IMG/VR virus record: IMGVR_UViG_3300025789_000021
Direction: 5' to 3' (one strand)
From: an uncultured virus (IMG/VR IMGVR_UViG_3300025789_000021)
Lineage: Duplodnaviria; Heunggongvirae; Uroviricota; Caudoviricetes
DNA length: 64,000 bases
The first letter of the stretch is position 1; each line of letters opens with the position of its first letter. The notes below the pieces were generated by a model. It made no database searches. It was given only the letters and a program-made list of their open reading frames with translations, and had not been told where the DNA came from. Positions 1 through 64,000 of this stretch are shown one piece after another. Position numbers and translations under genes: made by a program.

Positions 1-3000
1 TTTGGTTGTGCTGCTGTTGTTACAGTCGCAGCGTATCCAGTTGTGTTTTGGTTAAGAGTAGCGACATATGACGGCTGAATTGGACTTCCCTGCCACACAC
101 CAGTTGTGATGGTCCCGATTGATGCGAGATTAGTTGCAGATGTAATGTTTGGTTGTGCACCCACAGATACGGTTGCCGCATATCCAGTTGTGTTTTGGTT
201 AAGAGTAGCGACATATGACGGCTGAATTGGACTTCCCTGCCACACACCAGTTGTGATGGTCCCGATTGATGCGAGATTAGTTGCGGATGTAATGTTCGGC
301 TGTGCTGCTGTTGTTACTGTTCCGGCAATGGTCGCGCTACTGGCAGCAAGCGTAGAGCCTGAACTTAGTGTCCATGTTCCTGTAATTATTCCTGCTGTAG
401 TGTTTGCTCCCGTAGTAATAGTGCTTGTCTGTAGCGTTGTTGGATTAAACGTGGAATTGTATACCATAAATCCAGCAGAATTTGCTAAGAAATGTGACCA
501 TTCGTTTGTAGCAGTTGAATCAGTAATTTGAATTAATGCATTTCCTGTTACTGAATTTCCTCTTACACGCAATCCACCCGTTGTTCCTCCACTATTTGGA
601 GTGGTGACATCAACCGTTGCACTGACACCAGATGCTGTGAATAACGCTGGTCCAGAACTTAATCCAGTTAATGTTCCCAACGATGTAATATTTGGCTGTG
701 AACTCACTGATACGGTATTAGCAACATTAGCATTAGGAACATATCCGGTTACATTAGCACCAGTAATTGAACTCAGACCAGAACCATTGCCAAAATGATT
801 TCCGAAATGATTTCCGTTGACATTTGCCCCAGAAATATTTCCGGTAACATTGAGTACTGTTAGTGTCCCTACAGAAGTAATATTTGGTTGTGCCGCTGTT
901 GTCAAGTTTCCACCCAAATTGATAGAAACTACGTTTCCAGTTACATTAACGTTTCCGTTGACATTTGCTGCTGTTGATGTAACAGTTATTACATTTGACG
1001 TACCATTTACACTAAGATAGATATTACTATTACTTGATGGAATACTAACATTTGATGTTCCATTAACAATAATAGTAGATGAACCAGTGGTTATACCAGT
1101 TAACTGACTTCCGTTACCTATGAAATAAAATCCTTGGATATTTCCAGTTGCATTTATTGTCCCGTTACCGAACTGGATATTAGAAGTTGCATTACCTACA
1201 GTCAATCCAGTCAATGTTCCAACAGATGTGATATTTGGCTGTGCTGGGCTTATCACTGTTCCTGCTGTTGTTGCAGAAGTTGCTGCTCCGCTAAGTGCAC
1301 CTACAAAGGTGGTTGCAAGAACAGCACCATTTGCTAAGTTTGCACTAATTCCGGAGTTTGCTGCCAATGCATAGTTTCCAGTGGAACTACTTGGGGAAAA
1401 TGTAGGATAATAAATTCCGGTTGATTGTGTAGTTACACCTATACTCGTTGCATTACTGATAGAAGTTGCTGTTCCTACCAATGTTCCTATAAATGTAGTG
1501 GCAGTAATTGAATTGTTTGCCAGATTTGCACTGATTCCGGTGCTAATAACAGATGATGAATTTCCATTTGCAGATGATGTGGTAAATTTTGGATAAACGG
1601 TCGTAGCGGTTGAAGTATTCTGTAATACAGCAGATGCATTAGATGCATTCAGTGCCGAAGTTGCCGTACCGCTTAACGTACCCACAAATGTTGTTGCTGT
1701 AATTGAACTATTCGCTAAATTAGCATTTATTCCAGATGCGGTAATAGAACTATAATAACCATTAGATGATGAAGTTACAAATGTTGGATATGCGGTAGTA
1801 GAAACAGATGAATTGGTTAATACTGTATTAGCGGAATTTGCGTTGGCAACCGTTCCGATAACATTTGCGCCCGCAATAGAATATAGTCCAGAACCGTTTC
1901 CAGTAATAATACCAGTAGTATTTAATGTGCCCGTAATGTTCGCACCAGTTCCAGTAACGGTCAAAACATTGCTACCGGCAGCAACGAGAGTTACGTTTGA
2001 ACTAGTTGCTATGGTAACGGCTGAGGTTCCATTTACAAGATTACTTATTACGTTTCCGGCAGTGACATTACCGGTGGTTGTTATGGTGTTTGATCCAGCA
2101 GCAATGGTCCCAATAATATTTCCGGCAGTTATATTACCCGTGCCAGTTACCACTCCCAACCCAAATCCCAAATTTCCAACGTTTGCATTGGCAACTAGAC
2201 TGAGTGTATTGCCTACAAAAATATTACTATTAATGTTTCCATTTGCATCACGAACCGGAATTGTATTGGCGGAAGTCGTAATAGAAGTATTATATCCATC
2301 TACAAAATCCGCATTGAGATTGGCAACTTTTGTAGTAGAATTAACTGTGATCGGTGAAGTGCCTGTAGCAATGTTAGATGCAAGAGTACTTGCAGTAACT
2401 GATGTTGTGGCATTTAAATTGCCAACATTGGCATTGCCGTTAACTGTTAAAATTTTGCTGGTATAATTAAATGTAAGCGATGAACTGGCACCAAAACTAC
2501 CGGCGCTGTTATATTGAATTTGCGTATCTGTACCAGATACTAATCCGGAGCCTGAACCACCTGATGATATCGAAGTCAACTGACCACCAGTTTCATATAC
2601 GTTGGCGCTTAAGCCATTTGCTGTCTGTAGGGCAAATATAGGTCCTGCCGTGCCATTTGCATAAACTGTATTTGATACTGTGATGCTTGTGCCATTGGGA
2701 ATAGAATTAATATAATATGTCGTATTAGCTAATATTCCACTCGTTGACATGCTTCCCACGAACTGTACAGGCTTATTCACCGAGAGGACAGCACTATTAC
2801 CAACAGTGATGTAATTGGTTCCAGTTGTAGTATTGGATACCGATGTAAATGCATATGCTGTATAAGATGTAGAATTTACTGGTGAAGTAAGTGCTCCGTC
2901 ACTATACAATGAAAATGTGTTTGGGCTTAGATTGCCGACATAATATTGCATACCATTTAACTGGGTCATGCCCTGTGCACCAGTAATAGTAATTGATGCG

Positions 3001-3479
3001 GCGTTGGTAAGATTATGATTTTGAACTGTAGTTACTACGGCAGGATTCGCTTTGGTTACATTTTCAATGTATGCAATTAATGTGTTTTTTGGAGTCCAAG
3101 AAAGATTTCCTAGTCCATCAGTCTGTAGTACATATCCCGTTGCTCCACCAGAAATAGCCACGTTTGAGACATTTCCAAGATTAATATTACCTCCAGCAAC
3201 TCCGCCACCGTTAACCCAGTTCGTTCCATCATATACTAATATTTCTCCTGCAGCCAAGGTAGTAGGATTTATATTTAAATTACCATAACTACCACTGATT
3301 TGACTAAAGTAAATATTAGAGTAGGATGTCAGAATTTCCACATTTTCATTTGGTGAGGTCTTGCCAATAAACAAGCGTTTGGAATCATTTGCCCATCCGA
3401 ATTCGGCATTGTCCAATTGCGGAAGGTCTACTAAGTTTCCTGATCTTTGTTGTATTTTTGAGATTTGTAAAATTGACAT
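1..3479 (-). CDS. Long tail fibre/adhesin-like structural protein (3' end runs off window)
   Basis: ATG at 3479 reads MSILQISKIQQRSGNLVDLPQLDNAEFGWANDSKRLFIG (Mtd_N-like start). The T/N/G/A-rich body has recurring AQPNITS motifs. Absent from the ORF track, consistent with no in-window stop. TAAATA at 3510-3515. Confidence 0.75.
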   Translation of the reverse strand, partial: MSILQISKIQQRSGNLVDLPQLDNAEFGWANDSKRLFIGKTSPNENVEILTSYSNIYFSQISGSYGNLNINPTTLAAGEILVYDGTNWVNGGGVAGGNINLGNVSNVAISGGATGYVLQTDGLGNLSWTPKNTLIAYIENVTKANPAVVTTVQNHNLTNAASITITGAQGMTQLNGMQYYVGNLSPNTFSLYSDGALTSPVNSTSYTAYAFTSVSNTTTGTNYITVGNSAVLSVNKPVQFVGSMSTSGILANTTYYINSIPNGTSITVSNTVYANGTAGPIFALQTANGLSANVYETGGQLTSISSGGSGSGLVSGTDTQIQYNSAGSFGASSSLTFNYTSKILTVNGNANVGNLNATTSVTASTLASNIATGTSPITVNSTTKVANLNADFVDGYNTSITTSANTIPVRDANGNINSNIFVGNTLSLVANANVGNLGFGLGVVTGTGNITAGNIIGTIAAGSNTITTTGNVTAGNVISNLVNGTSAVTIATSSNVTLVAAGSNVLTVTGTGANITGTLNTTGIITGNGSGLYSIAGANVIGTVANANSANTVLTNSSVSTTAYPTFVTSSSNGYYSSITASGINANLANSSITATTFVGTLSGTATSALNASNASAVLQNTSTATTVYPKFTTSSANGNSSSVISTGISANLANNSITATTFIGTLVGTATSISNATSIGVTTQSTGIYYPTFSPSSSTGNYALAANSGISANLANGAVLATTFVGALSGAATSATTAGTVISPAQPNITSVGTLTGLTVGNATSNIQFGNGTINATGNIQGFYFIGNGSQLTGITTGSSTIIVNGTSNVSIPSSNSNIYLSVNGTSNVITVTSTAANVNGNVNVTGNVVSINLGGNLTTAAQPNITSVGTLTVLNVTGNISGANVNGNHFGNHFGNGSGLSSITGANVTGYVPNANVANTVSVSSQPNITSLGTLTGLSSGPALFTASGVSATVDVTTPNSGGTTGGLRVRGNSVTGNALIQITDSTATNEWSHFLANSAGFMVYNSTFNPTTLQTSTITTGANTTAGIITGTWTLSSGSTLAASSATIAGTVTTAAQPNITSATNLASIGTITTGVWQGSPIQPSYVATLNQNTTGYAATVSVGAQPNITSATNLASIGTITTGVWQGSPIQPSYVATLNQNTTGYAATVTTAAQP
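34..297. repeat. 147-bp-period near-identical tandem repeat (49 aa unit) in fibre gene
   Basis: tatccagttgtgttttggttaagagtagcgac... starts at 34 and at 181. Encodes QPNITSATNLASIGTITTGVWQGSPIQPSYVATLNQNTTGY on the minus strand. Confidence 0.9.
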
Positions 3480-3534
3480 AAGTGTAATCTTTACCCATTG
3501 ATATACACTTATTTATCTTTACATATTCAATCTC

Positions 3535-4248
3535 TCAAACGAATGCAGAGTAATATTTTTCTAGTCTTTTATACCAAAGTTGGGTATATTTGTCAAATTC
3601 GTTACCCTCAACTATAAACTCTAGGTATTCAGGTTTTGTCCACTTATTATCAACCATTTCTGGCTTAACCGACATAAAGATAACACCTTTGCGAATATTA
3701 GTCCCATACACTTCATTGTGGGCCAACGCATATGCTGCTGTCTGAACAAAGTAATCCTCAATCCATTCTCGCTTCTTGACTTTATTGGATTGCTTATGAT
3801 CCATGATTGCTTCTGATCCATTATGGATTCCACATAAATCTGTAGTTCCGGCATAGACTCCCGGAAAGAATAGCGAGACTTCTGTTCCCCAATATTCATC
3901 GCAATTTACTAAACCATTTGTGATGATTTCCTGCGCCATCAGATGACTCTGTTGACTATATGGATTCGTGCCCGGTTCACCAAGTATATCTAACTTGATA
4001 TAATCTTCGATCCATTTGTGCATTCTGGTGCCGCGACCGGCTGCTTCGGTCGTAATTTGTTGTGCTTTTGCGTGTCCTACACGATTTTTCCATTGACGCA
4101 GTGCTTGTTTGGATTCTTCTGATTTAGTTAAATCAAGAATAGTAGTAACACTTGGAACCTTTTGACCATCAGGGGTCAGATACCGGCGAGAACCGTCAAC
4201 GTTTACTCGCTTCATTTCTTCATAGGGGAATTTATTAGTTATAGCCAT
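3535..4248 (-). CDS. PD-(D/E)XK exonuclease (lambda-exo/Cas4-like phage nuclease)
   Basis: PSVTTIL, RGTRMH, E...YAGTTD...DHK, Q..AY motifs. Start placed at ATG 4248, just after the promoter. Confidence 0.8.
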   Translation of the reverse strand: MAITNKFPYEEMKRVNVDGSRRYLTPDGQKVPSVTTILDLTKSEESKQALRQWKNRVGHAKAQQITTEAAGRGTRMHKWIEDYIKLDILGEPGTNPYSQQSHLMAQEIITNGLVNCDEYWGTEVSLFFPGVYAGTTDLCGIHNGSEAIMDHKQSNKVKKREWIEDYFVQTAAYALAHNEVYGTNIRKGVIFMSVKPEMVDNKWTKPEYLEFIVEGNEFDKYTQLWYKRLEKYYSAFV

Positions 4249-4254
4249 GTATGT

Positions 4255-4283
4255 ATTATACAAAAAAACGTCAGAAAAGTCAA
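4255..4283 (-). promoter_or_regulatory. sigma70-type promoter TTGACT-17-TATAAT
   Basis: Near-consensus boxes with 17-nt spacer, 6 nt upstream of the exonuclease ATG. Confidence 0.75.
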
Positions 4284-4293
4284 CAATAATATT

Positions 4294-4644
4294 TTAAATT
4301 TGCATTGCTGATTTTGCCATTTTGGCTACTGTTTTTTTCTTTTCATCTTCGGGTTCTTTTTCATCTTCGGGTTCAGACTCTGGCTCTGACTCGTATCCTT
4401 TAAATTCAATTTTATCACCTTCAATGCTAGTAATAAGTGACTTTAGGGGGTTGACTTTAATCATATTGTATAAATCAGATTTGTCAAGAATGATGTCATA
4501 TATTTGAAAATAATCAAGCAAGTCTTCTACAGAATAGCTATCCGGATCAATTTTACCAGAGTCAACATCATCCTTTAACTGATTAGTTAAAGCAACAATT
4601 TTAGTTAGTTCGGCACTATCTTGGTCAAATTCAAAGAGATACAC
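4294..4644 (-). CDS. Hypothetical acidic protein
   Basis: 116 aa ORF, MYLFEF N-terminus, packed in operon. Confidence 0.6.
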   Translation of the reverse strand: MYLFEFDQDSAELTKIVALTNQLKDDVDSGKIDPDSYSVEDLLDYFQIYDIILDKSDLYNMIKVNPLKSLITSIEGDKIEFKGYESEPESEPEDEKEPEDEKKKTVAKMAKSAMQI

Positions 4645-4647
4645 GGG

Positions 4648-5397
4648 TTATCTCTTAGGACGGCCTGCGCCACCAAATCTGTTTTCTGGCTTTTCTGCTG
4701 GTGCTTTAGGGGCCTTTGGCGCTACATCGGGAACAGGAGGAAGTTCTGAATCAAGGTCCATGTCCATATCCATGTCTGCACCAAGTGCATCTTCATCTCC
4801 AGCAAGATCAGCACCCATATCCATGTCTGCACCAAAATCTGTGCCACCTTGGCCAGTAATTACATTGAGCGCGCTCTTTAGACTGGCTTGCGTTTCCTGT
4901 AATGATGCGTTCAGAGATGCGAGAGATTCTGAGACTTGCGAATTAAATTGTGTGCCTTCATTTACTCCAATTTCAGATTCAATTGAGTCTGAAAGTGCTG
5001 GTAGTTCTTTAACCAGCATATCATTGACTTCTTCAACCATTTTCTGAATAGAATCAATCATATCTTGAGCAGCAAGAATAACCTGTGACTTTTCTACTTC
5101 TTCGTTTTCAAAGACAATGCGTGGTGTAGGCATTGAGTTTAAATATCTAATGTGTGAGGTTAATGCCTGTTCCATGAATACGAGTTTCATGTGAGTAGGG
5201 TTAGTTTGGTTTCTATGGAAATTATGTGAATTTCTAGATTCATTGATAAGTCCACGAACTTTTCTAAGCATTGTGGCAGTTTGAGACTTATCCAAGTTAT
5301 CAGTATTGAAGTTGAATGAAAAACTTTCTCTCAATGCCTTTTTTGCTACATTCTTATTGTTTAACTCGTTAAGTTCCATGCCGTTTAACTCTTCCAT
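4648..5397 (-). CDS. Hypothetical late protein (coiled-coil, acidic tail)
   Basis: 249 aa ORF behind TAAATA at 5407-5412. Confidence 0.65.
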   Translation of the reverse strand: MEELNGMELNELNNKNVAKKALRESFSFNFNTDNLDKSQTATMLRKVRGLINESRNSHNFHRNQTNPTHMKLVFMEQALTSHIRYLNSMPTPRIVFENEEVEKSQVILAAQDMIDSIQKMVEEVNDMLVKELPALSDSIESEIGVNEGTQFNSQVSESLASLNASLQETQASLKSALNVITGQGGTDFGADMDMGADLAGDEDALGADMDMDMDLDSELPPVPDVAPKAPKAPAEKPENRFGGAGRPKR

Positions 5398-5427
5398 GTT
5401 GTTATGTATTTATCTTAGATATTTATT

Positions 5428-5901
5428 TTATTGGTGTCGCGTATTCAAAAATCGTCTTTCTTGAATCACCTTAGACTTATTTATGTGAATACTCATTTCT
5501 TCTAACATTAAGTTTTTCTTTAATGTCGCTTCTTCCACTTTAATCATATAGGTCAGTTTAACTGATGGAGTTGGGGCCACTTTAAATAATCGTGTATGAT
5601 TGGCAATGTCTATGTTGATACTTCCCAAACGCAAATCTAAAGAGACTACTCTCCGGGCATTATTAAAATTTCCAGAATTGTGAAGGGTGCACCACGACAC
5701 TGCATTAATTAGAGTTGAAAACACGTGTTCTTCCGCATGCTTTGGGGTAAAGGTTTTAAAGCCGCCATCCAGTGACGGAATGATGGTATATTTACCGAAT
5801 AACGAATATTTGCCCTGTTTATCACATGTAATCAAAATGTCTTTGATATCAGAATTCAATTCATTTTCAAAAAATTTATCTAGTTTTGTTAAATGTATCA
5901 T
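5428..5901 (-). CDS. Hypothetical protein
   Basis: 157 aa; ATGA overlap with upstream ORF. Confidence 0.6.
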   Translation of the reverse strand: MIHLTKLDKFFENELNSDIKDILITCDKQGKYSLFGKYTIIPSLDGGFKTFTPKHAEEHVFSTLINAVSWCTLHNSGNFNNARRVVSLDLRLGSINIDIANHTRLFKVAPTPSVKLTYMIKVEEATLKKNLMLEEMSIHINKSKVIQERRFLNTRHQ

Positions 5902-6344
5902 ACTACCTCAAAATAAATGTTTTTTAATTCATCGGATATGTCTAAAAATGCAGGCATTGTTTCGGTTTGTGTTTTGGATAGTATCATTGGTACTCCTTCA
6001 CAGTCTCTGTATAATGAACCGAGAGGGATTATTCCATTTTCAAATACGCTACTGTGATGGACTTCAAATTCAAATCGCCAACAATAGCGTGGTTTGTTGT
6101 CGGTATACTCATACAAAAATCCAAACTTTGACAATAGACTATCATTTATTTCTAATTTTATTGGGATTTTGATTATTTCTGGCTGTGATCGTAATGAAAT
6201 GACTTGAAGTATTGTGTCAAAGTTACACTGTGTGTTACGTTTTTGCACCCACCCTTCAACATCATCTTCATTTGGGCGCGATCTATTTAGGACGCCAGTA
6301 TAAGTAACATCAAAAAGGGTGTGACAGGAAATACGATGTGACAT
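5898..6344 (-). CDS. Hypothetical protein
   Basis: 148 aa; TAAATA at 6350-6355, 5 nt before ATG. Confidence 0.65.
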   Translation of the reverse strand: MSHRISCHTLFDVTYTGVLNRSRPNEDDVEGWVQKRNTQCNFDTILQVISLRSQPEIIKIPIKLEINDSLLSKFGFLYEYTDNKPRYCWRFEFEVHHSSVFENGIIPLGSLYRDCEGVPMILSKTQTETMPAFLDISDELKNIYFEVV

Positions 6345-6359
6345 GTAAGTATTTAGGTC

Positions 6360-6400
6360 AAAAAAAAGACCCGAGAATATCTTCTCGGGTCTCTTGTTTT
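6360..6400 (-). terminator. Rho-independent terminator (possibly bidirectional)
   Basis: agacccgagaa-tatc-ttctcgggtct stem with an A-run on the left (U-run on minus strand) and a T-rich tract on the right. Confidence 0.85.
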
Positions 6401-6418
6401 GTTATTTAAAGATCAGAA

Positions 6419-6814
6419 TTAAACGTCTGAACCTGAAACAAAAGTTGCACCAGTTGCAACAGTTGAACCTGCTGGCCATGAAGCGCCATTAGTAGTGCTC
6501 AAGAGTGAAGTCTGGAGAGTAGAAGCAGTCCATGCACCTGCTGGGTAAATGCCCCAAGCAACAGTGTTGTTGGTTGCGTTACCATACTGATAAAGCATGA
6601 CAGTTGCAAGTTGTTCAATAGTCTGGAAACTTGCTGCTACCTGAGTAGTAGTCAATGAACCATTAGAAGTTGCAGTGAAGAAGTCCAGTTTTGGACCCTG
6701 TGGCTGAACAGCAACGTTAGGAGTTACTGCATTAAGACCTGCATTAGTGTATGCTGGTGAGTCCAAGTGAAATACTGGAAGAAAGTCACCATTAACTTTA
6801 GTAAACTGTGCCAT
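6419..6814 (-). CDS. Small virion structural protein (putative)
   Basis: 131 aa, T/A/G/N-rich; late promoter 6856-6861, AAGGA RBS, own terminator. Confidence 0.6.
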   Translation of the reverse strand: MAQFTKVNGDFLPVFHLDSPAYTNAGLNAVTPNVAVQPQGPKLDFFTATSNGSLTTTQVAASFQTIEQLATVMLYQYGNATNNTVAWGIYPAGAWTASTLQTSLLSTTNGASWPAGSTVATGATFVSGSDV

Positions 6815-6890
6815 AAAATTATTCCTTTAAATGTGTGAGCATGTGCCCATGATTTTATTTATCACTTTACACAAAAAAAGCGTCTTTAGG

Positions 6891-8036
6891 TCATCTTCCT
6901 TGAAGATTTTGTTTGGAGAACCCAAGACGATCAATAAATTTTACACCCTGAGACACAAATCCTTCTTGTGATTGTTTTCCATTGGCAAGGTAGCCGCGAA
7001 CAGGACTAGTTTCTGCTGCTACATTCAGTTGATTGACAATATCCATCTTGAGATTATATAATGCTGCCCAAATCTTAAATGCGCCTATTACGCCTTGCTT
7101 ATGGTTATTCAGGTGTTCTGCTATTTTGATTTTCATTTTGTCCGACATGGGTCTTGCTTCTACAAAATTCATGAAATCTCTTGCTAAATTAGTAAGGCTA
7201 CCCGATACAATTTTCTTATTGACAAAAACAGTAAACAGTTGATTAAATGTTTTGCGAGCCTGTGGAGCATTAGTCATGAGTTCACGAACAGAATTTCCAT
7301 GATCAGACAATGCCTGTTCTGCTGCTCTTTTCAATGTCGTATTAATTCTCAATTTTGGAACAATTGGCATTTTACTCGGAACAATCGCAACGTTAGATGC
7401 ATTTTGCAAATTGCCGATTGATCCGTCCAATGATACTGCCTGATCCGTTGATACTGCATCAGCCGGAATAAATTGATGAACAGCAATCGCTGCGTCTTTG
7501 TCAGACAGTAATTTACCTACATCACTTTTTACATCAACCGCGTATTCAATGCCATTTGGATTTGCTTTGAATTTGTATACGTCAGCATGATTAACTAATG
7601 GATGACTAAACAATAAATCTCCCCAATAATATCCATTACCTGCGCGATCATCCTTTTCAAGACCGGGCCATATATTAGAAATTATATTATGCAAATCACT
7701 GCGATCTACGCCACGATTTAAATCATATTGCGCAAATTCTTGAGGACTGAATACTTGGCGACCAGTTCCATCTTTTTTGTTAAACATATGCTTGTCCATA
7801 ATGGAAAATTTACCATCTGAACCGCGTCCAAATATAAGTGCAGGATATCCATCCCATTTAATGGTTATTGATTGAGGATTCTCAACAGTTGCAACAATAG
7901 AATCTATGGCCTGTCGTGCCCCCTGTTCATCACCAAGAAACACTAAGTCCTCAGGATGTTCAAGATGCCCCTTTCCTTCAACAATCACATTATTGATTGT
8001 TTCCATTTTGGTGATAATATCACGAATATCGGTCAT
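6891..8036 (-). CDS. DUF6267-like protein with ligase-type nucleotidyltransferase motifs
   Basis: HLEHPED, IKWDGYP (KxDG), YWGDLL, EGFV, KFID motifs. Confidence 0.6.
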   Translation of the reverse strand: MTDIRDIITKMETINNVIVEGKGHLEHPEDLVFLGDEQGARQAIDSIVATVENPQSITIKWDGYPALIFGRGSDGKFSIMDKHMFNKKDGTGRQVFSPQEFAQYDLNRGVDRSDLHNIISNIWPGLEKDDRAGNGYYWGDLLFSHPLVNHADVYKFKANPNGIEYAVDVKSDVGKLLSDKDAAIAVHQFIPADAVSTDQAVSLDGSIGNLQNASNVAIVPSKMPIVPKLRINTTLKRAAEQALSDHGNSVRELMTNAPQARKTFNQLFTVFVNKKIVSGSLTNLARDFMNFVEARPMSDKMKIKIAEHLNNHKQGVIGAFKIWAALYNLKMDIVNQLNVAAETSPVRGYLANGKQSQEGFVSQGVKFIDRLGFSKQNLQGR

Positions 8037-9163
8037 TATGGTAGCGATCTTTTCAGCTTGTCGTATTCATATGGATTTTTGTTTTTTAGTGAAAGTAAAT
8101 TAGCCTTAATTTGATCAGTTGTCAAGTCCTGAGTTGGAATATCCTGAGTTGGAATATTTGTTGGTTGTCCACGATTTACAGTAGGGGCTGATGCACTAGC
8201 GATTGCATAAGTTATGTTTGCTAATTGTGATAAAGCCTGTTTACCTCCATCAGAATTATAAGTAGCTTGTAGCTGCTGCAATACCTTATCTATTTGAGGC
8301 TCATGTTCTTTCCAGTTGAGTCTGCCCATATAATCACTATACCATTTTTTCATATACTGATATATACCCATAGGCTGACTGGCCTCTACGATACTTTCAA
8401 AAACTACATTAAGTTTGTGGTATGAATTTTCTGATAGTCCTGCCGCCTTCATTGCAAGTTTGTCTGCTGCTGTTCTCTGAAATCCAAGCTTTGCTGCTGC
8501 CGCTTTTCCCGCTGCCTGAACATTTTGTGCGTTGGAAATGCTCTGTCTATGCTGCTGTGCTGCTGCTACAGTCTGTTGTGCAAATGTTGGTGCCGCTTGT
8601 TTTGGAGCCTGCGGCGCGGTGGCTGATTTTGGAGCCTGCGGCGCAGCGGCTGATTTTGCTTGATATCCTAATCCACCAGAAGTGATTCCTCCGGTTGCAG
8701 GCGCTATCATAGCTGGGTTAACCGTAGTAGTAACATTATTTGATTTAATAGTAGGAGCAGATAATGGGTTGGGGTGTGCCGGTTGTGGATTAGCCCTACC
8801 AACATTAGATGGAGTTGAACTGCCATAGAAATTATCCGGTTTTTTCGTCATTTTTCTGTTGACTGGGGTGTTAGGTTTAGATGCATTTGGCTTTATATTG
8901 TTAGTTGGTGGTGCTGGTGGAGTGTTGTTTATTTGAGTAATACTTTTATCCACTATACCACCCTGAATTGCACTATTCAATGCCGTCATGGCCTTGGTAT
9001 AGAAACTGTTAGTGAAGATTTTTTGTGTCTGAGCAGGGTTTTCCACTGTTTTGCGATTAAAAAACAAATTCTTCAAGCCCTGTGGGACATCATACGATCC
9101 CAACAAATTGTCAGCCATTCCTTCGTCTATTTGCTTCTGTGTGTTAAATTCATTTATCTTCAT
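8036..9163 (-). CDS. Hypothetical low-complexity protein, possible internal head protein
   Basis: 375 aa, MKINEF start, P/A/Q-rich centre with a short tandem duplication (APQAPK). Confidence 0.6.
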   Translation of the reverse strand: MKINEFNTQKQIDEGMADNLLGSYDVPQGLKNLFFNRKTVENPAQTQKIFTNSFYTKAMTALNSAIQGGIVDKSITQINNTPPAPPTNNIKPNASKPNTPVNRKMTKKPDNFYGSSTPSNVGRANPQPAHPNPLSAPTIKSNNVTTTVNPAMIAPATGGITSGGLGYQAKSAAAPQAPKSATAPQAPKQAAPTFAQQTVAAAQQHRQSISNAQNVQAAGKAAAAKLGFQRTAADKLAMKAAGLSENSYHKLNVVFESIVEASQPMGIYQYMKKWYSDYMGRLNWKEHEPQIDKVLQQLQATYNSDGGKQALSQLANITYAIASASAPTVNRGQPTNIPTQDIPTQDLTTDQIKANLLSLKNKNPYEYDKLKRSLP

Positions 9164-9398
9164 GCTTCTTCCTTATAGACTTAGAAAATCTTGTCTGGTC
9201 TTTGCCTCTAATTGAACTAAGCAATTTTTTTTCAAGCAACTCTGCCTTTTCCGGAGAATAATTTTTTTGCATCAACTCAATCAGATTGATTGCGCTGGCA
9301 ATAATATTAGAAGCACGGGATTCAATGATATGGTTAATATCACGAGTTTCCCCATACGATTGTAATTCTTCAAGAAGGCTTTTTGTTTTTTTCTGCAT
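9150..9398 (-). CDS. Hypothetical protein
   Basis: 82 aa; TAAATA at 9421-9426. Confidence 0.6.
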   Translation of the reverse strand: MQKKTKSLLEELQSYGETRDINHIIESRASNIIASAINLIELMQKNYSPEKAELLEKKLLSSIRGKDQTRFSKSIRKKHEDK

Positions 9399-9435
9399 AA
9401 TTGTAAAGACCCCGTAATTGTATTTAGTCTAAAGG

Positions 9436-10854
9436 TTAGGATTTCTTAAGTGAATTGAGCATAGCCTTCAGTTTTGAACCTTGTGCATCGCCAATAACTC
9501 TACTACCAGATTCCTCAATCTGATTTTGAACTATTTGATTAGTGGAGCCTATTTGACTTGTTGTTTTAATTTGTTTCATAATCTGACTTGCATTCTGCTG
9601 TGGCTTATCATCTGTATCGGGGTCTTCATCTGTTATTCTCATAGTTTCAATGTTATATTCTAAGTCAATCTTTTGACCTACACCAGTAGAACTACGAGAC
9701 TTCATACACTGAATTTGATATTTGCCACGTTCACGCATGCTTCTGCTTGTGAAAATACCAAACACATAGTCTGCTGTATTGATCTTAGAGATACCACCAG
9801 CGATGTGGCTATGGTCAAATTCAATTTCTTCAACGGCACTACGGTTTAACTGTGACGCAGTTACCATTAGAATGCCCAACTCTTTTGCAAGATTACGCAG
9901 TTCTTCTGATACATATTTGTCTTTGATAAACTGATCATTTGGATTGACTTTTACAGATACGGGCATAACCAAGTCAAGATAATCAATCATCACAAAGTCA
10001 ACTTTAATTCCCGTCTGAATTTGAACTTCTTTCAAATAAGAACGAATATCATTGACATTACTTTGTGCTGGCAATCCCTTAACGCGGTATTGTCCAGACT
10101 TTTTGGATACCATTTTCACCTTGAGTTCCGCAGTATCCATGTCCTTGCGAATTTCTTTAGTGCTCATGCTTGTAAGCATTGCATCGGTGCGGAGGGAAGT
10201 TAGTTCTTCCGAAAGTTCAAGAGTTATGTATACGCCGCTAAGACCCATGCTGAGCCAGTTTAATGCCATGTTCATCATGACAAGTGACTTACCTGATCCA
10301 GAACCGCCCGCAAAAATATTTAATTCTCCGCGAGACATTCCTCCATACATGACACGATCAAGTTGTGGCCACCCAGTGCTTACTTGTCCACCTGCATTAA
10401 AATATTTGTTAAGGCGTCCTTTAGGGTCAGCAAAATAATCTGTGCCCATATCTTTCTGTAGTGATATTTGGACCGCATCTTTAACCAATTTTTCTACTGG
10501 ATTGAAATCTCCCTTTTCCAACAAATCTGCTGCCTTGAGAATGGCTCGTTCAAGTTCCTTGCGTTTGGTGAATGATTCAAATTCCTCAAGAAACCAATCA
10601 TAGTGACCATCATCTAAACCGTCAATGGGGAGAATTTCTTTACCAGTAACGGCTTTTATTTGAATAGGATCGGGCATAACTGAATATTGCCCCGCATGGG
10701 TTACTATGAACTTAATCACAGGTCTAAGCGTTCTGCTAAAATTTTCGACATTTAAAATGTTTATAACTCTAGTATAAAGATTAGGATTCGTAATCATCAT
10801 CCTAATGAACAATTCCTGTATCTCATCATTGAATTCTTGTATATGTGCTGTCAT
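9436..10854 (-). CDS. gp41: Replicative DnaB/gp41-like helicase
   Basis: Walker A GGSGSGKS, YITLELSE, IDYLDL, TASQLNR, KSR motifs. Likely start ATG 10854, after the promoter at 10861-10889. Confidence 0.92.
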   Translation of the reverse strand: MTAHIQEFNDEIQELFIRMMITNPNLYTRVINILNVENFSRTLRPVIKFIVTHAGQYSVMPDPIQIKAVTGKEILPIDGLDDGHYDWFLEEFESFTKRKELERAILKAADLLEKGDFNPVEKLVKDAVQISLQKDMGTDYFADPKGRLNKYFNAGGQVSTGWPQLDRVMYGGMSRGELNIFAGGSGSGKSLVMMNMALNWLSMGLSGVYITLELSEELTSLRTDAMLTSMSTKEIRKDMDTAELKVKMVSKKSGQYRVKGLPAQSNVNDIRSYLKEVQIQTGIKVDFVMIDYLDLVMPVSVKVNPNDQFIKDKYVSEELRNLAKELGILMVTASQLNRSAVEEIEFDHSHIAGGISKINTADYVFGIFTSRSMRERGKYQIQCMKSRSSTGVGQKIDLEYNIETMRITDEDPDTDDKPQQNASQIMKQIKTTSQIGSTNQIVQNQIEESGSRVIGDAQGSKLKAMLNSLKKS

Positions 10855-10860
10855 CTTTTT

Positions 10861-10889
10861 ACTATACCATAATATATCTATAGCATCAA
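10861..10889 (-). promoter_or_regulatory. sigma70-type promoter TTGATG-17-TATAGT for helicase
   Basis: Boxes at 10884-10889 and 10861-10866; ATG 6 nt downstream. Confidence 0.55.
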
Positions 10890-10946
10890 CTATTTTGTTA
10901 ATTATCATTGCACAATGAGGATAAAATCATTATATTATGATATGAA

Positions 10947-11030
10947 GATAAATAAAGGTGTGTAGTTCACGGGACTCCCAATCCCCAACTACTCTAACGC
11001 TTAAGAGGAGCAATCAGCATGACTATTTAT
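10947..11030 (+). promoter_or_regulatory. Conserved structured leader of homing endonuclease (copy 1)
   Basis: GATAAATA late promoter, GTAGTT...AACTAC hairpin, CTCTAACGCT...GAGGAGCA.TCAGC ATGACTATTTAT. Near-identical to 35438-35518. Confidence 0.75.
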
Positions 11031-11687
11031 TACGTATACGCATATCTGCGAAAATCCGACAACACACCATATTACATTGGTAAGGGCAGTGGTAACAGGG
11101 CATTTAGAAAACACCGTGGGTTAACTGTTCCAAAAGACAAGTCTAAAATAGTAATATTAAAGTCTGGTCTCACCGAACTGTGGGCATTAGCAATGGAACG
11201 TTGGTATATTCGTTGGTATGGTCGTAAGGACAACAACACCGGTATATTACGCAATAAAACGGATGGTGGCGATGGGGCTACGAATGTGTCTGACGAGACA
11301 AAAGCAAAAATTGGTAAAAATAGCAGCTTGGCATTATCTGGTAGAGTTAGACCTGACCTAAGCATTGCGTTAAAGGGTAACCAATGTGCAAAGGGTGCAG
11401 TAAGGACTGATGAACAGAAAGAGAATGCCCGAATCTGGAAGACCGGAAGATCAAATACTAAAATACAGAATGATCGCATAAGACAGACATTAACTGGCGT
11501 AAAACATACCGAAGAGCGTTCATTAAAAAAATCAGCATCCACAAAAGGAAGAAAGAGTCCTCTAAAAGGCGTTCCTCAAACAAAAGTAACGTGCCCGCAT
11601 TGCAATAAAATTGGCGGGATGTCCAGAATGAAGGGTATACACTTTGATAAGTGTAAACTAAACCCTATCAATCTCGTTGTAGCTTAA
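11019..11687 (+). mobile_element. Free-standing GIY-YIG homing endonuclease
   Basis: YYVYAY...PYYIGKG...R, E...I...G, N.TDGG; NUMOD3-like basic repeats; C-terminal CPHC...HFDKC. Antisense to its neighbours. Confidence 0.85.
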
Positions 11688-11785
11688 TAAGAATGATGGT
11701 TATTGACGGTCAGTGTTCTTGGGGCATCAGTGACCATCATTCTAAGAAACAAGGTCTGTATATCTAAATTAAATTCTGTTATCAA
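11684..11785 (-). pseudogene. Truncated duplicate of helicase N-terminus
   Basis: TTG start overlapping the primase 3' end gives (M)ITEFNLDIQTLFLRMMVTDA..., matching helicase IQEFNDEIQELFIRMMITNP; stops after 33 aa. Confidence 0.75.
11690..11743 (+). terminator. Long hairpin at 3' end of endonuclease transcript
   Basis: AGAATGATGGTTATTGA ... TCAGTGACCATCATTCT pairs fully (with G-U pairs) on the + strand. Confidence 0.5.
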
Positions 11786-12743
11786 TTCTTCTTCTCGCCA
11801 TCTGAATCTTAATCTTACTGTTCGTTGCTGATTGCATTATACTTAGTAGAGTTGGTAGTCTTCCATATTTTACTATGGCATCATTTACATCTTTTATGTC
11901 ATCACCCCAGTTTGGAATGCTTACTTTGAATCCAAGTTCTAATGCAGGATCACAAATTTCAAGACCAGACTTATCCTGATCTGGAACGACAATGATCGTT
12001 CTGTTCAAATTTCGCAATATATCAACTTGCGTTTCGTTTATGGTATTTGATGTTAATGCACATCCGTTTATACTCAATGCATCAAATATGCCTTCAACAA
12101 CAATACAGTATTGCCATTCTGGTTTTTGAAAATCATAACCAAACAAATACCCGACCTGTTGTTCTTTAATGAACTTTGGTGTGCGGTTATCCAAATACCG
12201 ACTGGTATGTCCTACAATTTTGTTATTAAATGTGTATGGTATAATAATGCGATTACTATTTCTTCCTTCTTCATCCGGAGTTACCCTGAACGGATAATCT
12301 TTGTAATTTATATTTCTACTTTCTAAATAATCAATGAACACTTGATGCTTAGGATTGTTACTATCAATTAATTCTGATTTTGGAAGAGCGACTTCATCAA
12401 ACTTTATCTTCTTTTTCTTCTTGACAGTGCTATATAGTTCTACTAGATTCTTTTGCTTTAAACTGTCAAAATTCCACTCATTGATTTGTGAGTCATCTAT
12501 TCCAATCCAATGCAGCAGCATTTTTGTGTTACCGCTGAATTGTCTACCCAAAACAAAGCCGCATTTAAATCCGCAATTAAAGCAGTGATATGACCAGTTG
12601 GTTCCCTCACTAAACTTTATTCCGCCGCGCATACGTTTATCAGGCTTATGCCCCCGATGATGGCAGCAGGGTGCATTCACACTTGTCCATCCACTTGATG
12701 TGTGCTTTTTTCTTCCCGGCAGTAGAGATAGAATGTCAAACAT
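11769..12743 (-). CDS. gp61: DNA primase (gp61-like)
   Basis: Zn finger CC-H...HCFNC, RIIIP, TOPRIM VVEGIFDA, PDQD, KDVND. Confidence 0.88.
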   Translation of the reverse strand: MFDILSLLPGRKKHTSSGWTSVNAPCCHHRGHKPDKRMRGGIKFSEGTNWSYHCFNCGFKCGFVLGRQFSGNTKMLLHWIGIDDSQINEWNFDSLKQKNLVELYSTVKKKKKIKFDEVALPKSELIDSNNPKHQVFIDYLESRNINYKDYPFRVTPDEEGRNSNRIIIPYTFNNKIVGHTSRYLDNRTPKFIKEQQVGYLFGYDFQKPEWQYCIVVEGIFDALSINGCALTSNTINETQVDILRNLNRTIIVVPDQDKSGLEICDPALELGFKVSIPNWGDDIKDVNDAIVKYGRLPTLLSIMQSATNSKIKIQMARRRIDNRI

Positions 12744-12791
12744 AATCTATATTATAACAGACTTGACAGAAAAATCAAGTATTATGGTAAC

Positions 12792-13577
12792 TTAGCGAGA
12801 TAGAATGTTTGTTACGGCACCAGCATTGCTGGTAAATGCCATGCGTATATATGGATGATATCCGTTAACCACATAACCATAAGTATCTGTTACGTTAGAA
12901 TATGAAACATTGGAAATTGGATACCAATCGGTATCTACCTGACACGATCCTTCAATCAGAACAGAGCCAACATATTGATCATAAGTCGCCTGTAGTGTCA
13001 AGACTGGATTGTTATCAGTGCTGATAACACTGGTATAATAGGTATTAGCATTTGGATATTGATAATCTGGTGAAAGGTTTGCGTTATTCAGATTCGGAAA
13101 TGCCTGTCCAGTCGGAATAGTCACTTGACTGGACGGGACAAACGCCGGAAGCACAGAATTAACTATATTAATATCTCCTCGTGCACCGCCATTTTGGTCC
13201 ACAAATACAGGATAGTTTAAATTGCCGACTGGAATCTCAAGTGAGTAGTAACACTTTTGTGCATCAATGTCTGCCAGATCAGCGGCACCAAGGTCCAATG
13301 TTGCTATTCCTGTTAGGGGTAATTTTAGGTTTAATGTAGCTGCCAGCAGAATTGCATTGCCATCATAACTAAGTATTCTGCACGTGATAGATAAACCAGT
13401 AATGTCAATTGGCTTTTGTTCCTGATTAAGGAACTGGAATTGAATTTGATTGTCAACCCCTTTATTGAGGGTTAATGGTTTACTATATTGTGGCATATAT
13501 ATCCTCGGTGAAAAACCTGACTGGAGAATAACAATCTGCCGCTGAATGTATACAAAAACTGAGGTGGCATATGACAT
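12792..13577 (-). CDS. Putative virion structural protein
   Basis: 261 aa, beta-rich composition, late TAAATA upstream (~13604). Confidence 0.55.
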   Translation of the reverse strand: MSYATSVFVYIQRQIVILQSGFSPRIYMPQYSKPLTLNKGVDNQIQFQFLNQEQKPIDITGLSITCRILSYDGNAILLAATLNLKLPLTGIATLDLGAADLADIDAQKCYYSLEIPVGNLNYPVFVDQNGGARGDINIVNSVLPAFVPSSQVTIPTGQAFPNLNNANLSPDYQYPNANTYYTSVISTDNNPVLTLQATYDQYVGSVLIEGSCQVDTDWYPISNVSYSNVTDTYGYVVNGYHPYIRMAFTSNAGAVTNILSR

Positions 13578-13663
13578 GTTAAATTGTTACCCTTTCCATC
13601 TTGTATTTAGTCTTGTATATATGAAAATATTAAGTTTTAATCACAAGACTAAATATAAAAAGT

Positions 13664-14044
13664 ATGGATAATAATGATTTTTTTAACAAACTGACGCTGA
13701 ATCACCCGTTTATTACGGTCTGTGCCTACGCAAGTCAAGATTACGTGGGCATAATTCAGAACAGAGATGACATGGTTACTACCATATATGATTATGGATC
13801 AATAGTGCAATCTGAATTGAGAGAAAGATTTTTAGAATTAGGGGAAATATGGTGGTGGGAATCAAATAGAACTATTCCCATTAATATTTTTTTGAAAAAG
13901 GATTGGGATGTTTTTAAACCATACTTAAAGACATTTAATAATAAAAGCTTGGTCATACTTCATGGACCGGTAGTAAGCATCACCGATTTCTTGAAAAAAC
14001 GATCAAAGAGACGTTCAATTACTATGGTTAAACGTCTTCCTTAA
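13664..14044 (+). CDS. Hypothetical protein
   Basis: 126 aa plus-strand ORF behind TAAATA at 13650-13655. Confidence 0.7.
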   Translation: MDNNDFFNKLTLNHPFITVCAYASQDYVGIIQNRDDMVTTIYDYGSIVQSELRERFLELGEIWWWESNRTIPINIFLKKDWDVFKPYLKTFNNKSLVILHGPVVSITDFLKKRSKRRSITMVKRLP

Positions 14045-14249
14045 TTGACCAGTTTGGCATTCGCGAATGCTTCAGTTTGTCAAAATGATCTTCAATTTTT
14101 CTGAGTTCCGACAGCCTATCAATAGTCCACTGAATAATTACTGGTCGCATGTCACCACACGCCATATCAACCATGGCTTCTTCTCTCATGCGGACAAGAG
14201 TTTCAGTTGCTTCGTCATACTGAACAGGGTATTGAATAATATTTCGCAT
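14028..14249 (-). CDS. Hypothetical protein
   Basis: 73 aa, AGGA RBS, follows def. Confidence 0.5.
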   Translation of the reverse strand: MRNIIQYPVQYDEATETLVRMREEAMVDMACGDMRPVIIQWTIDRLSELRKIEDHFDKLKHSRMPNWSIKEDV

Positions 14250-14253
14250 ATTT

Positions 14254-14760
14254 TTATCCTTTTCTATTCATTTTCTTTAAATATTTTGTGCGTTTTTCTT
14301 TGGCCAGTTTCACATTCATGTCACTGGCTCGCTCATCAAACGTAATACCCAACAGATGATCTAATTCATGAAGGAATACACGGGCTTCAATGCCTGTCAA
14401 TTGACGTTCAATTACCTCTCCGGAAGTGGATTGATATTGCACTGTGCATGATGCTGGTCGCTTTACCTTGAGCCACAATTCCGGAAAACTTAGACAACCT
14501 TCAATTTCAACAATGGGGTCATCATCGGGAAAAGATACAATCTGTGGATTAATACACACGACCATCTTGGTAAAGTTTCCCATAATAAATATACTCTTGC
14601 TGATACCAACCTGAGGGGCGGCGAGACCTACTCCGCCGTTTTCGGTTAGAATTCTAACCATATCTTTTACCAACTCAGTAGGATCACCATCAGTTTCAAA
14701 ATCCCATGCAGTGGCTTCTGCATGAAGTTTTGGATCATTTTCTTTAAGTAGTTCCATCAA
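14254..14760 (-). CDS. def: Peptide deformylase
   Basis: GVGLAAPQVG, EGCLSFP, HELDHLLG motifs. Confidence 0.95.
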   Translation of the reverse strand: MMELLKENDPKLHAEATAWDFETDGDPTELVKDMVRILTENGGVGLAAPQVGISKSIFIMGNFTKMVVCINPQIVSFPDDDPIVEIEGCLSFPELWLKVKRPASCTVQYQSTSGEVIERQLTGIEARVFLHELDHLLGITFDERASDMNVKLAKEKRTKYLKKMNRKG

Positions 14761-14766
14761 TAATCC

Positions 14767-14943
14767 TTAATCATTTCTTAGAGTGTGCCAAATAATGTCA
14801 CCCTCATTAACCCAAACGAGAATATTATCGCCTTGTTGAAAAAGTTCAGCACTTAATCCTTGACGCATTTCACCAAACGTAGTCTTTTCACCATTCGGTA
14901 TTTTTGCACGTTCCCATCTGATTGAAGGCTGATTCTTAATCAT
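14767..14943 (-). CDS. Small hypothetical protein (58 aa, not in ORF track)
   Basis: MIKNQPSIRWERAKIPNG...WHTLRND fills the gap exactly; GGAG RBS. Confidence 0.5.
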   Translation of the reverse strand: MIKNQPSIRWERAKIPNGEKTTFGEMRQGLSAELFQQGDNILVWVNEGDIIWHTLRND

Positions 14944-15271
14944 CTCCGCGCTCCCTCAACTTCCGTTTTAGGGATTCATTTTCGCGTTTGATTTTGGAAA
15001 TCTTTTCATGAGACCAACTGAGTTCTTCATAGTTGTCTATAATGGACGTAATCTCATCGCGATTGATTTCGCGCAACTCATCGCCTTCCGGTGTAACGAA
15101 AAGCGTGTTAACGTCCCAGTCAAATCCGAGATAAACATGTTTTACTGGAACGCTTCCAGCAGGACCCATTTGTCCAACGCGAAATACAGGAATGACAACC
15201 TGCACTTCTTCTGGATGCCGATGACGAGATACAATATTATCAATCATTGTCTTAAGTTCAATCAGATTCAT
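14936..15271 (-). CDS. Hypothetical protein
   Basis: 111 aa overlapping both neighbours. Confidence 0.55.
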   Translation of the reverse strand: MNLIELKTMIDNIVSRHRHPEEVQVVIPVFRVGQMGPAGSVPVKHVYLGFDWDVNTLFVTPEGDELREINRDEITSIIDNYEELSWSHEKISKIKRENESLKRKLRERGDD

Positions 15272-15845
15272 TAATACTTCCTTCCGATATCAGATTCATA
15301 TGGACCACAACGAGTTGCGCATAAGATATTGCGTGGCTACGTTTAAACTGATAGCCGTTATCATCTTTCTCCCAAACTGCTTGACTAATCTCTTTCCAAG
15401 ACTTGCCAAGTAGATGTCGCTTTGCGGGGCGAATTGCTGCAAGAAACATAGCAAGACGAGGAATAGAGTCAATCGGCTCGGGCATTCTCTGAATGAAGTC
15501 GTAACTATTGTTGAGGTGAATTAATTGTTCAACAAACTCACGATTTTTTAGATTTGACCAATTAGGTTCACGCATCAATTCAATGATATGTTCTTCATTC
15601 TTCACATAGTTATACACGTGAACGTTAAGCAAGTCGAGCTTAAAATAACCGCGTTTGTCTGCTTCTTTGTAATCAACAGCAGCCATATCATGAACAGGAT
15701 CGTAAGGTATTTCGGTGATATAGACACCGCTGTTGTGTTTGCGGATAGGATTTACTTTTCGCATACCAGCAGGGATATGTTTTATAAGTGACAAGATTTT
15801 GTCACGATCACCCAAATCAATGTCAATATCACTATTAATATTCAT
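15258..15845 (-). CDS. Miniature DNA polymerase III alpha (DnaE)-like protein
   Basis: SDIDIDL, KHNSGVYI, GYFKLDLL, LAAIRP, GYQFKRSHAISY mirror DnaE motifs in order within 195 aa. Confidence 0.75.
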   Translation of the reverse strand: MNINSDIDIDLGDRDKILSLIKHIPAGMRKVNPIRKHNSGVYITEIPYDPVHDMAAVDYKEADKRGYFKLDLLNVHVYNYVKNEEHIIELMREPNWSNLKNREFVEQLIHLNNSYDFIQRMPEPIDSIPRLAMFLAAIRPAKRHLLGKSWKEISQAVWEKDDNGYQFKRSHAISYAQLVVVHMNLISEGSINESD

Positions 15846-16393
15846 GCGAGGTGCGTAAAACCAGCAGCGATCAGTTTCTGATAGGCTTTCTGAGCAATGA
15901 ATGCCTGACGCTCGGCGTCTTCAACGGCGATATGACTGGTCACATACCCATCATCCTTAACATTTACATTGGCAATTTTATATAGAGTGCGGCAGTCTCG
16001 GACAACCCAGAATTGGTATGGTATGTTGATTCCCAGTTGTCTCCACGCAGACTCAGCAATAGATATGTCAAAGGTTGCTCCGTTTGACCAAATACCATCA
16101 ATGTTCCAGCAAAACTTTGCCAACTGTTCCATACAATCCTTAAATGGAATTCTTCCGTCTTCTCCCATTGCTCGTTCAATGGCTTCTGGTGATTGCGTTT
16201 CCCACCACTTCAAAGTTGACTCACTGATAGTGCGTCCGTATACTTCCGATTGTTCATCAATCATTGGAAGCAATTGCAATCGCTCAGTAACTCCGGTGCC
16301 GCTTGGATCAAATTTTACTGCACCAACAGATAGAATAACAGAGTCCGGTGTGGTATCTAAAGTTTCAAAATCAATCATAATCTCAATAGTCAT
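15842..16393 (-). CDS. DEDDh 3'-5' exonuclease (Rv2179c/exo VIII-like)
   Basis: MIDFETL, WSNGATFDI, RDCRT, H.A.EDA. Confidence 0.85.
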   Translation of the reverse strand: MTIEIMIDFETLDTTPDSVILSVGAVKFDPSGTGVTERLQLLPMIDEQSEVYGRTISESTLKWWETQSPEAIERAMGEDGRIPFKDCMEQLAKFCWNIDGIWSNGATFDISIAESAWRQLGINIPYQFWVVRDCRTLYKIANVNVKDDGYVTSHIAVEDAERQAFIAQKAYQKLIAAGFTHLA

Positions 16394-16399
16394 TACTTA

Positions 16400-16690
16400 T
16401 TATCTCCATTTTAATAAAAAATATGTATGTAGTTTTTCATCTACTATTTCATATTTGTCAGTTATGTTTCCACTAACGATATTCATTTTTATACCGTAGT
16501 TTTTTTCAACATAGTCTTCAAACTCATAGGCATCAAACTGTCCTGCGAGCGCATCAAGCGTTTCCATATACTCTGCGCGAATTTTCTTTAATATATCCCA
16601 ATATTCCCAACGTTTCTTGCGAAAGTCAAGTTCTGGGTCTGATGGGTCTACATCAGCTAAGCTTTTTTTGGGAACCATTACCACAAACAT
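16400..16690 (-). CDS. Short protein, FxL[RK]W C-terminal family
   Basis: Ends YFLLKWR. Confidence 0.6.
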   Translation of the reverse strand: MFVVMVPKKSLADVDPSDPELDFRKKRWEYWDILKKIRAEYMETLDALAGQFDAYEFEDYVEKNYGIKMNIVSGNITDKYEIVDEKLHTYFLLKWR

Positions 16691-16731
16691 TATCCTTATC
16701 TTATAACAGCAATTACTGTAAATGTCAAGAA

Positions 16732-17013
16732 TTACTCACACAACTTCCAGTGAACATATGTTCTTTCATCTAAAATAATATGCCCGGATATCTTATACCA
16801 TCTTCCCAAATAAACAGGATCACTATAGTGTTCGTAGCACCATTTTTCCAATTCGGATGACCCTTTAACCAATCTGTCAGTGCCCCAGACCGGTATTCTG
16901 ATGAACTGCACCTCTTCCCAATTGCCGTTTATTTGGATTTTCTTTTTTATTTTTTGTGTTTGGGGGATTTGGTCTGTGATAATTTGAACTATCCCCATGT
17001 TAGATTGAACCAT
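16732..17013 (-). CDS. Short protein, FxL[RK]W-related family (divergent end)
   Basis: ELEKWC...YVHWKLCE. Confidence 0.5.
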   Translation of the reverse strand: MVQSNMGIVQIITDQIPQTQKIKKKIQINGNWEEVQFIRIPVWGTDRLVKGSSELEKWCYEHYSDPVYLGRWYKISGHIILDERTYVHWKLCE

Positions 17014-17222
17014 ACGTAATCTTTCTGATATCTGAACTTGACATCCATCGTGTCTCCCTGATACACCCAGCGGCAGTGACGTTCATGCTTATCAATGTGT
17101 TCCTTGAGCCAGTTTATCACTTCTGCATATTTCTTTATAGAGCCATGGATATTTACGGATACTTCATGCCAGCCGGGTTTAGTATTTTCCCATCCACGAC
17201 TTAAGTCATAGTGTTCTAACAT
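16989..17222 (-). CDS. Short protein, FxL[RK]W family
   Basis: EVINWL...FRYQKDYVWFNLTWG. Confidence 0.6.
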   Translation of the reverse strand: MLEHYDLSRGWENTKPGWHEVSVNIHGSIKKYAEVINWLKEHIDKHERHCRWVYQGDTMDVKFRYQKDYVWFNLTWG

Positions 17223-17223
17223 G

Positions 17224-17430
17224 CTATTCCCATCTCAACAAGAATGCTATCAGGTCCGACTCAGTTTTAAACTCTAAGATCATACCCTCCCGTATCCATC
17301 CCGGAGTGCATGCATCTGCCCATTCTTCAATCTCGTTACTTTTTTCAACATAATATCTCCAATCAACGATAGTCAATAATGGAAGTTTAAAATAATCTAT
17401 TTGCGAGAACTTCATAACCAAGAACTTCAT
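17224..17430 (-). CDS. Short protein, FxL[RK]W family
   Basis: EIEEWA...FKTESDLIAFLLRWE; ATGA overlap with upstream ORF. Confidence 0.6.
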   Translation of the reverse strand: MKFLVMKFSQIDYFKLPLLTIVDWRYYVEKSNEIEEWADACTPGWIREGMILEFKTESDLIAFLLRWE

Positions 17431-17648
17431 AACCATCTCAGTGCAAATAGAATTGCTGAGCTTTCATTATCAAAGTAGAATGTTTTGATTGTTTTATGTT
17501 CTGGTCCAATAGGACGATTACTTATCCAATTGCGATATGTTCCAAGGAAACCATCACAGTTATACATTGCCCACATTTCTAAGTCGTCTTTTTTATTGTA
17601 TGATATATTTTCATAATCAACATTGACTGTGATAATATCCTCAACCAT
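17427..17648 (-). CDS. Short protein, FxL[RK]W family
   Basis: DLEMWA...FDNESSAILFALRWL. Confidence 0.6.
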   Translation of the reverse strand: MVEDIITVNVDYENISYNKKDDLEMWAMYNCDGFLGTYRNWISNRPIGPEHKTIKTFYFDNESSAILFALRWL

Positions 17649-18379
17649 CAGTATCCACCCACTTCCAACAGTTGCTTGACTTGTATGACCATATCAGCAT
17701 CGCGTTTGAACTTTATTGCCCACTGCTCAGGGTTAATATATTCTAAAATATACTTTTGCTGAACCTCGTCCAATGCTTCAAGGAAGGAAATTCCGCTCGC
17801 ACTGTGAAACAGCATCCATGGGCTAATCTTACCATTTATGATATATTGACAAATACGATTACGGTTCACATAACGTAAACAATCCTTGCTCTGAATTCCC
17901 GCTTCTTTGGCAAGATCAATTGTCGTTTCAATGCTGCGAGCAATGGCATCAAGCGGGTCTTCATCTTTAAGATATTGAATTAGAAATTTGTTATAGTTTA
18001 CATCGCTGCACCAATTGTCAATCTTAATTTTGTTGTCAAGCAACCAATCAGCATAACGGTTTACGTTGATTACTTTGACATTTACGCAATAATGCCCAAA
18101 CTTAACAAAAGCAATGTAATATGAAGATTTGGCAAAGTCCACGTAGGTAAGTTGTTTTTTAGTTGCCGTGTTTTTCTTGTAGAACCTAAGCCATGATTGA
18201 AAACCGATACGATTGCCAGCCAAGTCATGATCTTGCCATCTTCTTTTTTGTTCGCACAAATGGCTAATCATCGTTGTTTCCTTCTGGAAATAACGATTGC
18301 AGAATTCACACTGAAATTCTGATTTAATTTCCGAGGGCTTTTTCGTATTCTTTAATGTCTTGGTCGGTAATAATTTCAC
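17648..18379 (-). CDS. Hypothetical protein with N-terminal C2HC zinc finger
   Basis: FQCEFCNRYF...HLC; the true start may be slightly downstream. Confidence 0.65.
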   Translation of the reverse strand: MKLLPTKTLKNTKKPSEIKSEFQCEFCNRYFQKETTMISHLCEQKRRWQDHDLAGNRIGFQSWLRFYKKNTATKKQLTYVDFAKSSYYIAFVKFGHYCVNVKVINVNRYADWLLDNKIKIDNWCSDVNYNKFLIQYLKDEDPLDAIARSIETTIDLAKEAGIQSKDCLRYVNRNRICQYIINGKISPWMLFHSASGISFLEALDEVQQKYILEYINPEQWAIKFKRDADMVIQVKQLLEVGGY

Positions 18380-18911
18380 TTAAAATCTCAATTTCATCGT
18401 ATTTAAGGGTAGGAAACTTTTCACCAAGATACATCTTTCTTTGATGGTTGTCAATAAAGACATCACTCAAAAGAGTAACATCCCCATCACTGGTCTTTGG
18501 GTATATTTTCTTGAAGTAGTCCTTGATTTCTTTTGACTTAGGAGATTCCCTGAGTTTGCTGACTCTATCTCTAATATGAGGAATCCATTGATGGAATTGT
18601 TTTCCAATGCCCGGACTTGCGGAGCATAACATTAGCCATTGCAATTTTGGATGCTTTTGCACGTTCTCGTTAAACATATGAAGATTAGCATGATATTCAG
18701 TGCTCTGTAGATAATATGACTGAACGTCACGGTTTGCTTTAATAGCACTGATCCAGTGAAGCATCATGAATGGTATGAACTTCTTCTGCTGATCAGCGGT
18801 CAATCTATCATAGTAAGAATAGTCTTTTTTGTCTATGGCGGCAAGTGCTTCAAACAAGTCAAAATCCTGTTTTTCAAATTTTTCTTCTACCGGGAGTTTT
18901 TCTTTAGCCAT
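18324..18911 (-). CDS. Putative clamp-loader small subunit (gp62-like)
   Basis: DLFEALAAID..., KKFIPFMM..W.S, HPKLQW resemble T4-like gp62; replication-gene context. Confidence 0.45.
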   Translation of the reverse strand: MAKEKLPVEEKFEKQDFDLFEALAAIDKKDYSYYDRLTADQQKKFIPFMMLHWISAIKANRDVQSYYLQSTEYHANLHMFNENVQKHPKLQWLMLCSASPGIGKQFHQWIPHIRDRVSKLRESPKSKEIKDYFKKIYPKTSDGDVTLLSDVFIDNHQRKMYLGEKFPTLKYDEIEILSEIITDQDIKEYEKALGN

Positions 18912-19225
18912 TAGATAGATAACCTTGCCCAAATTGATTTTTTATTTAGTTCTTCTTCAAACTGCGGATATACTTCGTTGAGTTTGGTTATGTCAACTTC
19001 GGTATATCCGCGTGTGCATTTATTGTAAATTTTATCATTGATGCTAAAATCAGAATCGGTTATAATTTTGGTTTGCAGCTTATTGCCTCTGCGACCCCAA
19101 AATATCATATATACTCCGAGTTCAAATATTGAAGCGGCATTTATGTGTGGTGCTTCCAATTCTATAACACCCCACACTTTATCGCTAATATCTTCTTTAC
19201 ACCAACCAATAAATTGATATTTCAT
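18911..19225 (-). CDS. WGR-like domain protein
   Basis: DKVWG...IFWGRRG...K..RGY pattern. Confidence 0.45.
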   Translation of the reverse strand: MKYQFIGWCKEDISDKVWGVIELEAPHINAASIFELGVYMIFWGRRGNKLQTKIITDSDFSINDKIYNKCTRGYTEVDITKLNEVYPQFEEELNKKSIWARLSI

Positions 19226-19506
19226 CAGATTGCCTGTGGGTTTTGATAGACCATGTTTTTACCTTGATGTGAAATGACAAAAACAGATGCATCCATATCA
19301 CTATTATACCACTTGTTCAAGCACTCAGCATATGCTTTATTAATTGCAGTATCAAGTTCATAATCTGGAATCTTCAAATCTTCCAGTTTAAATGGAATGT
19401 TTACAATTTCTGTTCCACCGGCAGTCCTACGCAGCATATGGAAAAATAAATTTGGTTTATAACCAGATGGCTCAACCTGAATGCGAGCGACCTTGGCATC
19501 ACTCAT
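19225..19506 (-). CDS. Hypothetical protein
   Basis: 93 aa, overlapping operon arrangement. Confidence 0.5.
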   Translation of the reverse strand: MSDAKVARIQVEPSGYKPNLFFHMLRRTAGGTEIVNIPFKLEDLKIPDYELDTAINKAYAECLNKWYNSDMDASVFVISHQGKNMVYQNPQAI

Positions 19507-19805
19507 TGCTTTAGGGCCTCATATGTGATGATGTGTGCGAATGCTTCGCCCAAATCTTTTTCAGATGGAATAATATGCAGGGAGGTGTTGGTGCGATCAG
19601 TCATAATATTATAATGGCTTACTTCCACAATCATGCCACCCGTAGCATTATATGTGCGAAATGTAGTGTTTGATGAGTTCAAACCATTAGTGGTATTATA
19701 TTTGCGAAGGGGAAATCCAGTATCTGGCAATAAAACTGGTTCATCCTGAACCGTTTCCCATGCTTTGCGAGATTGTTTTAGAAACCACTTGTCAAACCAT
19801 TTCAT
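19503..19805 (-). CDS. Hypothetical protein
   Basis: 100 aa, overlapping operon arrangement. Confidence 0.55.
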   Translation of the reverse strand: MKWFDKWFLKQSRKAWETVQDEPVLLPDTGFPLRKYNTTNGLNSSNTTFRTYNATGGMIVEVSHYNIMTDRTNTSLHIIPSEKDLGEAFAHIITYEALKQ

Positions 19806-20410
19806 TATACATAATCCTTTTCAACAAGAATCATTTCAACTTCTGAACTCTTGCCATCAGTTGACAGTTCACCCAAATCTGCTAAATCAACGCCGTTATA
19901 CTGAACTCCGGTTACAAGAACCCATCCTTCAACATCAGTAGTCATAAATGTCAACTTTTTTGGATCAAACTCATTATCCTCAAATTCATATGAGGAAAAC
20001 ACACCCTTTTCAAAACTCTGTCCCACAAAATATACATCACCGTCATTTAGGTGATCTTCTGCACGAATCTCTTCAACTTCATTGACCAATGCTCCTTGGT
20101 CAGTGAAATTTACAATCTCGGTTGAATCCACGATTATATTTTCAAGAGAATCATAAATGGTTACATAAGCATACTCAACATCTGCTCCACAATTATGAGC
20201 GATGTCATCACAATCATACCAATCGCCCGGAGAAAATGGACGAATATCTTCTGGAATTACTACTTCTTCATTTTCTTCAAAAAAATCAGAGTTCCAGCAG
20301 TAATCCTCAAGATCAAGTTCGTTTTCTTCAAAAACATCATAGAACTTACGATTTACTTTTCCTACTGTAATTTCGCCGCCGCGACCCGCGATTTCAATCC
20401 TATACTTCAT
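19805..20410 (-). CDS. Very acidic hypothetical protein
   Basis: 201 aa, strongly D/E-rich. Confidence 0.6.
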   Translation of the reverse strand: MKYRIEIAGRGGEITVGKVNRKFYDVFEENELDLEDYCWNSDFFEENEEVVIPEDIRPFSPGDWYDCDDIAHNCGADVEYAYVTIYDSLENIIVDSTEIVNFTDQGALVNEVEEIRAEDHLNDGDVYFVGQSFEKGVFSSYEFEDNEFDPKKLTFMTTDVEGWVLVTGVQYNGVDLADLGELSTDGKSSEVEMILVEKDYV

Positions 20411-20547
20411 TTCTTCTTTCCTTTCTTTTTAGACGGAACAGTCAATTCAACATCTGGATATAAGTTGCGAATTACGCCCATAATATCAGATTCTTTATTT
20501 TTCTTCTGGAACTCTTGAATTAGCGATTCTTTAATCATGTTTTTTCC

Positions 20548-21048
20548 TTAAAATGCTTGGCTATAGTCAACAATTTCACAATTTCTGCTTATTTCTTTAA
20601 CAAAGTATACACATCTTGGTTTTTCTCCATCATCAATTGGAACACATAAAAACTGGCCGTTTCTAAGTCTCGGGGCAAACCATGTGACATCTGGATAGAT
20701 GTCTAAAATTTCAATAGGCAAGAATGACGGGGAGAAAGATGACAATGGATTAAATTCAAAAGCATTAAATCCTCTGTCATTAAGGCTTGATAATGGAAGA
20801 GTTTCCAGATCACCGTGCTCTTGCTCACCAATTAGTATTTGCCAATCAACTGGCATTTTTATTGTCATATCACCTATCTTAAGAACTAAGGCAGGAGAAC
20901 TAAATGATTCCAAAAAAATCAATGGGATGAAGTGGTAATCTACATTGGATGGAGTGGAGTTATCAAGGATTGCAAATCTAACATCATCTACTTCATCTGG
21001 GAGATTATCTAAATTAAATTTTTCATTTTCTAATAGAAGTATGTTCAT
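20548..21048 (-). CDS. Hypothetical protein
   Basis: 166 aa behind TTGACA-17-TATAGT (21055-21083). Confidence 0.7.
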   Translation of the reverse strand: MNILLLENEKFNLDNLPDEVDDVRFAILDNSTPSNVDYHFIPLIFLESFSSPALVLKIGDMTIKMPVDWQILIGEQEHGDLETLPLSSLNDRGFNAFEFNPLSSFSPSFLPIEILDIYPDVTWFAPRLRNGQFLCVPIDDGEKPRCVYFVKEISRNCEIVDYSQAF

Positions 21049-21087
21049 GATTAAACTATAGCAAATTTTTGCTTAATTGTCAACATA

Positions 21088-22542
21088 TTAGATGTCCAAT
21101 TTTTCTGTTGTAAAGGGATATTCTGCTTCTTTATAAAAAACCTTACGTTGTGTTAGGTGGCGTTTTGCGAACTTACAAGTGCTTGTAATATCCCAAATCT
21201 GCACAAAGTCCTTATCTTCTGCTTTTCTTACACCACGCCCAATGCTTTGAATAACACGAACAAACGACTTGCCAGGCTCAATAAGTACCAAGTTAAAGAT
21301 ACGAGGAATATTGATACCGACAGCAGCAACACCATACGTGGCAACGATAATTTTGTCATCACTTGTTGCAATTTCATCATATTCTTCTTTCCTTTCTGTT
21401 AATTTAGTATTACCATTAACAAACACTGCGTTTGGTAATCTGTTTACTAATTCTTTACCCGCGTTAACACGGTCAACGAGAACCAACGTATTTCCGGTCT
21501 CAGTAATTTTTATGATTAATTCGCTGATTCTATCCAGCCTCTTTTCATCTTCTAAAAGATGCTTGAGTTCTGATTGATAATTTGCAAACTCTTTGTTATC
21601 TTTCATCTGAATGATGTTCACATGGCAGTTAGCAAGGACGCCTTTATCCTGTAGTTCTTTAGCCGATAGATTTCCAACAACAGGCCCAAGGGACACGAGA
21701 AGTGATACCCTATCCATTTCATCTTTAGGAATAGTTCCTGTGAGGCCCCATCTAATCGGAATTCTGGAAAGTAATCCGGTTAATAGCGTTTGTAAAATAT
21801 TACCTTTAATTGAATGTGCCTCGTCAACAATCACGCATATTACGTCATCCAAGAAAGAGTTACGCAACTCTGGATCAATTTCAGAATCTGTCTTTTTATT
21901 TAAGAGGTTGTCCAATGATTGCCAAGTACAGATTGTGTGGGTTTTTCCGTATTCCTTGCGGTCGCCAAAATACACGCCAACATTTAATCCAAGATTGATG
22001 TAGTCTGCCTCGGTTTGCACAACAAGAGATTTGTTAGGAACAATTACAAGTGATCGCCCATACTTTTCTACACTCTTAGAGAGTGCAGCAGTTATCAGAG
22101 TCTTTCCAGCACCAGTGGCAATTTCTTGTAGCGACTGTGGATTTGACAGGAAGTTGTTTACGATTTCTACCTGATAATCGCGTAACATAATAGGTTTGTC
22201 TTCGGCTGGGTGTCCTTTTGGCCACTTCTTATCAGCAAAGGTATCTTCTTTAATTAAATCAAATGTCAGGTCTTGGCTGCGCTGTCTTCGGTCATCAAGT
22301 TCAATATCATAATCATTATCAATTAAGTATGGAACAATCTGATCTAATAGATTTAGATAGGTGCTTCCTGCTAAAGAAAAGTAACTGATTTTACCATTCC
22401 ATCTACCTAATCTTACAGCAGGAAGATATTTTGCACCGGGTTTTTCATATTCAAATTTTTTCATTAGTGCTCTGCGAGTGTCTAATTCAAGACCTTCAAT
22501 TTTTACATTACACTCGTCTTTTATTATTATTTTTGCTTTCAT
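21088..22542 (-). CDS. uvsW: SF2 DNA helicase, UvsW-like
   Basis: LRDYQ, ATGAGKT, VDEAH, GLTGT, QSIGRGVR. Confidence 0.88.
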   Translation of the reverse strand: MKAKIIIKDECNVKIEGLELDTRRALMKKFEYEKPGAKYLPAVRLGRWNGKISYFSLAGSTYLNLLDQIVPYLIDNDYDIELDDRRQRSQDLTFDLIKEDTFADKKWPKGHPAEDKPIMLRDYQVEIVNNFLSNPQSLQEIATGAGKTLITAALSKSVEKYGRSLVIVPNKSLVVQTEADYINLGLNVGVYFGDRKEYGKTHTICTWQSLDNLLNKKTDSEIDPELRNSFLDDVICVIVDEAHSIKGNILQTLLTGLLSRIPIRWGLTGTIPKDEMDRVSLLVSLGPVVGNLSAKELQDKGVLANCHVNIIQMKDNKEFANYQSELKHLLEDEKRLDRISELIIKITETGNTLVLVDRVNAGKELVNRLPNAVFVNGNTKLTERKEEYDEIATSDDKIIVATYGVAAVGINIPRIFNLVLIEPGKSFVRVIQSIGRGVRKAEDKDFVQIWDITSTCKFAKRHLTQRKVFYKEAEYPFTTEKLDI

Positions 22543-23528
22543 TTTGCCTCAATGGGGCGAGAATCTTTAAGAACTATCAGTTTGCCCATTCCCGGATAGT
22601 TCATATTTACGGTGCTGTCATATAGAGTTATTAACATAAAGTGTTCCGGCGAAGTTTTACCTGGAGGAAAAAGCGTTATGCCATTTTCTACAAATACTGC
22701 CTGAACTTCTTTACCAATTTTACTATAATTAATTCCTCTTCCCCATAGGACATTAGAACAACCCAATGATTTAATCATCTTGACGAGATTAGCACCATCT
22801 GAGGCTTCTATTTGTACGCTACGGTCAGCAGCAAATTTCAAAGTAGGATCATTCTTGGTCAACTCTGGATCAATCTTTATTCCATACTGAGACAGTTTAT
22901 ACAATGTAAGAGGTTCAAGCGTGAGTTCAATGTCACTTATAGCCTCTAGGAGAGGCGCTGAGCATGCTACAAGCATTAGTCTGCCATTCACCATCATTAG
23001 CGTTGGGTCCCAAACTGTAGTCGTTTCATATCGCTTTAAACTGTCCAACAAAACTTGTGAGGTTTCACAGAACTTGACCGTAGGAAAGTATTTATAAAGT
23101 TTGGTTGCGGCAATATTGAATGCACGAGTAGAAAACTTTGATTTGTATATCTTCAATTCTCTATTCCACTCAAACGAATTGTGGGGAATATCCCTGAATG
23201 ACGAGATAAATGTTTTATTAAATGGAACACGAATGATGATTTCATCGTCATCAATAGACACTACTGCACCAGTATATTCTGGTGTGCTTTCAACAATCGT
23301 GGATTCCCAAGGAAGCAGCATAACGTCTTCCTTCTTGATATTGTTCTTGGCTAACTGCTTACCATACTTTTCAATCAGCCTATCAAACAGATCGGCTTGA
23401 TTGGATGTAACGCGCATGTTCTTTTGAACCATCGATTGCAGGTTTGCCAAGAACTTATAGTCATACTGGCTGAGAGAAATCTTTCCTACCTGTAGGAAGA
23501 AATACAGCAATTGTTCTTTCTTTTCCAT
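22539..23528 (-). CDS. Hypothetical protein
   Basis: 329 aa, ATGA-coupled to uvsW. Confidence 0.65.
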   Translation of the reverse strand: MEKKEQLLYFFLQVGKISLSQYDYKFLANLQSMVQKNMRVTSNQADLFDRLIEKYGKQLAKNNIKKEDVMLLPWESTIVESTPEYTGAVVSIDDDEIIIRVPFNKTFISSFRDIPHNSFEWNRELKIYKSKFSTRAFNIAATKLYKYFPTVKFCETSQVLLDSLKRYETTTVWDPTLMMVNGRLMLVACSAPLLEAISDIELTLEPLTLYKLSQYGIKIDPELTKNDPTLKFAADRSVQIEASDGANLVKMIKSLGCSNVLWGRGINYSKIGKEVQAVFVENGITLFPPGKTSPEHFMLITLYDSTVNMNYPGMGKLIVLKDSRPIEAK

Positions 23529-23562
23529 GTTCTAACTATACCACAATCTATTATAAATGCAA

Positions 23563-23591
23563 GAAAAAAGGGGAGGCGGAAGCCTCCCCCT
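23563..23591 (-). terminator. Rho-independent terminator
   Basis: ggggaggc-ggaa-gcctcccc with adjacent A-run (U-run on minus strand). Confidence 0.85.
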
Positions 23592-23629
23592 GAGTTTACC
23601 GGTGCGGTGTGCTACCGGAGAGAATATGC

Positions 23630-23806
23630 TTAGAGTTTTTGACGAATTCGTACAGTATCAAATAGTGCGATAAGACCAAGACAGAATGCTAAATTTTCTA
23701 TACTGCCCCATCGACCATCCATAACCCTGATTGCTATTACCAAAACAATAAGTTGTAAGATAGTCCAGAGCCATGCGATAATATAATTGATAATATCGGT
23801 TTTCAT
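23630..23806 (-). CDS. Small two-TM membrane protein (58 aa, not in ORF track)
   Basis: MKTDIINYIIAWLWTILQLIVLVIAIRV...LAFCLGLIALFD; AGGAG RBS upstream. Confidence 0.55.
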   Translation of the reverse strand: MKTDIINYIIAWLWTILQLIVLVIAIRVMDGRWGSIENLAFCLGLIALFDTVRIRQKL

Positions 23807-23817
23807 TTCATTTCTCC

Positions 23818-24849
23818 TTAGTGACGACGCATTACGGTGCTTTCCGCAAGTGCCTTCCAGTTCTTAGGTGAGATTTTGATCAAATCAGCGATTTTGAGAG
23901 CGGTACGAATAGACAGTTCACGGAGTTTATGGTTGTTAGCTTCCATGAAATCAAGAACTTCTTGTCCTTCATTATTTTCAAAATTATAATCGCCAAACAG
24001 CCCATTTTCCGCATCGCGATTAACTTGACGAATACGAAGCATTTTGTCGCGCTCCGAGTCAATAGTCAAATCAACGAAGTGGCAACGTGACTCCAGTGCT
24101 TCAAGGTGATCTTGCAACTTCTTAGAACGAACGTTTTCAAACTTAAGGTTTGTAATGAAAATTGCCGAACCCTTAAAGTCAAAACTATTGGGGATTCCTT
24201 CATCCCGAAGAAGGCGAGAATCCGAGTTCCAGCAGATGCGACGACGCTTACCACTATCAAGAGCGGCCTTAAGAATGTTCAGGGAAAGTTCGTCAGCAAA
24301 GACACTATCACAGTCATCAAAGACCAGAACATTCTTCTTGTCACTATACTTGTAAAGTTGTGCGTAAAGCCCCAAGGCAGTCATGGCACCCTTCACAACA
24401 TTGTGACGAATTTTGTTACCAGAGAGTTGGTCAAACAAAGCAGACTTTTCAAGCTGTTGCTCAACGCCAAACGACTTGCCAACGCCCGGAGGCCCCGAGA
24501 CAATCATCGCCTTCACATCGCCACGGATACAAGCAGCAGCCATGTCATCCAGAATCTGGAAACGGTTGGAAATGCGATCCATTGCTTCTTCGTCAGTTTC
24601 AGTCACAACGATAGGCTTGCTGCCCTTTGAGACCGTAGTATTATTAACTTCATCGTCAATAATTTCATAATGCGATGTACTATCCACTTTAATCCTTACT
24701 TTGTTGCAATCCACGGGAAACTTATCATCATTAAGAACGGTGATGAAAGAGCCGTGAACCCCTTCTTGAATGCCCTTGAGCATCACGAACTCCCGATTGA
24801 TTACAGGCTTGCCGCGAAATTCACCATACTTTACGAGAACATTATGCAT
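23818..24849 (-). CDS. AAA+ ATPase
   Basis: GPPGVGKS, LVFDDCD, FITN, ALESR. Confidence 0.8.
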   Translation of the reverse strand: MHNVLVKYGEFRGKPVINREFVMLKGIQEGVHGSFITVLNDDKFPVDCNKVRIKVDSTSHYEIIDDEVNNTTVSKGSKPIVVTETDEEAMDRISNRFQILDDMAAACIRGDVKAMIVSGPPGVGKSFGVEQQLEKSALFDQLSGNKIRHNVVKGAMTALGLYAQLYKYSDKKNVLVFDDCDSVFADELSLNILKAALDSGKRRRICWNSDSRLLRDEGIPNSFDFKGSAIFITNLKFENVRSKKLQDHLEALESRCHFVDLTIDSERDKMLRIRQVNRDAENGLFGDYNFENNEGQEVLDFMEANNHKLRELSIRTALKIADLIKISPKNWKALAESTVMRRH

Positions 24850-24903
24850 GACTATCTCCTATCGTGTTCAGTGGAGCCACTTTACCGACAGGAGATATAT
24901 ATG

Positions 24904-25386
24904 TCAAGCAGAAAAAACACTGATTTTAGAAAAACCTTCATCTTCTGTTGGGTGCGTAAAAGACTTAACCATAGTCCCCAGAATATGCTGCGGGATGGTC
25001 TTGCCCTTACGAGAGTTGAGCCTATGTTCCCATTCATCCGGCTCAGGAGTCGGAAACACCACCGCTTCAAAAGTATATCCATGCCCCTTGAAGAAATCAA
25101 TGAACTTCTTGCGGGACTTCACTGACAGGTTGGTGCGATCAATGATGACACTGTTGCCATTTTCTGCGCACAGAATAGCATCATCCCACATAACTTTTTC
25201 TGCAAATCCGACCAGTTCCTTAAAGGCTTGATCATAAGTATAACCATACTTAAGTGCAATTTCATCAATGATCTTGTCGGTGGATAGGACCGTATCGTGC
25301 CAATGCTGCTTTTGCATCTTGTGCATGGTAGTCCACGTGGACTTTCCACTTCCTGGTAGTCCACATAAAATGATCACAGTTTTCAT
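24904..25386 (-). CDS. P-loop kinase (polynucleotide kinase-like, AAA_33)
   Basis: GLPGSGKST, STD, IIDRTNL..R, R...R. Confidence 0.75.
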   Translation of the reverse strand: MKTVIILCGLPGSGKSTWTTMHKMQKQHWHDTVLSTDKIIDEIALKYGYTYDQAFKELVGFAEKVMWDDAILCAENGNSVIIDRTNLSVKSRKKFIDFFKGHGYTFEAVVFPTPEPDEWEHRLNSRKGKTIPQHILGTMVKSFTHPTEDEGFSKISVFSA

Positions 25387-25622
25387 TGTTGATGATGTTC
25401 TCCTCTGCGTACCATTCCTGCTGAAATGCTACACGACCTTTTATGGTAATAGAATTCATTAAGCCTATTTGGATTGCAGTTTCTGCCCATACGTTTCATT
25501 CTTTCTATATAAGCACGACGTTCTTTATCAAGCTCAGCCGCAGTCTCAGACAAATAATCTGCTATTTTTTCACGTTCCTGTTTTACGGCATCTTCAATCA
25601 TTTCTTGTGTAGTCTTAGTCAT
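25383..25622 (-). CDS. Hypothetical protein
   Basis: 79 aa, ATGA-coupled. Confidence 0.5.
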   Translation of the reverse strand: MTKTTQEMIEDAVKQEREKIADYLSETAAELDKERRAYIERMKRMGRNCNPNRLNEFYYHKRSCSISAGMVRRGEHHQQ

Positions 25623-25775
25623 CTTCTTTATCCTTCAATAGATTGCGGGTTCGTTCCACGATACAGTTGCCCTTGTCTTCCAAAAAATGTGCCTGACAAT
25701 AGCCATGATGATCATGATGACATGGTTCATCGTGAATGTCAAGCCATTCTTGTAGCAGTTTGGTTAATTCGTTAG

Positions 25776-25967
25776 TCATACACCCGGCGAACGCCCTCCA
25801 TACTCCAGAAAATCTTCAATGTCTTCTTTCAGACAAAGACCATCACAGTAAGTGCCATCATAGAATGCAGTTTCACCAAAGAAATCCTTAACATATGGAC
25901 CTTCATCACATTTGTTAAGGATTTCAAGAACGGCGTTAAGGAGAACAGTTGCACGATCTTCAGTCAT
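25776..25967 (-). CDS. Hypothetical protein
   Basis: Likely start MTEDRAT... Confidence 0.45.
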   Translation of the reverse strand: MTEDRATVLLNAVLEILNKCDEGPYVKDFFGETAFYDGTYCDGLCLKEDIEDFLEYGGRSPGV

Positions 25968-25971
25968 TTTA

Positions 25972-26292
25972 TTATCCATTCCACTTGCAAACGTCGATGA
26001 ACTGCTCGTCACTCATCCAGAGATAATCGTCTTCGGTATAGCCCCAGCGATCAATACCGCCACCGATGCCGACATAGTTTCCATCAGCATCAAAAGCGCT
26101 GTAGCCATAGCTATCATAGCCATCAGCATCATAATCGGCAAAGTAAAGACGAGTGTTATAGATTTCGCCACGCTCTTTCATTTCAAGAGTCCACACTGGC
26201 GGAATCTGCTTGTCAGCATTATAGCAATAATCTCTGTAGGAGCGACTAGTTTGCTGGCAAGTCAGCGACGGGCTGTATTTACCTTTGCTCAT
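25972..26292 (-). CDS. Hypothetical protein with YD.DGYD-type repeats
   Basis: 106 aa, GGAG RBS, TTGACA promoter upstream. Confidence 0.55.
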   Translation of the reverse strand: MSKGKYSPSLTCQQTSRSYRDYCYNADKQIPPVWTLEMKERGEIYNTRLYFADYDADGYDSYGYSAFDADGNYVGIGGGIDRWGYTEDDYLWMSDEQFIDVCKWNG

Positions 26293-26484
26293 ATCGAATC
26301 ACTCCATATCTCTGCTACATTCTCAACATAGCAGATTCGCATAAAATGTCAATCGTTATTTTCCAACCGCTGCTTGATGATAGCAATCGTTTCATCAAGA
26401 CATTCGTGAGAATCCGTACCGTCTAACTCAAGCATGGCCTTTGCCCAATCAAGGTCTTCAAGCGCCATTTCAAAAAGTTCTCTA

Positions 26485-27705
26485 TCAGTCATTATAAGCC
26501 AATCCCGGAAACCAGACATCACGAATGGCTTCATACTTTGTCGTGCGACCAAGGTTGTTGCGGATCGTGTTACGCACCGTGTTGTAGACCTTGGTCCTGT
26601 CACCCCAACAAGTAAAAACCGTGGCACGATCATACTGGTTGAAATTAGGTGCAACTTGAAGAGCAAAAGTTTTGCGGTCCATATTCTCTTCCGCAATCCT
26701 CGTCAGGATGTCTTGAATAGAGAGACAAGTAGACGCAACTTCGACATTAAAGTCATGCTCAAAGTGCGACAGACGATCACGATCCTCTGCAGGCAAATGA
26801 GCCTTGATGTCATCCAGCTTCTCGTCCAGAATGCATTCAACAATGTTGCGATCCTGTAGAATAGCTTCCTTCGCCTTGTGAATCTGGAGATACCAATGGC
26901 ACTTCAACTTCAACATATGCCCATCATCAAAACGAACCACGAACCCTTCAAGGTCTTCCAGATCACGAACGTATTCAAGGAAAGCCTTCATGTCAGTCTG
27001 CGGTTCGAATGCACGAACGACAGGGACAATACCAACACGAGCAAAAGCTTCAAGCATATCACGACTGGCATAAGTACCCTTCGTATTATGGCGAACAGCA
27101 GTCAGTATCAGTTGGTCTTCAGAACCATAATCCAGAACGATACGCTGCTTACGCGAACACCATTCAAAGATAGGGGTAAGTCCTCCGGCAATCATGTCAG
27201 TTGCAAACTCAATATACTGCGGATTGTTCTTCACAAACTCCTCAACAGGCTTTGCCACATCGGTAGCACCCATCTTCGTGCCCCAGATCATCTGACCATT
27301 CACAATGAACGGTGCAATCATCGAACCATCCAGCTTCTCAAGGATAGCATGAGGGCGCGACAGATCAATGACATGATCCTGAGTCTCTTCACGCTCATTC
27401 ACATTGAAGAACTTATGGAACGGGCGACGAATGATATCACCAGTTTCAGTATCAAAGATGATACCACGACACTCACGGCGAATCTTGGCATCATCATCCA
27501 AAGTGAAATAGTCTTTCCAATCTTCAGGGGGGCGACTAGCTTTTTGCCACGTGTGGTGTTCGGTCTTCCCAAAGGTGTCATCCATCATCACGTTGTAGTT
27601 GATGACGGTATAGCCTTCCTTCTGAGCCACAACGAACTCATCGCGACCTTCAATAGCAGGCAGCACATCAGAAATGTTTTTAATAACTGGGAAGGTATAA
27701 TCCAT
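26485..27705 (-). CDS. RNA ligase 1 (T4 Rnl1-like)
   Basis: RECRGIIF, HKFFN, EKLDGS, FEW, EGFVV, KLKC motifs. Confidence 0.9.
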   Translation of the reverse strand: MDYTFPVIKNISDVLPAIEGRDEFVVAQKEGYTVINYNVMMDDTFGKTEHHTWQKASRPPEDWKDYFTLDDDAKIRRECRGIIFDTETGDIIRRPFHKFFNVNEREETQDHVIDLSRPHAILEKLDGSMIAPFIVNGQMIWGTKMGATDVAKPVEEFVKNNPQYIEFATDMIAGGLTPIFEWCSRKQRIVLDYGSEDQLILTAVRHNTKGTYASRDMLEAFARVGIVPVVRAFEPQTDMKAFLEYVRDLEDLEGFVVRFDDGHMLKLKCHWYLQIHKAKEAILQDRNIVECILDEKLDDIKAHLPAEDRDRLSHFEHDFNVEVASTCLSIQDILTRIAEENMDRKTFALQVAPNFNQYDRATVFTCWGDRTKVYNTVRNTIRNNLGRTTKYEAIRDVWFPGLAYND

Positions 27706-27753
27706 GGCGTATCTCCTGTTTCACTGTCAGTGTTATTGTAAAAGTGTTATAGT

Positions 27754-28038
27754 TTATCCAACCACGCTATCGATGATGCGAACCAAATCTTCGGCATACA
27801 CATCTTCAATCTGCTTGATCATGTTGATATCATAGTTGCGAATCTTGAAGAAGTCAAGATCATAAAGGTCGGTGCCTTCATTATACTTGACATACACATA
27901 GCCCTTCCACTTGACCATGCCAGAAGTCTTGAACTTGAGACCATTGCCCATGTTCACATAATCTTTTGCACCCCAAGCCCACGTGGCGCGAGGATCAATC
28001 GTCTTGATCTGCGAAAGAATGGTTTGTGCAATGCTCAT
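27754..28038 (-). CDS. Hypothetical protein
   Basis: MSIAQTILSQI...DLY...DVYAEDL; GGAG RBS; promoter TTGACA-17-TATATC (28070-28098). Confidence 0.6.
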   Translation of the reverse strand: MSIAQTILSQIKTIDPRATWAWGAKDYVNMGNGLKFKTSGMVKWKGYVYVKYNEGTDLYDLDFFKIRNYDINMIKQIEDVYAEDLVRIIDSVVG

Positions 28039-28112
28039 GTCAAACTCCGTTTTCTCAGTGTGTGTGTTTGATATACGCACCGGAAGAAAGGATGTCAACA
28101 TGTTTTTTCAGA

Positions 28113-28871
28113 TTATTTAAATTCCCACTTCCATGGTGGAACGGAGTAGTAATTTAACTGATCTTTAAACCTCGGTGTAAATTTAGCATTCACAACGATT
28201 GGTGTAGATTGAATGCGAGTTTCCCAAAGAGATAGCAGCGGATTATAATTATCAATTTCAATCATAACCCGATTGTCATCTTCGTCATAAAACCAATACT
28301 CATATGTCTGCTTTTTTCTTTGGGTGGCATTTAATCTGGTAATATACGTAAGTGTTTTTTGATTGGTATCATTGTTTACCAGCGGCTTTATTTCACTTCC
28401 GAAAACTCTAATAAGACTCATATCGTATTCATAGAAATATGGAAGTTTGTATGCTATACCACACTGATTGTCTTTGTATAAATTGTCAGAAACGGCCAAG
28501 AATTTATTAAGATTTTCTCTATACACACTAATCTTATCGCTGCGTAATATTATCCACATTAATTTCTGAGTATAATGCTCACGGATGCGGCGGGCGAGTT
28601 CGCGATCATCAGTTGTAATATACGGAGAAATAATATTCTCATCTTCACTAATTGATAGTAAATGAACCGGTTTGCGACACGTATTGAGTTCATGGTTCGT
28701 TGGATCATTTGATAAAATCTCACGAATACGCTTAATCGTGCAAGCAAGGACAATCGGGTCCTCTTTTATAAATGAAGATGTATAAACCACATCAGAAAAT
28801 GTGTGGGATTGGTGTATTAATGGATTATTAAGCCAATTAAAGGTATTCTTTTGAGTAGTATTAACTGTCAT
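28113..28871 (-). CDS. Hypothetical protein
   Basis: 252 aa ORF. Confidence 0.6.
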   Translation of the reverse strand: MTVNTTQKNTFNWLNNPLIHQSHTFSDVVYTSSFIKEDPIVLACTIKRIREILSNDPTNHELNTCRKPVHLLSISEDENIISPYITTDDRELARRIREHYTQKLMWIILRSDKISVYRENLNKFLAVSDNLYKDNQCGIAYKLPYFYEYDMSLIRVFGSEIKPLVNNDTNQKTLTYITRLNATQRKKQTYEYWFYDEDDNRVMIEIDNYNPLLSLWETRIQSTPIVVNAKFTPRFKDQLNYYSVPPWKWEFK

Positions 28872-28914
28872 GTTCTTAATGTATCTTAGTTAGAGGTGAA
28901 ATACAAGGGTAAAA

Positions 28915-29373
28915 TTACCCGATTGAAATATCTTCCATTCCTGCCGTGCGGAGGCGAACGATGTGGCCCATTTGCCATTGCTTGGCTTCAAGCCCCTTGA
29001 TAATGCCAGTCCACGTATTGCGAAGCAATGCTACTTCATTCATAAGAACTTCATAATCAATAACTTCATCTTCACCTTCCGCATACTTTTGAGCATCCTT
29101 TGGCTGAAGTGCACGATTGTAGTTTTCAAGATACTTCTTGAAATGTGTGTGTTTTATTTTACGAAGCCTAATATTCATGAAGTTAAGCACTGCTTCAATT
29201 TCTTGAAGTTGATTGAAGCGGTATTCTGTTATTCCGGGCAGTGAGGCAATGTTTTTTTCAACATTTCCGTATATCTTTACCTCACGTTTTGCTTGCAGTA
29301 ATTCATTTTCATAATATGCAATAAAATCAGGAAGATGACTTAAGTCCGAAGTAACTTTACTATACCAATTCAT
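28915..29373 (-). CDS. uvsY: Recombination mediator UvsY-like
   Basis: Helical 152 aa ending IIKGLEAKQWQMGHIVRLRTAGMED; close to uvsX. Confidence 0.7.
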   Translation of the reverse strand: MNWYSKVTSDLSHLPDFIAYYENELLQAKREVKIYGNVEKNIASLPGITEYRFNQLQEIEAVLNFMNIRLRKIKHTHFKKYLENYNRALQPKDAQKYAEGEDEVIDYEVLMNEVALLRNTWTGIIKGLEAKQWQMGHIVRLRTAGMEDISIG

Positions 29374-29648
29374 TATCCATAATCCTCGTCTTCATCTTCC
29401 TCAAAATAATCATCAAATAGGTCATCAATCTCTTCATGATATAGTCCATCATCCGGAGATTCTAAAAAAAACTCCAATGCGTCTTTAATGTCTTTATCAC
29501 CACGGAAAGTATGTTTAATTTCAGCAGGAGAAAAGTCTTCTTCAATAAGATAGTTAACTAAAGTTTCTGCTGCATCGTCAGCCACATTCCCGGCATCAAG
29601 ACTTGGTTTTAATATTTTCCAAATTTCACTGATAAGTGCTAAACTCAT
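29373..29648 (-). CDS. Acidic hypothetical protein
   Basis: 91 aa, operon-coupled. Confidence 0.6.
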   Translation of the reverse strand: MSLALISEIWKILKPSLDAGNVADDAAETLVNYLIEEDFSPAEIKHTFRGDKDIKDALEFFLESPDDGLYHEEIDDLFDDYFEEDEDEDYG

Positions 29649-30235
29649 TTTTCCTCCCCAATCTCACCAAATAGTGGATACCACGTGAATTCCATTCCTT
29701 CGGTAAACATCTGCTGACCAAAGCCCATGTTTGTAGTCTTAAATAAATAGCAATGATCCATAGAAGATATAGGTTTATTTACCTCTGTAATTTCCCCAGT
29801 TTCTTTGTTAAGATCAAACACATGGAACATGCCATTTTTCTTAATGGCATCAACTAATGCCTGACCATCATCAAAAATGGCACCATCCGCTATAACATCT
29901 TTGGTTACTTGTTCCTTTACCGCATACAATAACCAATATAATGCGGGTCCTTTTCTATACTGAACTGGAACAAAAACTATTGCTACGTCAAGATAATCTT
30001 TACCGGCAATTTTTGCATTTTCCAATGTCAACATGCCGACAATATTACCATCTGACTTAACTAACATAAATTTGTTATCGTAACGATATAGGGCATAATC
30101 TTTTCTTACATCAGCCAGTTTAGTTGCTTTCCCTAACAATTTACTATATGACTGCTGAAATTCTGATGATGTAGTAGGTTTTTCTGGAAATTTACCTGCC
30201 TGAAACGCCTCGGCTATTTGGTTAATCTTAACCAT
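29645..30235 (-). CDS. Possible GNAT-fold protein
   Basis: IVGML...VFVPVQYRKG resembles GNAT motif A (weak). Confidence 0.4.
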   Translation of the reverse strand: MVKINQIAEAFQAGKFPEKPTTSSEFQQSYSKLLGKATKLADVRKDYALYRYDNKFMLVKSDGNIVGMLTLENAKIAGKDYLDVAIVFVPVQYRKGPALYWLLYAVKEQVTKDVIADGAIFDDGQALVDAIKKNGMFHVFDLNKETGEITEVNKPISSMDHCYLFKTTNMGFGQQMFTEGMEFTWYPLFGEIGEEK

Positions 30236-31298
30236 CGTCATCAACCGTTTCATCCTCAATAAGTGCGATTGTAGCAGGATGCTTGCCAAATTCTGTCATG
30301 ATGGTATCAAGACATTCGTCGGTGTTTGCTTCCCATGCCTTTCGGAATTTTTTAATGATGGTTCCATCAATTTTCTTGTAAACAAGAGAGTTACCTTCCT
30401 TGGAGAGCAACTTCATTGATTCAAACATGTCAGTAAGCCCCGAATATGGACTCATTCCCGTATCATATGGAATCTTGACCTGAACCGATTCAAAAGGCTT
30501 GGCATAGCGTGTTTTCATAACTTTACATGCTGCGCGAATACCTCTGACTTCACTGGTCTTATTTCCATCTTCGTCTTCCTTGAGTTTAAGTTTTTTCATA
30601 GCAACAACGATTGATGATGCATATACGAAACCCTGTCCACCAGAAATTTTGTCATCCGGATCAAACATATCTTGCGAAGCATACGTGTGATTTGTTGCTA
30701 CAAGACCGACATTATGGCTACCGAACATGTTTACGCAGTTACGAACAAGCGCGGTAAGAGCCTTAGGTTTGCGTCCCATATCGCCTTTCAAGTCACCACC
30801 TTCAAACTGATTTACATCGGTTGGGGTTAGCAACATACCAAGAGAGTCAATGATGAATAGAACCTTTGGCTTGTCGGTATCTGTCATCTCTTTGTAACTC
30901 TTCATAAATTCACTGATGGTTTTAGCAACATCGTCAATCATTGCCATGTTCAGTTTAAGCAATTTGCTTTCACTTGTATCTACACCAAGTGCATGTAGCC
31001 ATTTTTCGTCAAGTGCATTTTCACTATCAATAAGAACTACATATATTCCTTGTTCCTGTGCATGCCTGACCAAATTTCCTGAACAGATATATGATTTTCC
31101 CGCTCCCGATTCACCTGCAAACACGGTAACTTTACCGAGCGGAACTCCCTTTTTGAAGTCGTTACTGATGCGATAGTTTAATGCATAGTTTCCCGTGCTT
31201 ACCCAATCTGTTGGGTCATTAAATCCGATGCTAAGACCATCAATTGCCTTAGAAATTCCTTTTCTGAATTTACTGATATCAAACGGCTTAGTTGTCAA
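30228..31298 (-). CDS. uvsX: RecA-like recombinase UvsX
   Basis: GESGAGKS, IDSENA, IIDSLG, TNH, SGG, K.R motifs. Confidence 0.92.
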   Translation of the reverse strand: MTTKPFDISKFRKGISKAIDGLSIGFNDPTDWVSTGNYALNYRISNDFKKGVPLGKVTVFAGESGAGKSYICSGNLVRHAQEQGIYVVLIDSENALDEKWLHALGVDTSESKLLKLNMAMIDDVAKTISEFMKSYKEMTDTDKPKVLFIIDSLGMLLTPTDVNQFEGGDLKGDMGRKPKALTALVRNCVNMFGSHNVGLVATNHTYASQDMFDPDDKISGGQGFVYASSIVVAMKKLKLKEDEDGNKTSEVRGIRAACKVMKTRYAKPFESVQVKIPYDTGMSPYSGLTDMFESMKLLSKEGNSLVYKKIDGTIIKKFRKAWEANTDECLDTIMTEFGKHPATIALIEDETVDDDG

Positions 31299-31310
31299 AT
31301 TAATCTCCTA

Positions 31311-31541
31311 TTATCGTGCAATTTGTTTTAGTTTATCGTTATATACTTGTTTTTCAAGCAGTTCCGGACTATTAATAGTCAACTGATCAATTTCATAATC
31401 ACTTGGAAAGTGGCGCAAAATACCGCGCGCGCGATCACGAATAATGCTTGGAACTCGTGGCGTTTTACCGGGATCGCAGAGTTCTTCTAATAACTTTTTT
31501 CCCTGCTTCAATGCGCGGTATCTATCCTCTGATGTTGTCAT
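31311..31541 (-). CDS. Small conserved protein (BPSL0761-like)
   Basis: MT..ER.RAL...TPRVP..IR.RA..ILRHFP. Confidence 0.55.
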   Translation of the reverse strand: MTTSEDRYRALKQGKKLLEELCDPGKTPRVPSIIRDRARGILRHFPSDYEIDQLTINSPELLEKQVYNDKLKQIAR

Positions 31542-31558
31542 ACGACTTCTCCTGTGTT

Positions 31559-31590
31559 AAAAAGTGGGGAGGGAAACCCTCCCCACATCT
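31559..31590 (-). terminator. Rho-independent terminator after SSB
   Basis: gtggggaggg-aaa-ccctccccac with A-run on the left. Confidence 0.85.
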
Positions 31591-31592
31591 AA

Positions 31593-32582
31593 TTACTTAG
31601 ATTGGCGAGCGCGGATCATCGCAAGGATGTCCTGTGCTTTATCAGTTGAAGTTGACTTTTCTGGAACCACGATTGGATCAACGTCAAATGGAACATCGTC
31701 ATCAATTGGTTCAGAGACAGTTGGTGCAGTAGCGGTTGCGCTGGTTTCAGCAGTCGCTGGTTTTTGAGACGCTACTGCACCTTCCGGTGCTGCCAATCCA
31801 TAAGGACGGTAGTATGCACCCCACTTATCGTTGTCATAAGGGCGACCATCAACGGATGCTTCAAACATTTCCTTGATAATACGAAGTTCTGCATCGCTTG
31901 GTTTCTTTGGTAGGAAACTCTTGAGGTCAAACAGACCGTGCGCGTCAATTGCTGCCAATTCTGCTTCTGTTAGCGGGGACTCTTTACGCGCATAGTTGGA
32001 CGTAGTGTAATCCCCATATCCTCCCTTGGCAGTCTTACGGATAACGAAATCAAGACCACTGACATAATCGGTTGGGAGTTCGCTCATTTCAGGGTCCATC
32101 AGGCCAGTTTTAATGATTGGAATGATCTGTGGCGTAATGATAAAACGGCGAATAGGATTGGCTGGAGCAACATCATCACCAAGTGGATTTACACGAACAA
32201 ATCCTTGGAACAGATATGTGCGCTTCTTCCAATATTTACCAGCAAGTTCCTTCAATGTGTCATCTTTATACCAAGGACGAACTTCTGCGAGAACTGGACA
32301 GTTATCGCCATACATTTCTACGCAAGGAACCTGAACAGTTAAAGGTTTGCTGTTGGAATCACCCTTAATTCCATTGAAGGGCAACTTGATCATTGCTCTT
32401 TCTACCCAGAAAAACGAATTTGTTGGATCATTATCTGGAAGAAAACGTAAAGTTGCTGTGGAGCCTTCTGTCATGTTCCAGAAGGGATAAATTGCATTGT
32501 CTGATTGTGAGTTGGAACCTTTGTTCTGTCCCTTGTTTTCTGCGGCTGCAATGCGAGCGCGGATTTCTGCTAAGTTTGCCAT
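31593..32582 (-). CDS. gp32: Single-stranded DNA binding protein (gp32-like)
   Basis: LRFLPD, VPC...CPV, GLDF..K, Y.TS, acidic C-terminal region. Confidence 0.85.
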   Translation of the reverse strand: MANLAEIRARIAAAENKGQNKGSNSQSDNAIYPFWNMTEGSTATLRFLPDNDPTNSFFWVERAMIKLPFNGIKGDSNSKPLTVQVPCVEMYGDNCPVLAEVRPWYKDDTLKELAGKYWKKRTYLFQGFVRVNPLGDDVAPANPIRRFIITPQIIPIIKTGLMDPEMSELPTDYVSGLDFVIRKTAKGGYGDYTTSNYARKESPLTEAELAAIDAHGLFDLKSFLPKKPSDAELRIIKEMFEASVDGRPYDNDKWGAYYRPYGLAAPEGAVASQKPATAETSATATAPTVSEPIDDDVPFDVDPIVVPEKSTSTDKAQDILAMIRARQSK

Positions 32583-32737
32583 TTGTTTTTCTCCTTTTAA
32601 ATGTGCTTTGTTTTGAGCTAAATGTTAGATTTAATGTTTTGCTTTTGGAGCACACTTTATGGTTATATAACAATAACCACTCAGTGTCAAGTATTTAGTT
32701 TCGGGATTTACCCAAAATATGTAATTATATTGCGCGA

Positions 32738-35416
32738 TCAGTATCTGAAACGCGCAATATCCAAGATTCTGGTAAGTTCATCATTCTCGGCACTTTCGTT
32801 GGCACCAACCAACTTACCAATGTTATTATTTTTGACTTTTTCGGTTGGTCCAAGCTGTCCTACGCGCTTTTGTTCTGGTCCTAAATTTTCTTCAAGTTCT
32901 TCTGATCCTGCTTCCGCTTCTGCCTCTTCACGCGAAGAACATGGTCCACCACGATCTACAATGTGACCATTCTTTGCACGGGTCCAGAACCATTCTCCAT
33001 GACCAAGTTCATCAGCATCTTGCCAGACTTTTATATCATCTGACATTTTCATTGCTGGATCATCCCATCCTTCAGGAATACCAAGAGGATTGTTTGAAGT
33101 TAAACTTTCGTTATCTGCTTCCGCAATGTCTTCTTTTGTGGTTTTATTGCCCCAGTTTTTGGCACCCTTTTTGCGACACTGCACTAATGCACCGCTTGCA
33201 TATGCAGAAGGCCAGACCTTGTAGCGAGATTTGACTTTACGATAACATGCATCCTGCTTTTCGTTAATCATCTCTTCGTTGACTAACTCACCGCCACAAT
33301 GCGGACATTTTTCTTCACTTTCATTTTTTACACAGTTAGGGTATGTCTTGCCGAACATCTTTTTGTTACCATCCTTATGATAACCCTTCCAGCAATTTTC
33401 ATCCATATTTTGCACATTCTCATGGGTTTCGCACATGCCGCAATCGGGACATGTCATTTCCATTTCTACACTTTCATTATGTTTTTTACGCCCCTTGCAA
33501 TGCGCTTTTTGACTAAATCCTTTTGGATGTGAACAGTCAATGCTGCTCTTATATTTTTGGCTCCACTTTTCAGCCAATAGATTTTCATCTAACGATTCAT
33601 CGGCTTTCTTTTTCTTAGTGGCAACATTTATTGCCTTGCCATGGCGGTCTGGGTTTGGGTCTTCTTTGCGTTTGCGAGTGGCTGCACTTGCTCTGCCTTT
33701 TTTGCCCAATGCTTGCGCCTTTTTCTGTGGGAGACACTTTGGTTTGCCCTCACTATCACTTCCTCTGGCACATGGACCCTTTATTTTCCCATTTGGACCG
33801 AATCTAACCCATTTTTCTTTAAACCACTTGTGGAGATTTTCTTCCAATTCAGTTGTTTCATTTACATCGTGAGGGTTTTCAAGAGTAGAAACGTGATGAC
33901 GAGTTACGTTTCCATCTTTATCTTTAATTGAATATGACTCACCGTTATTATGTTTTTTAACAACTGTTCCATGCAGTCCAGCATGATCACCATTTATGAC
34001 TTTAGTATTATCACCGGGACTAAGTTCAAATTCCCAGTTTTTAAATTCTTCGTCTATTTCAGTAGCTTCATACATGGTGTCATCTACTTTTTTCATAGCA
34101 GATGTTACCCCTGTTCTTCTTCTCGCGGCCTTTTTTTCCAAGTCAGACGCTTGACTGGCATACTTATTTTTGGCAGTATATGAAGTTAATTTTTTTGCTC
34201 TTTTTCTCAAATCTTCAGACTTATCAACTTTTGCTTTGTAATCGTCCGCAGCAGCCTGAATATATGGGTCTTCCGATTTTAATTCATCAAGTTCCATTGT
34301 TTCATTTACTAGAGCATCTGCCCAATCGGCAAGTTCATTTATTTCTCTTGCTTCTGATACGTTCTTGTGCAGGCGGGAAAGTATTGGCATTACCGATTCA
34401 ATGCGTGGATCAAGACTTGAGCTTTTAAACATCTCACTGATGTCTACCGAACCGTCATCTTCCATTAAGGTTGGCGTCCATGATTCAAAATACATGTTAT
34501 AACCGCGATGGCCAGTGAGTTTGTTAAGATTTTCACGTAAACCATTATAATGGTTGATGCCTTCGTTTACGAGGGTTTGAACAGATTCGTTAAACTGTTT
34601 ATTCTTGGTAGCACGAACAAATCCAGCCATTTTGCTATATTCTTCGCAGAGACCTTTAATATGGTTCCAGCGTTCATCGTTAGGAACGCCACCTTCTGCA
34701 ATGTGGCGAGCATATACGCGAGCCAGACCGGGGCGAGTAGTGGGAGCCAAGAAACGTTCCCCATCTACGTTTTCAAGATAGATTTTGGCAACGTTGCGAT
34801 AACGCTGTTCGCCTTCTTCAAGAGCACGGTTATGTTGCAAGACAATCTTTACATTAGGAACAGCATCGTTGTATGATGCTTTTTTACCCATTGAGTAATA
34901 TCCCTCTTCCACCTTTTCTTTACCGTAATTTTTGCAACCCTTTATATGGGGAATGGAAGATTTGGCTAAAGAATCACAGCAGTCTCGCATGCCTTTTCCG
35001 TATTTGCCTTCGCCTAATTTCTTTTTCATCTTGTAATATTCTCGCTGTTTCATATCGTCACCAAGACGGTCTTTGTTTGACAATTCAAAACTCATCTGTT
35101 TACGCTGTGCCCACTGTTTTAAAAGTTTAAGAAAACCCGTCCATGTATCATCATAGTCAAGCCCCGGTGTTTCTACATCAGGACTATCTTCTTGTTCTTC
35201 ATCATAATACACGATCAGTGTTTGGGCATCATCAATGCTTACCCAAACTTTACCATAATCTTCGTCATTTTTGATAAAATTAAATTCAATAACGTCCGCA
35301 TCTTGCGAAGCATTGACGCGCTGATTTTTGTAGTTAAGGGGTGTAGGTTTATAACCTCTTACTTTGAGAAGGTCATATAACTTATGATTGAATGAGGAGT
35401 TGTCAATGTTTGCCAT
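32738..35416 (-). CDS. Large modular late protein (putative head-internal polyprotein)
   Basis: 892 aa. KOW-like segment and several small Cys/Lys-rich modules separated by acidic xxE linkers. TAAATA at 35422-35427. Confidence 0.65.
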   Translation of the reverse strand: MANIDNSSFNHKLYDLLKVRGYKPTPLNYKNQRVNASQDADVIEFNFIKNDEDYGKVWVSIDDAQTLIVYYDEEQEDSPDVETPGLDYDDTWTGFLKLLKQWAQRKQMSFELSNKDRLGDDMKQREYYKMKKKLGEGKYGKGMRDCCDSLAKSSIPHIKGCKNYGKEKVEEGYYSMGKKASYNDAVPNVKIVLQHNRALEEGEQRYRNVAKIYLENVDGERFLAPTTRPGLARVYARHIAEGGVPNDERWNHIKGLCEEYSKMAGFVRATKNKQFNESVQTLVNEGINHYNGLRENLNKLTGHRGYNMYFESWTPTLMEDDGSVDISEMFKSSSLDPRIESVMPILSRLHKNVSEAREINELADWADALVNETMELDELKSEDPYIQAAADDYKAKVDKSEDLRKRAKKLTSYTAKNKYASQASDLEKKAARRRTGVTSAMKKVDDTMYEATEIDEEFKNWEFELSPGDNTKVINGDHAGLHGTVVKKHNNGESYSIKDKDGNVTRHHVSTLENPHDVNETTELEENLHKWFKEKWVRFGPNGKIKGPCARGSDSEGKPKCLPQKKAQALGKKGRASAATRKRKEDPNPDRHGKAINVATKKKKADESLDENLLAEKWSQKYKSSIDCSHPKGFSQKAHCKGRKKHNESVEMEMTCPDCGMCETHENVQNMDENCWKGYHKDGNKKMFGKTYPNCVKNESEEKCPHCGGELVNEEMINEKQDACYRKVKSRYKVWPSAYASGALVQCRKKGAKNWGNKTTKEDIAEADNESLTSNNPLGIPEGWDDPAMKMSDDIKVWQDADELGHGEWFWTRAKNGHIVDRGGPCSSREEAEAEAGSEELEENLGPEQKRVGQLGPTEKVKNNNIGKLVGANESAENDELTRILDIARFRY

Positions 35417-35437
35417 AGGACTATTTATGCTTACGGT

Positions 35438-35518
35438 GATAAATATAATTGTAGTTCACGAGATTGCAGTCCCTAACTACTCTAACGCTATCGAGGAGCA
35501 TCAGCTATGACTATTTAT
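35438..35518 (+). promoter_or_regulatory. Conserved structured leader of homing endonuclease (copy 2)
   Basis: GATAAATA...TGTAGTTCACG...AACTACTCTAACGCT...GAGGAGCATCAGCTATGACTATTTAT. Confidence 0.75.
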
Positions 35519-36220
35519 TCACCTAACAGCCATCGTAAAATCTACATAGAGCATTATGGTCCCATTCCTAAAGATGAGGATGGTCGCACTTATGAAATAC
35601 ACCACATTGATGGAGATCATTCTAACAACGATCCAGCTAACCTAAAATGCGTATCAATACAAGAGCATTATGATATTCATTATTACCAAGGTGACTGGGG
35701 TGCTTGTTTTGCAATGGCAAAACGAATGGAGTTATCACCTGAAGAAACGGCAGAGTTATCCAGAAAATGTCAAAATAAGTTAGTCAAAGCCGGAACTCAT
35801 CATTGGTTAGGACCTGATTTCAACCTGAGGCGAATAGCAGCAGGCACTCACCCGTTCGGAGACCTAGAATGGCAGAATAAAAAAGCCAAAGAGTTAGTAA
35901 AGAATGGTAAGCACAATTTTTTGGGAGGAAAGATACAAAGCCGAAACAATAAGAAACGATTAGCTAATGGAACCCACCCATCACAGATTATGATGACATG
36001 TCCGTATTGCGAAAAAACAATGGGTAGCAATAATTATGCGAAATATCACGGAGATAAGTGTCTATCACGACCAGAAAACGCCAATGTCGTTCGCACTAAT
36101 AATCCCACTTACCCAGAATGGAAATGTGAGTGTTGCGATAAGGAAGGCAAAGGCATACACAATTATAGACGATGGCACGGAGATAATTGTAAACTAACCG
36201 AGAACCGCAAAAAAAGGTAA
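35507..36220 (+). mobile_element. Free-standing HNH homing endonuclease
   Basis: EIHHIDGDHSNN...NL.C...EH...H; two C-terminal CxxC...HGDxC modules; convergent overlap with the terminase 3' end. Confidence 0.85.
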
Positions 36221-37741
36221 GGGCAGTACAATTTCGTCATGGTCTCTGATTTGTGCTTCAAGATCACCGTGATAATCTGCCAATAAAGTCATGATTCTAA
36301 CCGCCAATAAAGAAGACATCACAAGGTCATCGTGTTCTCCCACTTTTGCTGCATAACTTCCACCGTGTGCCACAAACGTCTTAAGTTCACTGATCAACGG
36401 TCTACTGTATATCTTCATTCTTTTTGATTCAAGAAGTGTCTTAAACTTTGCACATGCAGAAAGTTTTACCTTGTTAGTAGTATTAAAACCTCTACGTTTT
36501 TTACCCGGCTCACTCATGAATATACCCGGAATATTTGATTCACCATATTCATTTAATGAAATAATAGCAGCTTCACCAATTGAATTGTTTTCTATAGAAT
36601 AATAGACGTTATTTGGCTCGTTTGTTATGTCTACAATGTATTTTGTAATCTGTGCGAGCAATTTTATCTGATTTGGAATATCAGTTTTGTTGTGTTTCCA
36701 CTCACCAATCTGAGTGGTGGTAGATGCTTCAAATATTTGAATTGCTGCTGGGTCTCCGCCCGTCCCTAACGAAGGATCAAGGGCAGCAACATATAACATT
36801 CCCTTCTTCGGTTTTTGATACCAACGAACCTGCCCCATACGAGAAACTGGTTCAATTCCAGAAAGATCAATAAGCGTGTTTGGGTTAATCAGGGTTTCAT
36901 CTGCGATGATGAATTCTGTTAAAATTTCGCGACGGAAACGGTCTTCACCAAGTTTTGCTCGCATTTCTGCTTCATATTCAGGGCCGCGTTCTGGATGCTC
37001 ATCCCATGTTGATTTAAATGCTTTAAAACCATTGAAACCAACATCTGTGGTATTACCAAACTCATCTTCTGTTTTGTTTGCACCTTTCCAAATAAGAGCG
37101 AACTGATCTTCGTCTGAGTTTGGTGTAGATGTAATAATACATTTACCGCCAGTTGACAAGGTAGGAGTAATAGAAGTCCAGAACTCAGTGGCGATAGATG
37201 GTCTAACGAACGCAAATTCGTCCATATACAACAAGGAGATAGACATACCACGACCTGTATTTTCAGTTGTAGTAGCAGAAACAATACGAGAACCATTCTC
37301 AAAATCAATAGAACCCTTGTTATAGGTTGTCACGCCTGCTTTGATATGGTCTGGACAATTTTCATAGGCATACCGAATACGAGTCATGATTTCCTGTGCG
37401 CCTGCATATTTGTGTGCTGCGATCAGAACGGTTGAATCAGGAATGAACATTGCATACCACAACAGGTATCCTGCTGCTGAGGTGCTTTTGCCGGTCTGGC
37501 GCGGCATCAGTGATATACTGGAACGATATGTGTGATATACTTCTATAAGTCTTTTCTGAAAATCCCATGGGCGATAGTGCATAGCGCCTTTTGTAGGGTG
37601 CTGAATCATGAAGAAGTTTGACATGAAATATAGATATCCGTTTACTGGATCGCAGCATTTCAGGAACTCTTGCAGTTCTTTGTCGTTTTTAAATACCGTT
37701 TTCTGGTATGGTGTTTTTATGAGAGAAGGTGTATTTGCCAT
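36194..37741 (-). CDS. gp17: Terminase large subunit
   Basis: PRQTGKST, LLYMDEFAF, TSTPN, DPSLG, HDDLVM. Confidence 0.95.
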   Translation of the reverse strand: MANTPSLIKTPYQKTVFKNDKELQEFLKCCDPVNGYLYFMSNFFMIQHPTKGAMHYRPWDFQKRLIEVYHTYRSSISLMPRQTGKSTSAAGYLLWYAMFIPDSTVLIAAHKYAGAQEIMTRIRYAYENCPDHIKAGVTTYNKGSIDFENGSRIVSATTTENTGRGMSISLLYMDEFAFVRPSIATEFWTSITPTLSTGGKCIITSTPNSDEDQFALIWKGANKTEDEFGNTTDVGFNGFKAFKSTWDEHPERGPEYEAEMRAKLGEDRFRREILTEFIIADETLINPNTLIDLSGIEPVSRMGQVRWYQKPKKGMLYVAALDPSLGTGGDPAAIQIFEASTTTQIGEWKHNKTDIPNQIKLLAQITKYIVDITNEPNNVYYSIENNSIGEAAIISLNEYGESNIPGIFMSEPGKKRRGFNTTNKVKLSACAKFKTLLESKRMKIYSRPLISELKTFVAHGGSYAAKVGEHDDLVMSSLLAVRIMTLLADYHGDLEAQIRDHDEIVLPLPFFAVLG

Positions 37742-37765
37742 AGTATAATTATTTAGTTTTGTGTG

Positions 37766-38050
37766 TTACTTTTTTGAGAAAGGGTCTTCGCCTGTCAAAT
37801 GCGGTTTAGCAAACATCACTTTAAACCATTCAGGATCACCCGGTTTTATGTTGTTTTCGCGCATATATTGTTGTTTCTTGGCGTTCAGTGCGGTATCAAT
37901 TTCTGCTGTAGTTTCACCAGTAATCTTTCCCCCACCACTAAGCCGTTTCAATTCATCAAGTGACATGTCTTTTTCAGGCAGTGGCTTAAGATTACGCATA
38001 TTTTGGTGTGCGTTCATCAGTTTAGCTTGTTGAAATGGATCAAACATCAT
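37766..38050 (-). CDS. Hypothetical protein
   Basis: MMFDPFQQ...NIKPGDPEWFK; ATGA overlap with the fibre gene. Confidence 0.6.
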   Translation of the reverse strand: MMFDPFQQAKLMNAHQNMRNLKPLPEKDMSLDELKRLSGGGKITGETTAEIDTALNAKKQQYMRENNIKPGDPEWFKVMFAKPHLTGEDPFSKK

Positions 38051-41000
38051 ACGTAACTCGCCTGAACGTATGTATTCGCGGCGGTGCCATCTACACAAGA
38101 GTAAGTAAGAATTACTGCTTGATTGGCACCATACAATGCGCCGGGACCATGACCAGTAATAGTCGTGGTGCCAGTGGTGCTATTATTAGCATCAGATACG
38201 CCCATCGCAATGTTTCTACCATTGCCGCCCATTCTAACGATTAGCTTAACTATTGATCCTGCGGTAAAGTTAGCAAGTGTAACTGTAGTATCACCAGTAG
38301 GAACATACCATAATACTATACTATCAGAATTAAAATTAATAGTTTGTGTAGTTCCACCAGTTACTGATCTTACACCACCATCATTGAATGCAATTCTCGG
38401 AGTAGTTATTACTCCATTCGCAGAGATATTTAGATTGCTGGTTGTTGTATTTCCGGTTACTGTCGCATTTCCAGTAACTGCAAGTGTGCCAACGTTAGCA
38501 ATACCCACTGTAGTTAAATTACCCCCAGTGATGTTACTGGTTGCAACTATTAAACCAGAAGTTCCAAGATTTCCGACATTTGCATTTCCAGTAACCGCAA
38601 GTGAAGTTAAGTTACCTACCGATGTGATATTTGGCTGCGCATTGGTTGTAACTGTTCCTGCTGTCGTTGCAGAGGTGGCACTTGATGCTGTTCCCGCGCT
38701 TGAGGCATATGTTGCGTTAGCCACAATACCAATAACATTTGCTCCTGTTACTGAGTTTGCGACACTGGCGTAAGTGGAATTGAATGCATTCAGTGCATTT
38801 GGAACATTCCCAGTAACATTTGCACCAGCAACCGTATTTGCGGTTGCTGCGAGAGTTGCAAATCCAGCATTTGTTGCGTAGGTTGCATTTGCTACCGTTC
38901 CTGTGACGTTGGCACCAGCAACCGTATTTGCGGTTGCTGCGAGAGTTGCAAATCCAGCACTTGTTGCGTAGGTTGCATTTGCTACCGTTCCTGTGACGTT
39001 GGCACCATTAATTGCACTTAATCCTGCGCCAGCGCCAGATAGATTTCCGGCAGAAAGATTGCCCGTTACCGCGAGAGTGGTAAGATTACCAACAGATGTG
39101 ATATTTGGTTGTGCACCTGTAGTTACGGTTCCTGCAGTTGTTGCAGCACCAGTAAGATTACCAGTGAATGTCGTTGCAGTTACGGCTACCAGCCCAGCCA
39201 AAGCATTTGCAGTTGATCCCAAACTGATCGTAGTATTACCAATGATAATATTACTATTTGCAAGTTTAGCATTAGTCAGACTGCCAGAATTTAGTGCAAC
39301 AGTAACATCGTTACTCGCAAGGGTAACTGCCCCAGTGCGTGTATTGAATGATTGAACGGGAGCGGCAGCGGCTGCCCCAGTTGAATTTACATAGCCATTA
39401 GGGTTAGTTGCACCGTTATATGGAGTATATCCTAATGCTGTAGTAACATCGCCACTTGAAAGAGTCACCGCTCCTGTTCGTGTATTAAACGACGCCACCA
39501 CTGAGCCAGACCCCGGAATACGGTCCCACGTTGAACCGTTGTAAATTACATAGTCGCCTGCATAAAAAGTAACTGGACCATCACCAATATTCTGTATCCC
39601 ACCATTACTTACACTATATTCCCAACCAGCAAGAACTCCGGTTGGTAAATTTGGACCTAATGTCGGTGTATTGAGATACGCATCCCATGCACCAATATAT
39701 ACCACGGCTCCAGCAGGTAACTGAGAAGTCGGAACTTTTCCTGAACTATTTAGTGAAGCAACGCCGTTTCCAACACCGATATAACTTAGTGGAATGGCGG
39801 CAGTATTTTGACTTGTTCCGTCATTAAATGTTACACCATTGCTACTGAATACCAATTGTTTAGATATAACGTTTGAACCAATTGGTATTGTCCAAACTTC
39901 AATGCGAGCACCTTGATTCGTTGCTGTTTGATTTTCACTGGCAACGATGTCAAAACGCGCAATGCCTGCGGCAGGAAAAACATTTGCAGAATTATAGGCA
40001 CTGCCAGCAAAACGGGCCACAAGTTCATTGCTGTTTACTGGAGTTGGTGATGAACTCGTTCCGTCATATCTGCGACCAACAAACAACGAATAATTATTTG
40101 CAGCATCATTATGTATCTTACTTGCTGTTCCGGGCTGTCCAGTGATGTGTAGCATTGATCCCGATGATGCTGGTGGGACATAATTTCCATCGGATGACCC
40201 AATAATACTTACTGCTCCAGTATTTGAATCAAACGTGGGAGTTAGAATCTGGACTTCACCAATGCTATTGACTTGAAACGAAGGTTTAGGATTAGTTGTA
40301 GTATAAATATTAAATTCATTGGTATTAAAAATAATACCAGCATTAGTTCCGGCTGTTGCGATAGTAAGTGAATTGTTTGCTACAATATCATATATTTGAT
40401 CACTACTTAGTAAAATATTACCAATTCTTAGTGACCCATTTACTGTCGCATTTCCAGAAATTCCTACCGTTCCTATAAGGTTACTTGTTCCGTTTGCTGT
40501 AAAGTTACCGATAGACTGAACAGTTCCAGCCATAATAACATTACCGACAAGGTTACTTGTTCCGTTTGCTGTAAAGTTACCGATAGACTGAACAGTTCCA
40601 GACATAATAACATTACCGACAAGGTTACTTGTTCCGTTTGCTGTAAGGGTCCCGGTTACCTGAATATTATTTTGCAATAAAACGTTTCCGCTTAAGTTAG
40701 TGGTTCCGTTTGCAATAAAGTTACCGATAGACTGAACAGTTCCAGACATAATAACATTACCGACAAGGTTACTTGTTCCGTTTGCTGTAAGATTTCCTAA
40801 TATACCAACCGCGCCGGACATCAGTACGATATTTGATAAACTTACTAATCCATTTGCATTAAGATTACCAAGCACCGTAGCATTACCTGACATAGTTACA
40901 TTACCTATGAGTATGCTTGTGCCATTCGCAGTTAATCCGCCAGCAATCTGTAAATTGCCTCCTATATTGGCGGGTCCAGCAAAATTACTGCCGGTGTTAG

Positions 41001-41565
41001 TTAGAACCAATACGTTTGAAATGCCGGTAGTACTAAATTGCACACTGCCATTTGGAGTAATAAACATACCGCTATTGCCGTTAGTGATCGCTCCTGTTGA
41101 AATGCCAGCAACATTACCAATATAAAGAATATTATTGAGTACATTCAATTCAGCACTATTGTTTACGTTTGCAATATCCTGAATAAAGATCGCGTTTGGT
41201 CCCAAATACATATTGCCCCATTTATTGGTAGGAGTACCTAAAGAAAAAGTACTCGGCGTTGATGGAACAAAATTGCCATTGGTAACTGTTGGGGGCGTAT
41301 ATAAGACATTATTAGTAAAGTCGTATGTTAACTGATAGCTTCCTGCAAAACTACCTGTACTATTATATTGAATTTGGGTATTGCTTCCGCCGATTGAGGC
41401 GTTACCGGCGATGCCTACGGGCTGTCCACCCGGAGTGCTACCATCACTGTGATAGAATGCATTAGTATCTGGATTCCACCAAATACGATCCTGCTCCCCC
41501 ACATAATTTGCTGAGTTAGCGTTATTGTCTCTGCTTGTGAATAATTTCTGAATAAAACCGCTCAA
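38047..41565 (-). CDS. Tail fibre / baseplate-associated long structural protein
   Basis: 1172 aa G/N/T/A-rich; VASFNTRTGAV duplicated motif, AQPNITSVG motifs, internal tandem repeats; GGAG RBS. Confidence 0.8.
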   Translation of the reverse strand: MSGFIQKLFTSRDNNANSANYVGEQDRIWWNPDTNAFYHSDGSTPGGQPVGIAGNASIGGSNTQIQYNSTGSFAGSYQLTYDFTNNVLYTPPTVTNGNFVPSTPSTFSLGTPTNKWGNMYLGPNAIFIQDIANVNNSAELNVLNNILYIGNVAGISTGAITNGNSGMFITPNGSVQFSTTGISNVLVLTNTGSNFAGPANIGGNLQIAGGLTANGTSILIGNVTMSGNATVLGNLNANGLVSLSNIVLMSGAVGILGNLTANGTSNLVGNVIMSGTVQSIGNFIANGTTNLSGNVLLQNNIQVTGTLTANGTSNLVGNVIMSGTVQSIGNFTANGTSNLVGNVIMAGTVQSIGNFTANGTSNLIGTVGISGNATVNGSLRIGNILLSSDQIYDIVANNSLTIATAGTNAGIIFNTNEFNIYTTTNPKPSFQVNSIGEVQILTPTFDSNTGAVSIIGSSDGNYVPPASSGSMLHITGQPGTASKIHNDAANNYSLFVGRRYDGTSSSPTPVNSNELVARFAGSAYNSANVFPAAGIARFDIVASENQTATNQGARIEVWTIPIGSNVISKQLVFSSNGVTFNDGTSQNTAAIPLSYIGVGNGVASLNSSGKVPTSQLPAGAVVYIGAWDAYLNTPTLGPNLPTGVLAGWEYSVSNGGIQNIGDGPVTFYAGDYVIYNGSTWDRIPGSGSVVASFNTRTGAVTLSSGDVTTALGYTPYNGATNPNGYVNSTGAAAAAPVQSFNTRTGAVTLASNDVTVALNSGSLTNAKLANSNIIIGNTTISLGSTANALAGLVAVTATTFTGNLTGAATTAGTVTTGAQPNITSVGNLTTLAVTGNLSAGNLSGAGAGLSAINGANVTGTVANATYATSAGFATLAATANTVAGANVTGTVANATYATNAGFATLAATANTVAGANVTGNVPNALNAFNSTYASVANSVTGANVIGIVANATYASSAGTASSATSATTAGTVTTNAQPNITSVGNLTSLAVTGNANVGNLGTSGLIVATSNITGGNLTTVGIANVGTLAVTGNATVTGNTTTSNLNISANGVITTPRIAFNDGGVRSVTGGTTQTINFNSDSIVLWYVPTGDTTVTLANFTAGSIVKLIVRMGGNGRNIAMGVSDANNSTTGTTTITGHGPGALYGANQAVILTYSCVDGTAANTYVQASYV
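38822..39006. repeat. 90-bp tandem duplication (30 aa) in fibre gene
   Basis: gcaccagcaaccgtatttgcggttgctgc at 38822 and 38912. Confidence 0.85.
40479..40790. repeat. 72-bp-period tandem repeats (24 aa) in fibre gene
   Basis: ggttacttgttccgtttgctgtaa at 40479, 40551, 40623 and 40767; unit GNFTANGTSNLVGNVIMSGTVQSI. Confidence 0.9.
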
Positions 41566-41575
41566 GGTAATCTCC

Positions 41576-41950
41576 TTAAACGTCTAATGGCTCATCGTCA
41601 CCCAATGCGTCTAACACGACTGGATTGATGCCTGCATTGCGTCTGATGGCTGCGAGTTCATTATAACAATGTTGTTCTTCATCTTCTGGCTCATCACCAT
41701 CATCATAAATGCTATCAACACCAGTTGCTTTTTTTAACAATTCCAGTTTTAACTGCAGCGGTGGGACAAAAACATCATCCGGCTGCTGAGACAAGCCACT
41801 GTCTCCTTCACATCCACAACTTTCCGATTCACCACTCTCAGGTTTATAATCCACATTAGACGCTTCTGGATCGGACATATCAGGTGCGACACCATCATAT
41901 TTGGCGTCAAGCATATCTGCAAATTTTCTCAATAGTTCACTTGGACTCAT
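41576..41950 (-). CDS. Acidic hypothetical late protein
   Basis: 124 aa, VFVPPLQLKLELLKK; late TAAATA upstream. Confidence 0.6.
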   Translation of the reverse strand: MSPSELLRKFADMLDAKYDGVAPDMSDPEASNVDYKPESGESESCGCEGDSGLSQQPDDVFVPPLQLKLELLKKATGVDSIYDDGDEPEDEEQHCYNELAAIRRNAGINPVVLDALGDDEPLDV

Positions 41951-41985
41951 ATCTAACTCCGTATGTTGTATTTATGCTTCACATA

Positions 41986-42011
41986 ACAAATCACCCGCAA
42001 GTGCGGGTGAC
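41986..42011 (-). terminator. Probable terminator hairpin
   Basis: tcacccgca...tgcgggtga followed by TTTGTT on the minus strand. Confidence 0.65.
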
Positions 42012-42040
42012 TGTTTAGATTAAAAATATTTGTAATAAAC

Positions 42041-42748
42041 TCACTTTACATCAAGTGGTCTTGCTTTTTTAGCAACAATACAGTAATATTTTTCTGATAC
42101 TGATTTTAATTCTTCTTTGCCATCTTCTGTTGTGACTGGAACACTAATATCAAAATCAAGATTGTTGAATTTTTCAATATCAAATCCAGTGCGAAGTAAA
42201 AGTGCTGCCCACTGATTAGCACCAAGAATGCTATAGTGATTTAAATTATATTCATGTCTACGTTCACAGTCCGGAGCAGGCAATTCAATATAAATTTTTG
42301 ACCCTTGCTTTAATATGCGATTGTATTCCATAAGAGTAAAAATTGGATAAGGAGAATGTTCAAGTGACTGACGGGCAAAGATAAAATCTACCGACTCATC
42401 ATAATAGCCGTCTTTCTGTGGAATGAAGGACATGTCGTATTGTTTAATGGTATGACCATTGTCTTCACATGCTTTGATGTCTTCTGGTGAAATGCAGATA
42501 CCTGTCAGGTCCGTATATCCTCGGTCACGCATCGTATCAAGGAAATACCCAACGCCACATCCCATATCAAGAATCTTAGCATCCTTTGGAAGTTCCATAG
42601 GATCAATATAGGTTTCCACTACCTGTTCGGTAAGTTGTTTGTGAAACTGGCTTGGACCTTCATCATATACATGTTGGTTCATAATATGTTCGTAATAGAA
42701 CATGAGTTTAACGGCGTCAAAGATTTGTTTTGTGTCAATGTTGTTCAT
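42041..42748 (-). CDS. Class I SAM-dependent methyltransferase
   Basis: ILDMGCGVG, DESVDFIF...SLEH, RILKQG. Confidence 0.8.
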   Translation of the reverse strand: MNNIDTKQIFDAVKLMFYYEHIMNQHVYDEGPSQFHKQLTEQVVETYIDPMELPKDAKILDMGCGVGYFLDTMRDRGYTDLTGICISPEDIKACEDNGHTIKQYDMSFIPQKDGYYDESVDFIFARQSLEHSPYPIFTLMEYNRILKQGSKIYIELPAPDCERRHEYNLNHYSILGANQWAALLLRTGFDIEKFNNLDFDISVPVTTEDGKEELKSVSEKYYCIVAKKARPLDVK

Positions 42749-42778
42749 GCAATTACTTATGCAAGTTTCAAGCAATGA

Positions 42779-43147
42779 TTATTTTTTTCTATAATCTTTA
42801 GTTTTTCTTGTTGGACTTATTTTATTGGTGTCTTCTCGTTCAGTGCTCTTAGATTGTGCCCATTTACGTCCTGAATTGTCACCTATTTGTTTAGCTGCAA
42901 AGTCAAGCATTTTCTGTTCAGCATCTGTATAAGCATGAAACATCGGATTTCCACCGATAAAATTTGATGGAGGTGTGGGAAAATCAGGAGCGCCTGCCAA
43001 CGCAATACCCATTCTCCAATGATTATATAATTGACCATTATTCATATTCTGATTGTCAAATGTGGTCACGGCTCCCATGCTATTACCAAAAGACTTTTCA
43101 TCTAAAGTAAGTTCAGTGGATTCAGTTATGAACTCATGTGCTCTCAT
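42779..43147 (-). CDS. Small late protein, paralog of 43147-43518
   Basis: MRAHEFITE...WR.G..LAGA...YTD.E...S.E..DTNK.SP. Confidence 0.7.
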   Translation of the reverse strand: MRAHEFITESTELTLDEKSFGNSMGAVTTFDNQNMNNGQLYNHWRMGIALAGAPDFPTPPSNFIGGNPMFHAYTDAEQKMLDFAAKQIGDNSGRKWAQSKSTEREDTNKISPTRKTKDYRKK

Positions 43148-43518
43148 TATTTTTTATAACTTTTTACTTGTCTAACTGGACTTACTTTATTAGTATCCGT
43201 AAGTTCACCTGATTTTCTGGTTGTCAAGTGATTTGCATTTGCCTCAGAACCAAACGCCTTTTCGGCTTGATTAATTATTGCTTCTTCTTCATCCGTATAT
43301 CCCACGGTGAGTAATGCCTGTCCGCTGGGACCATATTTGTCTGGAACGTGATCATATGAATTTTTACCATCTGCTCCCGCCAAGAAGTGCGCGCCAAATC
43401 TCCAAGGAGCATAAGGGCTACTGTTATCTAAGTTAGGGTGACTTCGCATATTAGGAGTTGCAGCAACATGCGCTGATGGCATCTTAGAATCTTCTGTGAT
43501 GAATTCCCACGCTCTCAT
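43147..43518 (-). CDS. Small late protein, paralog of 42779-43147
   Basis: MRAWEFITE...WRFG..LAGA...YTDEE...SGE..DTNKVSP. Confidence 0.7.
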   Translation of the reverse strand: MRAWEFITEDSKMPSAHVAATPNMRSHPNLDNSSPYAPWRFGAHFLAGADGKNSYDHVPDKYGPSGQALLTVGYTDEEEAIINQAEKAFGSEANANHLTTRKSGELTDTNKVSPVRQVKSYKK

Positions 43519-43541
43519 AAATTATTCTTTCTTTGTAATAC

Positions 43542-44420
43542 TTATTTATCAGAACGATGTTTCATTCCATTGGAACTAAATGGCGGATTACCTTTTGTGT
43601 TCTGCCACAAAGCACGATTACTTAATATTTCTACCCAGCAGTTTCTTTGTGGCTTGTTAAGATTCCAAAAATCAAATTCAATATGGCTTGAGATTGGACG
43701 ACAATATAATGTTCTTTCACTTGGAATGATCATTTCTTGCGCTGTAGTTCGCATTTTTTTGCGTTCTGTGTTGGTTCTCATAACATTAAGTTGCGGATGA
43801 TCAACATAAACTTGACACATGCCATTTACCATTGCTGTCGGATTATCAGCCTTCATAACAATAATTTCTGCTTGAGCCATTCTGGCTTCGCTGCTAATTC
43901 TACTCAGAGTTTCAGATTCATCATCAGGATTGCGTTGATATCCTGCCCAAGGTAACCATACTCCATGATTGGTTCTTGCTACGGTCTCATTTTGATCAAT
44001 TTTTCTGCAAACATAATGATATTCACCATCTTTTTTGCAAGCCTCTAAAAGAAACAAGTTATCGCGATCATAGATAATGGTATTGCCAGTCAACTCGTTT
44101 TCAATTGATCTTTTGGCTGCATAGACGGCATTATCTTGGAGAAGAGCATCTGAAATTTTTATACCATCAGGGCTGCGTTCTTTTTTGGTTTTGGTAATTT
44201 CTTTTTCGTCATCCTGAATCATCAGACTGGCGCTCAAAATCGCAACACCGCTACTATTGAATCCTTCTTTATATCCAGTAACTTCGTCACAAAATAAAAG
44301 TCTTTCAAGACCGTCCTTTTCATATACCTCAAATCCAATTTGAGGCACGTAATTTCTGTCACGGTTTTTTACACCGACCCACCCTTTTCCATCAAAATAT
44401 TTTGCGATAATAACACACAC
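43542..44420 (-). CDS. N-terminal nucleophile (Ntn) hydrolase-like protein
   Basis: Cys at position 2, KNRDR, EG.N..G, RTNH motifs. Confidence 0.6.
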   Translation of the reverse strand: MCVIIAKYFDGKGWVGVKNRDRNYVPQIGFEVYEKDGLERLLFCDEVTGYKEGFNSSGVAILSASLMIQDDEKEITKTKKERSPDGIKISDALLQDNAVYAAKRSIENELTGNTIIYDRDNLFLLEACKKDGEYHYVCRKIDQNETVARTNHGVWLPWAGYQRNPDDESETLSRISSEARMAQAEIIVMKADNPTAMVNGMCQVYVDHPQLNVMRTNTERKKMRTTAQEMIIPSERTLYCRPISSHIEFDFWNLNKPQRNCWVEILSNRALWQNTKGNPPFSSNGMKHRSDK

Positions 44421-44422
44421 GA

Positions 44423-44974
44423 TTATTGACTTACCGATTGTGTTGTAGTAATGTTTATGCTATTTTCAGTTTCTATTACGGAATTTGCATATCCATCAAG
44501 TTCAATATCAAGTCCCGGAGGGTTTATGCCATTCCACATAATCTGTGATGAAATAAAGTGGTCTAAAAGAATCGTATTATTTACCAATGGAGTTACTAAT
44601 ATCTGAACATTTCCTGCGACTATATTCATATCATAGGTGGATACTGCATTACCAAAAAACGTAGTTCCAAAACCAGTAAACGCCACCTGAGTTCCATCAT
44701 TACTGAGTTGTGCGGAAAGCTGGATATTTTGACTATCGCTGGTTGCAGGATTGCTTGAACGGATATAAAATTCACCTTGAGTGAATGCGTTGGCAGGTGT
44801 CTGAAAGATTACTTGCCCCGAGACATTACTGGTTGTTGTTGCATTATTAGTGTTTACAAATGTTGCAAATAGATTGGAAAAATTGTTATTGACTTTTCCG
44901 AAGGCAACACGCAGTGGATCACCTTGCTGGTCATTTGGTGCTGCACCAATATTAATAATCTGTTGAGTAGCCAT
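44423..44974 (-). CDS. Virion structural protein with gp9/gp10-like N-terminus
   Basis: INIGAAPNDQQGDPLRVAFGKVNNNF; late promoter upstream. Confidence 0.65.
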   Translation of the reverse strand: MATQQIINIGAAPNDQQGDPLRVAFGKVNNNFSNLFATFVNTNNATTTSNVSGQVIFQTPANAFTQGEFYIRSSNPATSDSQNIQLSAQLSNDGTQVAFTGFGTTFFGNAVSTYDMNIVAGNVQILVTPLVNNTILLDHFISSQIMWNGINPPGLDIELDGYANSVIETENSINITTTQSVSQ

Positions 44975-45014
44975 ATAACTCTTTCATGTTATGGACTATT
45001 TATCAGAGACTTAA

Positions 45015-45287
45015 TTATTTGGTGGCGTTTTCAAATATCTTTTTTTGTGAAGTATACCATTCATTCCATGAGTCAACCTGTGCGGCGCATTCATGATACT
45101 TAACATAATTGTTGGCAACTGCTGTCATCATGTCACTAAGTTTTGGATCATCTTTTTTAAGAGTGCCCAGTTGTGGGCATGGCTGTCTTAAGACAGGAGG
45201 GACATCAGGAAATTTAGCCGTTACAGGAACTGTAGTTACACAGGCACCAAGTAAACAAAATAATGGAAGTGTCATTACTTTTTTCAT
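45015..45287 (-). CDS. o-spanin (Rz1-like lipoprotein)
   Basis: Lipobox LLGAC, Pro-rich stretch, ...NY.KYHEC; coupled to i-spanin. Confidence 0.75.
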   Translation of the reverse strand: MKKVMTLPLFCLLGACVTTVPVTAKFPDVPPVLRQPCPQLGTLKKDDPKLSDMMTAVANNYVKYHECAAQVDSWNEWYTSQKKIFENATK

Positions 45288-45727
45288 TTAGTATCTCCCG
45301 TTATCATAGCTGCTCTATTATGAAGCTCAACAACTTCCGGTGGAATTTTACATTCGTTATCCATTTTAACAGCATCTGCTTTAATTTCATGAATTATGAC
45401 ATCACCTTTTTCATGGATGATTTTGGTCTTAGTTAAAATTTTGGTTTCTATTTGAGTATTTGCCTGCTTGGATTCTACTTTAGCTTGTGCCAATTTTGCT
45501 TCTAAATGCTTTGACTCTGCTGCGATCTTCTCTTTGTATGTCTCTTCACCTTGGTAATAAATTGCAAATCCAAGCGCAACAGAGCCAAGAATACTTACTG
45601 GGAATTTAAACAATCGGGTGTTACGAGTAAATCCCATAACAAAGGACGCAATATGCAATAAAATTCCTATTGTTAAGAGTAGGTGGATAATCCACTTAAT
45701 AATAAGTCCGAATAAAAATGAAAACAT
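45284..45727 (-). CDS. i-spanin (Rz-like)
   Basis: N-terminal TM helices, coiled coil, C-terminal C.IP...V.LHN.A. Confidence 0.7.
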   Translation of the reverse strand: MFSFLFGLIIKWIIHLLLTIGILLHIASFVMGFTRNTRLFKFPVSILGSVALGFAIYYQGEETYKEKIAAESKHLEAKLAQAKVESKQANTQIETKILTKTKIIHEKGDVIIHEIKADAVKMDNECKIPPEVVELHNRAAMITGDTK

Positions 45728-45759
45728 AGTAACATTATTTATACTATGTTTTCATTTTT

Positions 45760-46047
45760 TCACATGGAGTATTTCAAATAATGTTCGGCAACAAGAATCA
45801 TTGCCTTGGCTTGTTCTTTATTTTTTGGAAGAGGAATGTGTGTTCCGTCTTCATAACGACTTGCCGTTTCAAGCAGGGGTGCAATATCGTTATCAAAAAT
45901 TTGGGACATGTCGCGCCACAGCGCATTAGCTTCTGCTTCTGTCATACCAGATGAAAGAAAATATAGTCGTTCATCCTCAGAAATTCTGAGACCAAAATCA
46001 TGACGATAGGTAAGACACATGTTATTGATGATTCGTTCTCTGTTCAT
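45760..46047 (-). CDS. Hypothetical protein
   Basis: 95 aa, MCLTYRHDFGL motif. Confidence 0.55.
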   Translation of the reverse strand: MNRERIINNMCLTYRHDFGLRISEDERLYFLSSGMTEAEANALWRDMSQIFDNDIAPLLETASRYEDGTHIPLPKNKEQAKAMILVAEHYLKYSM

Positions 46048-46271
46048 GCTTTTGCTCTCATATATCTACAAAGATAGTATCCATCTACTCCTGCAGGGAC
46101 AGTTTCTAGTAAAATATTAGATGACTTAGTTTCAGTATGATGTTCTTTCCGAATCCACGTTTCAATTTTCGGTCTATTCTCCGGTGGCATCCGACTTGTA
46201 ATGTATCGAATACCTTTTTCTTTATGTGTTTCCCAAAGAGTAATGAAATCTTCATTCAAAAATGTGTTCAT
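46044..46271 (-). CDS. Hypothetical protein
   Basis: ATGA overlap with thyA stop (MNTFL...). Confidence 0.5.
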   Translation of the reverse strand: MNTFLNEDFITLWETHKEKGIRYITSRMPPENRPKIETWIRKEHHTETKSSNILLETVPAGVDGYYLCRYMRAKA

Positions 46272-47098
46272 ACCGCCATCTCCGCTTTGATAGTCCCATG
46301 ACATTTGTAATTGTCCAAGTCAATCGTTTCTAGTGTGAAGTCATTGATGTTTTTGATATTTGGGTTCAACCACAACGTAGGCAGAGGATATGACTCACGC
46401 GTCAACTGTTCCTTTACTTGATCAATGTGATTGCTGTAGATGTGTGTATCTCCAGTAGAGATAATCAATTCTCCTACATCCAAATCACAAACATGAGCGA
46501 TCATATGCGTGAGTAATGCATAGCTTGCAATGTTGAATGGCAATCCCAAAAATACATCAACTGATCTTTGGTACATGTGGCAACTAAGTTTCCCATTACT
46601 TACATAAAACTGTGCCAGAACATGACAGGGTGGGAGAGCCATTTGATCAAGTTCGTCCACATTCCAAGCATTAATGATATGTCTACGTCCATTTGGGTCA
46701 TTCTTGATTCCACTAATCAGTTTTGCAACTTGATCTGTTCCTCTCCAGTTTCTCCACTGAACCCCATATATTCTTCCCAAATCTCCGGGGAATTCTGATT
46801 TAGGTTTCCAATAAGCTGCTTCAGCATTTCCTGTCCAGATCGTATTACGTTCTGAATCTCTTGTTCCGTATAGAATTTCACATAACCGTCGCTCATCGTT
46901 ACTTCCTTCTAAAAACCATATTAATTCACTTTTAACTGCTTTCCATGCTAATTTCTTAGTGGTTACAGCAGGGAATTCTTTTGATAAATCAAATCGTAAT
47001 TGACGACCGAATACACTAATAGTGCCTACTCCGGTACGATCATTTTTATGTTCACCATTGTCAAGAATGTCTTGCAAAAGGTCTAGGTATTGTTTCAT
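46268..47098 (-). CDS. thyA: Thymidylate synthase
   Basis: DRTGVGT, LPPCH, YQRSVD..LGLPFN..SY, DTHIY.NH. Confidence 0.97.
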   Translation of the reverse strand: MKQYLDLLQDILDNGEHKNDRTGVGTISVFGRQLRFDLSKEFPAVTTKKLAWKAVKSELIWFLEGSNDERRLCEILYGTRDSERNTIWTGNAEAAYWKPKSEFPGDLGRIYGVQWRNWRGTDQVAKLISGIKNDPNGRRHIINAWNVDELDQMALPPCHVLAQFYVSNGKLSCHMYQRSVDVFLGLPFNIASYALLTHMIAHVCDLDVGELIISTGDTHIYSNHIDQVKEQLTRESYPLPTLWLNPNIKNINDFTLETIDLDNYKCHGTIKAEMAV

Positions 47099-47550
47099 TT
47101 TCTATTCCATATTTGATATTCATGATCAGGAAATACTTCATTGTATCTCCTTACAAAATTATTCTCCAAGTATACCAAATCTATAAAGGTATCGCAAGTA
47201 TATTCGGTAAATGTTTTTGTAAGATGAACTTCATGGATGTTATTCCAACAACTTTCAATAAGTTTCGCGCCACCGATAATCCAATAGAAATCGTAAACAT
47301 TGAATTTTACATCAGTCATATGGATTACATTATTATATTCTATTTCCAGTGGCTTGGACGATACTACAATGTTTATGCGATTCGGAAGTGGTTTTATGGG
47401 AAGACTATCCCACGTATTTCTTCCCATAACAACCGGCTGTCCATCAGTAAGTCGTTTAAACCTTGGCAAATCGCCTTGGATTTTACTCCAAGGCAATCTG
47501 TTTTCGTAACCAATGCCGCCATTGGGATCGGATGCTAATATTAACTTCAT
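47095..47550 (-). CDS. folA: Dihydrofolate reductase
   Basis: GIG..N.LPW, D..RFK..T, VVMGRNTW, PLPNR, IIGG. Confidence 0.95.
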   Translation of the reverse strand: MKLILASDPNGGIGYENRLPWSKIQGDLPRFKRLTDGQPVVMGRNTWDSLPIKPLPNRINIVVSSKPLEIEYNNVIHMTDVKFNVYDFYWIIGGAKLIESCWNNIHEVHLTKTFTEYTCDTFIDLVYLENNFVRRYNEVFPDHEYQIWNRK

Positions 47551-47843
47551 AATCTACTTAATAACTTATCAGTTTCTGGTTGAACAACTTCTGCAATGCT
47601 TTCTACATTGAGAATGAACTCAATGCCTATGACCAAATCATCAAGTCCATCAAGTTTACGACTAATAAACTCTTCTATTTGATCTGGCTCAAGTCCTTGA
47701 TTTAGTAACTTTGCAATATTGATAGTATTTTGTCGCCGCCCCTCAAGTCTCAAAATTAACTTTTTAATGAACTCTACTGGAATCTTTTGTTTATCTACAT
47801 CTTCCAGTAATCGTTCCCACTTCTGAATGAACTCAGGTGACAT
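47547..47843 (-). CDS. Hypothetical protein
   Basis: 98 aa, operon-coupled. Confidence 0.6.
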   Translation of the reverse strand: MSPEFIQKWERLLEDVDKQKIPVEFIKKLILRLEGRRQNTINIAKLLNQGLEPDQIEEFISRKLDGLDDLVIGIEFILNVESIAEVVQPETDKLLSRL

Positions 47844-47856
47844 AATCTATGACGCC

Positions 47857-48552
47857 TTATGCAACTACAGGAGTTTTCTTGGGACGACCGCGAGTCTTCT
47901 TTTCAAGTGCATTGACCGATAGCATTGAAACTGGCTTAGATGGTGCCAATGCATCTGCTTCAGCAAGCAGCCGCTGTGCTTCTGCAAGAAGTCCATTTGC
48001 TTCATTACTCATACGCTGTGCCTGTGAACGAAGATTATTTGCAATCATATTATCGCCCAATGCATCGTCAGATGACGCGGTAACCGGTGGACGATTTGTG
48101 ACTGCATCTACGTCTCCGCGCATTCTGCGAGCAACTTCTGCGGGGTCTTGAATTCCACGCTGCCCATCAAGTTCGGCCATTCTCTTAACGGCATCTTCCC
48201 CAGCCTTCATCTCATCAAGAATTTTGTTGAGTTCACTCAACTTGATTTTTACGTTTGGTGCTGGGGTCATTACGATCAATTCAGTCTGTACCTTCTTTAA
48301 CATACCTTCGGTATGGAGGCGCTGTAGAATGGCATGACCATCTCTTGTATACGAACGATTTAGTGCATCGGCTAAGTTTTCACTGTTCTGACCGATATCG
48401 CTTTCAATACACTTGATAAGTGGATCGTGGATATTCTGTCCCATAATTTCAGTATAAACTACCAGTGCCATGTGAGGTTCGCCTGGCACTTCACGGAATA
48501 CGACTGCTACTTTTCTGTCTCCATGACGACCAACGTGTCTCAAAAAACTCAT
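47857..48552 (-). CDS. Hypothetical late protein (coiled coil, RGRP tail)
   Basis: 231 aa, AGGAG RBS, TAAATA at ~48580. Confidence 0.7.
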   Translation of the reverse strand: MSFLRHVGRHGDRKVAVVFREVPGEPHMALVVYTEIMGQNIHDPLIKCIESDIGQNSENLADALNRSYTRDGHAILQRLHTEGMLKKVQTELIVMTPAPNVKIKLSELNKILDEMKAGEDAVKRMAELDGQRGIQDPAEVARRMRGDVDAVTNRPPVTASSDDALGDNMIANNLRSQAQRMSNEANGLLAEAQRLLAEADALAPSKPVSMLSVNALEKKTRGRPKKTPVVA

Positions 48553-48611
48553 ATTTTTGTCTCCTTATTATGACATAGGTATTTAACAAGGAAATTTACA
48601 TCAGAATATTT

Positions 48612-48686
48612 TTAAGACCATTTCATTGTAATGTAGGGCATCAGTGATTCGTGCACGTTGTATCGTGGAAAATAATATCTAATCAT
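48612..48686 (-). pseudogene. 24-aa remnant of FxL[RK]W family
   Basis: MIRYYFPRYNVHESLMPYITMKWS*, ATGA-coupled to the previous family member. Confidence 0.4.
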
Positions 48687-48904
48687 GACCACCTCAATAT
48701 GAACATGGTTAAATTCTTTTCTTCTTCAAACTCGGCCCATACATCAAGTCCTTCAATAACACACTTTGCTCCGGAATTTTTTATTATATCATAGAGTGCA
48801 TAATTGTATTTTAAGCTATCACGTGGTTCGGTTATGGAATCAATTAAATTTTTATATATGGGCTTAATTGTATAGCCATCAATGAGATTGATACGAACTG
48901 TCAT
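48683..48904 (-). CDS. Short protein, FxL[RK]W family
   Basis: Ends FEEEKNLTMFILRWS. Confidence 0.6.
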   Translation of the reverse strand: MTVRINLIDGYTIKPIYKNLIDSITEPRDSLKYNYALYDIIKNSGAKCVIEGLDVWAEFEEEKNLTMFILRWS

Positions 48905-49158
48905 GACCATCTCAGAAGGAACCAAGATTCCAACTCGGGGCTTAGGATATAACGTCGACGAAACCCATTATCATCTGCATAACCATGTTTCTGGAAACAT
49001 GGTGCACCATGTTTCCACATACGGAGTGGGTGAGACTCAATCCAATCAGTAGTATCACCTACTATCATAGAATACATATTCCACCCAATTGGCTGATAAA
49101 TACCAAGCCATACCCATGGCATCAATTTTCTTGAATACTCATGCAAATTTGAGTTCAT
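48901..49158 (-). CDS. Short protein, FxL[RK]W family
   Basis: Ends PELESWFLLRWS; start uncertain. Confidence 0.55.
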   Translation of the reverse strand: MNSNLHEYSRKLMPWVWLGIYQPIGWNMYSMIVGDTTDWIESHPLRMWKHGAPCFQKHGYADDNGFRRRYILSPELESWFLLRWS

Positions 49159-49372
49159 AAAATACCGCTTCCTCTGGGTCTTCAAACGCCGGAAATGAGG
49201 CACCATGAGTGCCTCCTGATATCAGGGAAAACCTTCCTACCAGTTTTTCGGTGATCCATGCATATGATTCAGCATTTATAGGCGTGTTGGAACGAACAAA
49301 ATGATTGGGCATGAAGTTCAGTTCTCTTTCCAAAAACCACTGACTTAAGTTTAGATCATCTATCGTTTTCAT
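49139..49372 (-). CDS. Short protein, FxL[RK]W-related family
   Basis: SYAWI...GRF...FEDPEEAVFYELKFA. Confidence 0.6.
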   Translation of the reverse strand: MKTIDDLNLSQWFLERELNFMPNHFVRSNTPINAESYAWITEKLVGRFSLISGGTHGASFPAFEDPEEAVFYELKFA

Positions 49373-49617
49373 TATCTTTTACCAATGCATAAAGAATTTC
49401 CAACTTTTCAAGTGCGTCCATGAGAGTCGGGTTAGTCTCAGCAAGACGGATAATACGCATCATTCGCTGAGAACGCATAGCAAGTTGCATTTCCTTTTCC
49501 AATTTCTGATCCTCTGAATGTAGTTGTTGAGTTGAAGAAGCAAAACCCCGTGTGTAAATAGTTTTGCCCCCGTCAGGTGATTCAAAAACCATCTGACGGG
49601 AGACATCAACTTGCATT
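49356..49617 (-). CDS. Hypothetical protein
   Basis: VFESPDGGKTIY.R motif; start approximate. Confidence 0.55.
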
Positions 49618-49644
49618 ATTTCTGTTTTTGGCTTCACAGACTTA

Positions 49645-50952
49645 TTACTTACGATGATCATCGTAAAGAGCAAACACCCCGAAAGGAGGGTTCGGGTTAG
49701 GATCGCCGTGAATGATCCAAGTAGTGTCGCAGTAGTCAGGCGTTCCCCAGCTACCACAAGGATACCCGTCAGTAAACACGATCAGACGATTGGGAACCCT
49801 GCCTGCTTCTTTGAGGTCATTGAAAATGCAGTCAAAGTCGGTACCACCACCACCATGGAGTTGATATTCTTCAAGGTTTTCCATGTTTTCAGAAGAAAAT
49901 TCCTGTGTGTTGTAGCACCGCGTGTCAAAGCAAGTAACACGAAGATTGTACCCATCAAATGCATCCATCATGCCACCAACTTCTGAGAGGAAAGCCATAC
50001 CTTGCTTGTTGGAGATTGAACCGGACATGTCAATATAAATATCAACATCAATTTCCTCACCAGGGTTCATGCCAGGCATGATTGCGTCCATATGCCACGA
50101 ACGGCGAGAAGGACGCATCCAAGTATAATCAGACTTGATTGCAGAGGTAAGATTGGTCTGGATCAGTTCCCGCCAAGGCATAACAGGGTCAGTGAGGCTT
50201 TTGATCATGATTTCAACGCCCTTAGGAATACTACCAGCCTCAGCCGTAGAAGCAGCATTGAGAATTGCCTGCTTCATTTCTTGGCGGATTTCTTCCTTTT
50301 CAGCCTCGGAAAGGTTAGGACGACCCTTACCCTTCTTGTTGCCATCTTTGCTTTCGCCATCATCACCATCGCCATCACCATCATCACCATCGCCATCAAT
50401 GTGATCGTCAATCATCTTGTCCAGAAGATCGTCAATGTTGATATATTGGACGTTCTTCATCAGATCGTCATAGATCGCCTCAACCGCCCAGTTTTCGTAC
50501 TTGGTGTCATAGAGACATGGAACAGTGGTGATGAAATCACCGACCTTGTGACGCTTCAAGTCAGCATTGACCGCATAGTCAGCCGCGATGTTCCAGAATT
50601 CCGGATCACGGTTGTCACGGCGTCCAAGGTGATCATACACCACGTGCAGGACTTCATGTCCGACAAGAAATTCAACTTCCTTAGTCTTGAGCATCTGAAT
50701 GAAGCGAGAGTTGTAATAGAACCGGCGACCATCGGTGGCCGCAGTGGTCAGCCACTCATCAGCATTGATGAGTTGAAGGCGAGTAGCAAGGTTGCCGAAG
50801 AAAGCATGACGCAGCAAAAGCCCGATACGTGCGGTAACCAAGCGTTCGCGAGCAAGATGGTCAATCTTAGGATCGGTAGGACCCACGAGTTTATCAAACT
50901 TGTTGCTACGCGAACGCTTGGACTTCTTGGGGGCAGTGGTATTGGTAGTCAT
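49645..50952 (-). CDS. Metallopeptidase-like + VWA domain protein (DUF2201-like)
   Basis: TAATDG, HEVLH, acidic linker, DMSGS MIDAS, GGGGTDF, FTDGY. Confidence 0.88.
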   Translation of the reverse strand: MTTNTTAPKKSKRSRSNKFDKLVGPTDPKIDHLARERLVTARIGLLLRHAFFGNLATRLQLINADEWLTTAATDGRRFYYNSRFIQMLKTKEVEFLVGHEVLHVVYDHLGRRDNRDPEFWNIAADYAVNADLKRHKVGDFITTVPCLYDTKYENWAVEAIYDDLMKNVQYINIDDLLDKMIDDHIDGDGDDGDGDGDDGESKDGNKKGKGRPNLSEAEKEEIRQEMKQAILNAASTAEAGSIPKGVEIMIKSLTDPVMPWRELIQTNLTSAIKSDYTWMRPSRRSWHMDAIMPGMNPGEEIDVDIYIDMSGSISNKQGMAFLSEVGGMMDAFDGYNLRVTCFDTRCYNTQEFSSENMENLEEYQLHGGGGTDFDCIFNDLKEAGRVPNRLIVFTDGYPCGSWGTPDYCDTTWIIHGDPNPNPPFGVFALYDDHRK

Positions 50953-51017
50953 GTTAGAAACCTTTCGTTGTTGATGTGCTGACTTTAACGCAGATGTACT
51001 GTCATGTCAAGCATAAA

Positions 51018-51263
51018 TCACCTGATCCATTTATAATACATATCAAAATCTTTATTTTTCATATAATGGATCGCTCCCTTTTTATAGGGAACCGGGGCAT
51101 AAGTAACAAATTGTAAAAGAATTACATCCTGTTGCAAAATTTTAGAAGCATCTGAGTGAGGATATCCATAAATCTTGCGAATGTCCTGAGGACGAAACTC
51201 AATATCATATGGTGCCGCTTTAATTGCTTCTACCATATCGCGTTGGTGATCAGTGAGCTTCAC
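51018..51263 (-). CDS. Hypothetical protein
   Basis: 81 aa, GTG start with AGGA RBS. Confidence 0.5.
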   Translation of the reverse strand: MKLTDHQRDMVEAIKAAPYDIEFRPQDIRKIYGYPHSDASKILQQDVILLQFVTYAPVPYKKGAIHYMKNKDFDMYYKWIR

Positions 51264-51289
51264 GTGTAAATCCTTTTAAAAGAGAAGAG

Positions 51290-51652
51290 TTAGTTGGCTT
51301 TTGGACTATGCTTAACGCGAAGCAAATCGTGTACAATGGGACCATATCGTTCATGAAACTTTTCCATCATCCGAGAATTAGGATCAACATACGGAAAGTT
51401 GTCAGATCGGAACATGAACCAAGTTACCAAAATTGGCAAAAGTCGCTCATCAATTTTTTCTGCTGCCCGAGAAAGTTCATCGGACATAATATTACTGACG
51501 AAATAGGGGCGGAGTTGTTTTGCACTGTCTGGATCAGGTTCAGCAAACTCAGCAAAAACAAAGTCCATCACACTATCCCAGTATTCAGAAGCATTGTTTT
51601 GTTCCACTACTGCGATAGCAAGATTTACTAAAGTATTTATTTTGTCGCTCAT
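51290..51652 (-). CDS. Hypothetical protein resembling C-terminal domain of adjacent MoxR ATPase
   Basis: DSVMDFVFAEF and EKFHERYGPIV align with DNFFEFIMKNF and NDFHKKYGKYIV. Confidence 0.5.
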   Translation of the reverse strand: MSDKINTLVNLAIAVVEQNNASEYWDSVMDFVFAEFAEPDPDSAKQLRPYFVSNIMSDELSRAAEKIDERLLPILVTWFMFRSDNFPYVDPNSRMMEKFHERYGPIVHDLLRVKHSPKAN

Positions 51653-51667
51653 GTTGCATAATCCTTA

Positions 51668-51702
51668 TAAAAAAGGGGGAAGATTGTCTCAAACCTTCCC
51701 CC
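51668..51702 (-). terminator. Rho-independent terminator
   Basis: ggggaag...cttcccc with A-run on the left. Confidence 0.7.
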
Positions 51703-51716
51703 ATGGAGCCGCTGGC

Positions 51717-52829
51717 TTAGTTACCAGCTTCTACGATGTACTTGCCATACTTCTTGTGGAAGTCATTGAAGTTAGTCAACTGCGAAGGCTCAATCGGAAG
51801 TTTGTAGGTCTTCAGAGCGATCTTTGCACCCATAACCACCAATTCAGTCTCAAAGTTCTTCATGATAAACTCAAAGAAGTTGTCAGCCATCTTGTGGAAA
51901 CCCTTGTTATCCACGGTCTTGTTTGCCAGAGCATCACGAAGTTCGTAGCACATGGAAATCGTCAGCGAGTACATTGCCGAAATTTCCTTGACCGCCAATT
52001 CAGTGACCTTGCCCGAGAGGATATCGGCAGGGTTAGGCATGCGACCGGCAACCTTACGGTGTGCCATGAACTTGGTAGCAAGACCGTCACCGATGGAACC
52101 GGCAACCAGAGTAAACAGCGTATCGTTGTCAACCGTTTCATCGCTCAGAAGATCGCTGACGAAGCACCACGAACGCGGAGTTGCGAAGGCGCGGCTGGAA
52201 CCCTTGGCGTCAAAGTCATAACCGTCCTGTTTGGAGAACGAGAGATAACCAACAACGTCTTGGTGGATGCCCTTGTTGACTGCCCAATTCTGCCATGCAG
52301 CGAAGTCATACTTCATTTCGATGTGAACAAAACGATTGGCGAGCGGCATCGGCATGCGATAGGTAACGCCCTTGTCGCTGTCACGGTTACCGGCAGCAAC
52401 GATAACCACGTTATCGGGCAACTTGTACTTACCAACGCGGCGATTGAGGATCAACTGATAACCAGCGGCCTGAACCGCAGGAGGAGCCGAGTTCATTTCG
52501 TCAAGGAACAGAACAACGATGGGATACTGGTCGCAGACTTCTTGGCTGGGAAGATCAACCGGCTCAGCCCAATCCATCTTGCCATTGTCTTTGTTATAGA
52601 AGGGAATACCGCGAATGTCGGTAGGTTCCATCTGTGCCATACGAAGATCGTACATGTAGCCGCCAAGTTCTTGGGTGACTTCTTCAACCACTTCCGACTT
52701 GCCGATACCCGGAGGACCCCAGAGGAACACAGGACGCTTTGCCTTGAATGCCGAAAGGAGAGCCTTGCGAGCCTGAATAGAATTGATAGTGAGAGTGTCA
52801 GATACGTGAGACATGTGTTTAAGCTCCAT
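51717..52829 (-). CDS. MoxR-like AAA+ ATPase
   Basis: WGPPGIGKS, EPTDIRG, LFLDE, AAGN, LANRF. Confidence 0.88.
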   Translation of the reverse strand: MELKHMSHVSDTLTINSIQARKALLSAFKAKRPVFLWGPPGIGKSEVVEEVTQELGGYMYDLRMAQMEPTDIRGIPFYNKDNGKMDWAEPVDLPSQEVCDQYPIVVLFLDEMNSAPPAVQAAGYQLILNRRVGKYKLPDNVVIVAAGNRDSDKGVTYRMPMPLANRFVHIEMKYDFAAWQNWAVNKGIHQDVVGYLSFSKQDGYDFDAKGSSRAFATPRSWCFVSDLLSDETVDNDTLFTLVAGSIGDGLATKFMAHRKVAGRMPNPADILSGKVTELAVKEISAMYSLTISMCYELRDALANKTVDNKGFHKMADNFFEFIMKNFETELVVMGAKIALKTYKLPIEPSQLTNFNDFHKKYGKYIVEAGN

Positions 52830-52939
52830 TAGGTTGTGTTAATGTAATAGAGAGTGTTTTCCGTTGTTGCTCTCTATGAACCCTGTATAGCGATGGTTCC
52901 AATTCGAGTCAACAACTATTTTCACTTTTTTGAAGTTTT

Positions 52940-53227
52940 TTATGCCATCAGTTGAGCAATGAGGATAAGCTGATCCAAGTGGTTGATTGCATTGATGATT
53001 TCTTTGAGTTTCTTATCCGAAGCAATGATATGTTGATTGCTACGCAGATTGCGCTCAGTTTTTGGTACACTACGAGATTTTACCTCAAGTTTGCTGAGTT
53101 CAGTGATCATCTTCTTGATGTTACCGTGCAATTTATACAAGTCTGGATTATACTCCAGCTTGAAAAGTTTCAACAACCTCTTATCAAGGTGTGACTGAGC
53201 CAAAATCGCACTATGAATGTTTTCCAT
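52940..53227 (-). CDS. Hypothetical helical protein
   Basis: 95 aa behind a TTGACT promoter. Confidence 0.55.
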   Translation of the reverse strand: MENIHSAILAQSHLDKRLLKLFKLEYNPDLYKLHGNIKKMITELSKLEVKSRSVPKTERNLRSNQHIIASDKKLKEIINAINHLDQLILIAQLMA

Positions 53228-53266
53228 AGTCTACCCTTACGATAGCATCAGGAATAAGTCAATATC

Positions 53267-53980
53267 TTACTTAAAGTCTAAGACGATATGGCTACCATTC
53301 CGAAACCAACAATCAGCCTGAGTACTCCATTTATCATATAATTCATCATCTACTACGCGACAATGTTCTTCAGGGCGAGCACCAAATCCACCAATTGGAC
53401 AAGGATGATAGTTGACCCAGTTCACTACAATAAAACGACCTTTGAACGTGGTGAGAATGCGTTCCCAAACTTTATCAAATGCCGGTTCAGGTATATGCTC
53501 AAGGCTTTCTACCATAAGGATAGTATCAAATGTTGTTAAGTCAATTTCATCTATAAACTGGTCTATAAAACCAACCATTGGTTTAACTGGTTGAAATTGA
53601 TACTGAGTTGCTGTTTCTTCATACCATCGCTCTGCACCATTTCCTGGTTCAACACTGATGACTTCAATTCCCATGTGATTGAGAACAGTTGCTACTTCTC
53701 CACGACCTCCGCCAATTTCCAAAACACGTTTGGGGTTTCTGGTAGCAAAGGTTTTCAAAAATTGCATTTGTGATTCGATATAGCGGTAATCGTTACTTTC
53801 CGCTCTACCATTTTCATCTACTTTAAATACCTCAGGAAATGAATCTTTGAGTTGTTCCCATGATATATTATGGGCATACCCTAAACCAGCCAAAGCATCT
53901 CCAAATTTAAGACTTTGACTCCTCCAACTACGTATACCATCTGAATGGGTAAAATATGTAAAATCATATAAATCGTTCAT
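53267..53980 (-). CDS. Class I SAM-dependent methyltransferase
   Basis: VLEIGGGRG, SVEP, FDTI...SLEHI. Confidence 0.75.
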   Translation of the reverse strand: MNDLYDFTYFTHSDGIRSWRSQSLKFGDALAGLGYAHNISWEQLKDSFPEVFKVDENGRAESNDYRYIESQMQFLKTFATRNPKRVLEIGGGRGEVATVLNHMGIEVISVEPGNGAERWYEETATQYQFQPVKPMVGFIDQFIDEIDLTTFDTILMVESLEHIPEPAFDKVWERILTTFKGRFIVVNWVNYHPCPIGGFGARPEEHCRVVDDELYDKWSTQADCWFRNGSHIVLDFK

Positions 53981-54029
53981 TATTATTGTCCTTTAATTTA
54001 CTCTATTATACTAAGTATAATAGAGTAAG

Positions 54030-56177
54030 TCAACGTGTTTCTTTCATCATGTTAGGATCATTTGGAGAAAAGGAGCCACGGTTTCCGACTGCGGATTTAA
54101 CCTGATTCGGATTAAAAACTACCCAAACTTCACCGGACTTTGCATTGCTGTTGTTTGGAATGATTTCATTGATAATAGCACCATCAAAGCCAAGCTTCTG
54201 TAAGGTTTTTACAAAGTGATCACCTTCTGGTCCGTCAAACAGTTCCCAGCGTTCAAACTCATCAACATAATAATATATTGACCTCAAGTCAATACCATTG
54301 TCTTTAAATCCTTGCACGGTTTCTTCGTTATCTAACATATGTGAAAGATTGTTATCTCTTAGATCAATGGGATTCTGTACTGAAAGATATACAGGCAAGA
54401 TTCGTCCACTTGGCTTATATTCACCGGGGTAATCTGGTTTCTCAATGAACGATTCAGCAAACATTGGATCAACCGCAAAGAAGGAACCATGACGTTCTAC
54501 TTCAAATGCCATACCCAATGCACTTGCAAAGCCTGTGCCATGAGTGTTGAACGTGTCAAAGTCTTTAGTAGTAGCATGATAGAATGTCATTGGCTTATGA
54601 CCATCCCATGCATGAGTGTGCTTTAGCCAATCGTCCATTCTTTTTTGGCGATGCTGTTCATCATAGCCGGGAAACAGTTCTTCTTGTTCCTCTTCTGCTA
54701 AGAATGACTGCCATTCGTTCATCAGGCTTTCGGCAATCTTACCGTCTGCTCTAGCTTGGGGAGGGATGCCTGCTCTGGAAGTCTTGAAGCCAAATGCCTT
54801 AGCGTTCTTCTTGATCGCATCTGGCTTGACATCTATTGTTAACGCCGTGCACCATCGTGGGTCATTCTTTTCTTTTGCTGATGGGATGTATCCTGATGCT
54901 TCGTCAATATAAGGTAAACGAACATTTTTATAGCGATCAGGATCATGCGGCTTAACTTCTTGTGTCTTCTTAGGCTTTGGTTCTCTCCAACCACGTTCCC
55001 ATGCTGCCGCACCTTTTCTTGCCGCAAGATTAACGTCTTGTCCTCTTGCTCGCGCTGAACGGACAAAATGGTCAATCACTTGCTGCTTGGTGGTGTAGGC
55101 TTCGTCAAGTTGTTCTTCTTGCATTTCATAGCGTTTCATGATTTCATCTGGAACATTATCATCCCATCCAACATAATAATTATCACTAATTTTATCTATC
55201 GCAGCGTCAAGACGATTTCTATAGTCGTATGGTATACCCAGTTCTTCTGCACCACTGCCGTGAATGGCCTCAGTGGCATCCCACCAGTAAGTATCACCGC
55301 TGTAATAGAGTCCACGAAGATGTTTGTGTTGTGATTTTTTAGTTAGATTATACAGAGCACGTGGTGTAGGGTTTTTCCAATGTTTTAACGAGCTTTCTTC
55401 ATTGATTATTGCATCAAACTGGTGCTTCAATTCTTCAGCAAGAGTGTCTTCTTGCTCGGCAATTTCCTCTTCAATGCTTAACTTACTGCTGCGAAGTTTA
55501 TCACGTAAGTTATATAGTGCATCAATGCCCTTTTGTGATCTAACTGCTTTATATGCAAGATTTTCTGGTGAGAATTCTCCGCCCTTAGATAATCCTGCCT
55601 GACGATAACGCTTGATCATATGCAACACATTATCCAGCCGCCCTAAGTCTTTTGTTTTTAAAGTAAGGTCAACCAAATCTGCTAGTTTTTGATATTTTGC
55701 TTTGGTTGCTGTCTGATCAAAGTTTGCTCTGCGTTTTACTGGATGCTTAATCCAGCGATTATTTAAAATACTATATTCACCAAGTGACACTACAGGCTCG
55801 TTGCTGTCTTGCACATATACTTCTACTGGAATGCCATGGACAGTAATATTATGAGAGTCATTATAAATTGTCTTTTTGGCTTTGAATAATTCCTGATAGA
55901 CTTCATTGTCAGGAAACCGCGACATATCCACAACTATGTGTAAATCAAGATCGCTATGTTTTGTATAAGAATATGCAGCATTTGAGCCAGAAATGGTTAC
56001 GTCTTTTACATTAACATCACTGATTCCAAGTTCTGACATGAAATCGTCTGCAATACTTAATAGACTATCTTTAACTTCTGGATCAAGGGTTTCGTCTATC
56101 CAAAGGTTGGGGTTAAGTTTGTCGTGAAACTTAACTGCGTCTGAAAGTTTAAATGAATGAAGTTCTTTAATGTCCAT
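54030..56177 (-). CDS. Polyvalent protein: pol-beta nucleotidyltransferase + C-terminal ADP-ribosyltransferase-like (ART-PolyVal) domain
   Basis: N-term SGSN...SDLDLH. C-term FYHAT...GSFFA...PVYL..NP.D...GFDG...EVWVVFNPNQVKS. Late TAAATA at 56183-56188. Confidence 0.65.
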   Translation of the reverse strand: MDIKELHSFKLSDAVKFHDKLNPNLWIDETLDPEVKDSLLSIADDFMSELGISDVNVKDVTISGSNAAYSYTKHSDLDLHIVVDMSRFPDNEVYQELFKAKKTIYNDSHNITVHGIPVEVYVQDSNEPVVSLGEYSILNNRWIKHPVKRRANFDQTATKAKYQKLADLVDLTLKTKDLGRLDNVLHMIKRYRQAGLSKGGEFSPENLAYKAVRSQKGIDALYNLRDKLRSSKLSIEEEIAEQEDTLAEELKHQFDAIINEESSLKHWKNPTPRALYNLTKKSQHKHLRGLYYSGDTYWWDATEAIHGSGAEELGIPYDYRNRLDAAIDKISDNYYVGWDDNVPDEIMKRYEMQEEQLDEAYTTKQQVIDHFVRSARARGQDVNLAARKGAAAWERGWREPKPKKTQEVKPHDPDRYKNVRLPYIDEASGYIPSAKEKNDPRWCTALTIDVKPDAIKKNAKAFGFKTSRAGIPPQARADGKIAESLMNEWQSFLAEEEQEELFPGYDEQHRQKRMDDWLKHTHAWDGHKPMTFYHATTKDFDTFNTHGTGFASALGMAFEVERHGSFFAVDPMFAESFIEKPDYPGEYKPSGRILPVYLSVQNPIDLRDNNLSHMLDNEETVQGFKDNGIDLRSIYYYVDEFERWELFDGPEGDHFVKTLQKLGFDGAIINEIIPNNSNAKSGEVWVVFNPNQVKSAVGNRGSFSPNDPNMMKETR

Positions 56178-56188
56178 TCATATATTTA

Positions 56189-56971
56189 TCAAGAATGTGT
56201 TGGGTTAAGATTATGAGCAGGTTGATAGCAGTTAATTATTTCCCAACGTCCATCATGGTGTTCAACTAATGCAGTCATTGATTCTACCCAGTCACCGTCA
56301 TTCATATAAACAACGCCGTTGATGTTTTTAATTTCGGCAGTATGTATATGACCACAAATTACTCCATCATATCCTTTGCGTTTAGCATATTTGGAAATAT
56401 TGTCTTCAAAGTGATACATGAAGTCCATCGCGCGTTTTACACGATGCTTTAGATATTTGCTTAAGGACCAGTAACCAAATCCCATTTTGTGTCTGAGCCA
56501 GTTGTATTTTGTATTGATAGCAAGCACAAAATCATATGCACCATCACCAAGAAAACTGATCCATTTGTTTACGCGAGTGATGCCATCAAACAAATCGCCA
56601 TGAACTACAAGATAATGTTTACCGTCTTTACCTATATGTTCAATCTGATTGACGATTTCTACATTTCCAAATGCCAAATTAAATGCCAAATACGGGCGGA
56701 GGAATTCATCATGGTTACCCAACACGTATACAACTCTGGTGCCGCGCTTGGCATGTCCGAGAATGCGTCTGATCACATTAGTATGAGTCTGTTTCCAACG
56801 AAACTTATTCTTTTGAATTTTCCACCCATCAATAATGTCTCCGACCAGATAGAGGGTTTCGCAAGAGTTATTTTTCAAAAAACTATCAAGCTGTTCAGCT
56901 TTACAATCTTTTGTTCCGAGATGAATGTCTGAAATGCATATCGTTCTGTATGTTTTTTGTGTTTTTGTCAT
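56189..56971 (-). CDS. Calcineurin-like metallophosphoesterase (LpxH-like)
   Basis: SDIHLG, GDIIDG, GNHD, HGD, CGHIH, NDGDW. Confidence 0.85.
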   Translation of the reverse strand: MTKTQKTYRTICISDIHLGTKDCKAEQLDSFLKNNSCETLYLVGDIIDGWKIQKNKFRWKQTHTNVIRRILGHAKRGTRVVYVLGNHDEFLRPYLAFNLAFGNVEIVNQIEHIGKDGKHYLVVHGDLFDGITRVNKWISFLGDGAYDFVLAINTKYNWLRHKMGFGYWSLSKYLKHRVKRAMDFMYHFEDNISKYAKRKGYDGVICGHIHTAEIKNINGVVYMNDGDWVESMTALVEHHDGRWEIINCYQPAHNLNPTHS

Positions 56972-56974
56972 TTA

Positions 56975-57400
56975 TTATGACGATCTTGGAATGTGATGGT
57001 CGTTTTCTGATACGGATAGTCGTTTAGCCATATTCTTTTGAATTTTTATGTTTGGTGGCTGTCCAGTTCCAAGATCAGCATGTGTAAACACGCCATATAA
57101 CTTGATCGTTGTTGGGTTTCTTCCGGATAATTCATACACGATGGCGATATCAGGTGTAAGATGTGCCTTCACCGCTTTTTGAAGATATTGTTTATAGATT
57201 CCATTACCAGTAAATGGTTTATCATTCGTGCCATACTGTGCAAGAGGATTTGCCTCTTTGAATCGCATAAACTCTTGAATTTTTTGTAGAATGTTTGGTG
57301 TATCCTTCTGGGCACTAACCACAGAAGGAATCCACATAGAACCTTCTACAAATACTACGGAGTTATTTTGGGGTGGGTTAGAATTTGATTTTTTAGCCAT
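56975..57400 (-). CDS. YafQ/RelE-like mRNA interferase (putative toxin)
   Basis: DKPFTGNG...KAHLTPDIAIVY...IKLYGVFTHADL parallels YafQ DH.L.G...CHI.PD.LLIY...L...G.H..L. Confidence 0.6.
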   Translation of the reverse strand: MAKKSNSNPPQNNSVVFVEGSMWIPSVVSAQKDTPNILQKIQEFMRFKEANPLAQYGTNDKPFTGNGIYKQYLQKAVKAHLTPDIAIVYELSGRNPTTIKLYGVFTHADLGTGQPPNIKIQKNMAKRLSVSENDHHIPRSS

Positions 57401-57584
57401 TAATCTTAACAGCTTCTTCCAAACGAGCCATCATTTCGTCTCCGGTCATTGGCTTGCTCCAAGGACCATTTGCAGACTTGATGATTGCTACCACATCGTC
57501 CGTGCGGAGACCAGTATCGTTACTAGCATCAATGGCTTCAAAAAGAGCCTGTTCGCTGGGTTGGGTTACTTCATTGATACGCAT
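57393..57584 (-). CDS. Small acidic protein, putative antitoxin partner
   Basis: 63 aa, overlaps toxin start; TAAATA at 57593-57598 and TTGACA/TATATC promoter at 57623-57650. Confidence 0.5.
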   Translation of the reverse strand: MRINEVTQPSEQALFEAIDASNDTGLRTDDVVAIIKSANGPWSKPMTGDEMMARLEEAVKING

Positions 57585-57759
57585 GATATTATTATTTATC
57601 CTTCAGATCGTGTTATCAAACGGATATAACGTGCCTATTCTTATTGTCAAGAAAAAATAGTGGTTTTTTATTTGAAGATCATCCAATCCAACCCACCGTT
57701 GGAATCAAATCGGTCTGGTGCCGCCCCAACCTTCATGAATCATATTATGTTTCCTATAT

Positions 57760-57928
57760 AAAATGGCCCGTTCTGTTGACGGGTGGGCCAGACCCCGGAA
57801 ATCATGCTGCTAGAGCAATATCCATGGTTGAATTATCATTTGCAGATACTTCTATTTAGTCTATAATGCGACTAACCAATCAGTCTAGGCGTTCCTATTC
57901 CGTGACAATCGATCCTATATTCAGGCCC
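57760..57928 (-). ncRNA. ssrA: tmRNA coding piece (permuted two-piece gene)
   Basis: Starts GGGCCTGAATATAGGATCGA. Tag reading frame 57843-57802 gives ANDNSTMDIALAA*. Ends in a TGGCCC...GGGCCA-TTTT hairpin. Confidence 0.9.
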
Positions 57929-57940
57929 ATCATAAAGAAA

Positions 57941-58126
57941 CTAAAACATTCCGCCTTTTCGGCGTTCTTTTCTGCACCATGCAGAATATGATAAAATTTT
58001 ATCCTTATTCTTTTTCTTGGCACAGTATGCCTTATACTCTTTGTCTGTTTCAACGGTAGGAAGTTTCTTTCTTCCTCCCCTATAAAACTGTCTTTTACCA
58101 GACCATGGATTAGAATATATTGTCAT
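57941..58126 (-). CDS. Basic 61-aa ORF inside tmRNA intervening segment
   Basis: TAAGGAAACT-ATG immediately after the CCA end; K/R-rich. Confidence 0.6.
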   Translation of the reverse strand: MTIYSNPWSGKRQFYRGGRKKLPTVETDKEYKAYCAKKKNKDKILSYSAWCRKERRKGGMF

Positions 58127-58136
58127 AGTTTCCTTA

Positions 58137-58202
58137 TGGTGGACCTGTCGGGTACCGCCCCCGAGTCTTGTCTACCTTTATTGATAGCCATCATCAACTA
58201 AT
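58137..58202 (-). ncRNA. ssrA: tmRNA acceptor piece (permuted two-piece gene)
   Basis: ...GACTCGGGGGCGGTACCCGACAGGTCCACCA. CAGGTCC pairs with GGGCCTG, giving the G3-U70 Ala identity pair. Alphaproteobacteria-type T-loop. 5' end approximate. Confidence 0.9.
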
Positions 58203-58205
58203 GAC

Positions 58206-59354
58206 CTATTTATAATTCAAATCGTTGCTCTTGTCAAGAGTTTTTCCAACGTACTCATGAGAAAAACATACTCTTTTAATATGTTTGTCCTTGTGGTTCT
58301 TTTCCTTGACGGCGCGGTTGGTTATATAATCTTTTCTACCCTTACCGTTCTTTGACGTTCCTCTCCACCGTGGGGAAGAGTTTCTGTATTCACCCAATCG
58401 TGGATGCGCAGTTTTAGAAAAAAACCTACAACCTCTTGCTAAGAAGATTTCACCAATAGCATCACTTAAACGGGTCCCAAACCCAAGACCCTGATATTCC
58501 GGAAGAATTACTGTTCGGTGTCCTCTCCATGCATTCTTGAAGTTGCCATTTGGGAATGGAAGAGCGGCAGCAAATCCTACTATTTCACCATCCCAAATAG
58601 CTAACCAGCATTGTGCAGTTCTATTAAGGTTCCCGTCGAGATAGTGATGGTGGCGAAAGATAGGCCAGATTTCGGTTGAACAAGGTATGATTTCCAGTTT
58701 GATTTCGGGTCTTGGCCGAAGAGACCCCCTTCCGGTCATTTGACCGGTCATAGTATCATATACCCAATCGGGCTGTAACCATTCAATCACATCATAATGG
58801 CATGTTGCAAGAACAATGTTCTTTAGGTTATGTTTGTCAACATATCTACGAATTGCAACAGAACACGATTTAGCTACATTCCTGTCAATAACAGATGTGA
58901 ACTCATCAAAGACCATACCTGATACCAATGATCTTGCGAGATTGGCGCGAAACTGTTCTCCATTTGAAAGAACATGATATGGCCTGAGCCAAGATGGAAT
59001 GGTGTTTAATCCCACAGCAGACAGTCGTTCTGCAGCTTGATCTGCCGATTCAAAGTGTGAGCAGATTGCTTTAGTTTCATCCCATTCAGGCTGTTCAGTA
59101 GAACCAAACGATTTCAACAGAGATGACTTACCTGATCCAGATGGACCAACAATCAACCCGATACCATAATCTTCCGGAATACTTGGAACATTTGGAACAG
59201 TAAATGTGGTAGTCCCGTTGAACTCATAGTCAAACATAGATGATACTGCTTTAGTGATATCATCTTGAGATACAGATACCGATATATCTCTACTCGGTAT
59301 CTTATCGTTCTCAAACTCAAATAGAGATGCTATACTATCGTGCATATTATTCAT
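58206..59354 (-). CDS. ABC-type ATPase fused to GNAT (Mom-like) acetyltransferase
   Basis: GPSGSGKS, LSNGEQFR, FDEFTS, ATCH; then HHYL, R.VILPEYQGLGFG. Confidence 0.8.
   Translation of the reverse strand: MNNMHDSIASLFEFENDKIPSRDISVSVSQDDITKAVSSMFDYEFNGTTTFTVPNVPSIPEDYGIGLIVGPSGSGKSSLLKSFGSTEQPEWDETKAICSHFESADQAAERLSAVGLNTIPSWLRPYHVLSNGEQFRANLARSLVSGMVFDEFTSVIDRNVAKSCSVAIRRYVDKHNLKNIVLATCHYDVIEWLQPDWVYDTMTGQMTGRGSLRPRPEIKLEIIPCSTEIWPIFRHHHYLDGNLNRTAQCWLAIWDGEIVGFAAALPFPNGNFKNAWRGHRTVILPEYQGLGFGTRLSDAIGEIFLARGCRFFSKTAHPRLGEYRNSSPRWRGTSKNGKGRKDYITNRAVKEKNHKDKHIKRVCFSHEYVGKTLDKSNDLNYK
58207..58214 (-). promoter_or_regulatory. T4-type late promoter TATAAATA driving tmRNA
   Basis: Perfect T4 late consensus just upstream of the acceptor piece. 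Confidence 0.7.
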
Positions 59355-60969
59355 CTGCTATTTCAAACAGGTCCCCATATGGGTTCTGTTCTTTTTCGTA
59401 TTGCTCTTTTGCATTCTGAATACGTGCTTGTGAAATCTTGATATAATCTGGATCAAGATCAATGCCAATATAGTTGAAGCCTTCAAGCATCGCAGCCTTA
59501 CCTGTTGAACCAGAACCATTGAATGGATCAAGAACGGTTCCACCTTTTGGTGTGACTAAACGACACAGATACTTCATCAAGTCAGTTGGTTTCACTGTTG
59601 GGTGATTGTTCTTTTTGTTTTCTGGATGAATCCACTCATTGTCTGTGCAATCACATGGTTCAATCTGATATGCGCCACATTTGTTACATACGCGACGAAT
59701 GCCGTTTCCCTTTTGATTAGATACAGCCTTTTTATCAAATCCATCAAGCCCCGAATCTCTATCGGATTTGCTGGCTTTGGCACAGTAGAAGAATCTTGCT
59801 GCTGATCCCGTGTCGCCTCGTTTCGCTGATGGAACTCTTTGATATTCACCATAGCAATTAGTATTATCATTTCCTGTATGTGATGGCTCTGTTCCTTTTA
59901 CATCACCTTGTTGACCCTTACTTTCAGGAAACAATGCGACAACTTCATCACTACCATCATGAATGATATTAGCGGGGAATCTTCCCGATACTGTTGCAGT
60001 TCCAATACTTATTTGCTTAGCTCCAATACCATATGCTCCACACCCCTTAGCGTTTGGATTATCGTTGCCCCCTTCACGGGCGAGATTATTTAAATTTTCT
60101 CCACCTTTTAAATCATATGTGCGAGTCTCATTACCAACACGACAATCATTAATATTGATGCCACCAGTTCCATGCTTTAGAACGTTCTTCGCTACAGTCT
60201 TTTCAGATAGTGGCTTCCTAGCAACGCAAATAGGCTCCCATGCTGGCTTCAGTGCCGTGCCCCAGCCATCCCATTGTTTTGCTTCTTCTGTTGCTGGTGC
60301 AGTAATGTTTACTTCAGTCCGTGTCATTCCATATGAATGTGAGCCGCTTGCTGCTCCATTTTTAATGCCTACTTTCTTTTTACCCACGATTTCACGTTCC
60401 GCTGCATCTCGCAGAGGTCGCAGTTCTGAGGGAAGTTCAAGAACATCAACAAGTTTTTCCCAGTTATCTCCTGACGGTATTCTGAGACCGCTTTCCCAGT
60501 TCCAACATGCACCAGATGGGGTTCCTACTATTAGTTCGCTAATATCTTGTCTTGATAAACCCTTCTTTTCTCTTGCCGCTATCAATGCTATTCTAAACTT
60601 CTCAATAGATTCCGAAGGGGCAATGCCTTCTTTATCAATAGCCTTACCGATGTTCATAGACTTAGGAAAGCCAGAGCCATAAACCCATCCGATTTGATCG
60701 CGAATATCAAATCCAGCGTCTTCAATCGCTACTACCATTCTATGATATGTGCGAGTGCCAGAGAATGCAAGTAGATGACCACCTGGTTTCAATACTCGCA
60801 TCACTTCTGACCACATTTCAACACTATATGCGATGCCAGAACTGTCCCATGATTTACCCATGAAGCCAAGTTCATACGGGGGATCAGTTACTACAGAATC
60901 TACAGAGTTGTCTTCCATAGTTTTTAATACGTCAACACAGTTGCCGTTATGCAATACAAATTTACTCAC
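59347..60969 (-). CDS. DNA N6-adenine/N4-cytosine methyltransferase (beta class) with inserted HTH
   Basis: VTDPPY, LKPGG, HPTVKP, LDPFNGSGSTG; Cro/C1-like HTH insert (AREKKGLSRQDIS...NWESG.RIP). Confidence 0.88.
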   Translation of the reverse strand: MSKFVLHNGNCVDVLKTMEDNSVDSVVTDPPYELGFMGKSWDSSGIAYSVEMWSEVMRVLKPGGHLLAFSGTRTYHRMVVAIEDAGFDIRDQIGWVYGSGFPKSMNIGKAIDKEGIAPSESIEKFRIALIAAREKKGLSRQDISELIVGTPSGACWNWESGLRIPSGDNWEKLVDVLELPSELRPLRDAAEREIVGKKKVGIKNGAASGSHSYGMTRTEVNITAPATEEAKQWDGWGTALKPAWEPICVARKPLSEKTVAKNVLKHGTGGININDCRVGNETRTYDLKGGENLNNLAREGGNDNPNAKGCGAYGIGAKQISIGTATVSGRFPANIIHDGSDEVVALFPESKGQQGDVKGTEPSHTGNDNTNCYGEYQRVPSAKRGDTGSAARFFYCAKASKSDRDSGLDGFDKKAVSNQKGNGIRRVCNKCGAYQIEPCDCTDNEWIHPENKKNNHPTVKPTDLMKYLCRLVTPKGGTVLDPFNGSGSTGKAAMLEGFNYIGIDLDPDYIKISQARIQNAKEQYEKEQNPYGDLFEIADE

Positions 60970-61175
60970 GAATTAATCATATCCTTATAGTGCTTTGACC
61001 AAAATATATCCGAAAGATGCATTAATGTCAATGATTTTCTATTACTGAACCGCATGAGTCTTTTTATGCTTGAGACTTTTCTTCGTGATCTTTGTGTAAA
61101 GTTCTTTTTGTTTTTCTACATCTTTATTGATGATTGCTTCATACAATTTCTGAATTAGGGTTTTCACTCTCATAA

Positions 61176-61526
61176 TTAGTGTCCATAGCAAACTGTCTGG
61201 CGTGTGACGAACGTATTATACTGGTCAAAGGTGTCGTTAATCTGGCAAGTGCCGCGAAAACGATCATAGTAGGTATAAGTCGTGACTGTATGATATACCG
61301 GATAAACTGGCGGCGGGGAATACGTAGGCACTTGTGGATAAACATTTATTGGCTGTTGATGATCCGAATTAGAAATAATCACGCCAATAACCCCACCGAT
61401 AATCAGTGGAGCAATAAAATCTCCGCCATGTCCACCATGAACACCATGCCAATGTTCACGTGCTTCTGAGGCTACGGGTGCAGTAGCCAATGCGATTCCG
61501 AGTAATGCTGAAATAAGCTTTTTCAT
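61176..61526 (-). CDS. Exported/membrane protein with signal peptide and Gly-rich hydrophobic segment
   Basis: MKKLISALLGIALATAPVASEA; APLIIGGVIGVII; AGGAG RBS. Confidence 0.65.
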   Translation of the reverse strand: MKKLISALLGIALATAPVASEAREHWHGVHGGHGGDFIAPLIIGGVIGVIISNSDHQQPINVYPQVPTYSPPPVYPVYHTVTTYTYYDRFRGTCQINDTFDQYNTFVTRQTVCYGH

Positions 61527-61590
61527 ATATTTTCTCCTTAACTATACTATATATGCATTTTTGTAAAAAGTCAAGGAGAAAACATAAATC

Positions 61591-62166
61591 TTACTGGGTG
61601 CGAGTATTTCCGTAATGGACGATTTTTCCTGCATGTTGATGGGCAGTAATTCTTCTCCAAGGATCAATTACAGTGGAATTAACCGGAAACTGCAATTCTT
61701 TCACATACTGTTCCCAGTAACCAATCAGATACACATCTGTGGATTCTCTCTTTAGATCAAGATCGCCGGTATGAATATCATAATAATTTACTGTTCCACC
61801 CAGTTCTTCAACATAGTGTCCGACAAGCATTGAAGAGGAACCATTAGTATAAGGAACATTAGGCTTATATGCCTTTCCAACAATGGTTACATTCTTTCCA
61901 TATTCTAAGCAACGCTTAGCCATGTTTTCCGCCTGAACTTCTCTTGCTCGCATGATAGCATCAAACAAATCATAACCAAGACCGAGATTATCAGCCATGT
62001 AACGTAATGCAATGTTATCCCTTGGATGACAATTATGAACTACCAACCCAGTGGCTGAATTAACATAATATTGATCATCATCAGTTTCATGATTTGGCTT
62101 CACTTCCATGTTATATACAAAACCATCATATTTTACTTTAGTGATTTCGTTAATTGTCGTCTTCAT
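61591..62166 (-). CDS. ugd: Split intein C-half (45 aa, ends VHN) + C-terminal part of UDP-glucose 6-dehydrogenase
   Basis: VYNMEV...GLVVHN|CHPRDNIAL...IVGKAYKP. Intein part spans 62032-62166. Confidence 0.88.
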   Translation of the reverse strand: MKTTINEITKVKYDGFVYNMEVKPNHETDDDQYYVNSATGLVVHNCHPRDNIALRYMADNLGLGYDLFDAIMRAREVQAENMAKRCLEYGKNVTIVGKAYKPNVPYTNGSSSMLVGHYVEELGGTVNYYDIHTGDLDLKRESTDVYLIGYWEQYVKELQFPVNSTVIDPWRRITAHQHAGKIVHYGNTRTQ

Positions 62167-63047
62167 AATTTTTCCTTTAATGTTTTACATTTGTCTCCAT
62201 GCCATCGTTTATAGTTGCCTTTATTGGTAACAATTCCACAATGATAACATAATTCTGTTTTCCCATTTAGTATTTGATTTTGTTTTTCACGTTCTTCTAC
62301 TGTCCGGTTGACATTCCACAATTTAACTGCTTCTGATATCAGTCTACCTCGAATTTCTTTTTCTTCTTCTGTCAATCTATCATGATAATTCTGTGTAGCG
62401 GCTGATAAATTATTACGATGTTTTATGCTTTCTTCTTCTGTTCTATTGGCATAGTATTCTTTTGATCCCATGGAAAGCAGTTCAGCGGTATGTTCACATA
62501 TACCTTCCCACCAACCTTGGCGCATCAATTCATTCTTACGTTTTTCATCTGCTAACACTTGGCTTACTCCATTGGTTATCCAAGTTTTACCATAAGCATT
62601 ATTTTTTTCTCCGGTCTCATTCCGAATATTATTCAATGACACTCTTTTACTATTTGGTGATCTCCCAATTGACCATCCTTGATCTTCCATAATATTAATC
62701 AATGATAATTTAACACACACTTCAATATCGCCTTTTGACATCCATTTGGTGCCCAGAACAGTATATCTTCCATCAGCATAACTTCTATTAAAACTCATTG
62801 GGCTGTTAACAGCATCCAATTCTTTTAGTATAATATTTTCACGTTGTCTTATGTATAATTGATCGCCTGTCTCTAATATTTCGCGAGACCATTGGTCCGG
62901 ATTGGCAATAATCATTGGCTCAACTATATCACTTGAACATAGATATCCATCTTGTGGATGACAACCCTCGCGTGTGCGGGAACCAATATACCACATGCCG
63001 GTAGGTTTATATGTCCACTTATAAATGTATGCTATTGTTTTCATCAA
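62163..63047 (-). mobile_element. Free-standing GIY-YIG (Seg-like) endonuclease between split intein halves
   Basis: AYIYKW...WYIGSR...GY..SS, WITNG repeats, C-terminal CYHC...WHGDKC; TAAATA at 63050-63055. Confidence 0.8.
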
Positions 63048-63066
63048 TATATTTATTATTTAATAT

Positions 63067-63999
63067 TCATGTAAACTTATCAATGACAAACAACTTATCG
63101 GTGTGCAGCACTTCGTCAGCCCTAGTCAACATATGCACTCCATCTCGTTCAATAGGAAGTAGATGATTGTCAGTGACAATCAAATCACCAATGAAAGTGT
63201 TAAATTTGATCATCTCCCCACTGAATGGTGTTTTGGTTACCGCCTTGATTGTTTTTTGATCTGTCCTACTGCAGTCTGCGGTGGTAGATACAACCATAAA
63301 CTTATCGGTTGAATTAAATTTATCATATAATTCTTCCATAGTTATCATCTCGTCATTTACTGTTACCGTAAATGATGGGAGAACACACGCGCCGCCATCG
63401 CCCATTCCTGCAGTCATATAAGCCGGTCCAGTGATACGATAATTGGAACGTGCGAGAGCACCTGTGACCACATCAACGTTGATGTTACCATTTTTCTCGG
63501 CAACATCCTGAATCATATTGACAATTCCAACTTTTGCCGAAATAAAAGTATTGTAAAAAATCTTAATTGATTCTGCCTCATCCCATGTTCCTACTTCATA
63601 TCGTGGGTCATTTTGCATGAATGCCTCATAAAAATGAATCAGTTCGGCAGCATCACCTGTAATAGAACCATCTTCGGTGCCAATGATGACCATTTCTGGA
63701 TTAGCCATGTCCCATTTAATAGTTCCCATTGCGATAAGATATGGGTTATAAATGAAGCGCGCATTGGTAATGCAAGGGCGCAATTGATTGCGCACTGTTC
63801 CAGGAAGGACAGTGCTAATTAATACTACTAACTGATTCTTATTAACCCATTTATTAACTTCTTTGAGAATATCCGTCACAATGGTATAATCAAAATCTTT
63901 ATTAGGGAGGTGACTTGTTGGAGTTTCACCGCCATATATGGGGTTATGTGGTGTCGGTGCCGCAATGAAGATAATATCTCTTCCTGATACTGCTTCCTG
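63067..63999 (-). CDS. ugd: N-terminal part of UDP-glucose 6-dehydrogenase + split intein N-half (5' end off window)
   Basis: IFIAAPTP, STVLPGT, YNP, AESIKIFYNT, GMGDGGA|CVLPS...VTDNHLL. Intein part spans 63067-63387 (106 aa). Confidence 0.88.
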   Translation of the reverse strand, partial: QEAVSGRDIIFIAAPTPHNPIYGGETPTSHLPNKDFDYTIVTDILKEVNKWVNKNQLVVLISTVLPGTVRNQLRPCITNARFIYNPYLIAMGTIKWDMANPEMVIIGTEDGSITGDAAELIHFYEAFMQNDPRYEVGTWDEAESIKIFYNTFISAKVGIVNMIQDVAEKNGNINVDVVTGALARSNYRITGPAYMTAGMGDGGACVLPSFTVTVNDEMITMEELYDKFNSTDKFMVVSTTADCSRTDQKTIKAVTKTPFSGEMIKFNTFIGDLIVTDNHLLPIERDGVHMLTRADEVLHTDKLFVIDKFT

Positions 64000-64000
64000 A

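Follow-up and report, generated by a model that had tools for sequence, protein, structure and literature searches.

In T-even phages, the homing endonucleases I-TevI, I-TevII, I-TevIII, segB and Aeh1 mobE are kept at low levels by a late promoter combined with a hairpin at the ribosome site; as late transcription begins downstream of the hairpin's 5′ arm, silencing affects only the long transcripts (PMC2988022). Antisense control of DNA-cutting enzymes has been described for bacterial insertion sequences. In IS10/Tn10, promoters face each other at the 5′ end of the enzyme gene, and the folded RNA-OUT of ~70 nt is complementary to the translation start region (RNA-IN) and blocks ribosome binding; because RNA-OUT can act in trans, this control grows with copy number (PMC5006887). 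In IS200, the cis-encoded sRNA art200 lies opposite the 5′ UTR of the transposase mRNA, and repression of the translation start is combined with secondary structure of the leader (PMC4513863). In the T4-like cyanophage S-PM2, CfrI, an antisense RNA of ~225 nt, is co-expressed with the homing-endonuclease gene on the opposite strand (PMC2984593).

Repeated elements next to such genes have also been found in environmental sequences. Dassa et al. 2009 described "fractured genes" in lake and ocean metagenomes with hairpins before nuclease genes, and 10 of the 5′ hairpins contain a TATAAATA element (PMC2677866). The PeSLs, cassettes of promoter and stem-loop in T4-like phages, which couple an early promoter of the sigma-70 type with a terminator stem-loop and flank ORFans in hyperplastic regions, have been read as recombination points (PMC4122927, PMC2839356). 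The automatic catalogue of viral structured RNAs by Fremin et al. 2023 holds IMG/VR motifs located directly 5′ of nuclease genes, among them DNAVirus_227, a motif of 67 nt with a terminator-like flag, represented by 58 aquatic sequences that all precede GIY-YIG genes (PMC10690425).

The window analyzed here, i.e., the whole 64,000-nt stretch of DNA from an uncultured giant lake phage, contains two copies of a cassette of ~85 nt, read from the sequence at 10947-11032 (copy 1) and 35438-35520 (copy 2). An earlier note had proposed that the same leader occupies these two places, which was borne out by a covariance model built from relatives: it has exactly two matches in the 64 kb, with scores of 82.8 and 80.2 bits (E ~1e-17) that are far beyond chance. 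A repeat finder also paired 10979-11031 with 35467-35519 at 79% (family D17). Each copy opens with a late-promoter-like motif, GATAAATA, on the plus strand (10947-10954 and 35438-35445), 64-72 nt upstream of the start codon; in copy 1 it points into the nuclease gene. Its putative promoter function is suggested by the T4 late consensus, and the likeness to the T-even late promoter is at the level of the motif. The model alignment then places three helices, assigned to the minus strand. P1 (copy 1, 10962-10992, with GTAGTT at 10962-10967 and AACTAC at 10987-10992; copy 2, 35451-35480, with arms at 35451-35456 and 35475-35480) encloses P2 (10971-10975 with 10981-10985, and 35460-35464 with 35469-35473). 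P3 follows at 10994-11017 in copy 1 (10994-11001 with 11009-11017) and at 35482-35504 in copy 2 (35482-35489 with 35497-35504), where the alignment and the fold agree. On the plus strand, the loop and 3′ arm of P3 in copy 1 contain the GGAG ribosome site of the nuclease gene, bracketed by GCT/AGC and followed by the ATG at 11019; P3 of copy 2 lies around a GGAG ribosome site as well, with the ATG at 35507. Over codons 2-4 of each gene, the minus strand carries a second late-promoter-like motif, ATAAATA, i.e., TATTTA(T) on the plus strand (11024-11030 and 35512-35518), which points back over the fold. An antisense RNA is predicted on the minus strand for both copies, of ~72 nt at 10947-11018 and ~69 nt at 35438-35506. 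The sequencing runs listed as holding the locus, 24 of 24, are DNA.

Both copies head free-standing genes that had been taken for homing endonucleases. For copy 2 this assignment stands, since the ORF at 35507-36220 (plus strand, 237 aa) matches Pfam HNH_3 with an E value of 2.6e-13. For copy 1, the GIY-YIG assignment of the ORF at 11019-11687 (plus strand, 222 aa) is weak: the profile of its family (A4) matches GIY-YIG chains with an E value of 0.0014, the ORF has no Pfam match of its own, and some relatives in the family have sub-threshold matches to PF01541. The remaining genes of the window are all on the minus strand. The first ORF is antisense to both of its neighbors, a helicase gene (9436-10908) and a primase gene (11769-12743), and the second to an 892-aa gene (32738-35416) and the large terminase gene (36194-37741), with which its 3′ end overlaps by 27 nt. 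Across loci, the nuclease gene is antisense to both neighbors in 34 cases, co-oriented with both in 12 and in a mixed arrangement in 13, and it therefore needs a promoter of its own. Of 64 loci, 45 have their upstream neighbor on the antisense strand, mostly 0-100 nt away.

That the cassette heads free-standing homing-endonuclease genes is confirmed: in uncultured T4-like giant phages from freshwater it is present at hundreds of IMG/VR loci, and one genome can contain up to 13 copies. In IMG/VR, a 15-mer taken from the leader has exact matches at 123 loci or more, and all but 12 of the matches listed have the complete cassette; including this one, three pattern scans of IMG/VR gave at least 123, 123 and 127 loci. 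The covariance model R1 matched 99 of 100 loci from the third scan, and in four phage contigs, 244-525 kb long, it found 13, 13, 7 and 2 copies. For a complete 360-kb contig, flanks were retrieved for 12 copies: 11 head an intact nuclease gene and one heads a 33-aa remnant. The 13th copy, retrieved incompletely, is left out of this count. Clustering of 61 downstream proteins by their N termini gives five groups, assigned to HNH_3/HNH, GIY-YIG, SegE-GIY-YIG and DUF7487, plus a family without a name; the structural model of the latter has the I-TevI catalytic domain as its nearest match (TM 0.64-0.66 on the target, with a Foldseek E value of only 0.086). The cassette thus heads at least five N-terminal protein families, namely three GIY-YIG types, HNH and DUF7487. 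In these respects the earlier note proved right: it had proposed a portable cassette or noncoding RNA shared across nuclease classes, and the leader, rather than the nuclease, defines the mobile-element family. The cassette is also absent from Rfam. A gathering search of the whole window with Rfam 15 returned only tmRNA models (57762-58241), E-value searches at the loci of six relatives gave no match at E up to 1, and at copy 1 there were only chance snoRNA rows with E >5. In the GenBank phage set, the motif was found in no record and in no cultured phage.

The pairing of the three helices was assessed in 116 diverse copies (2179 cells over 19 pairs, with 500 shuffles). In this set, 95.4% of the cells are paired, vs 79.8 ± 0.5% after shuffling and 30-51% when the partners are slid. 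Compensatory change is found on both sides of 17 of the 19 pairs, and none of the 500 shuffles attained the observed values. Another set, with P3 alone as its seed, shows P1 paired in 100% of cases, with change on both sides in 6 of 6 pairs; among the relatives, four pairs of P2 and six of the eight pairs of P3 vary on both sides. The stems that had been drawn from the two copies are therefore real, covarying helices. Evidence for a ribozyme, for binding by the nuclease or for a mobility signal, which had been raised as well, was not found.

These data bear on whether the ~85 bp act mainly as DNA, i.e., as a patch of homology for the exchange of nuclease ORFs or the recombination of cassettes in the manner of PeSLs, with hairpins that are incidental or active in single-stranded DNA. 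Such a module would fit one leader standing before five unrelated N-terminal families, and it would fit the limits of the repeat: likeness between copies ends precisely at TATTTA, and metagenome contigs stack 8- to 40-fold over 10928-11030 only. PeSLs, as composite promoter-terminator motifs that mediate swaps, offer a precedent (PMC4122927). Homology exchange, however, preserves sequence and not pairing, whereas copies within one genome differ in sequence in all three helices, at paired positions, and still pair; moreover, the cassettes have no motif in common at their 3′ end and no recombinase accompanies them. We regard this explanation as very unlikely.

The two ATAAATA motifs face each other over the fold, each 5-6 nt from the foot of a helix. 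Their arrangement was examined in a parsed set of 226 elements, which includes at least three false hits and three elements parsed on both strands and in which, as in all cassette counts, related copies are taken as independent. The forward TAAATA is located 5 nt upstream of P1 in 167/226 elements. TATTTA is present in 199/226, at 5-10 nt after P3 and in 152/226 at exactly 6 nt; its distance is fixed relative to P3 and not to the start codon, and it is kept in three reading frames, with ORFs that start M-x-I-Y, M-Y-L or M-I-F-I. The reversed motif is thus no coincidence. Both motifs have the ATAAATA form of the other promoter-like sites of this phage, and GATAAATA also precedes 10 minus-strand ORFs of the window, at 3-42 nt from their starts. 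In the window overall, the promoter-like motif is not enriched (25 sites vs 22.3 expected). From their likeness to the T4 late consensus and the position of such sites before other genes, we infer that both motifs are promoters. Because they belong to one class, the design contains no obvious timing switch.

The facing hexamers are complementary, and the minimum-energy fold of copy 1 draws a helix between them. A two-state hairpin of the T4 type, as established for I-TevI, segB and mobE (PMC2988022), might be formed in this way: in read-through RNA, the forward TAAATA would pair with TATTTA and hide the ribosome site, whereas RNA initiated at the forward promoter, being without the 5′ arm, would be translated. 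This reading is largely refuted by the flanks of the hexamers, which do not covary, a C before TAAATA meeting a G after TATTTA in 1 of 31 cases. A helix of 6-7 A-U pairs closing ~70 nt would be weak, the 45 of 64 loci noted above have no co-oriented upstream gene to supply read-through, and the three covarying helices would be left unexplained. We thus hold it to be extremely unlikely.

Of the two strands, the one opposite the nuclease gene is the better fit for the conserved fold. For the same cells, the antisense strand is paired in 95.4% and the gene strand in 85.0%, and G·U pairs number 264 and 38, respectively. The antisense core is more stable in 193/226 elements (mean of -15.7 vs -12.5 kcal/mol). 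The minus strand of copy 2 folds exactly as P3′ and P1′/P2′, with -14.4 kcal/mol vs -7.2 on the plus (sense) strand, whose minimum-energy fold lacks P3. The stability of the gene-sense fold in the window copies is not unusual relative to shuffles (z scores of -1.13 and +0.43). On the gene strand, P3 has an A·C mismatch at position 3 in 217/226 elements and a C·A mismatch at position 5 in 147/226; at these two positions, A·C on the gene strand corresponds to G·U on the opposite strand. When both near-fixed positions are removed, 155 gene-strand A·C, i.e., antisense G·U, are counted vs 75 gene-strand G·U.

Positions 3 and 5 of P3 contribute most of the strand signal; they are nearly fixed, which could reflect a constraint on the spacer of the ribosome site.

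P1 and P2 fold on either strand. Because of this, and because the gene strand pairs in 85% of cells, a role on the sense strand keeps some probability. The fold might act in the nuclease mRNA, with P1/P2 as a 5′-terminal hairpin that stabilizes the message or binds a common factor, a weak P3 that tunes access to the ribosome site, and TATTTA serving the translation start or another signal. The predicted sense start is at the foot of P1, the ribosome site lies within the loop and arm of P3, and T-even phages do regulate homing nucleases through leader hairpins (PMC2988022). The two P3 mismatches in most copies, the greater stability of the antisense strand and a gene-strand fold no better than shuffles in the window argue against such a leader, which also leaves the fixed distance between P3 and TATTTA in three frames unexplained. 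We consider it doubtful, with a genuine chance of being right. The more specific claim of the earlier note, that the element is mainly an mRNA leader sequestering the ribosome site as in T4, was not supported, given that the pairing fits the opposite strand and that P1, P2 and P3 are all located downstream of the forward motif and the predicted sense start.

As the fold fits the strand opposite the gene, a small antisense RNA is probably made. The best explanation, to which we give about even credence, is a compact two-way control cassette in which an antisense RNA of ~75 nt covers the leader and ribosome site of the nuclease mRNA and restrains its translation. Transcription of the nuclease mRNA would begin at the foot of P1, driven by the gene-strand ATAAATA; the opposite-strand ATAAATA in codons 2-4 would drive a second transcript, which starts ~6 nt past the motif, at the foot of P3, and runs back over the leader. 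This transcript is predicted to form two stable hairpins, P3′ and then P1′ around P2′, and to end in the U-rich tract complementary to the forward motif. In line with this prediction, 194/226 elements have a P1′/P2′ hairpin (ΔG ≤ -7 kcal/mol) with a U-rich stretch (≥5 U in 8 nt) beginning no more than 2 nt beyond it, and on the gene strand there are at most 5 U after a hairpin. Given hairpins followed by a U-rich tract, a discrete RNA of ~70-80 nt is most likely. A simple terminator scan found none at the two window copies, and the U-rich tail may exist solely because the forward motif has this sequence as its complement. The antisense RNA would be fully complementary to the 5′ leader of the nuclease mRNA, including the ribosome site; its pairing would block or destroy the leader and keep the nuclease scarce, as RNA-OUT of IS10 and art200 of IS200 do for transposases. 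Production of this RNA, its end at the U-rich tract and its repression of the nuclease are suggested by motifs, fold and layout.

The reverse motif could also serve the neighboring gene. The motif and the fold would then be the 5′ end of a transcript into that gene, which would compensate for polar effects of the insertion and hinder loss of the cassette; this function would be compatible with antisense control. The frequent location of the upstream neighbor on the antisense strand, usually within 0-100 nt, favors this possibility, and so do the 34-to-12 orientation bias, which suits an outward-firing cassette, the fact that all other window genes lie on that strand, and the precedent of T4, where seg and mob genes contain promoters that serve host genes farther downstream and favor retention of the seg and mob genes (PMC2988022). 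However, motif and fold are equally intact in the 12 loci where both neighbors are co-oriented. Of 161 elements, 38 have a further antisense-strand TAAATA no more than 100 nt away, at 7-22 nt for 23 of the 38; the site at 35422-35428 in the window is one such case. These neighbors therefore have a motif to themselves. In addition, the fold is followed by a hairpin and U-rich tract in 194/226 elements, and a plain stabilizer does not need three conserved helices. An outward promoter with leader is, in our view, unlikely.

How does the cassette, read as the source of an antisense RNA, compare with the systems described above? It resembles PeSLs in being small, repeated, a composite of promoter-like and stem-loop elements, and situated beside variable genes (PMC4122927). 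Its identification with PeSLs was rejected: its motifs belong to the late TAAATA class, a search for sigma-70-like sites at copy 2 gave none, and it heads nuclease genes; in addition, the available account of PeSLs describes no covarying multi-helix fold (PMC4122927). DNAVirus_227 was compared by its catalogue description only, and its name has no occurrence in the main text of Fremin et al. 2023 (PMC10690425). With the loci of Dassa et al. 2009, the cassette shares uncultured T4-like phages, partly from freshwater, free-standing GIY-YIG and other nucleases, and the retention of a hairpin after loss of the nuclease gene, at one locus there and at L379 here (PMC2677866). The MEME motifs 1 and 2 of that study form a single anti-ribosome-site hairpin and have other sequences, and their identity with the cassette was rejected, as the instances in its Figure S4 differ from every conserved block; a covariation test, an antisense reading or a reversed motif is not reported in its available text (PMC2677866).

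The T-even nucleases have in common with the cassette a late-promoter motif directly upstream and RNA structure around the ribosome site; in the cassette, unlike in these, the helices are all downstream of the predicted start, the fold prefers the other strand, and there is a second, reversed motif. The original study of the CfrI antisense RNA is reportedly that of Millard et al. 2010. CfrI parallels our reading as an antisense RNA opposite a homing nuclease in a T4-like phage, but it is a single locus that links the nuclease gene to psbA and not a dispersed family (PMC2984593). With art200 of IS200, the predicted RNA shares its position opposite the 5′ leader of the enzyme mRNA, and the cassette would likewise join repression of the translation start to structure in the leader, a likeness of layout; IS200 is a bacterial insertion sequence and art200 is Hfq dependent, whereas the cassette belongs to phages (PMC4513863). 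Like IS10, the cassette combines facing motifs at the 5′ end, a DNA-cutting enzyme of the mobile element itself and a predicted antisense RNA of ~70 nt (PMC5006887). Unlike IS10, it resides in a lytic phage, controls a homing endonuclease rather than a transposase if our reading is right, and carries T4-late-like motifs, and its predicted RNA consists of two hairpins with three covarying helices and stops just before the start codon.

Two look-alike leaders ahead of two plus-strand ORFs, as described in the earlier note, were found at 10947-11032 and 35438-35520. Both copies share GATAAATA, followed by a GTAGTT/AACTAC stem enclosing a variable hairpin, by GCT...AGC flanking a GGAG ribosome site, by ATG and then by TATTTA, and the repeat finder couples them (family D17, 53 nt, 79%). 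The ORF behind copy 2 (35507-36220) is a Pfam HNH_3 match (E 2.6e-13). The protein encoded behind copy 1 (11019-11687) has no Pfam match itself; its family profile weakly matches GIY-YIG chains (E 0.0014), with sub-threshold PF01541 matches in some family members. As the remaining sizeable genes of the 64-kb window are all on the minus strand, both nuclease genes lie antisense between phage genes, copy 1 between those for a DnaB-type helicase and a primase and copy 2 between those for an 892-aa protein and the large terminase. The phage is T4-like, since the window encodes UvsX, UvsY, a gp32-like SSB, RNA ligase, thymidylate synthase and DHFR.

Two other nuclease ORFs of the window lack the cassette. 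The 435-aa ORF at 49645-50952 (minus strand; PHROG 'HNH endonuclease' phrog_1314, E 8.5e-105) has the same orientation as the phage genes. At 61591-63879 (minus strand), a UDP-glucose dehydrogenase gene is apparently split into 63067-63879 and 61591-62166 by a co-oriented homing endonuclease ORF (62163-63047, phrog_314), a 'fractured gene' layout; ATAAATA lies 3 nt ahead of the start of this ORF, which is without the structured cassette. The minus strand also encodes a peptide deformylase (14254-14760, phrog_2890, E 2.6e-35), as well as very large ORFs at 1-3479 (at least 1159 aa) and 38047-41565 (1172 aa) with internal direct-repeat families, which probably specify fibre- or adhesin-like proteins. 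Four copies of an internal repeat are spaced by 72 nt at 40449-40808, other repeats are common to both large ORFs, and PHROG gave no match to the 1172-aa ORF.

The cassette folds into three helices. P1 is 6 bp long; P2, of 4-5 bp with a variable loop, sits inside P1 beyond a small internal loop; and P3, of 8 bp, immediately follows P1, with the ribosome site in its loop and 3′ arm. An exact 15-mer of the leader occurs at at least 123 IMG/VR loci, and the whole cassette is present in all but 12 of the matches listed, those 12 (11 plus L054) being without the leader context. Two further pattern scans of IMG/VR, one fixing the outer stem only (scan 2) and the other the ribosome-site region only (scan 3), gave at least 123 and at least 127 loci. 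Each of the three scans left one different helix unconstrained, and in every scan that helix showed compensatory change: P2 in set 1, P3 in set 2, with variants including five different 5-bp cores, and P1 in set 3, with more than 12 different 6-bp versions. Over 116 diverse copies, 95.4% of 2179 cells were paired; shuffles gave 79.8 +/- 0.5%, and when the partners were slid the figure was 30-51%. Changes on both sides occurred at 17 of the 19 pairs (322 cells), and 0 of 500 shuffles reached the observed values. When set 3 was aligned to the model (90 distinct rows), P1 was 100% paired and 6/6 of its pairs had changed on both sides. The shuffle, slid-partner and set-3 tests all indicate that the stems are real and covary.

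The 12 copies inside one genome vary in all three helices and yet keep their pairing, which argues for selection on structure rather than simple copying. This weighs against a DNA-level shuffling module of the kind represented by PeSLs, described as early-promoter/stem-loop cassettes (PMC4122927), and we consider such a module very unlikely.

The covariance model R1, built from relatives (82 positions, 19 pairs), matched 99 of the 100 scan-3 loci given to it. In the window its matches were confined to the two known places, and it found 0 copies in the record nearest to the window, a 64-kb fragment rated 18% complete (G001). Phage contigs of 361, 333, 244 and 525 kb carry 13, 13, 7 and 2 copies, respectively. 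In the 361-kb contig, which is complete, an intact nuclease ORF stands behind 11 of the 12 copies whose flank was examined and a 33-aa remnant behind the other one; the 13th copy, partly covered, is followed by an ORF of at least 236 aa. In four lake runs, metagenome contigs showed an 8- to 40-fold pile-up confined to 10928-11030, and their likeness stops at 11029-11031, the end of TATTTA(T).

Some loci depart from this arrangement. At L379:1960-2090 (minus strand; ~90216-90298 of phage record G002), an intact cassette is followed by a 33-aa GIY-YIG-type remnant and then by the next phage gene, so that the control unit has outlived the nuclease gene. A truncated cassette at L138:78-163 has kept the forward motif, P1, P2 and the 5′ arm of P3, while the ribosome site, start codon and nuclease ORF are gone. 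L196, L227, L160 and L204 have the usual P1 and P2, but P3 is replaced by a longer and different region, and the start codon is more distant and is followed by a longer spacer and TATTTA; these loci may represent a sister form of the cassette. A search for nuclease-less alleles in contigs of four DNA runs on 9800-12600 yielded no clean joint removing the cassette, and the joints seen there derive from low-likeness relatives. No common 3′-boundary motif of the cassettes was found, the enriched words being coding sequence from a C-terminal zinc-finger-like stretch.

The earlier note had proposed that the leader is common to unrelated nuclease classes, and when 61 downstream proteins, all complete and 100 aa or longer, were grouped by their first 100 residues, they indeed fell into five clusters (20, 19, 18, 3 and 1). 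Pfam names found downstream were HNH_3 or HNH, GIY-YIG (mostly sub-threshold), SegE-GIY-YIG, NUMOD3 and DUF7487; 24 of the 59 proteins scanned had no Pfam family at E <=0.01. The structure model of the largest unnamed family (A5) has a mean pLDDT of 72, above 90 in the first 80 residues, and its best Foldseek matches are the I-TevI catalytic domain (TM 0.66 and 0.64 on the target), with an E value of only 0.086. Profile comparison of the two large GIY-YIG-like families aligned a 17-column NUMOD-like stretch and nothing more.

At blastn sensitivity, 50,697 GenBank phage records held no close relative of either locus and no match to the leader, and no cultured carrier of the cassette is known among them. 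No family of Rfam 15 matched the cassette. The genome_contigs collection gave six pattern matches, of which four were true model matches (L387, L388, L390 and L391) on MAG contigs labelled Bacteroidota: Mucilaginibacter, 'Bacteroides', a Bacteroidetes bacterium and Haliscomenobacter. These may hint at the host or be mis-binned phage contigs, and the hint is weak because phage contigs get binned into MAGs. The labels sit oddly beside the two-piece (permuted) tmRNA gene of alphaproteobacterial type at 57762-58241 of the window (minus strand; RF01849, 78.7 bits; RF04321, 74.3 bits). The cassette is a real, widespread and uncatalogued structured element, and its two-way layout is unusual.

On sequence grounds, the conserved fold belongs to the strand opposite the nuclease gene. 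We parsed 226 elements, a set that includes at least three false matches and three elements parsed on both strands. On the gene strand, position 3 of P3 is A·C in 217 of them, and position 5 is C·A in 147 and U-A in 56; both positions pair on the opposite strand, where they read G·U and U·G/U-A. Pairing in the 2179 cells counted above amounted to 95.4% on the antisense strand and 85.0% on the gene strand, with 264 versus 38 G·U pairs. Leaving out the two near-fixed P3 positions, the G·U bias toward the antisense strand was 155 to 75 (binomial p 1.4e-7, related copies being counted as independent). P1 alone gave 16 to 6, and P1 in set 3 had 11 G·U pairs and 0 unpaired cells on the antisense strand. 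The core is more stable on that strand in 193 of the 226 elements (mean -15.7 versus -12.5 kcal/mol). The antisense strand of window copy 2 folds to exactly P3′ and P1′/P2′, the counterparts of the three helices (-14.4 versus -7.2). For the sense leaders of the window, stability does not exceed that of shuffles, and we regard a function of the sense-strand leader as unlikely.

In T-even nucleases, a late promoter inside a ribosome-site hairpin limits expression (PMC2988022), and a hairpin of this type had been suggested for the leader. It was not borne out, as P3 is mismatched on the gene strand and the letters on either side of the two hexamers show no covariation. The latter finding largely refutes the classical T4 two-state hairpin, to which we accord hardly any probability. 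It also rules out a closing helix between TAAATA and TATTTA.

The helices are framed by two promoter-like motifs that face each other. Of the 226 elements, 167 have 5 nt between the end of the forward TAAATA and P1. Beyond P3, TATTTA begins at a distance of 6 nt in 152 elements and of 5-10 nt in 199; the remaining 27 mostly have one-letter variants such as TACTTA. ORFs begin over TATTTA with M-x-I-Y, M-Y-L, M-I-F-I or M-L-F. The reversed ATAAATA noted earlier in the first codons is therefore conserved in a position tied to P3 whatever the ORF start, and because the start codon shifts while TATTTA stays fixed, the constraint acts on DNA or RNA and not on protein. Read on the minus strand, TATTTA is ATAAATA, identical in form to the forward motif. 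T4 late transcripts start ~6 nt after the promoter motif. With this spacing, the predicted transcript of each strand would start at the foot of a helix, and the overlap would be exactly the folded ~60 nt.

ATAAATA is the core of the T4 late promoter TATAAATA (PMC2677866). In the window it lies on the coding strand 3-42 nt ahead of 10 minus-strand ORF starts, often as GATAAATA, and is not enriched overall (25 sites versus 22.3 expected). Several other sites in the window are 3-10 nt ahead of listed ORF starts, which indicates either that starts were called too far upstream or that late mRNAs are nearly leaderless. One site (58207-58213) is within the 5′ part of the tmRNA gene.

On the antisense strand, P1′ is followed by a U-rich tract, the complement of the A-rich spacer and forward motif. 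At least 5 U among 8 nt, no more than 2 nt beyond a P1′/P2′ hairpin (<= -7 kcal/mol), were found in 194 of the 226 elements, and the gene strand has at most 5 U after P1, usually 3. The three positions ahead of the conserved T are A in 121-148 of the 226 elements; other ATAAATA sites of the window have mixed letters after the motif. This U-rich 3′ end is only suggestive, because the tract overlaps the forward motif, and a simple terminator scan found no terminator at copy 1 or copy 2. None of the 24 runs found for positions 10400-12000 was an RNA run. A conserved small ORF on the antisense strand is unlikely, judging by eye from the alignments, because loop and P2 lengths vary out of frame.

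We give about an even chance to the explanation that the cassette makes a folded antisense RNA of ~70-80 nt that restrains the nuclease mRNA. This RNA would pair with the mRNA leader, including the ribosome site, and the pairing would limit translation or trigger cleavage. The gene-strand mismatches in P3 would leave the ribosome site usable and keep a hairpin-plus-U signal out of the mRNA.

The cassette might also supply the gene next to it with an outward-directed promoter and a leader, a role compatible with antisense control. Promoters for neighbouring genes are reported within some seg and mob genes, and segD is antisense (PMC2988022). Both flanks could be read at 59 loci: at 34 of these the nuclease gene runs against both neighbours, at 12 it runs with both, and 13 are mixed (p ~0.002). 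The upstream neighbour is on the opposite strand at 45 of 64 loci (p ~0.002). Given this bias, the nuclease gene needs its own promoter, and an outward-firing cassette would be least harmful when antisense to its neighbours. The cassette is, however, as intact in co-oriented loci as elsewhere. Neighbours also often have their own motif, since a second antisense-strand TAAATA lies within 100 nt onward in 38 of 161 elements, at 7-22 nt in 23 of the 38. At copy 2, ATAAATA at 35422-35428 (minus strand) is 10 nt past the end of the cassette and 5 nt ahead of the start of the 892-aa gene. We find the neighbour-promoter role doubtful, and the sequence comparisons point to a function that belongs to the nuclease gene itself more than to one of this kind alone.

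In a more speculative reading, to which we give little probability, the cassettes, with up to 13 per genome, would form a copy-number-sensing network in which each antisense RNA also acts in trans on other nuclease leaders and a shared RNA code throttles the nucleases. Targets would include leaders of co-infecting phages, as in the multi-copy inhibition of IS10, and the variable P2, together with the within-genome versions of P1 and P3, would set which cassettes cross-talk ('incompatibility groups'). If so, nucleases of different families would be jointly throttled, and a phage could silence those of an incoming rival.

In large phages, the principal selfish genes are those for homing endonucleases. 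To our knowledge, their restraint has been described for a handful of T-even cases alone, every one of them with a separate hairpin. The cassette is a single module at the RNA level that is common to several nuclease families, in hundreds of genomes of uncultured phages. Its strongly covarying motif is ready for Rfam and marks intact and decayed nuclease cassettes in metagenomes, and the compact 85-bp two-way late-phase expression unit may be of use in phage engineering. If the antisense reading is true, the cassette would be the first instance of a conserved antisense RNA family linked to phage homing genes.

A full-text search of the literature library found no description of the motif. In 'fractured genes' from lakes and the ocean, Dassa et al. 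(2009) reported nuclease genes preceded by hairpins, of which 10 include TATAAATA; the hairpin motifs given there differ in sequence from the cassette (PMC2677866). An automatic catalogue contains unnamed motifs ahead of nuclease genes, among which DNAVirus_227 is possibly an earlier detection of the cassette without interpretation (PMC10690425). In cyanophage S-PM2, an antisense RNA of ~225 nt, CfrI, is described opposite a nuclease gene (PMC2984593). The nearest working analogues are RNA-OUT of IS10 (PMC5006887) and art200 of IS200 (PMC4513863). RNA-OUT is described as a 69-nt RNA from facing promoters that binds the transposase mRNA by pairing in its start region and acts in trans with copy number (PMC5006887). 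The cassette would be of this kind, in that a mobile element restrains its own nuclease by antisense RNA, the nucleases in this case being phage homing endonucleases, and an antisense mode of action would extend the self-restraint logic of IS10 and IS200 from bacterial transposons to phage homing genes.
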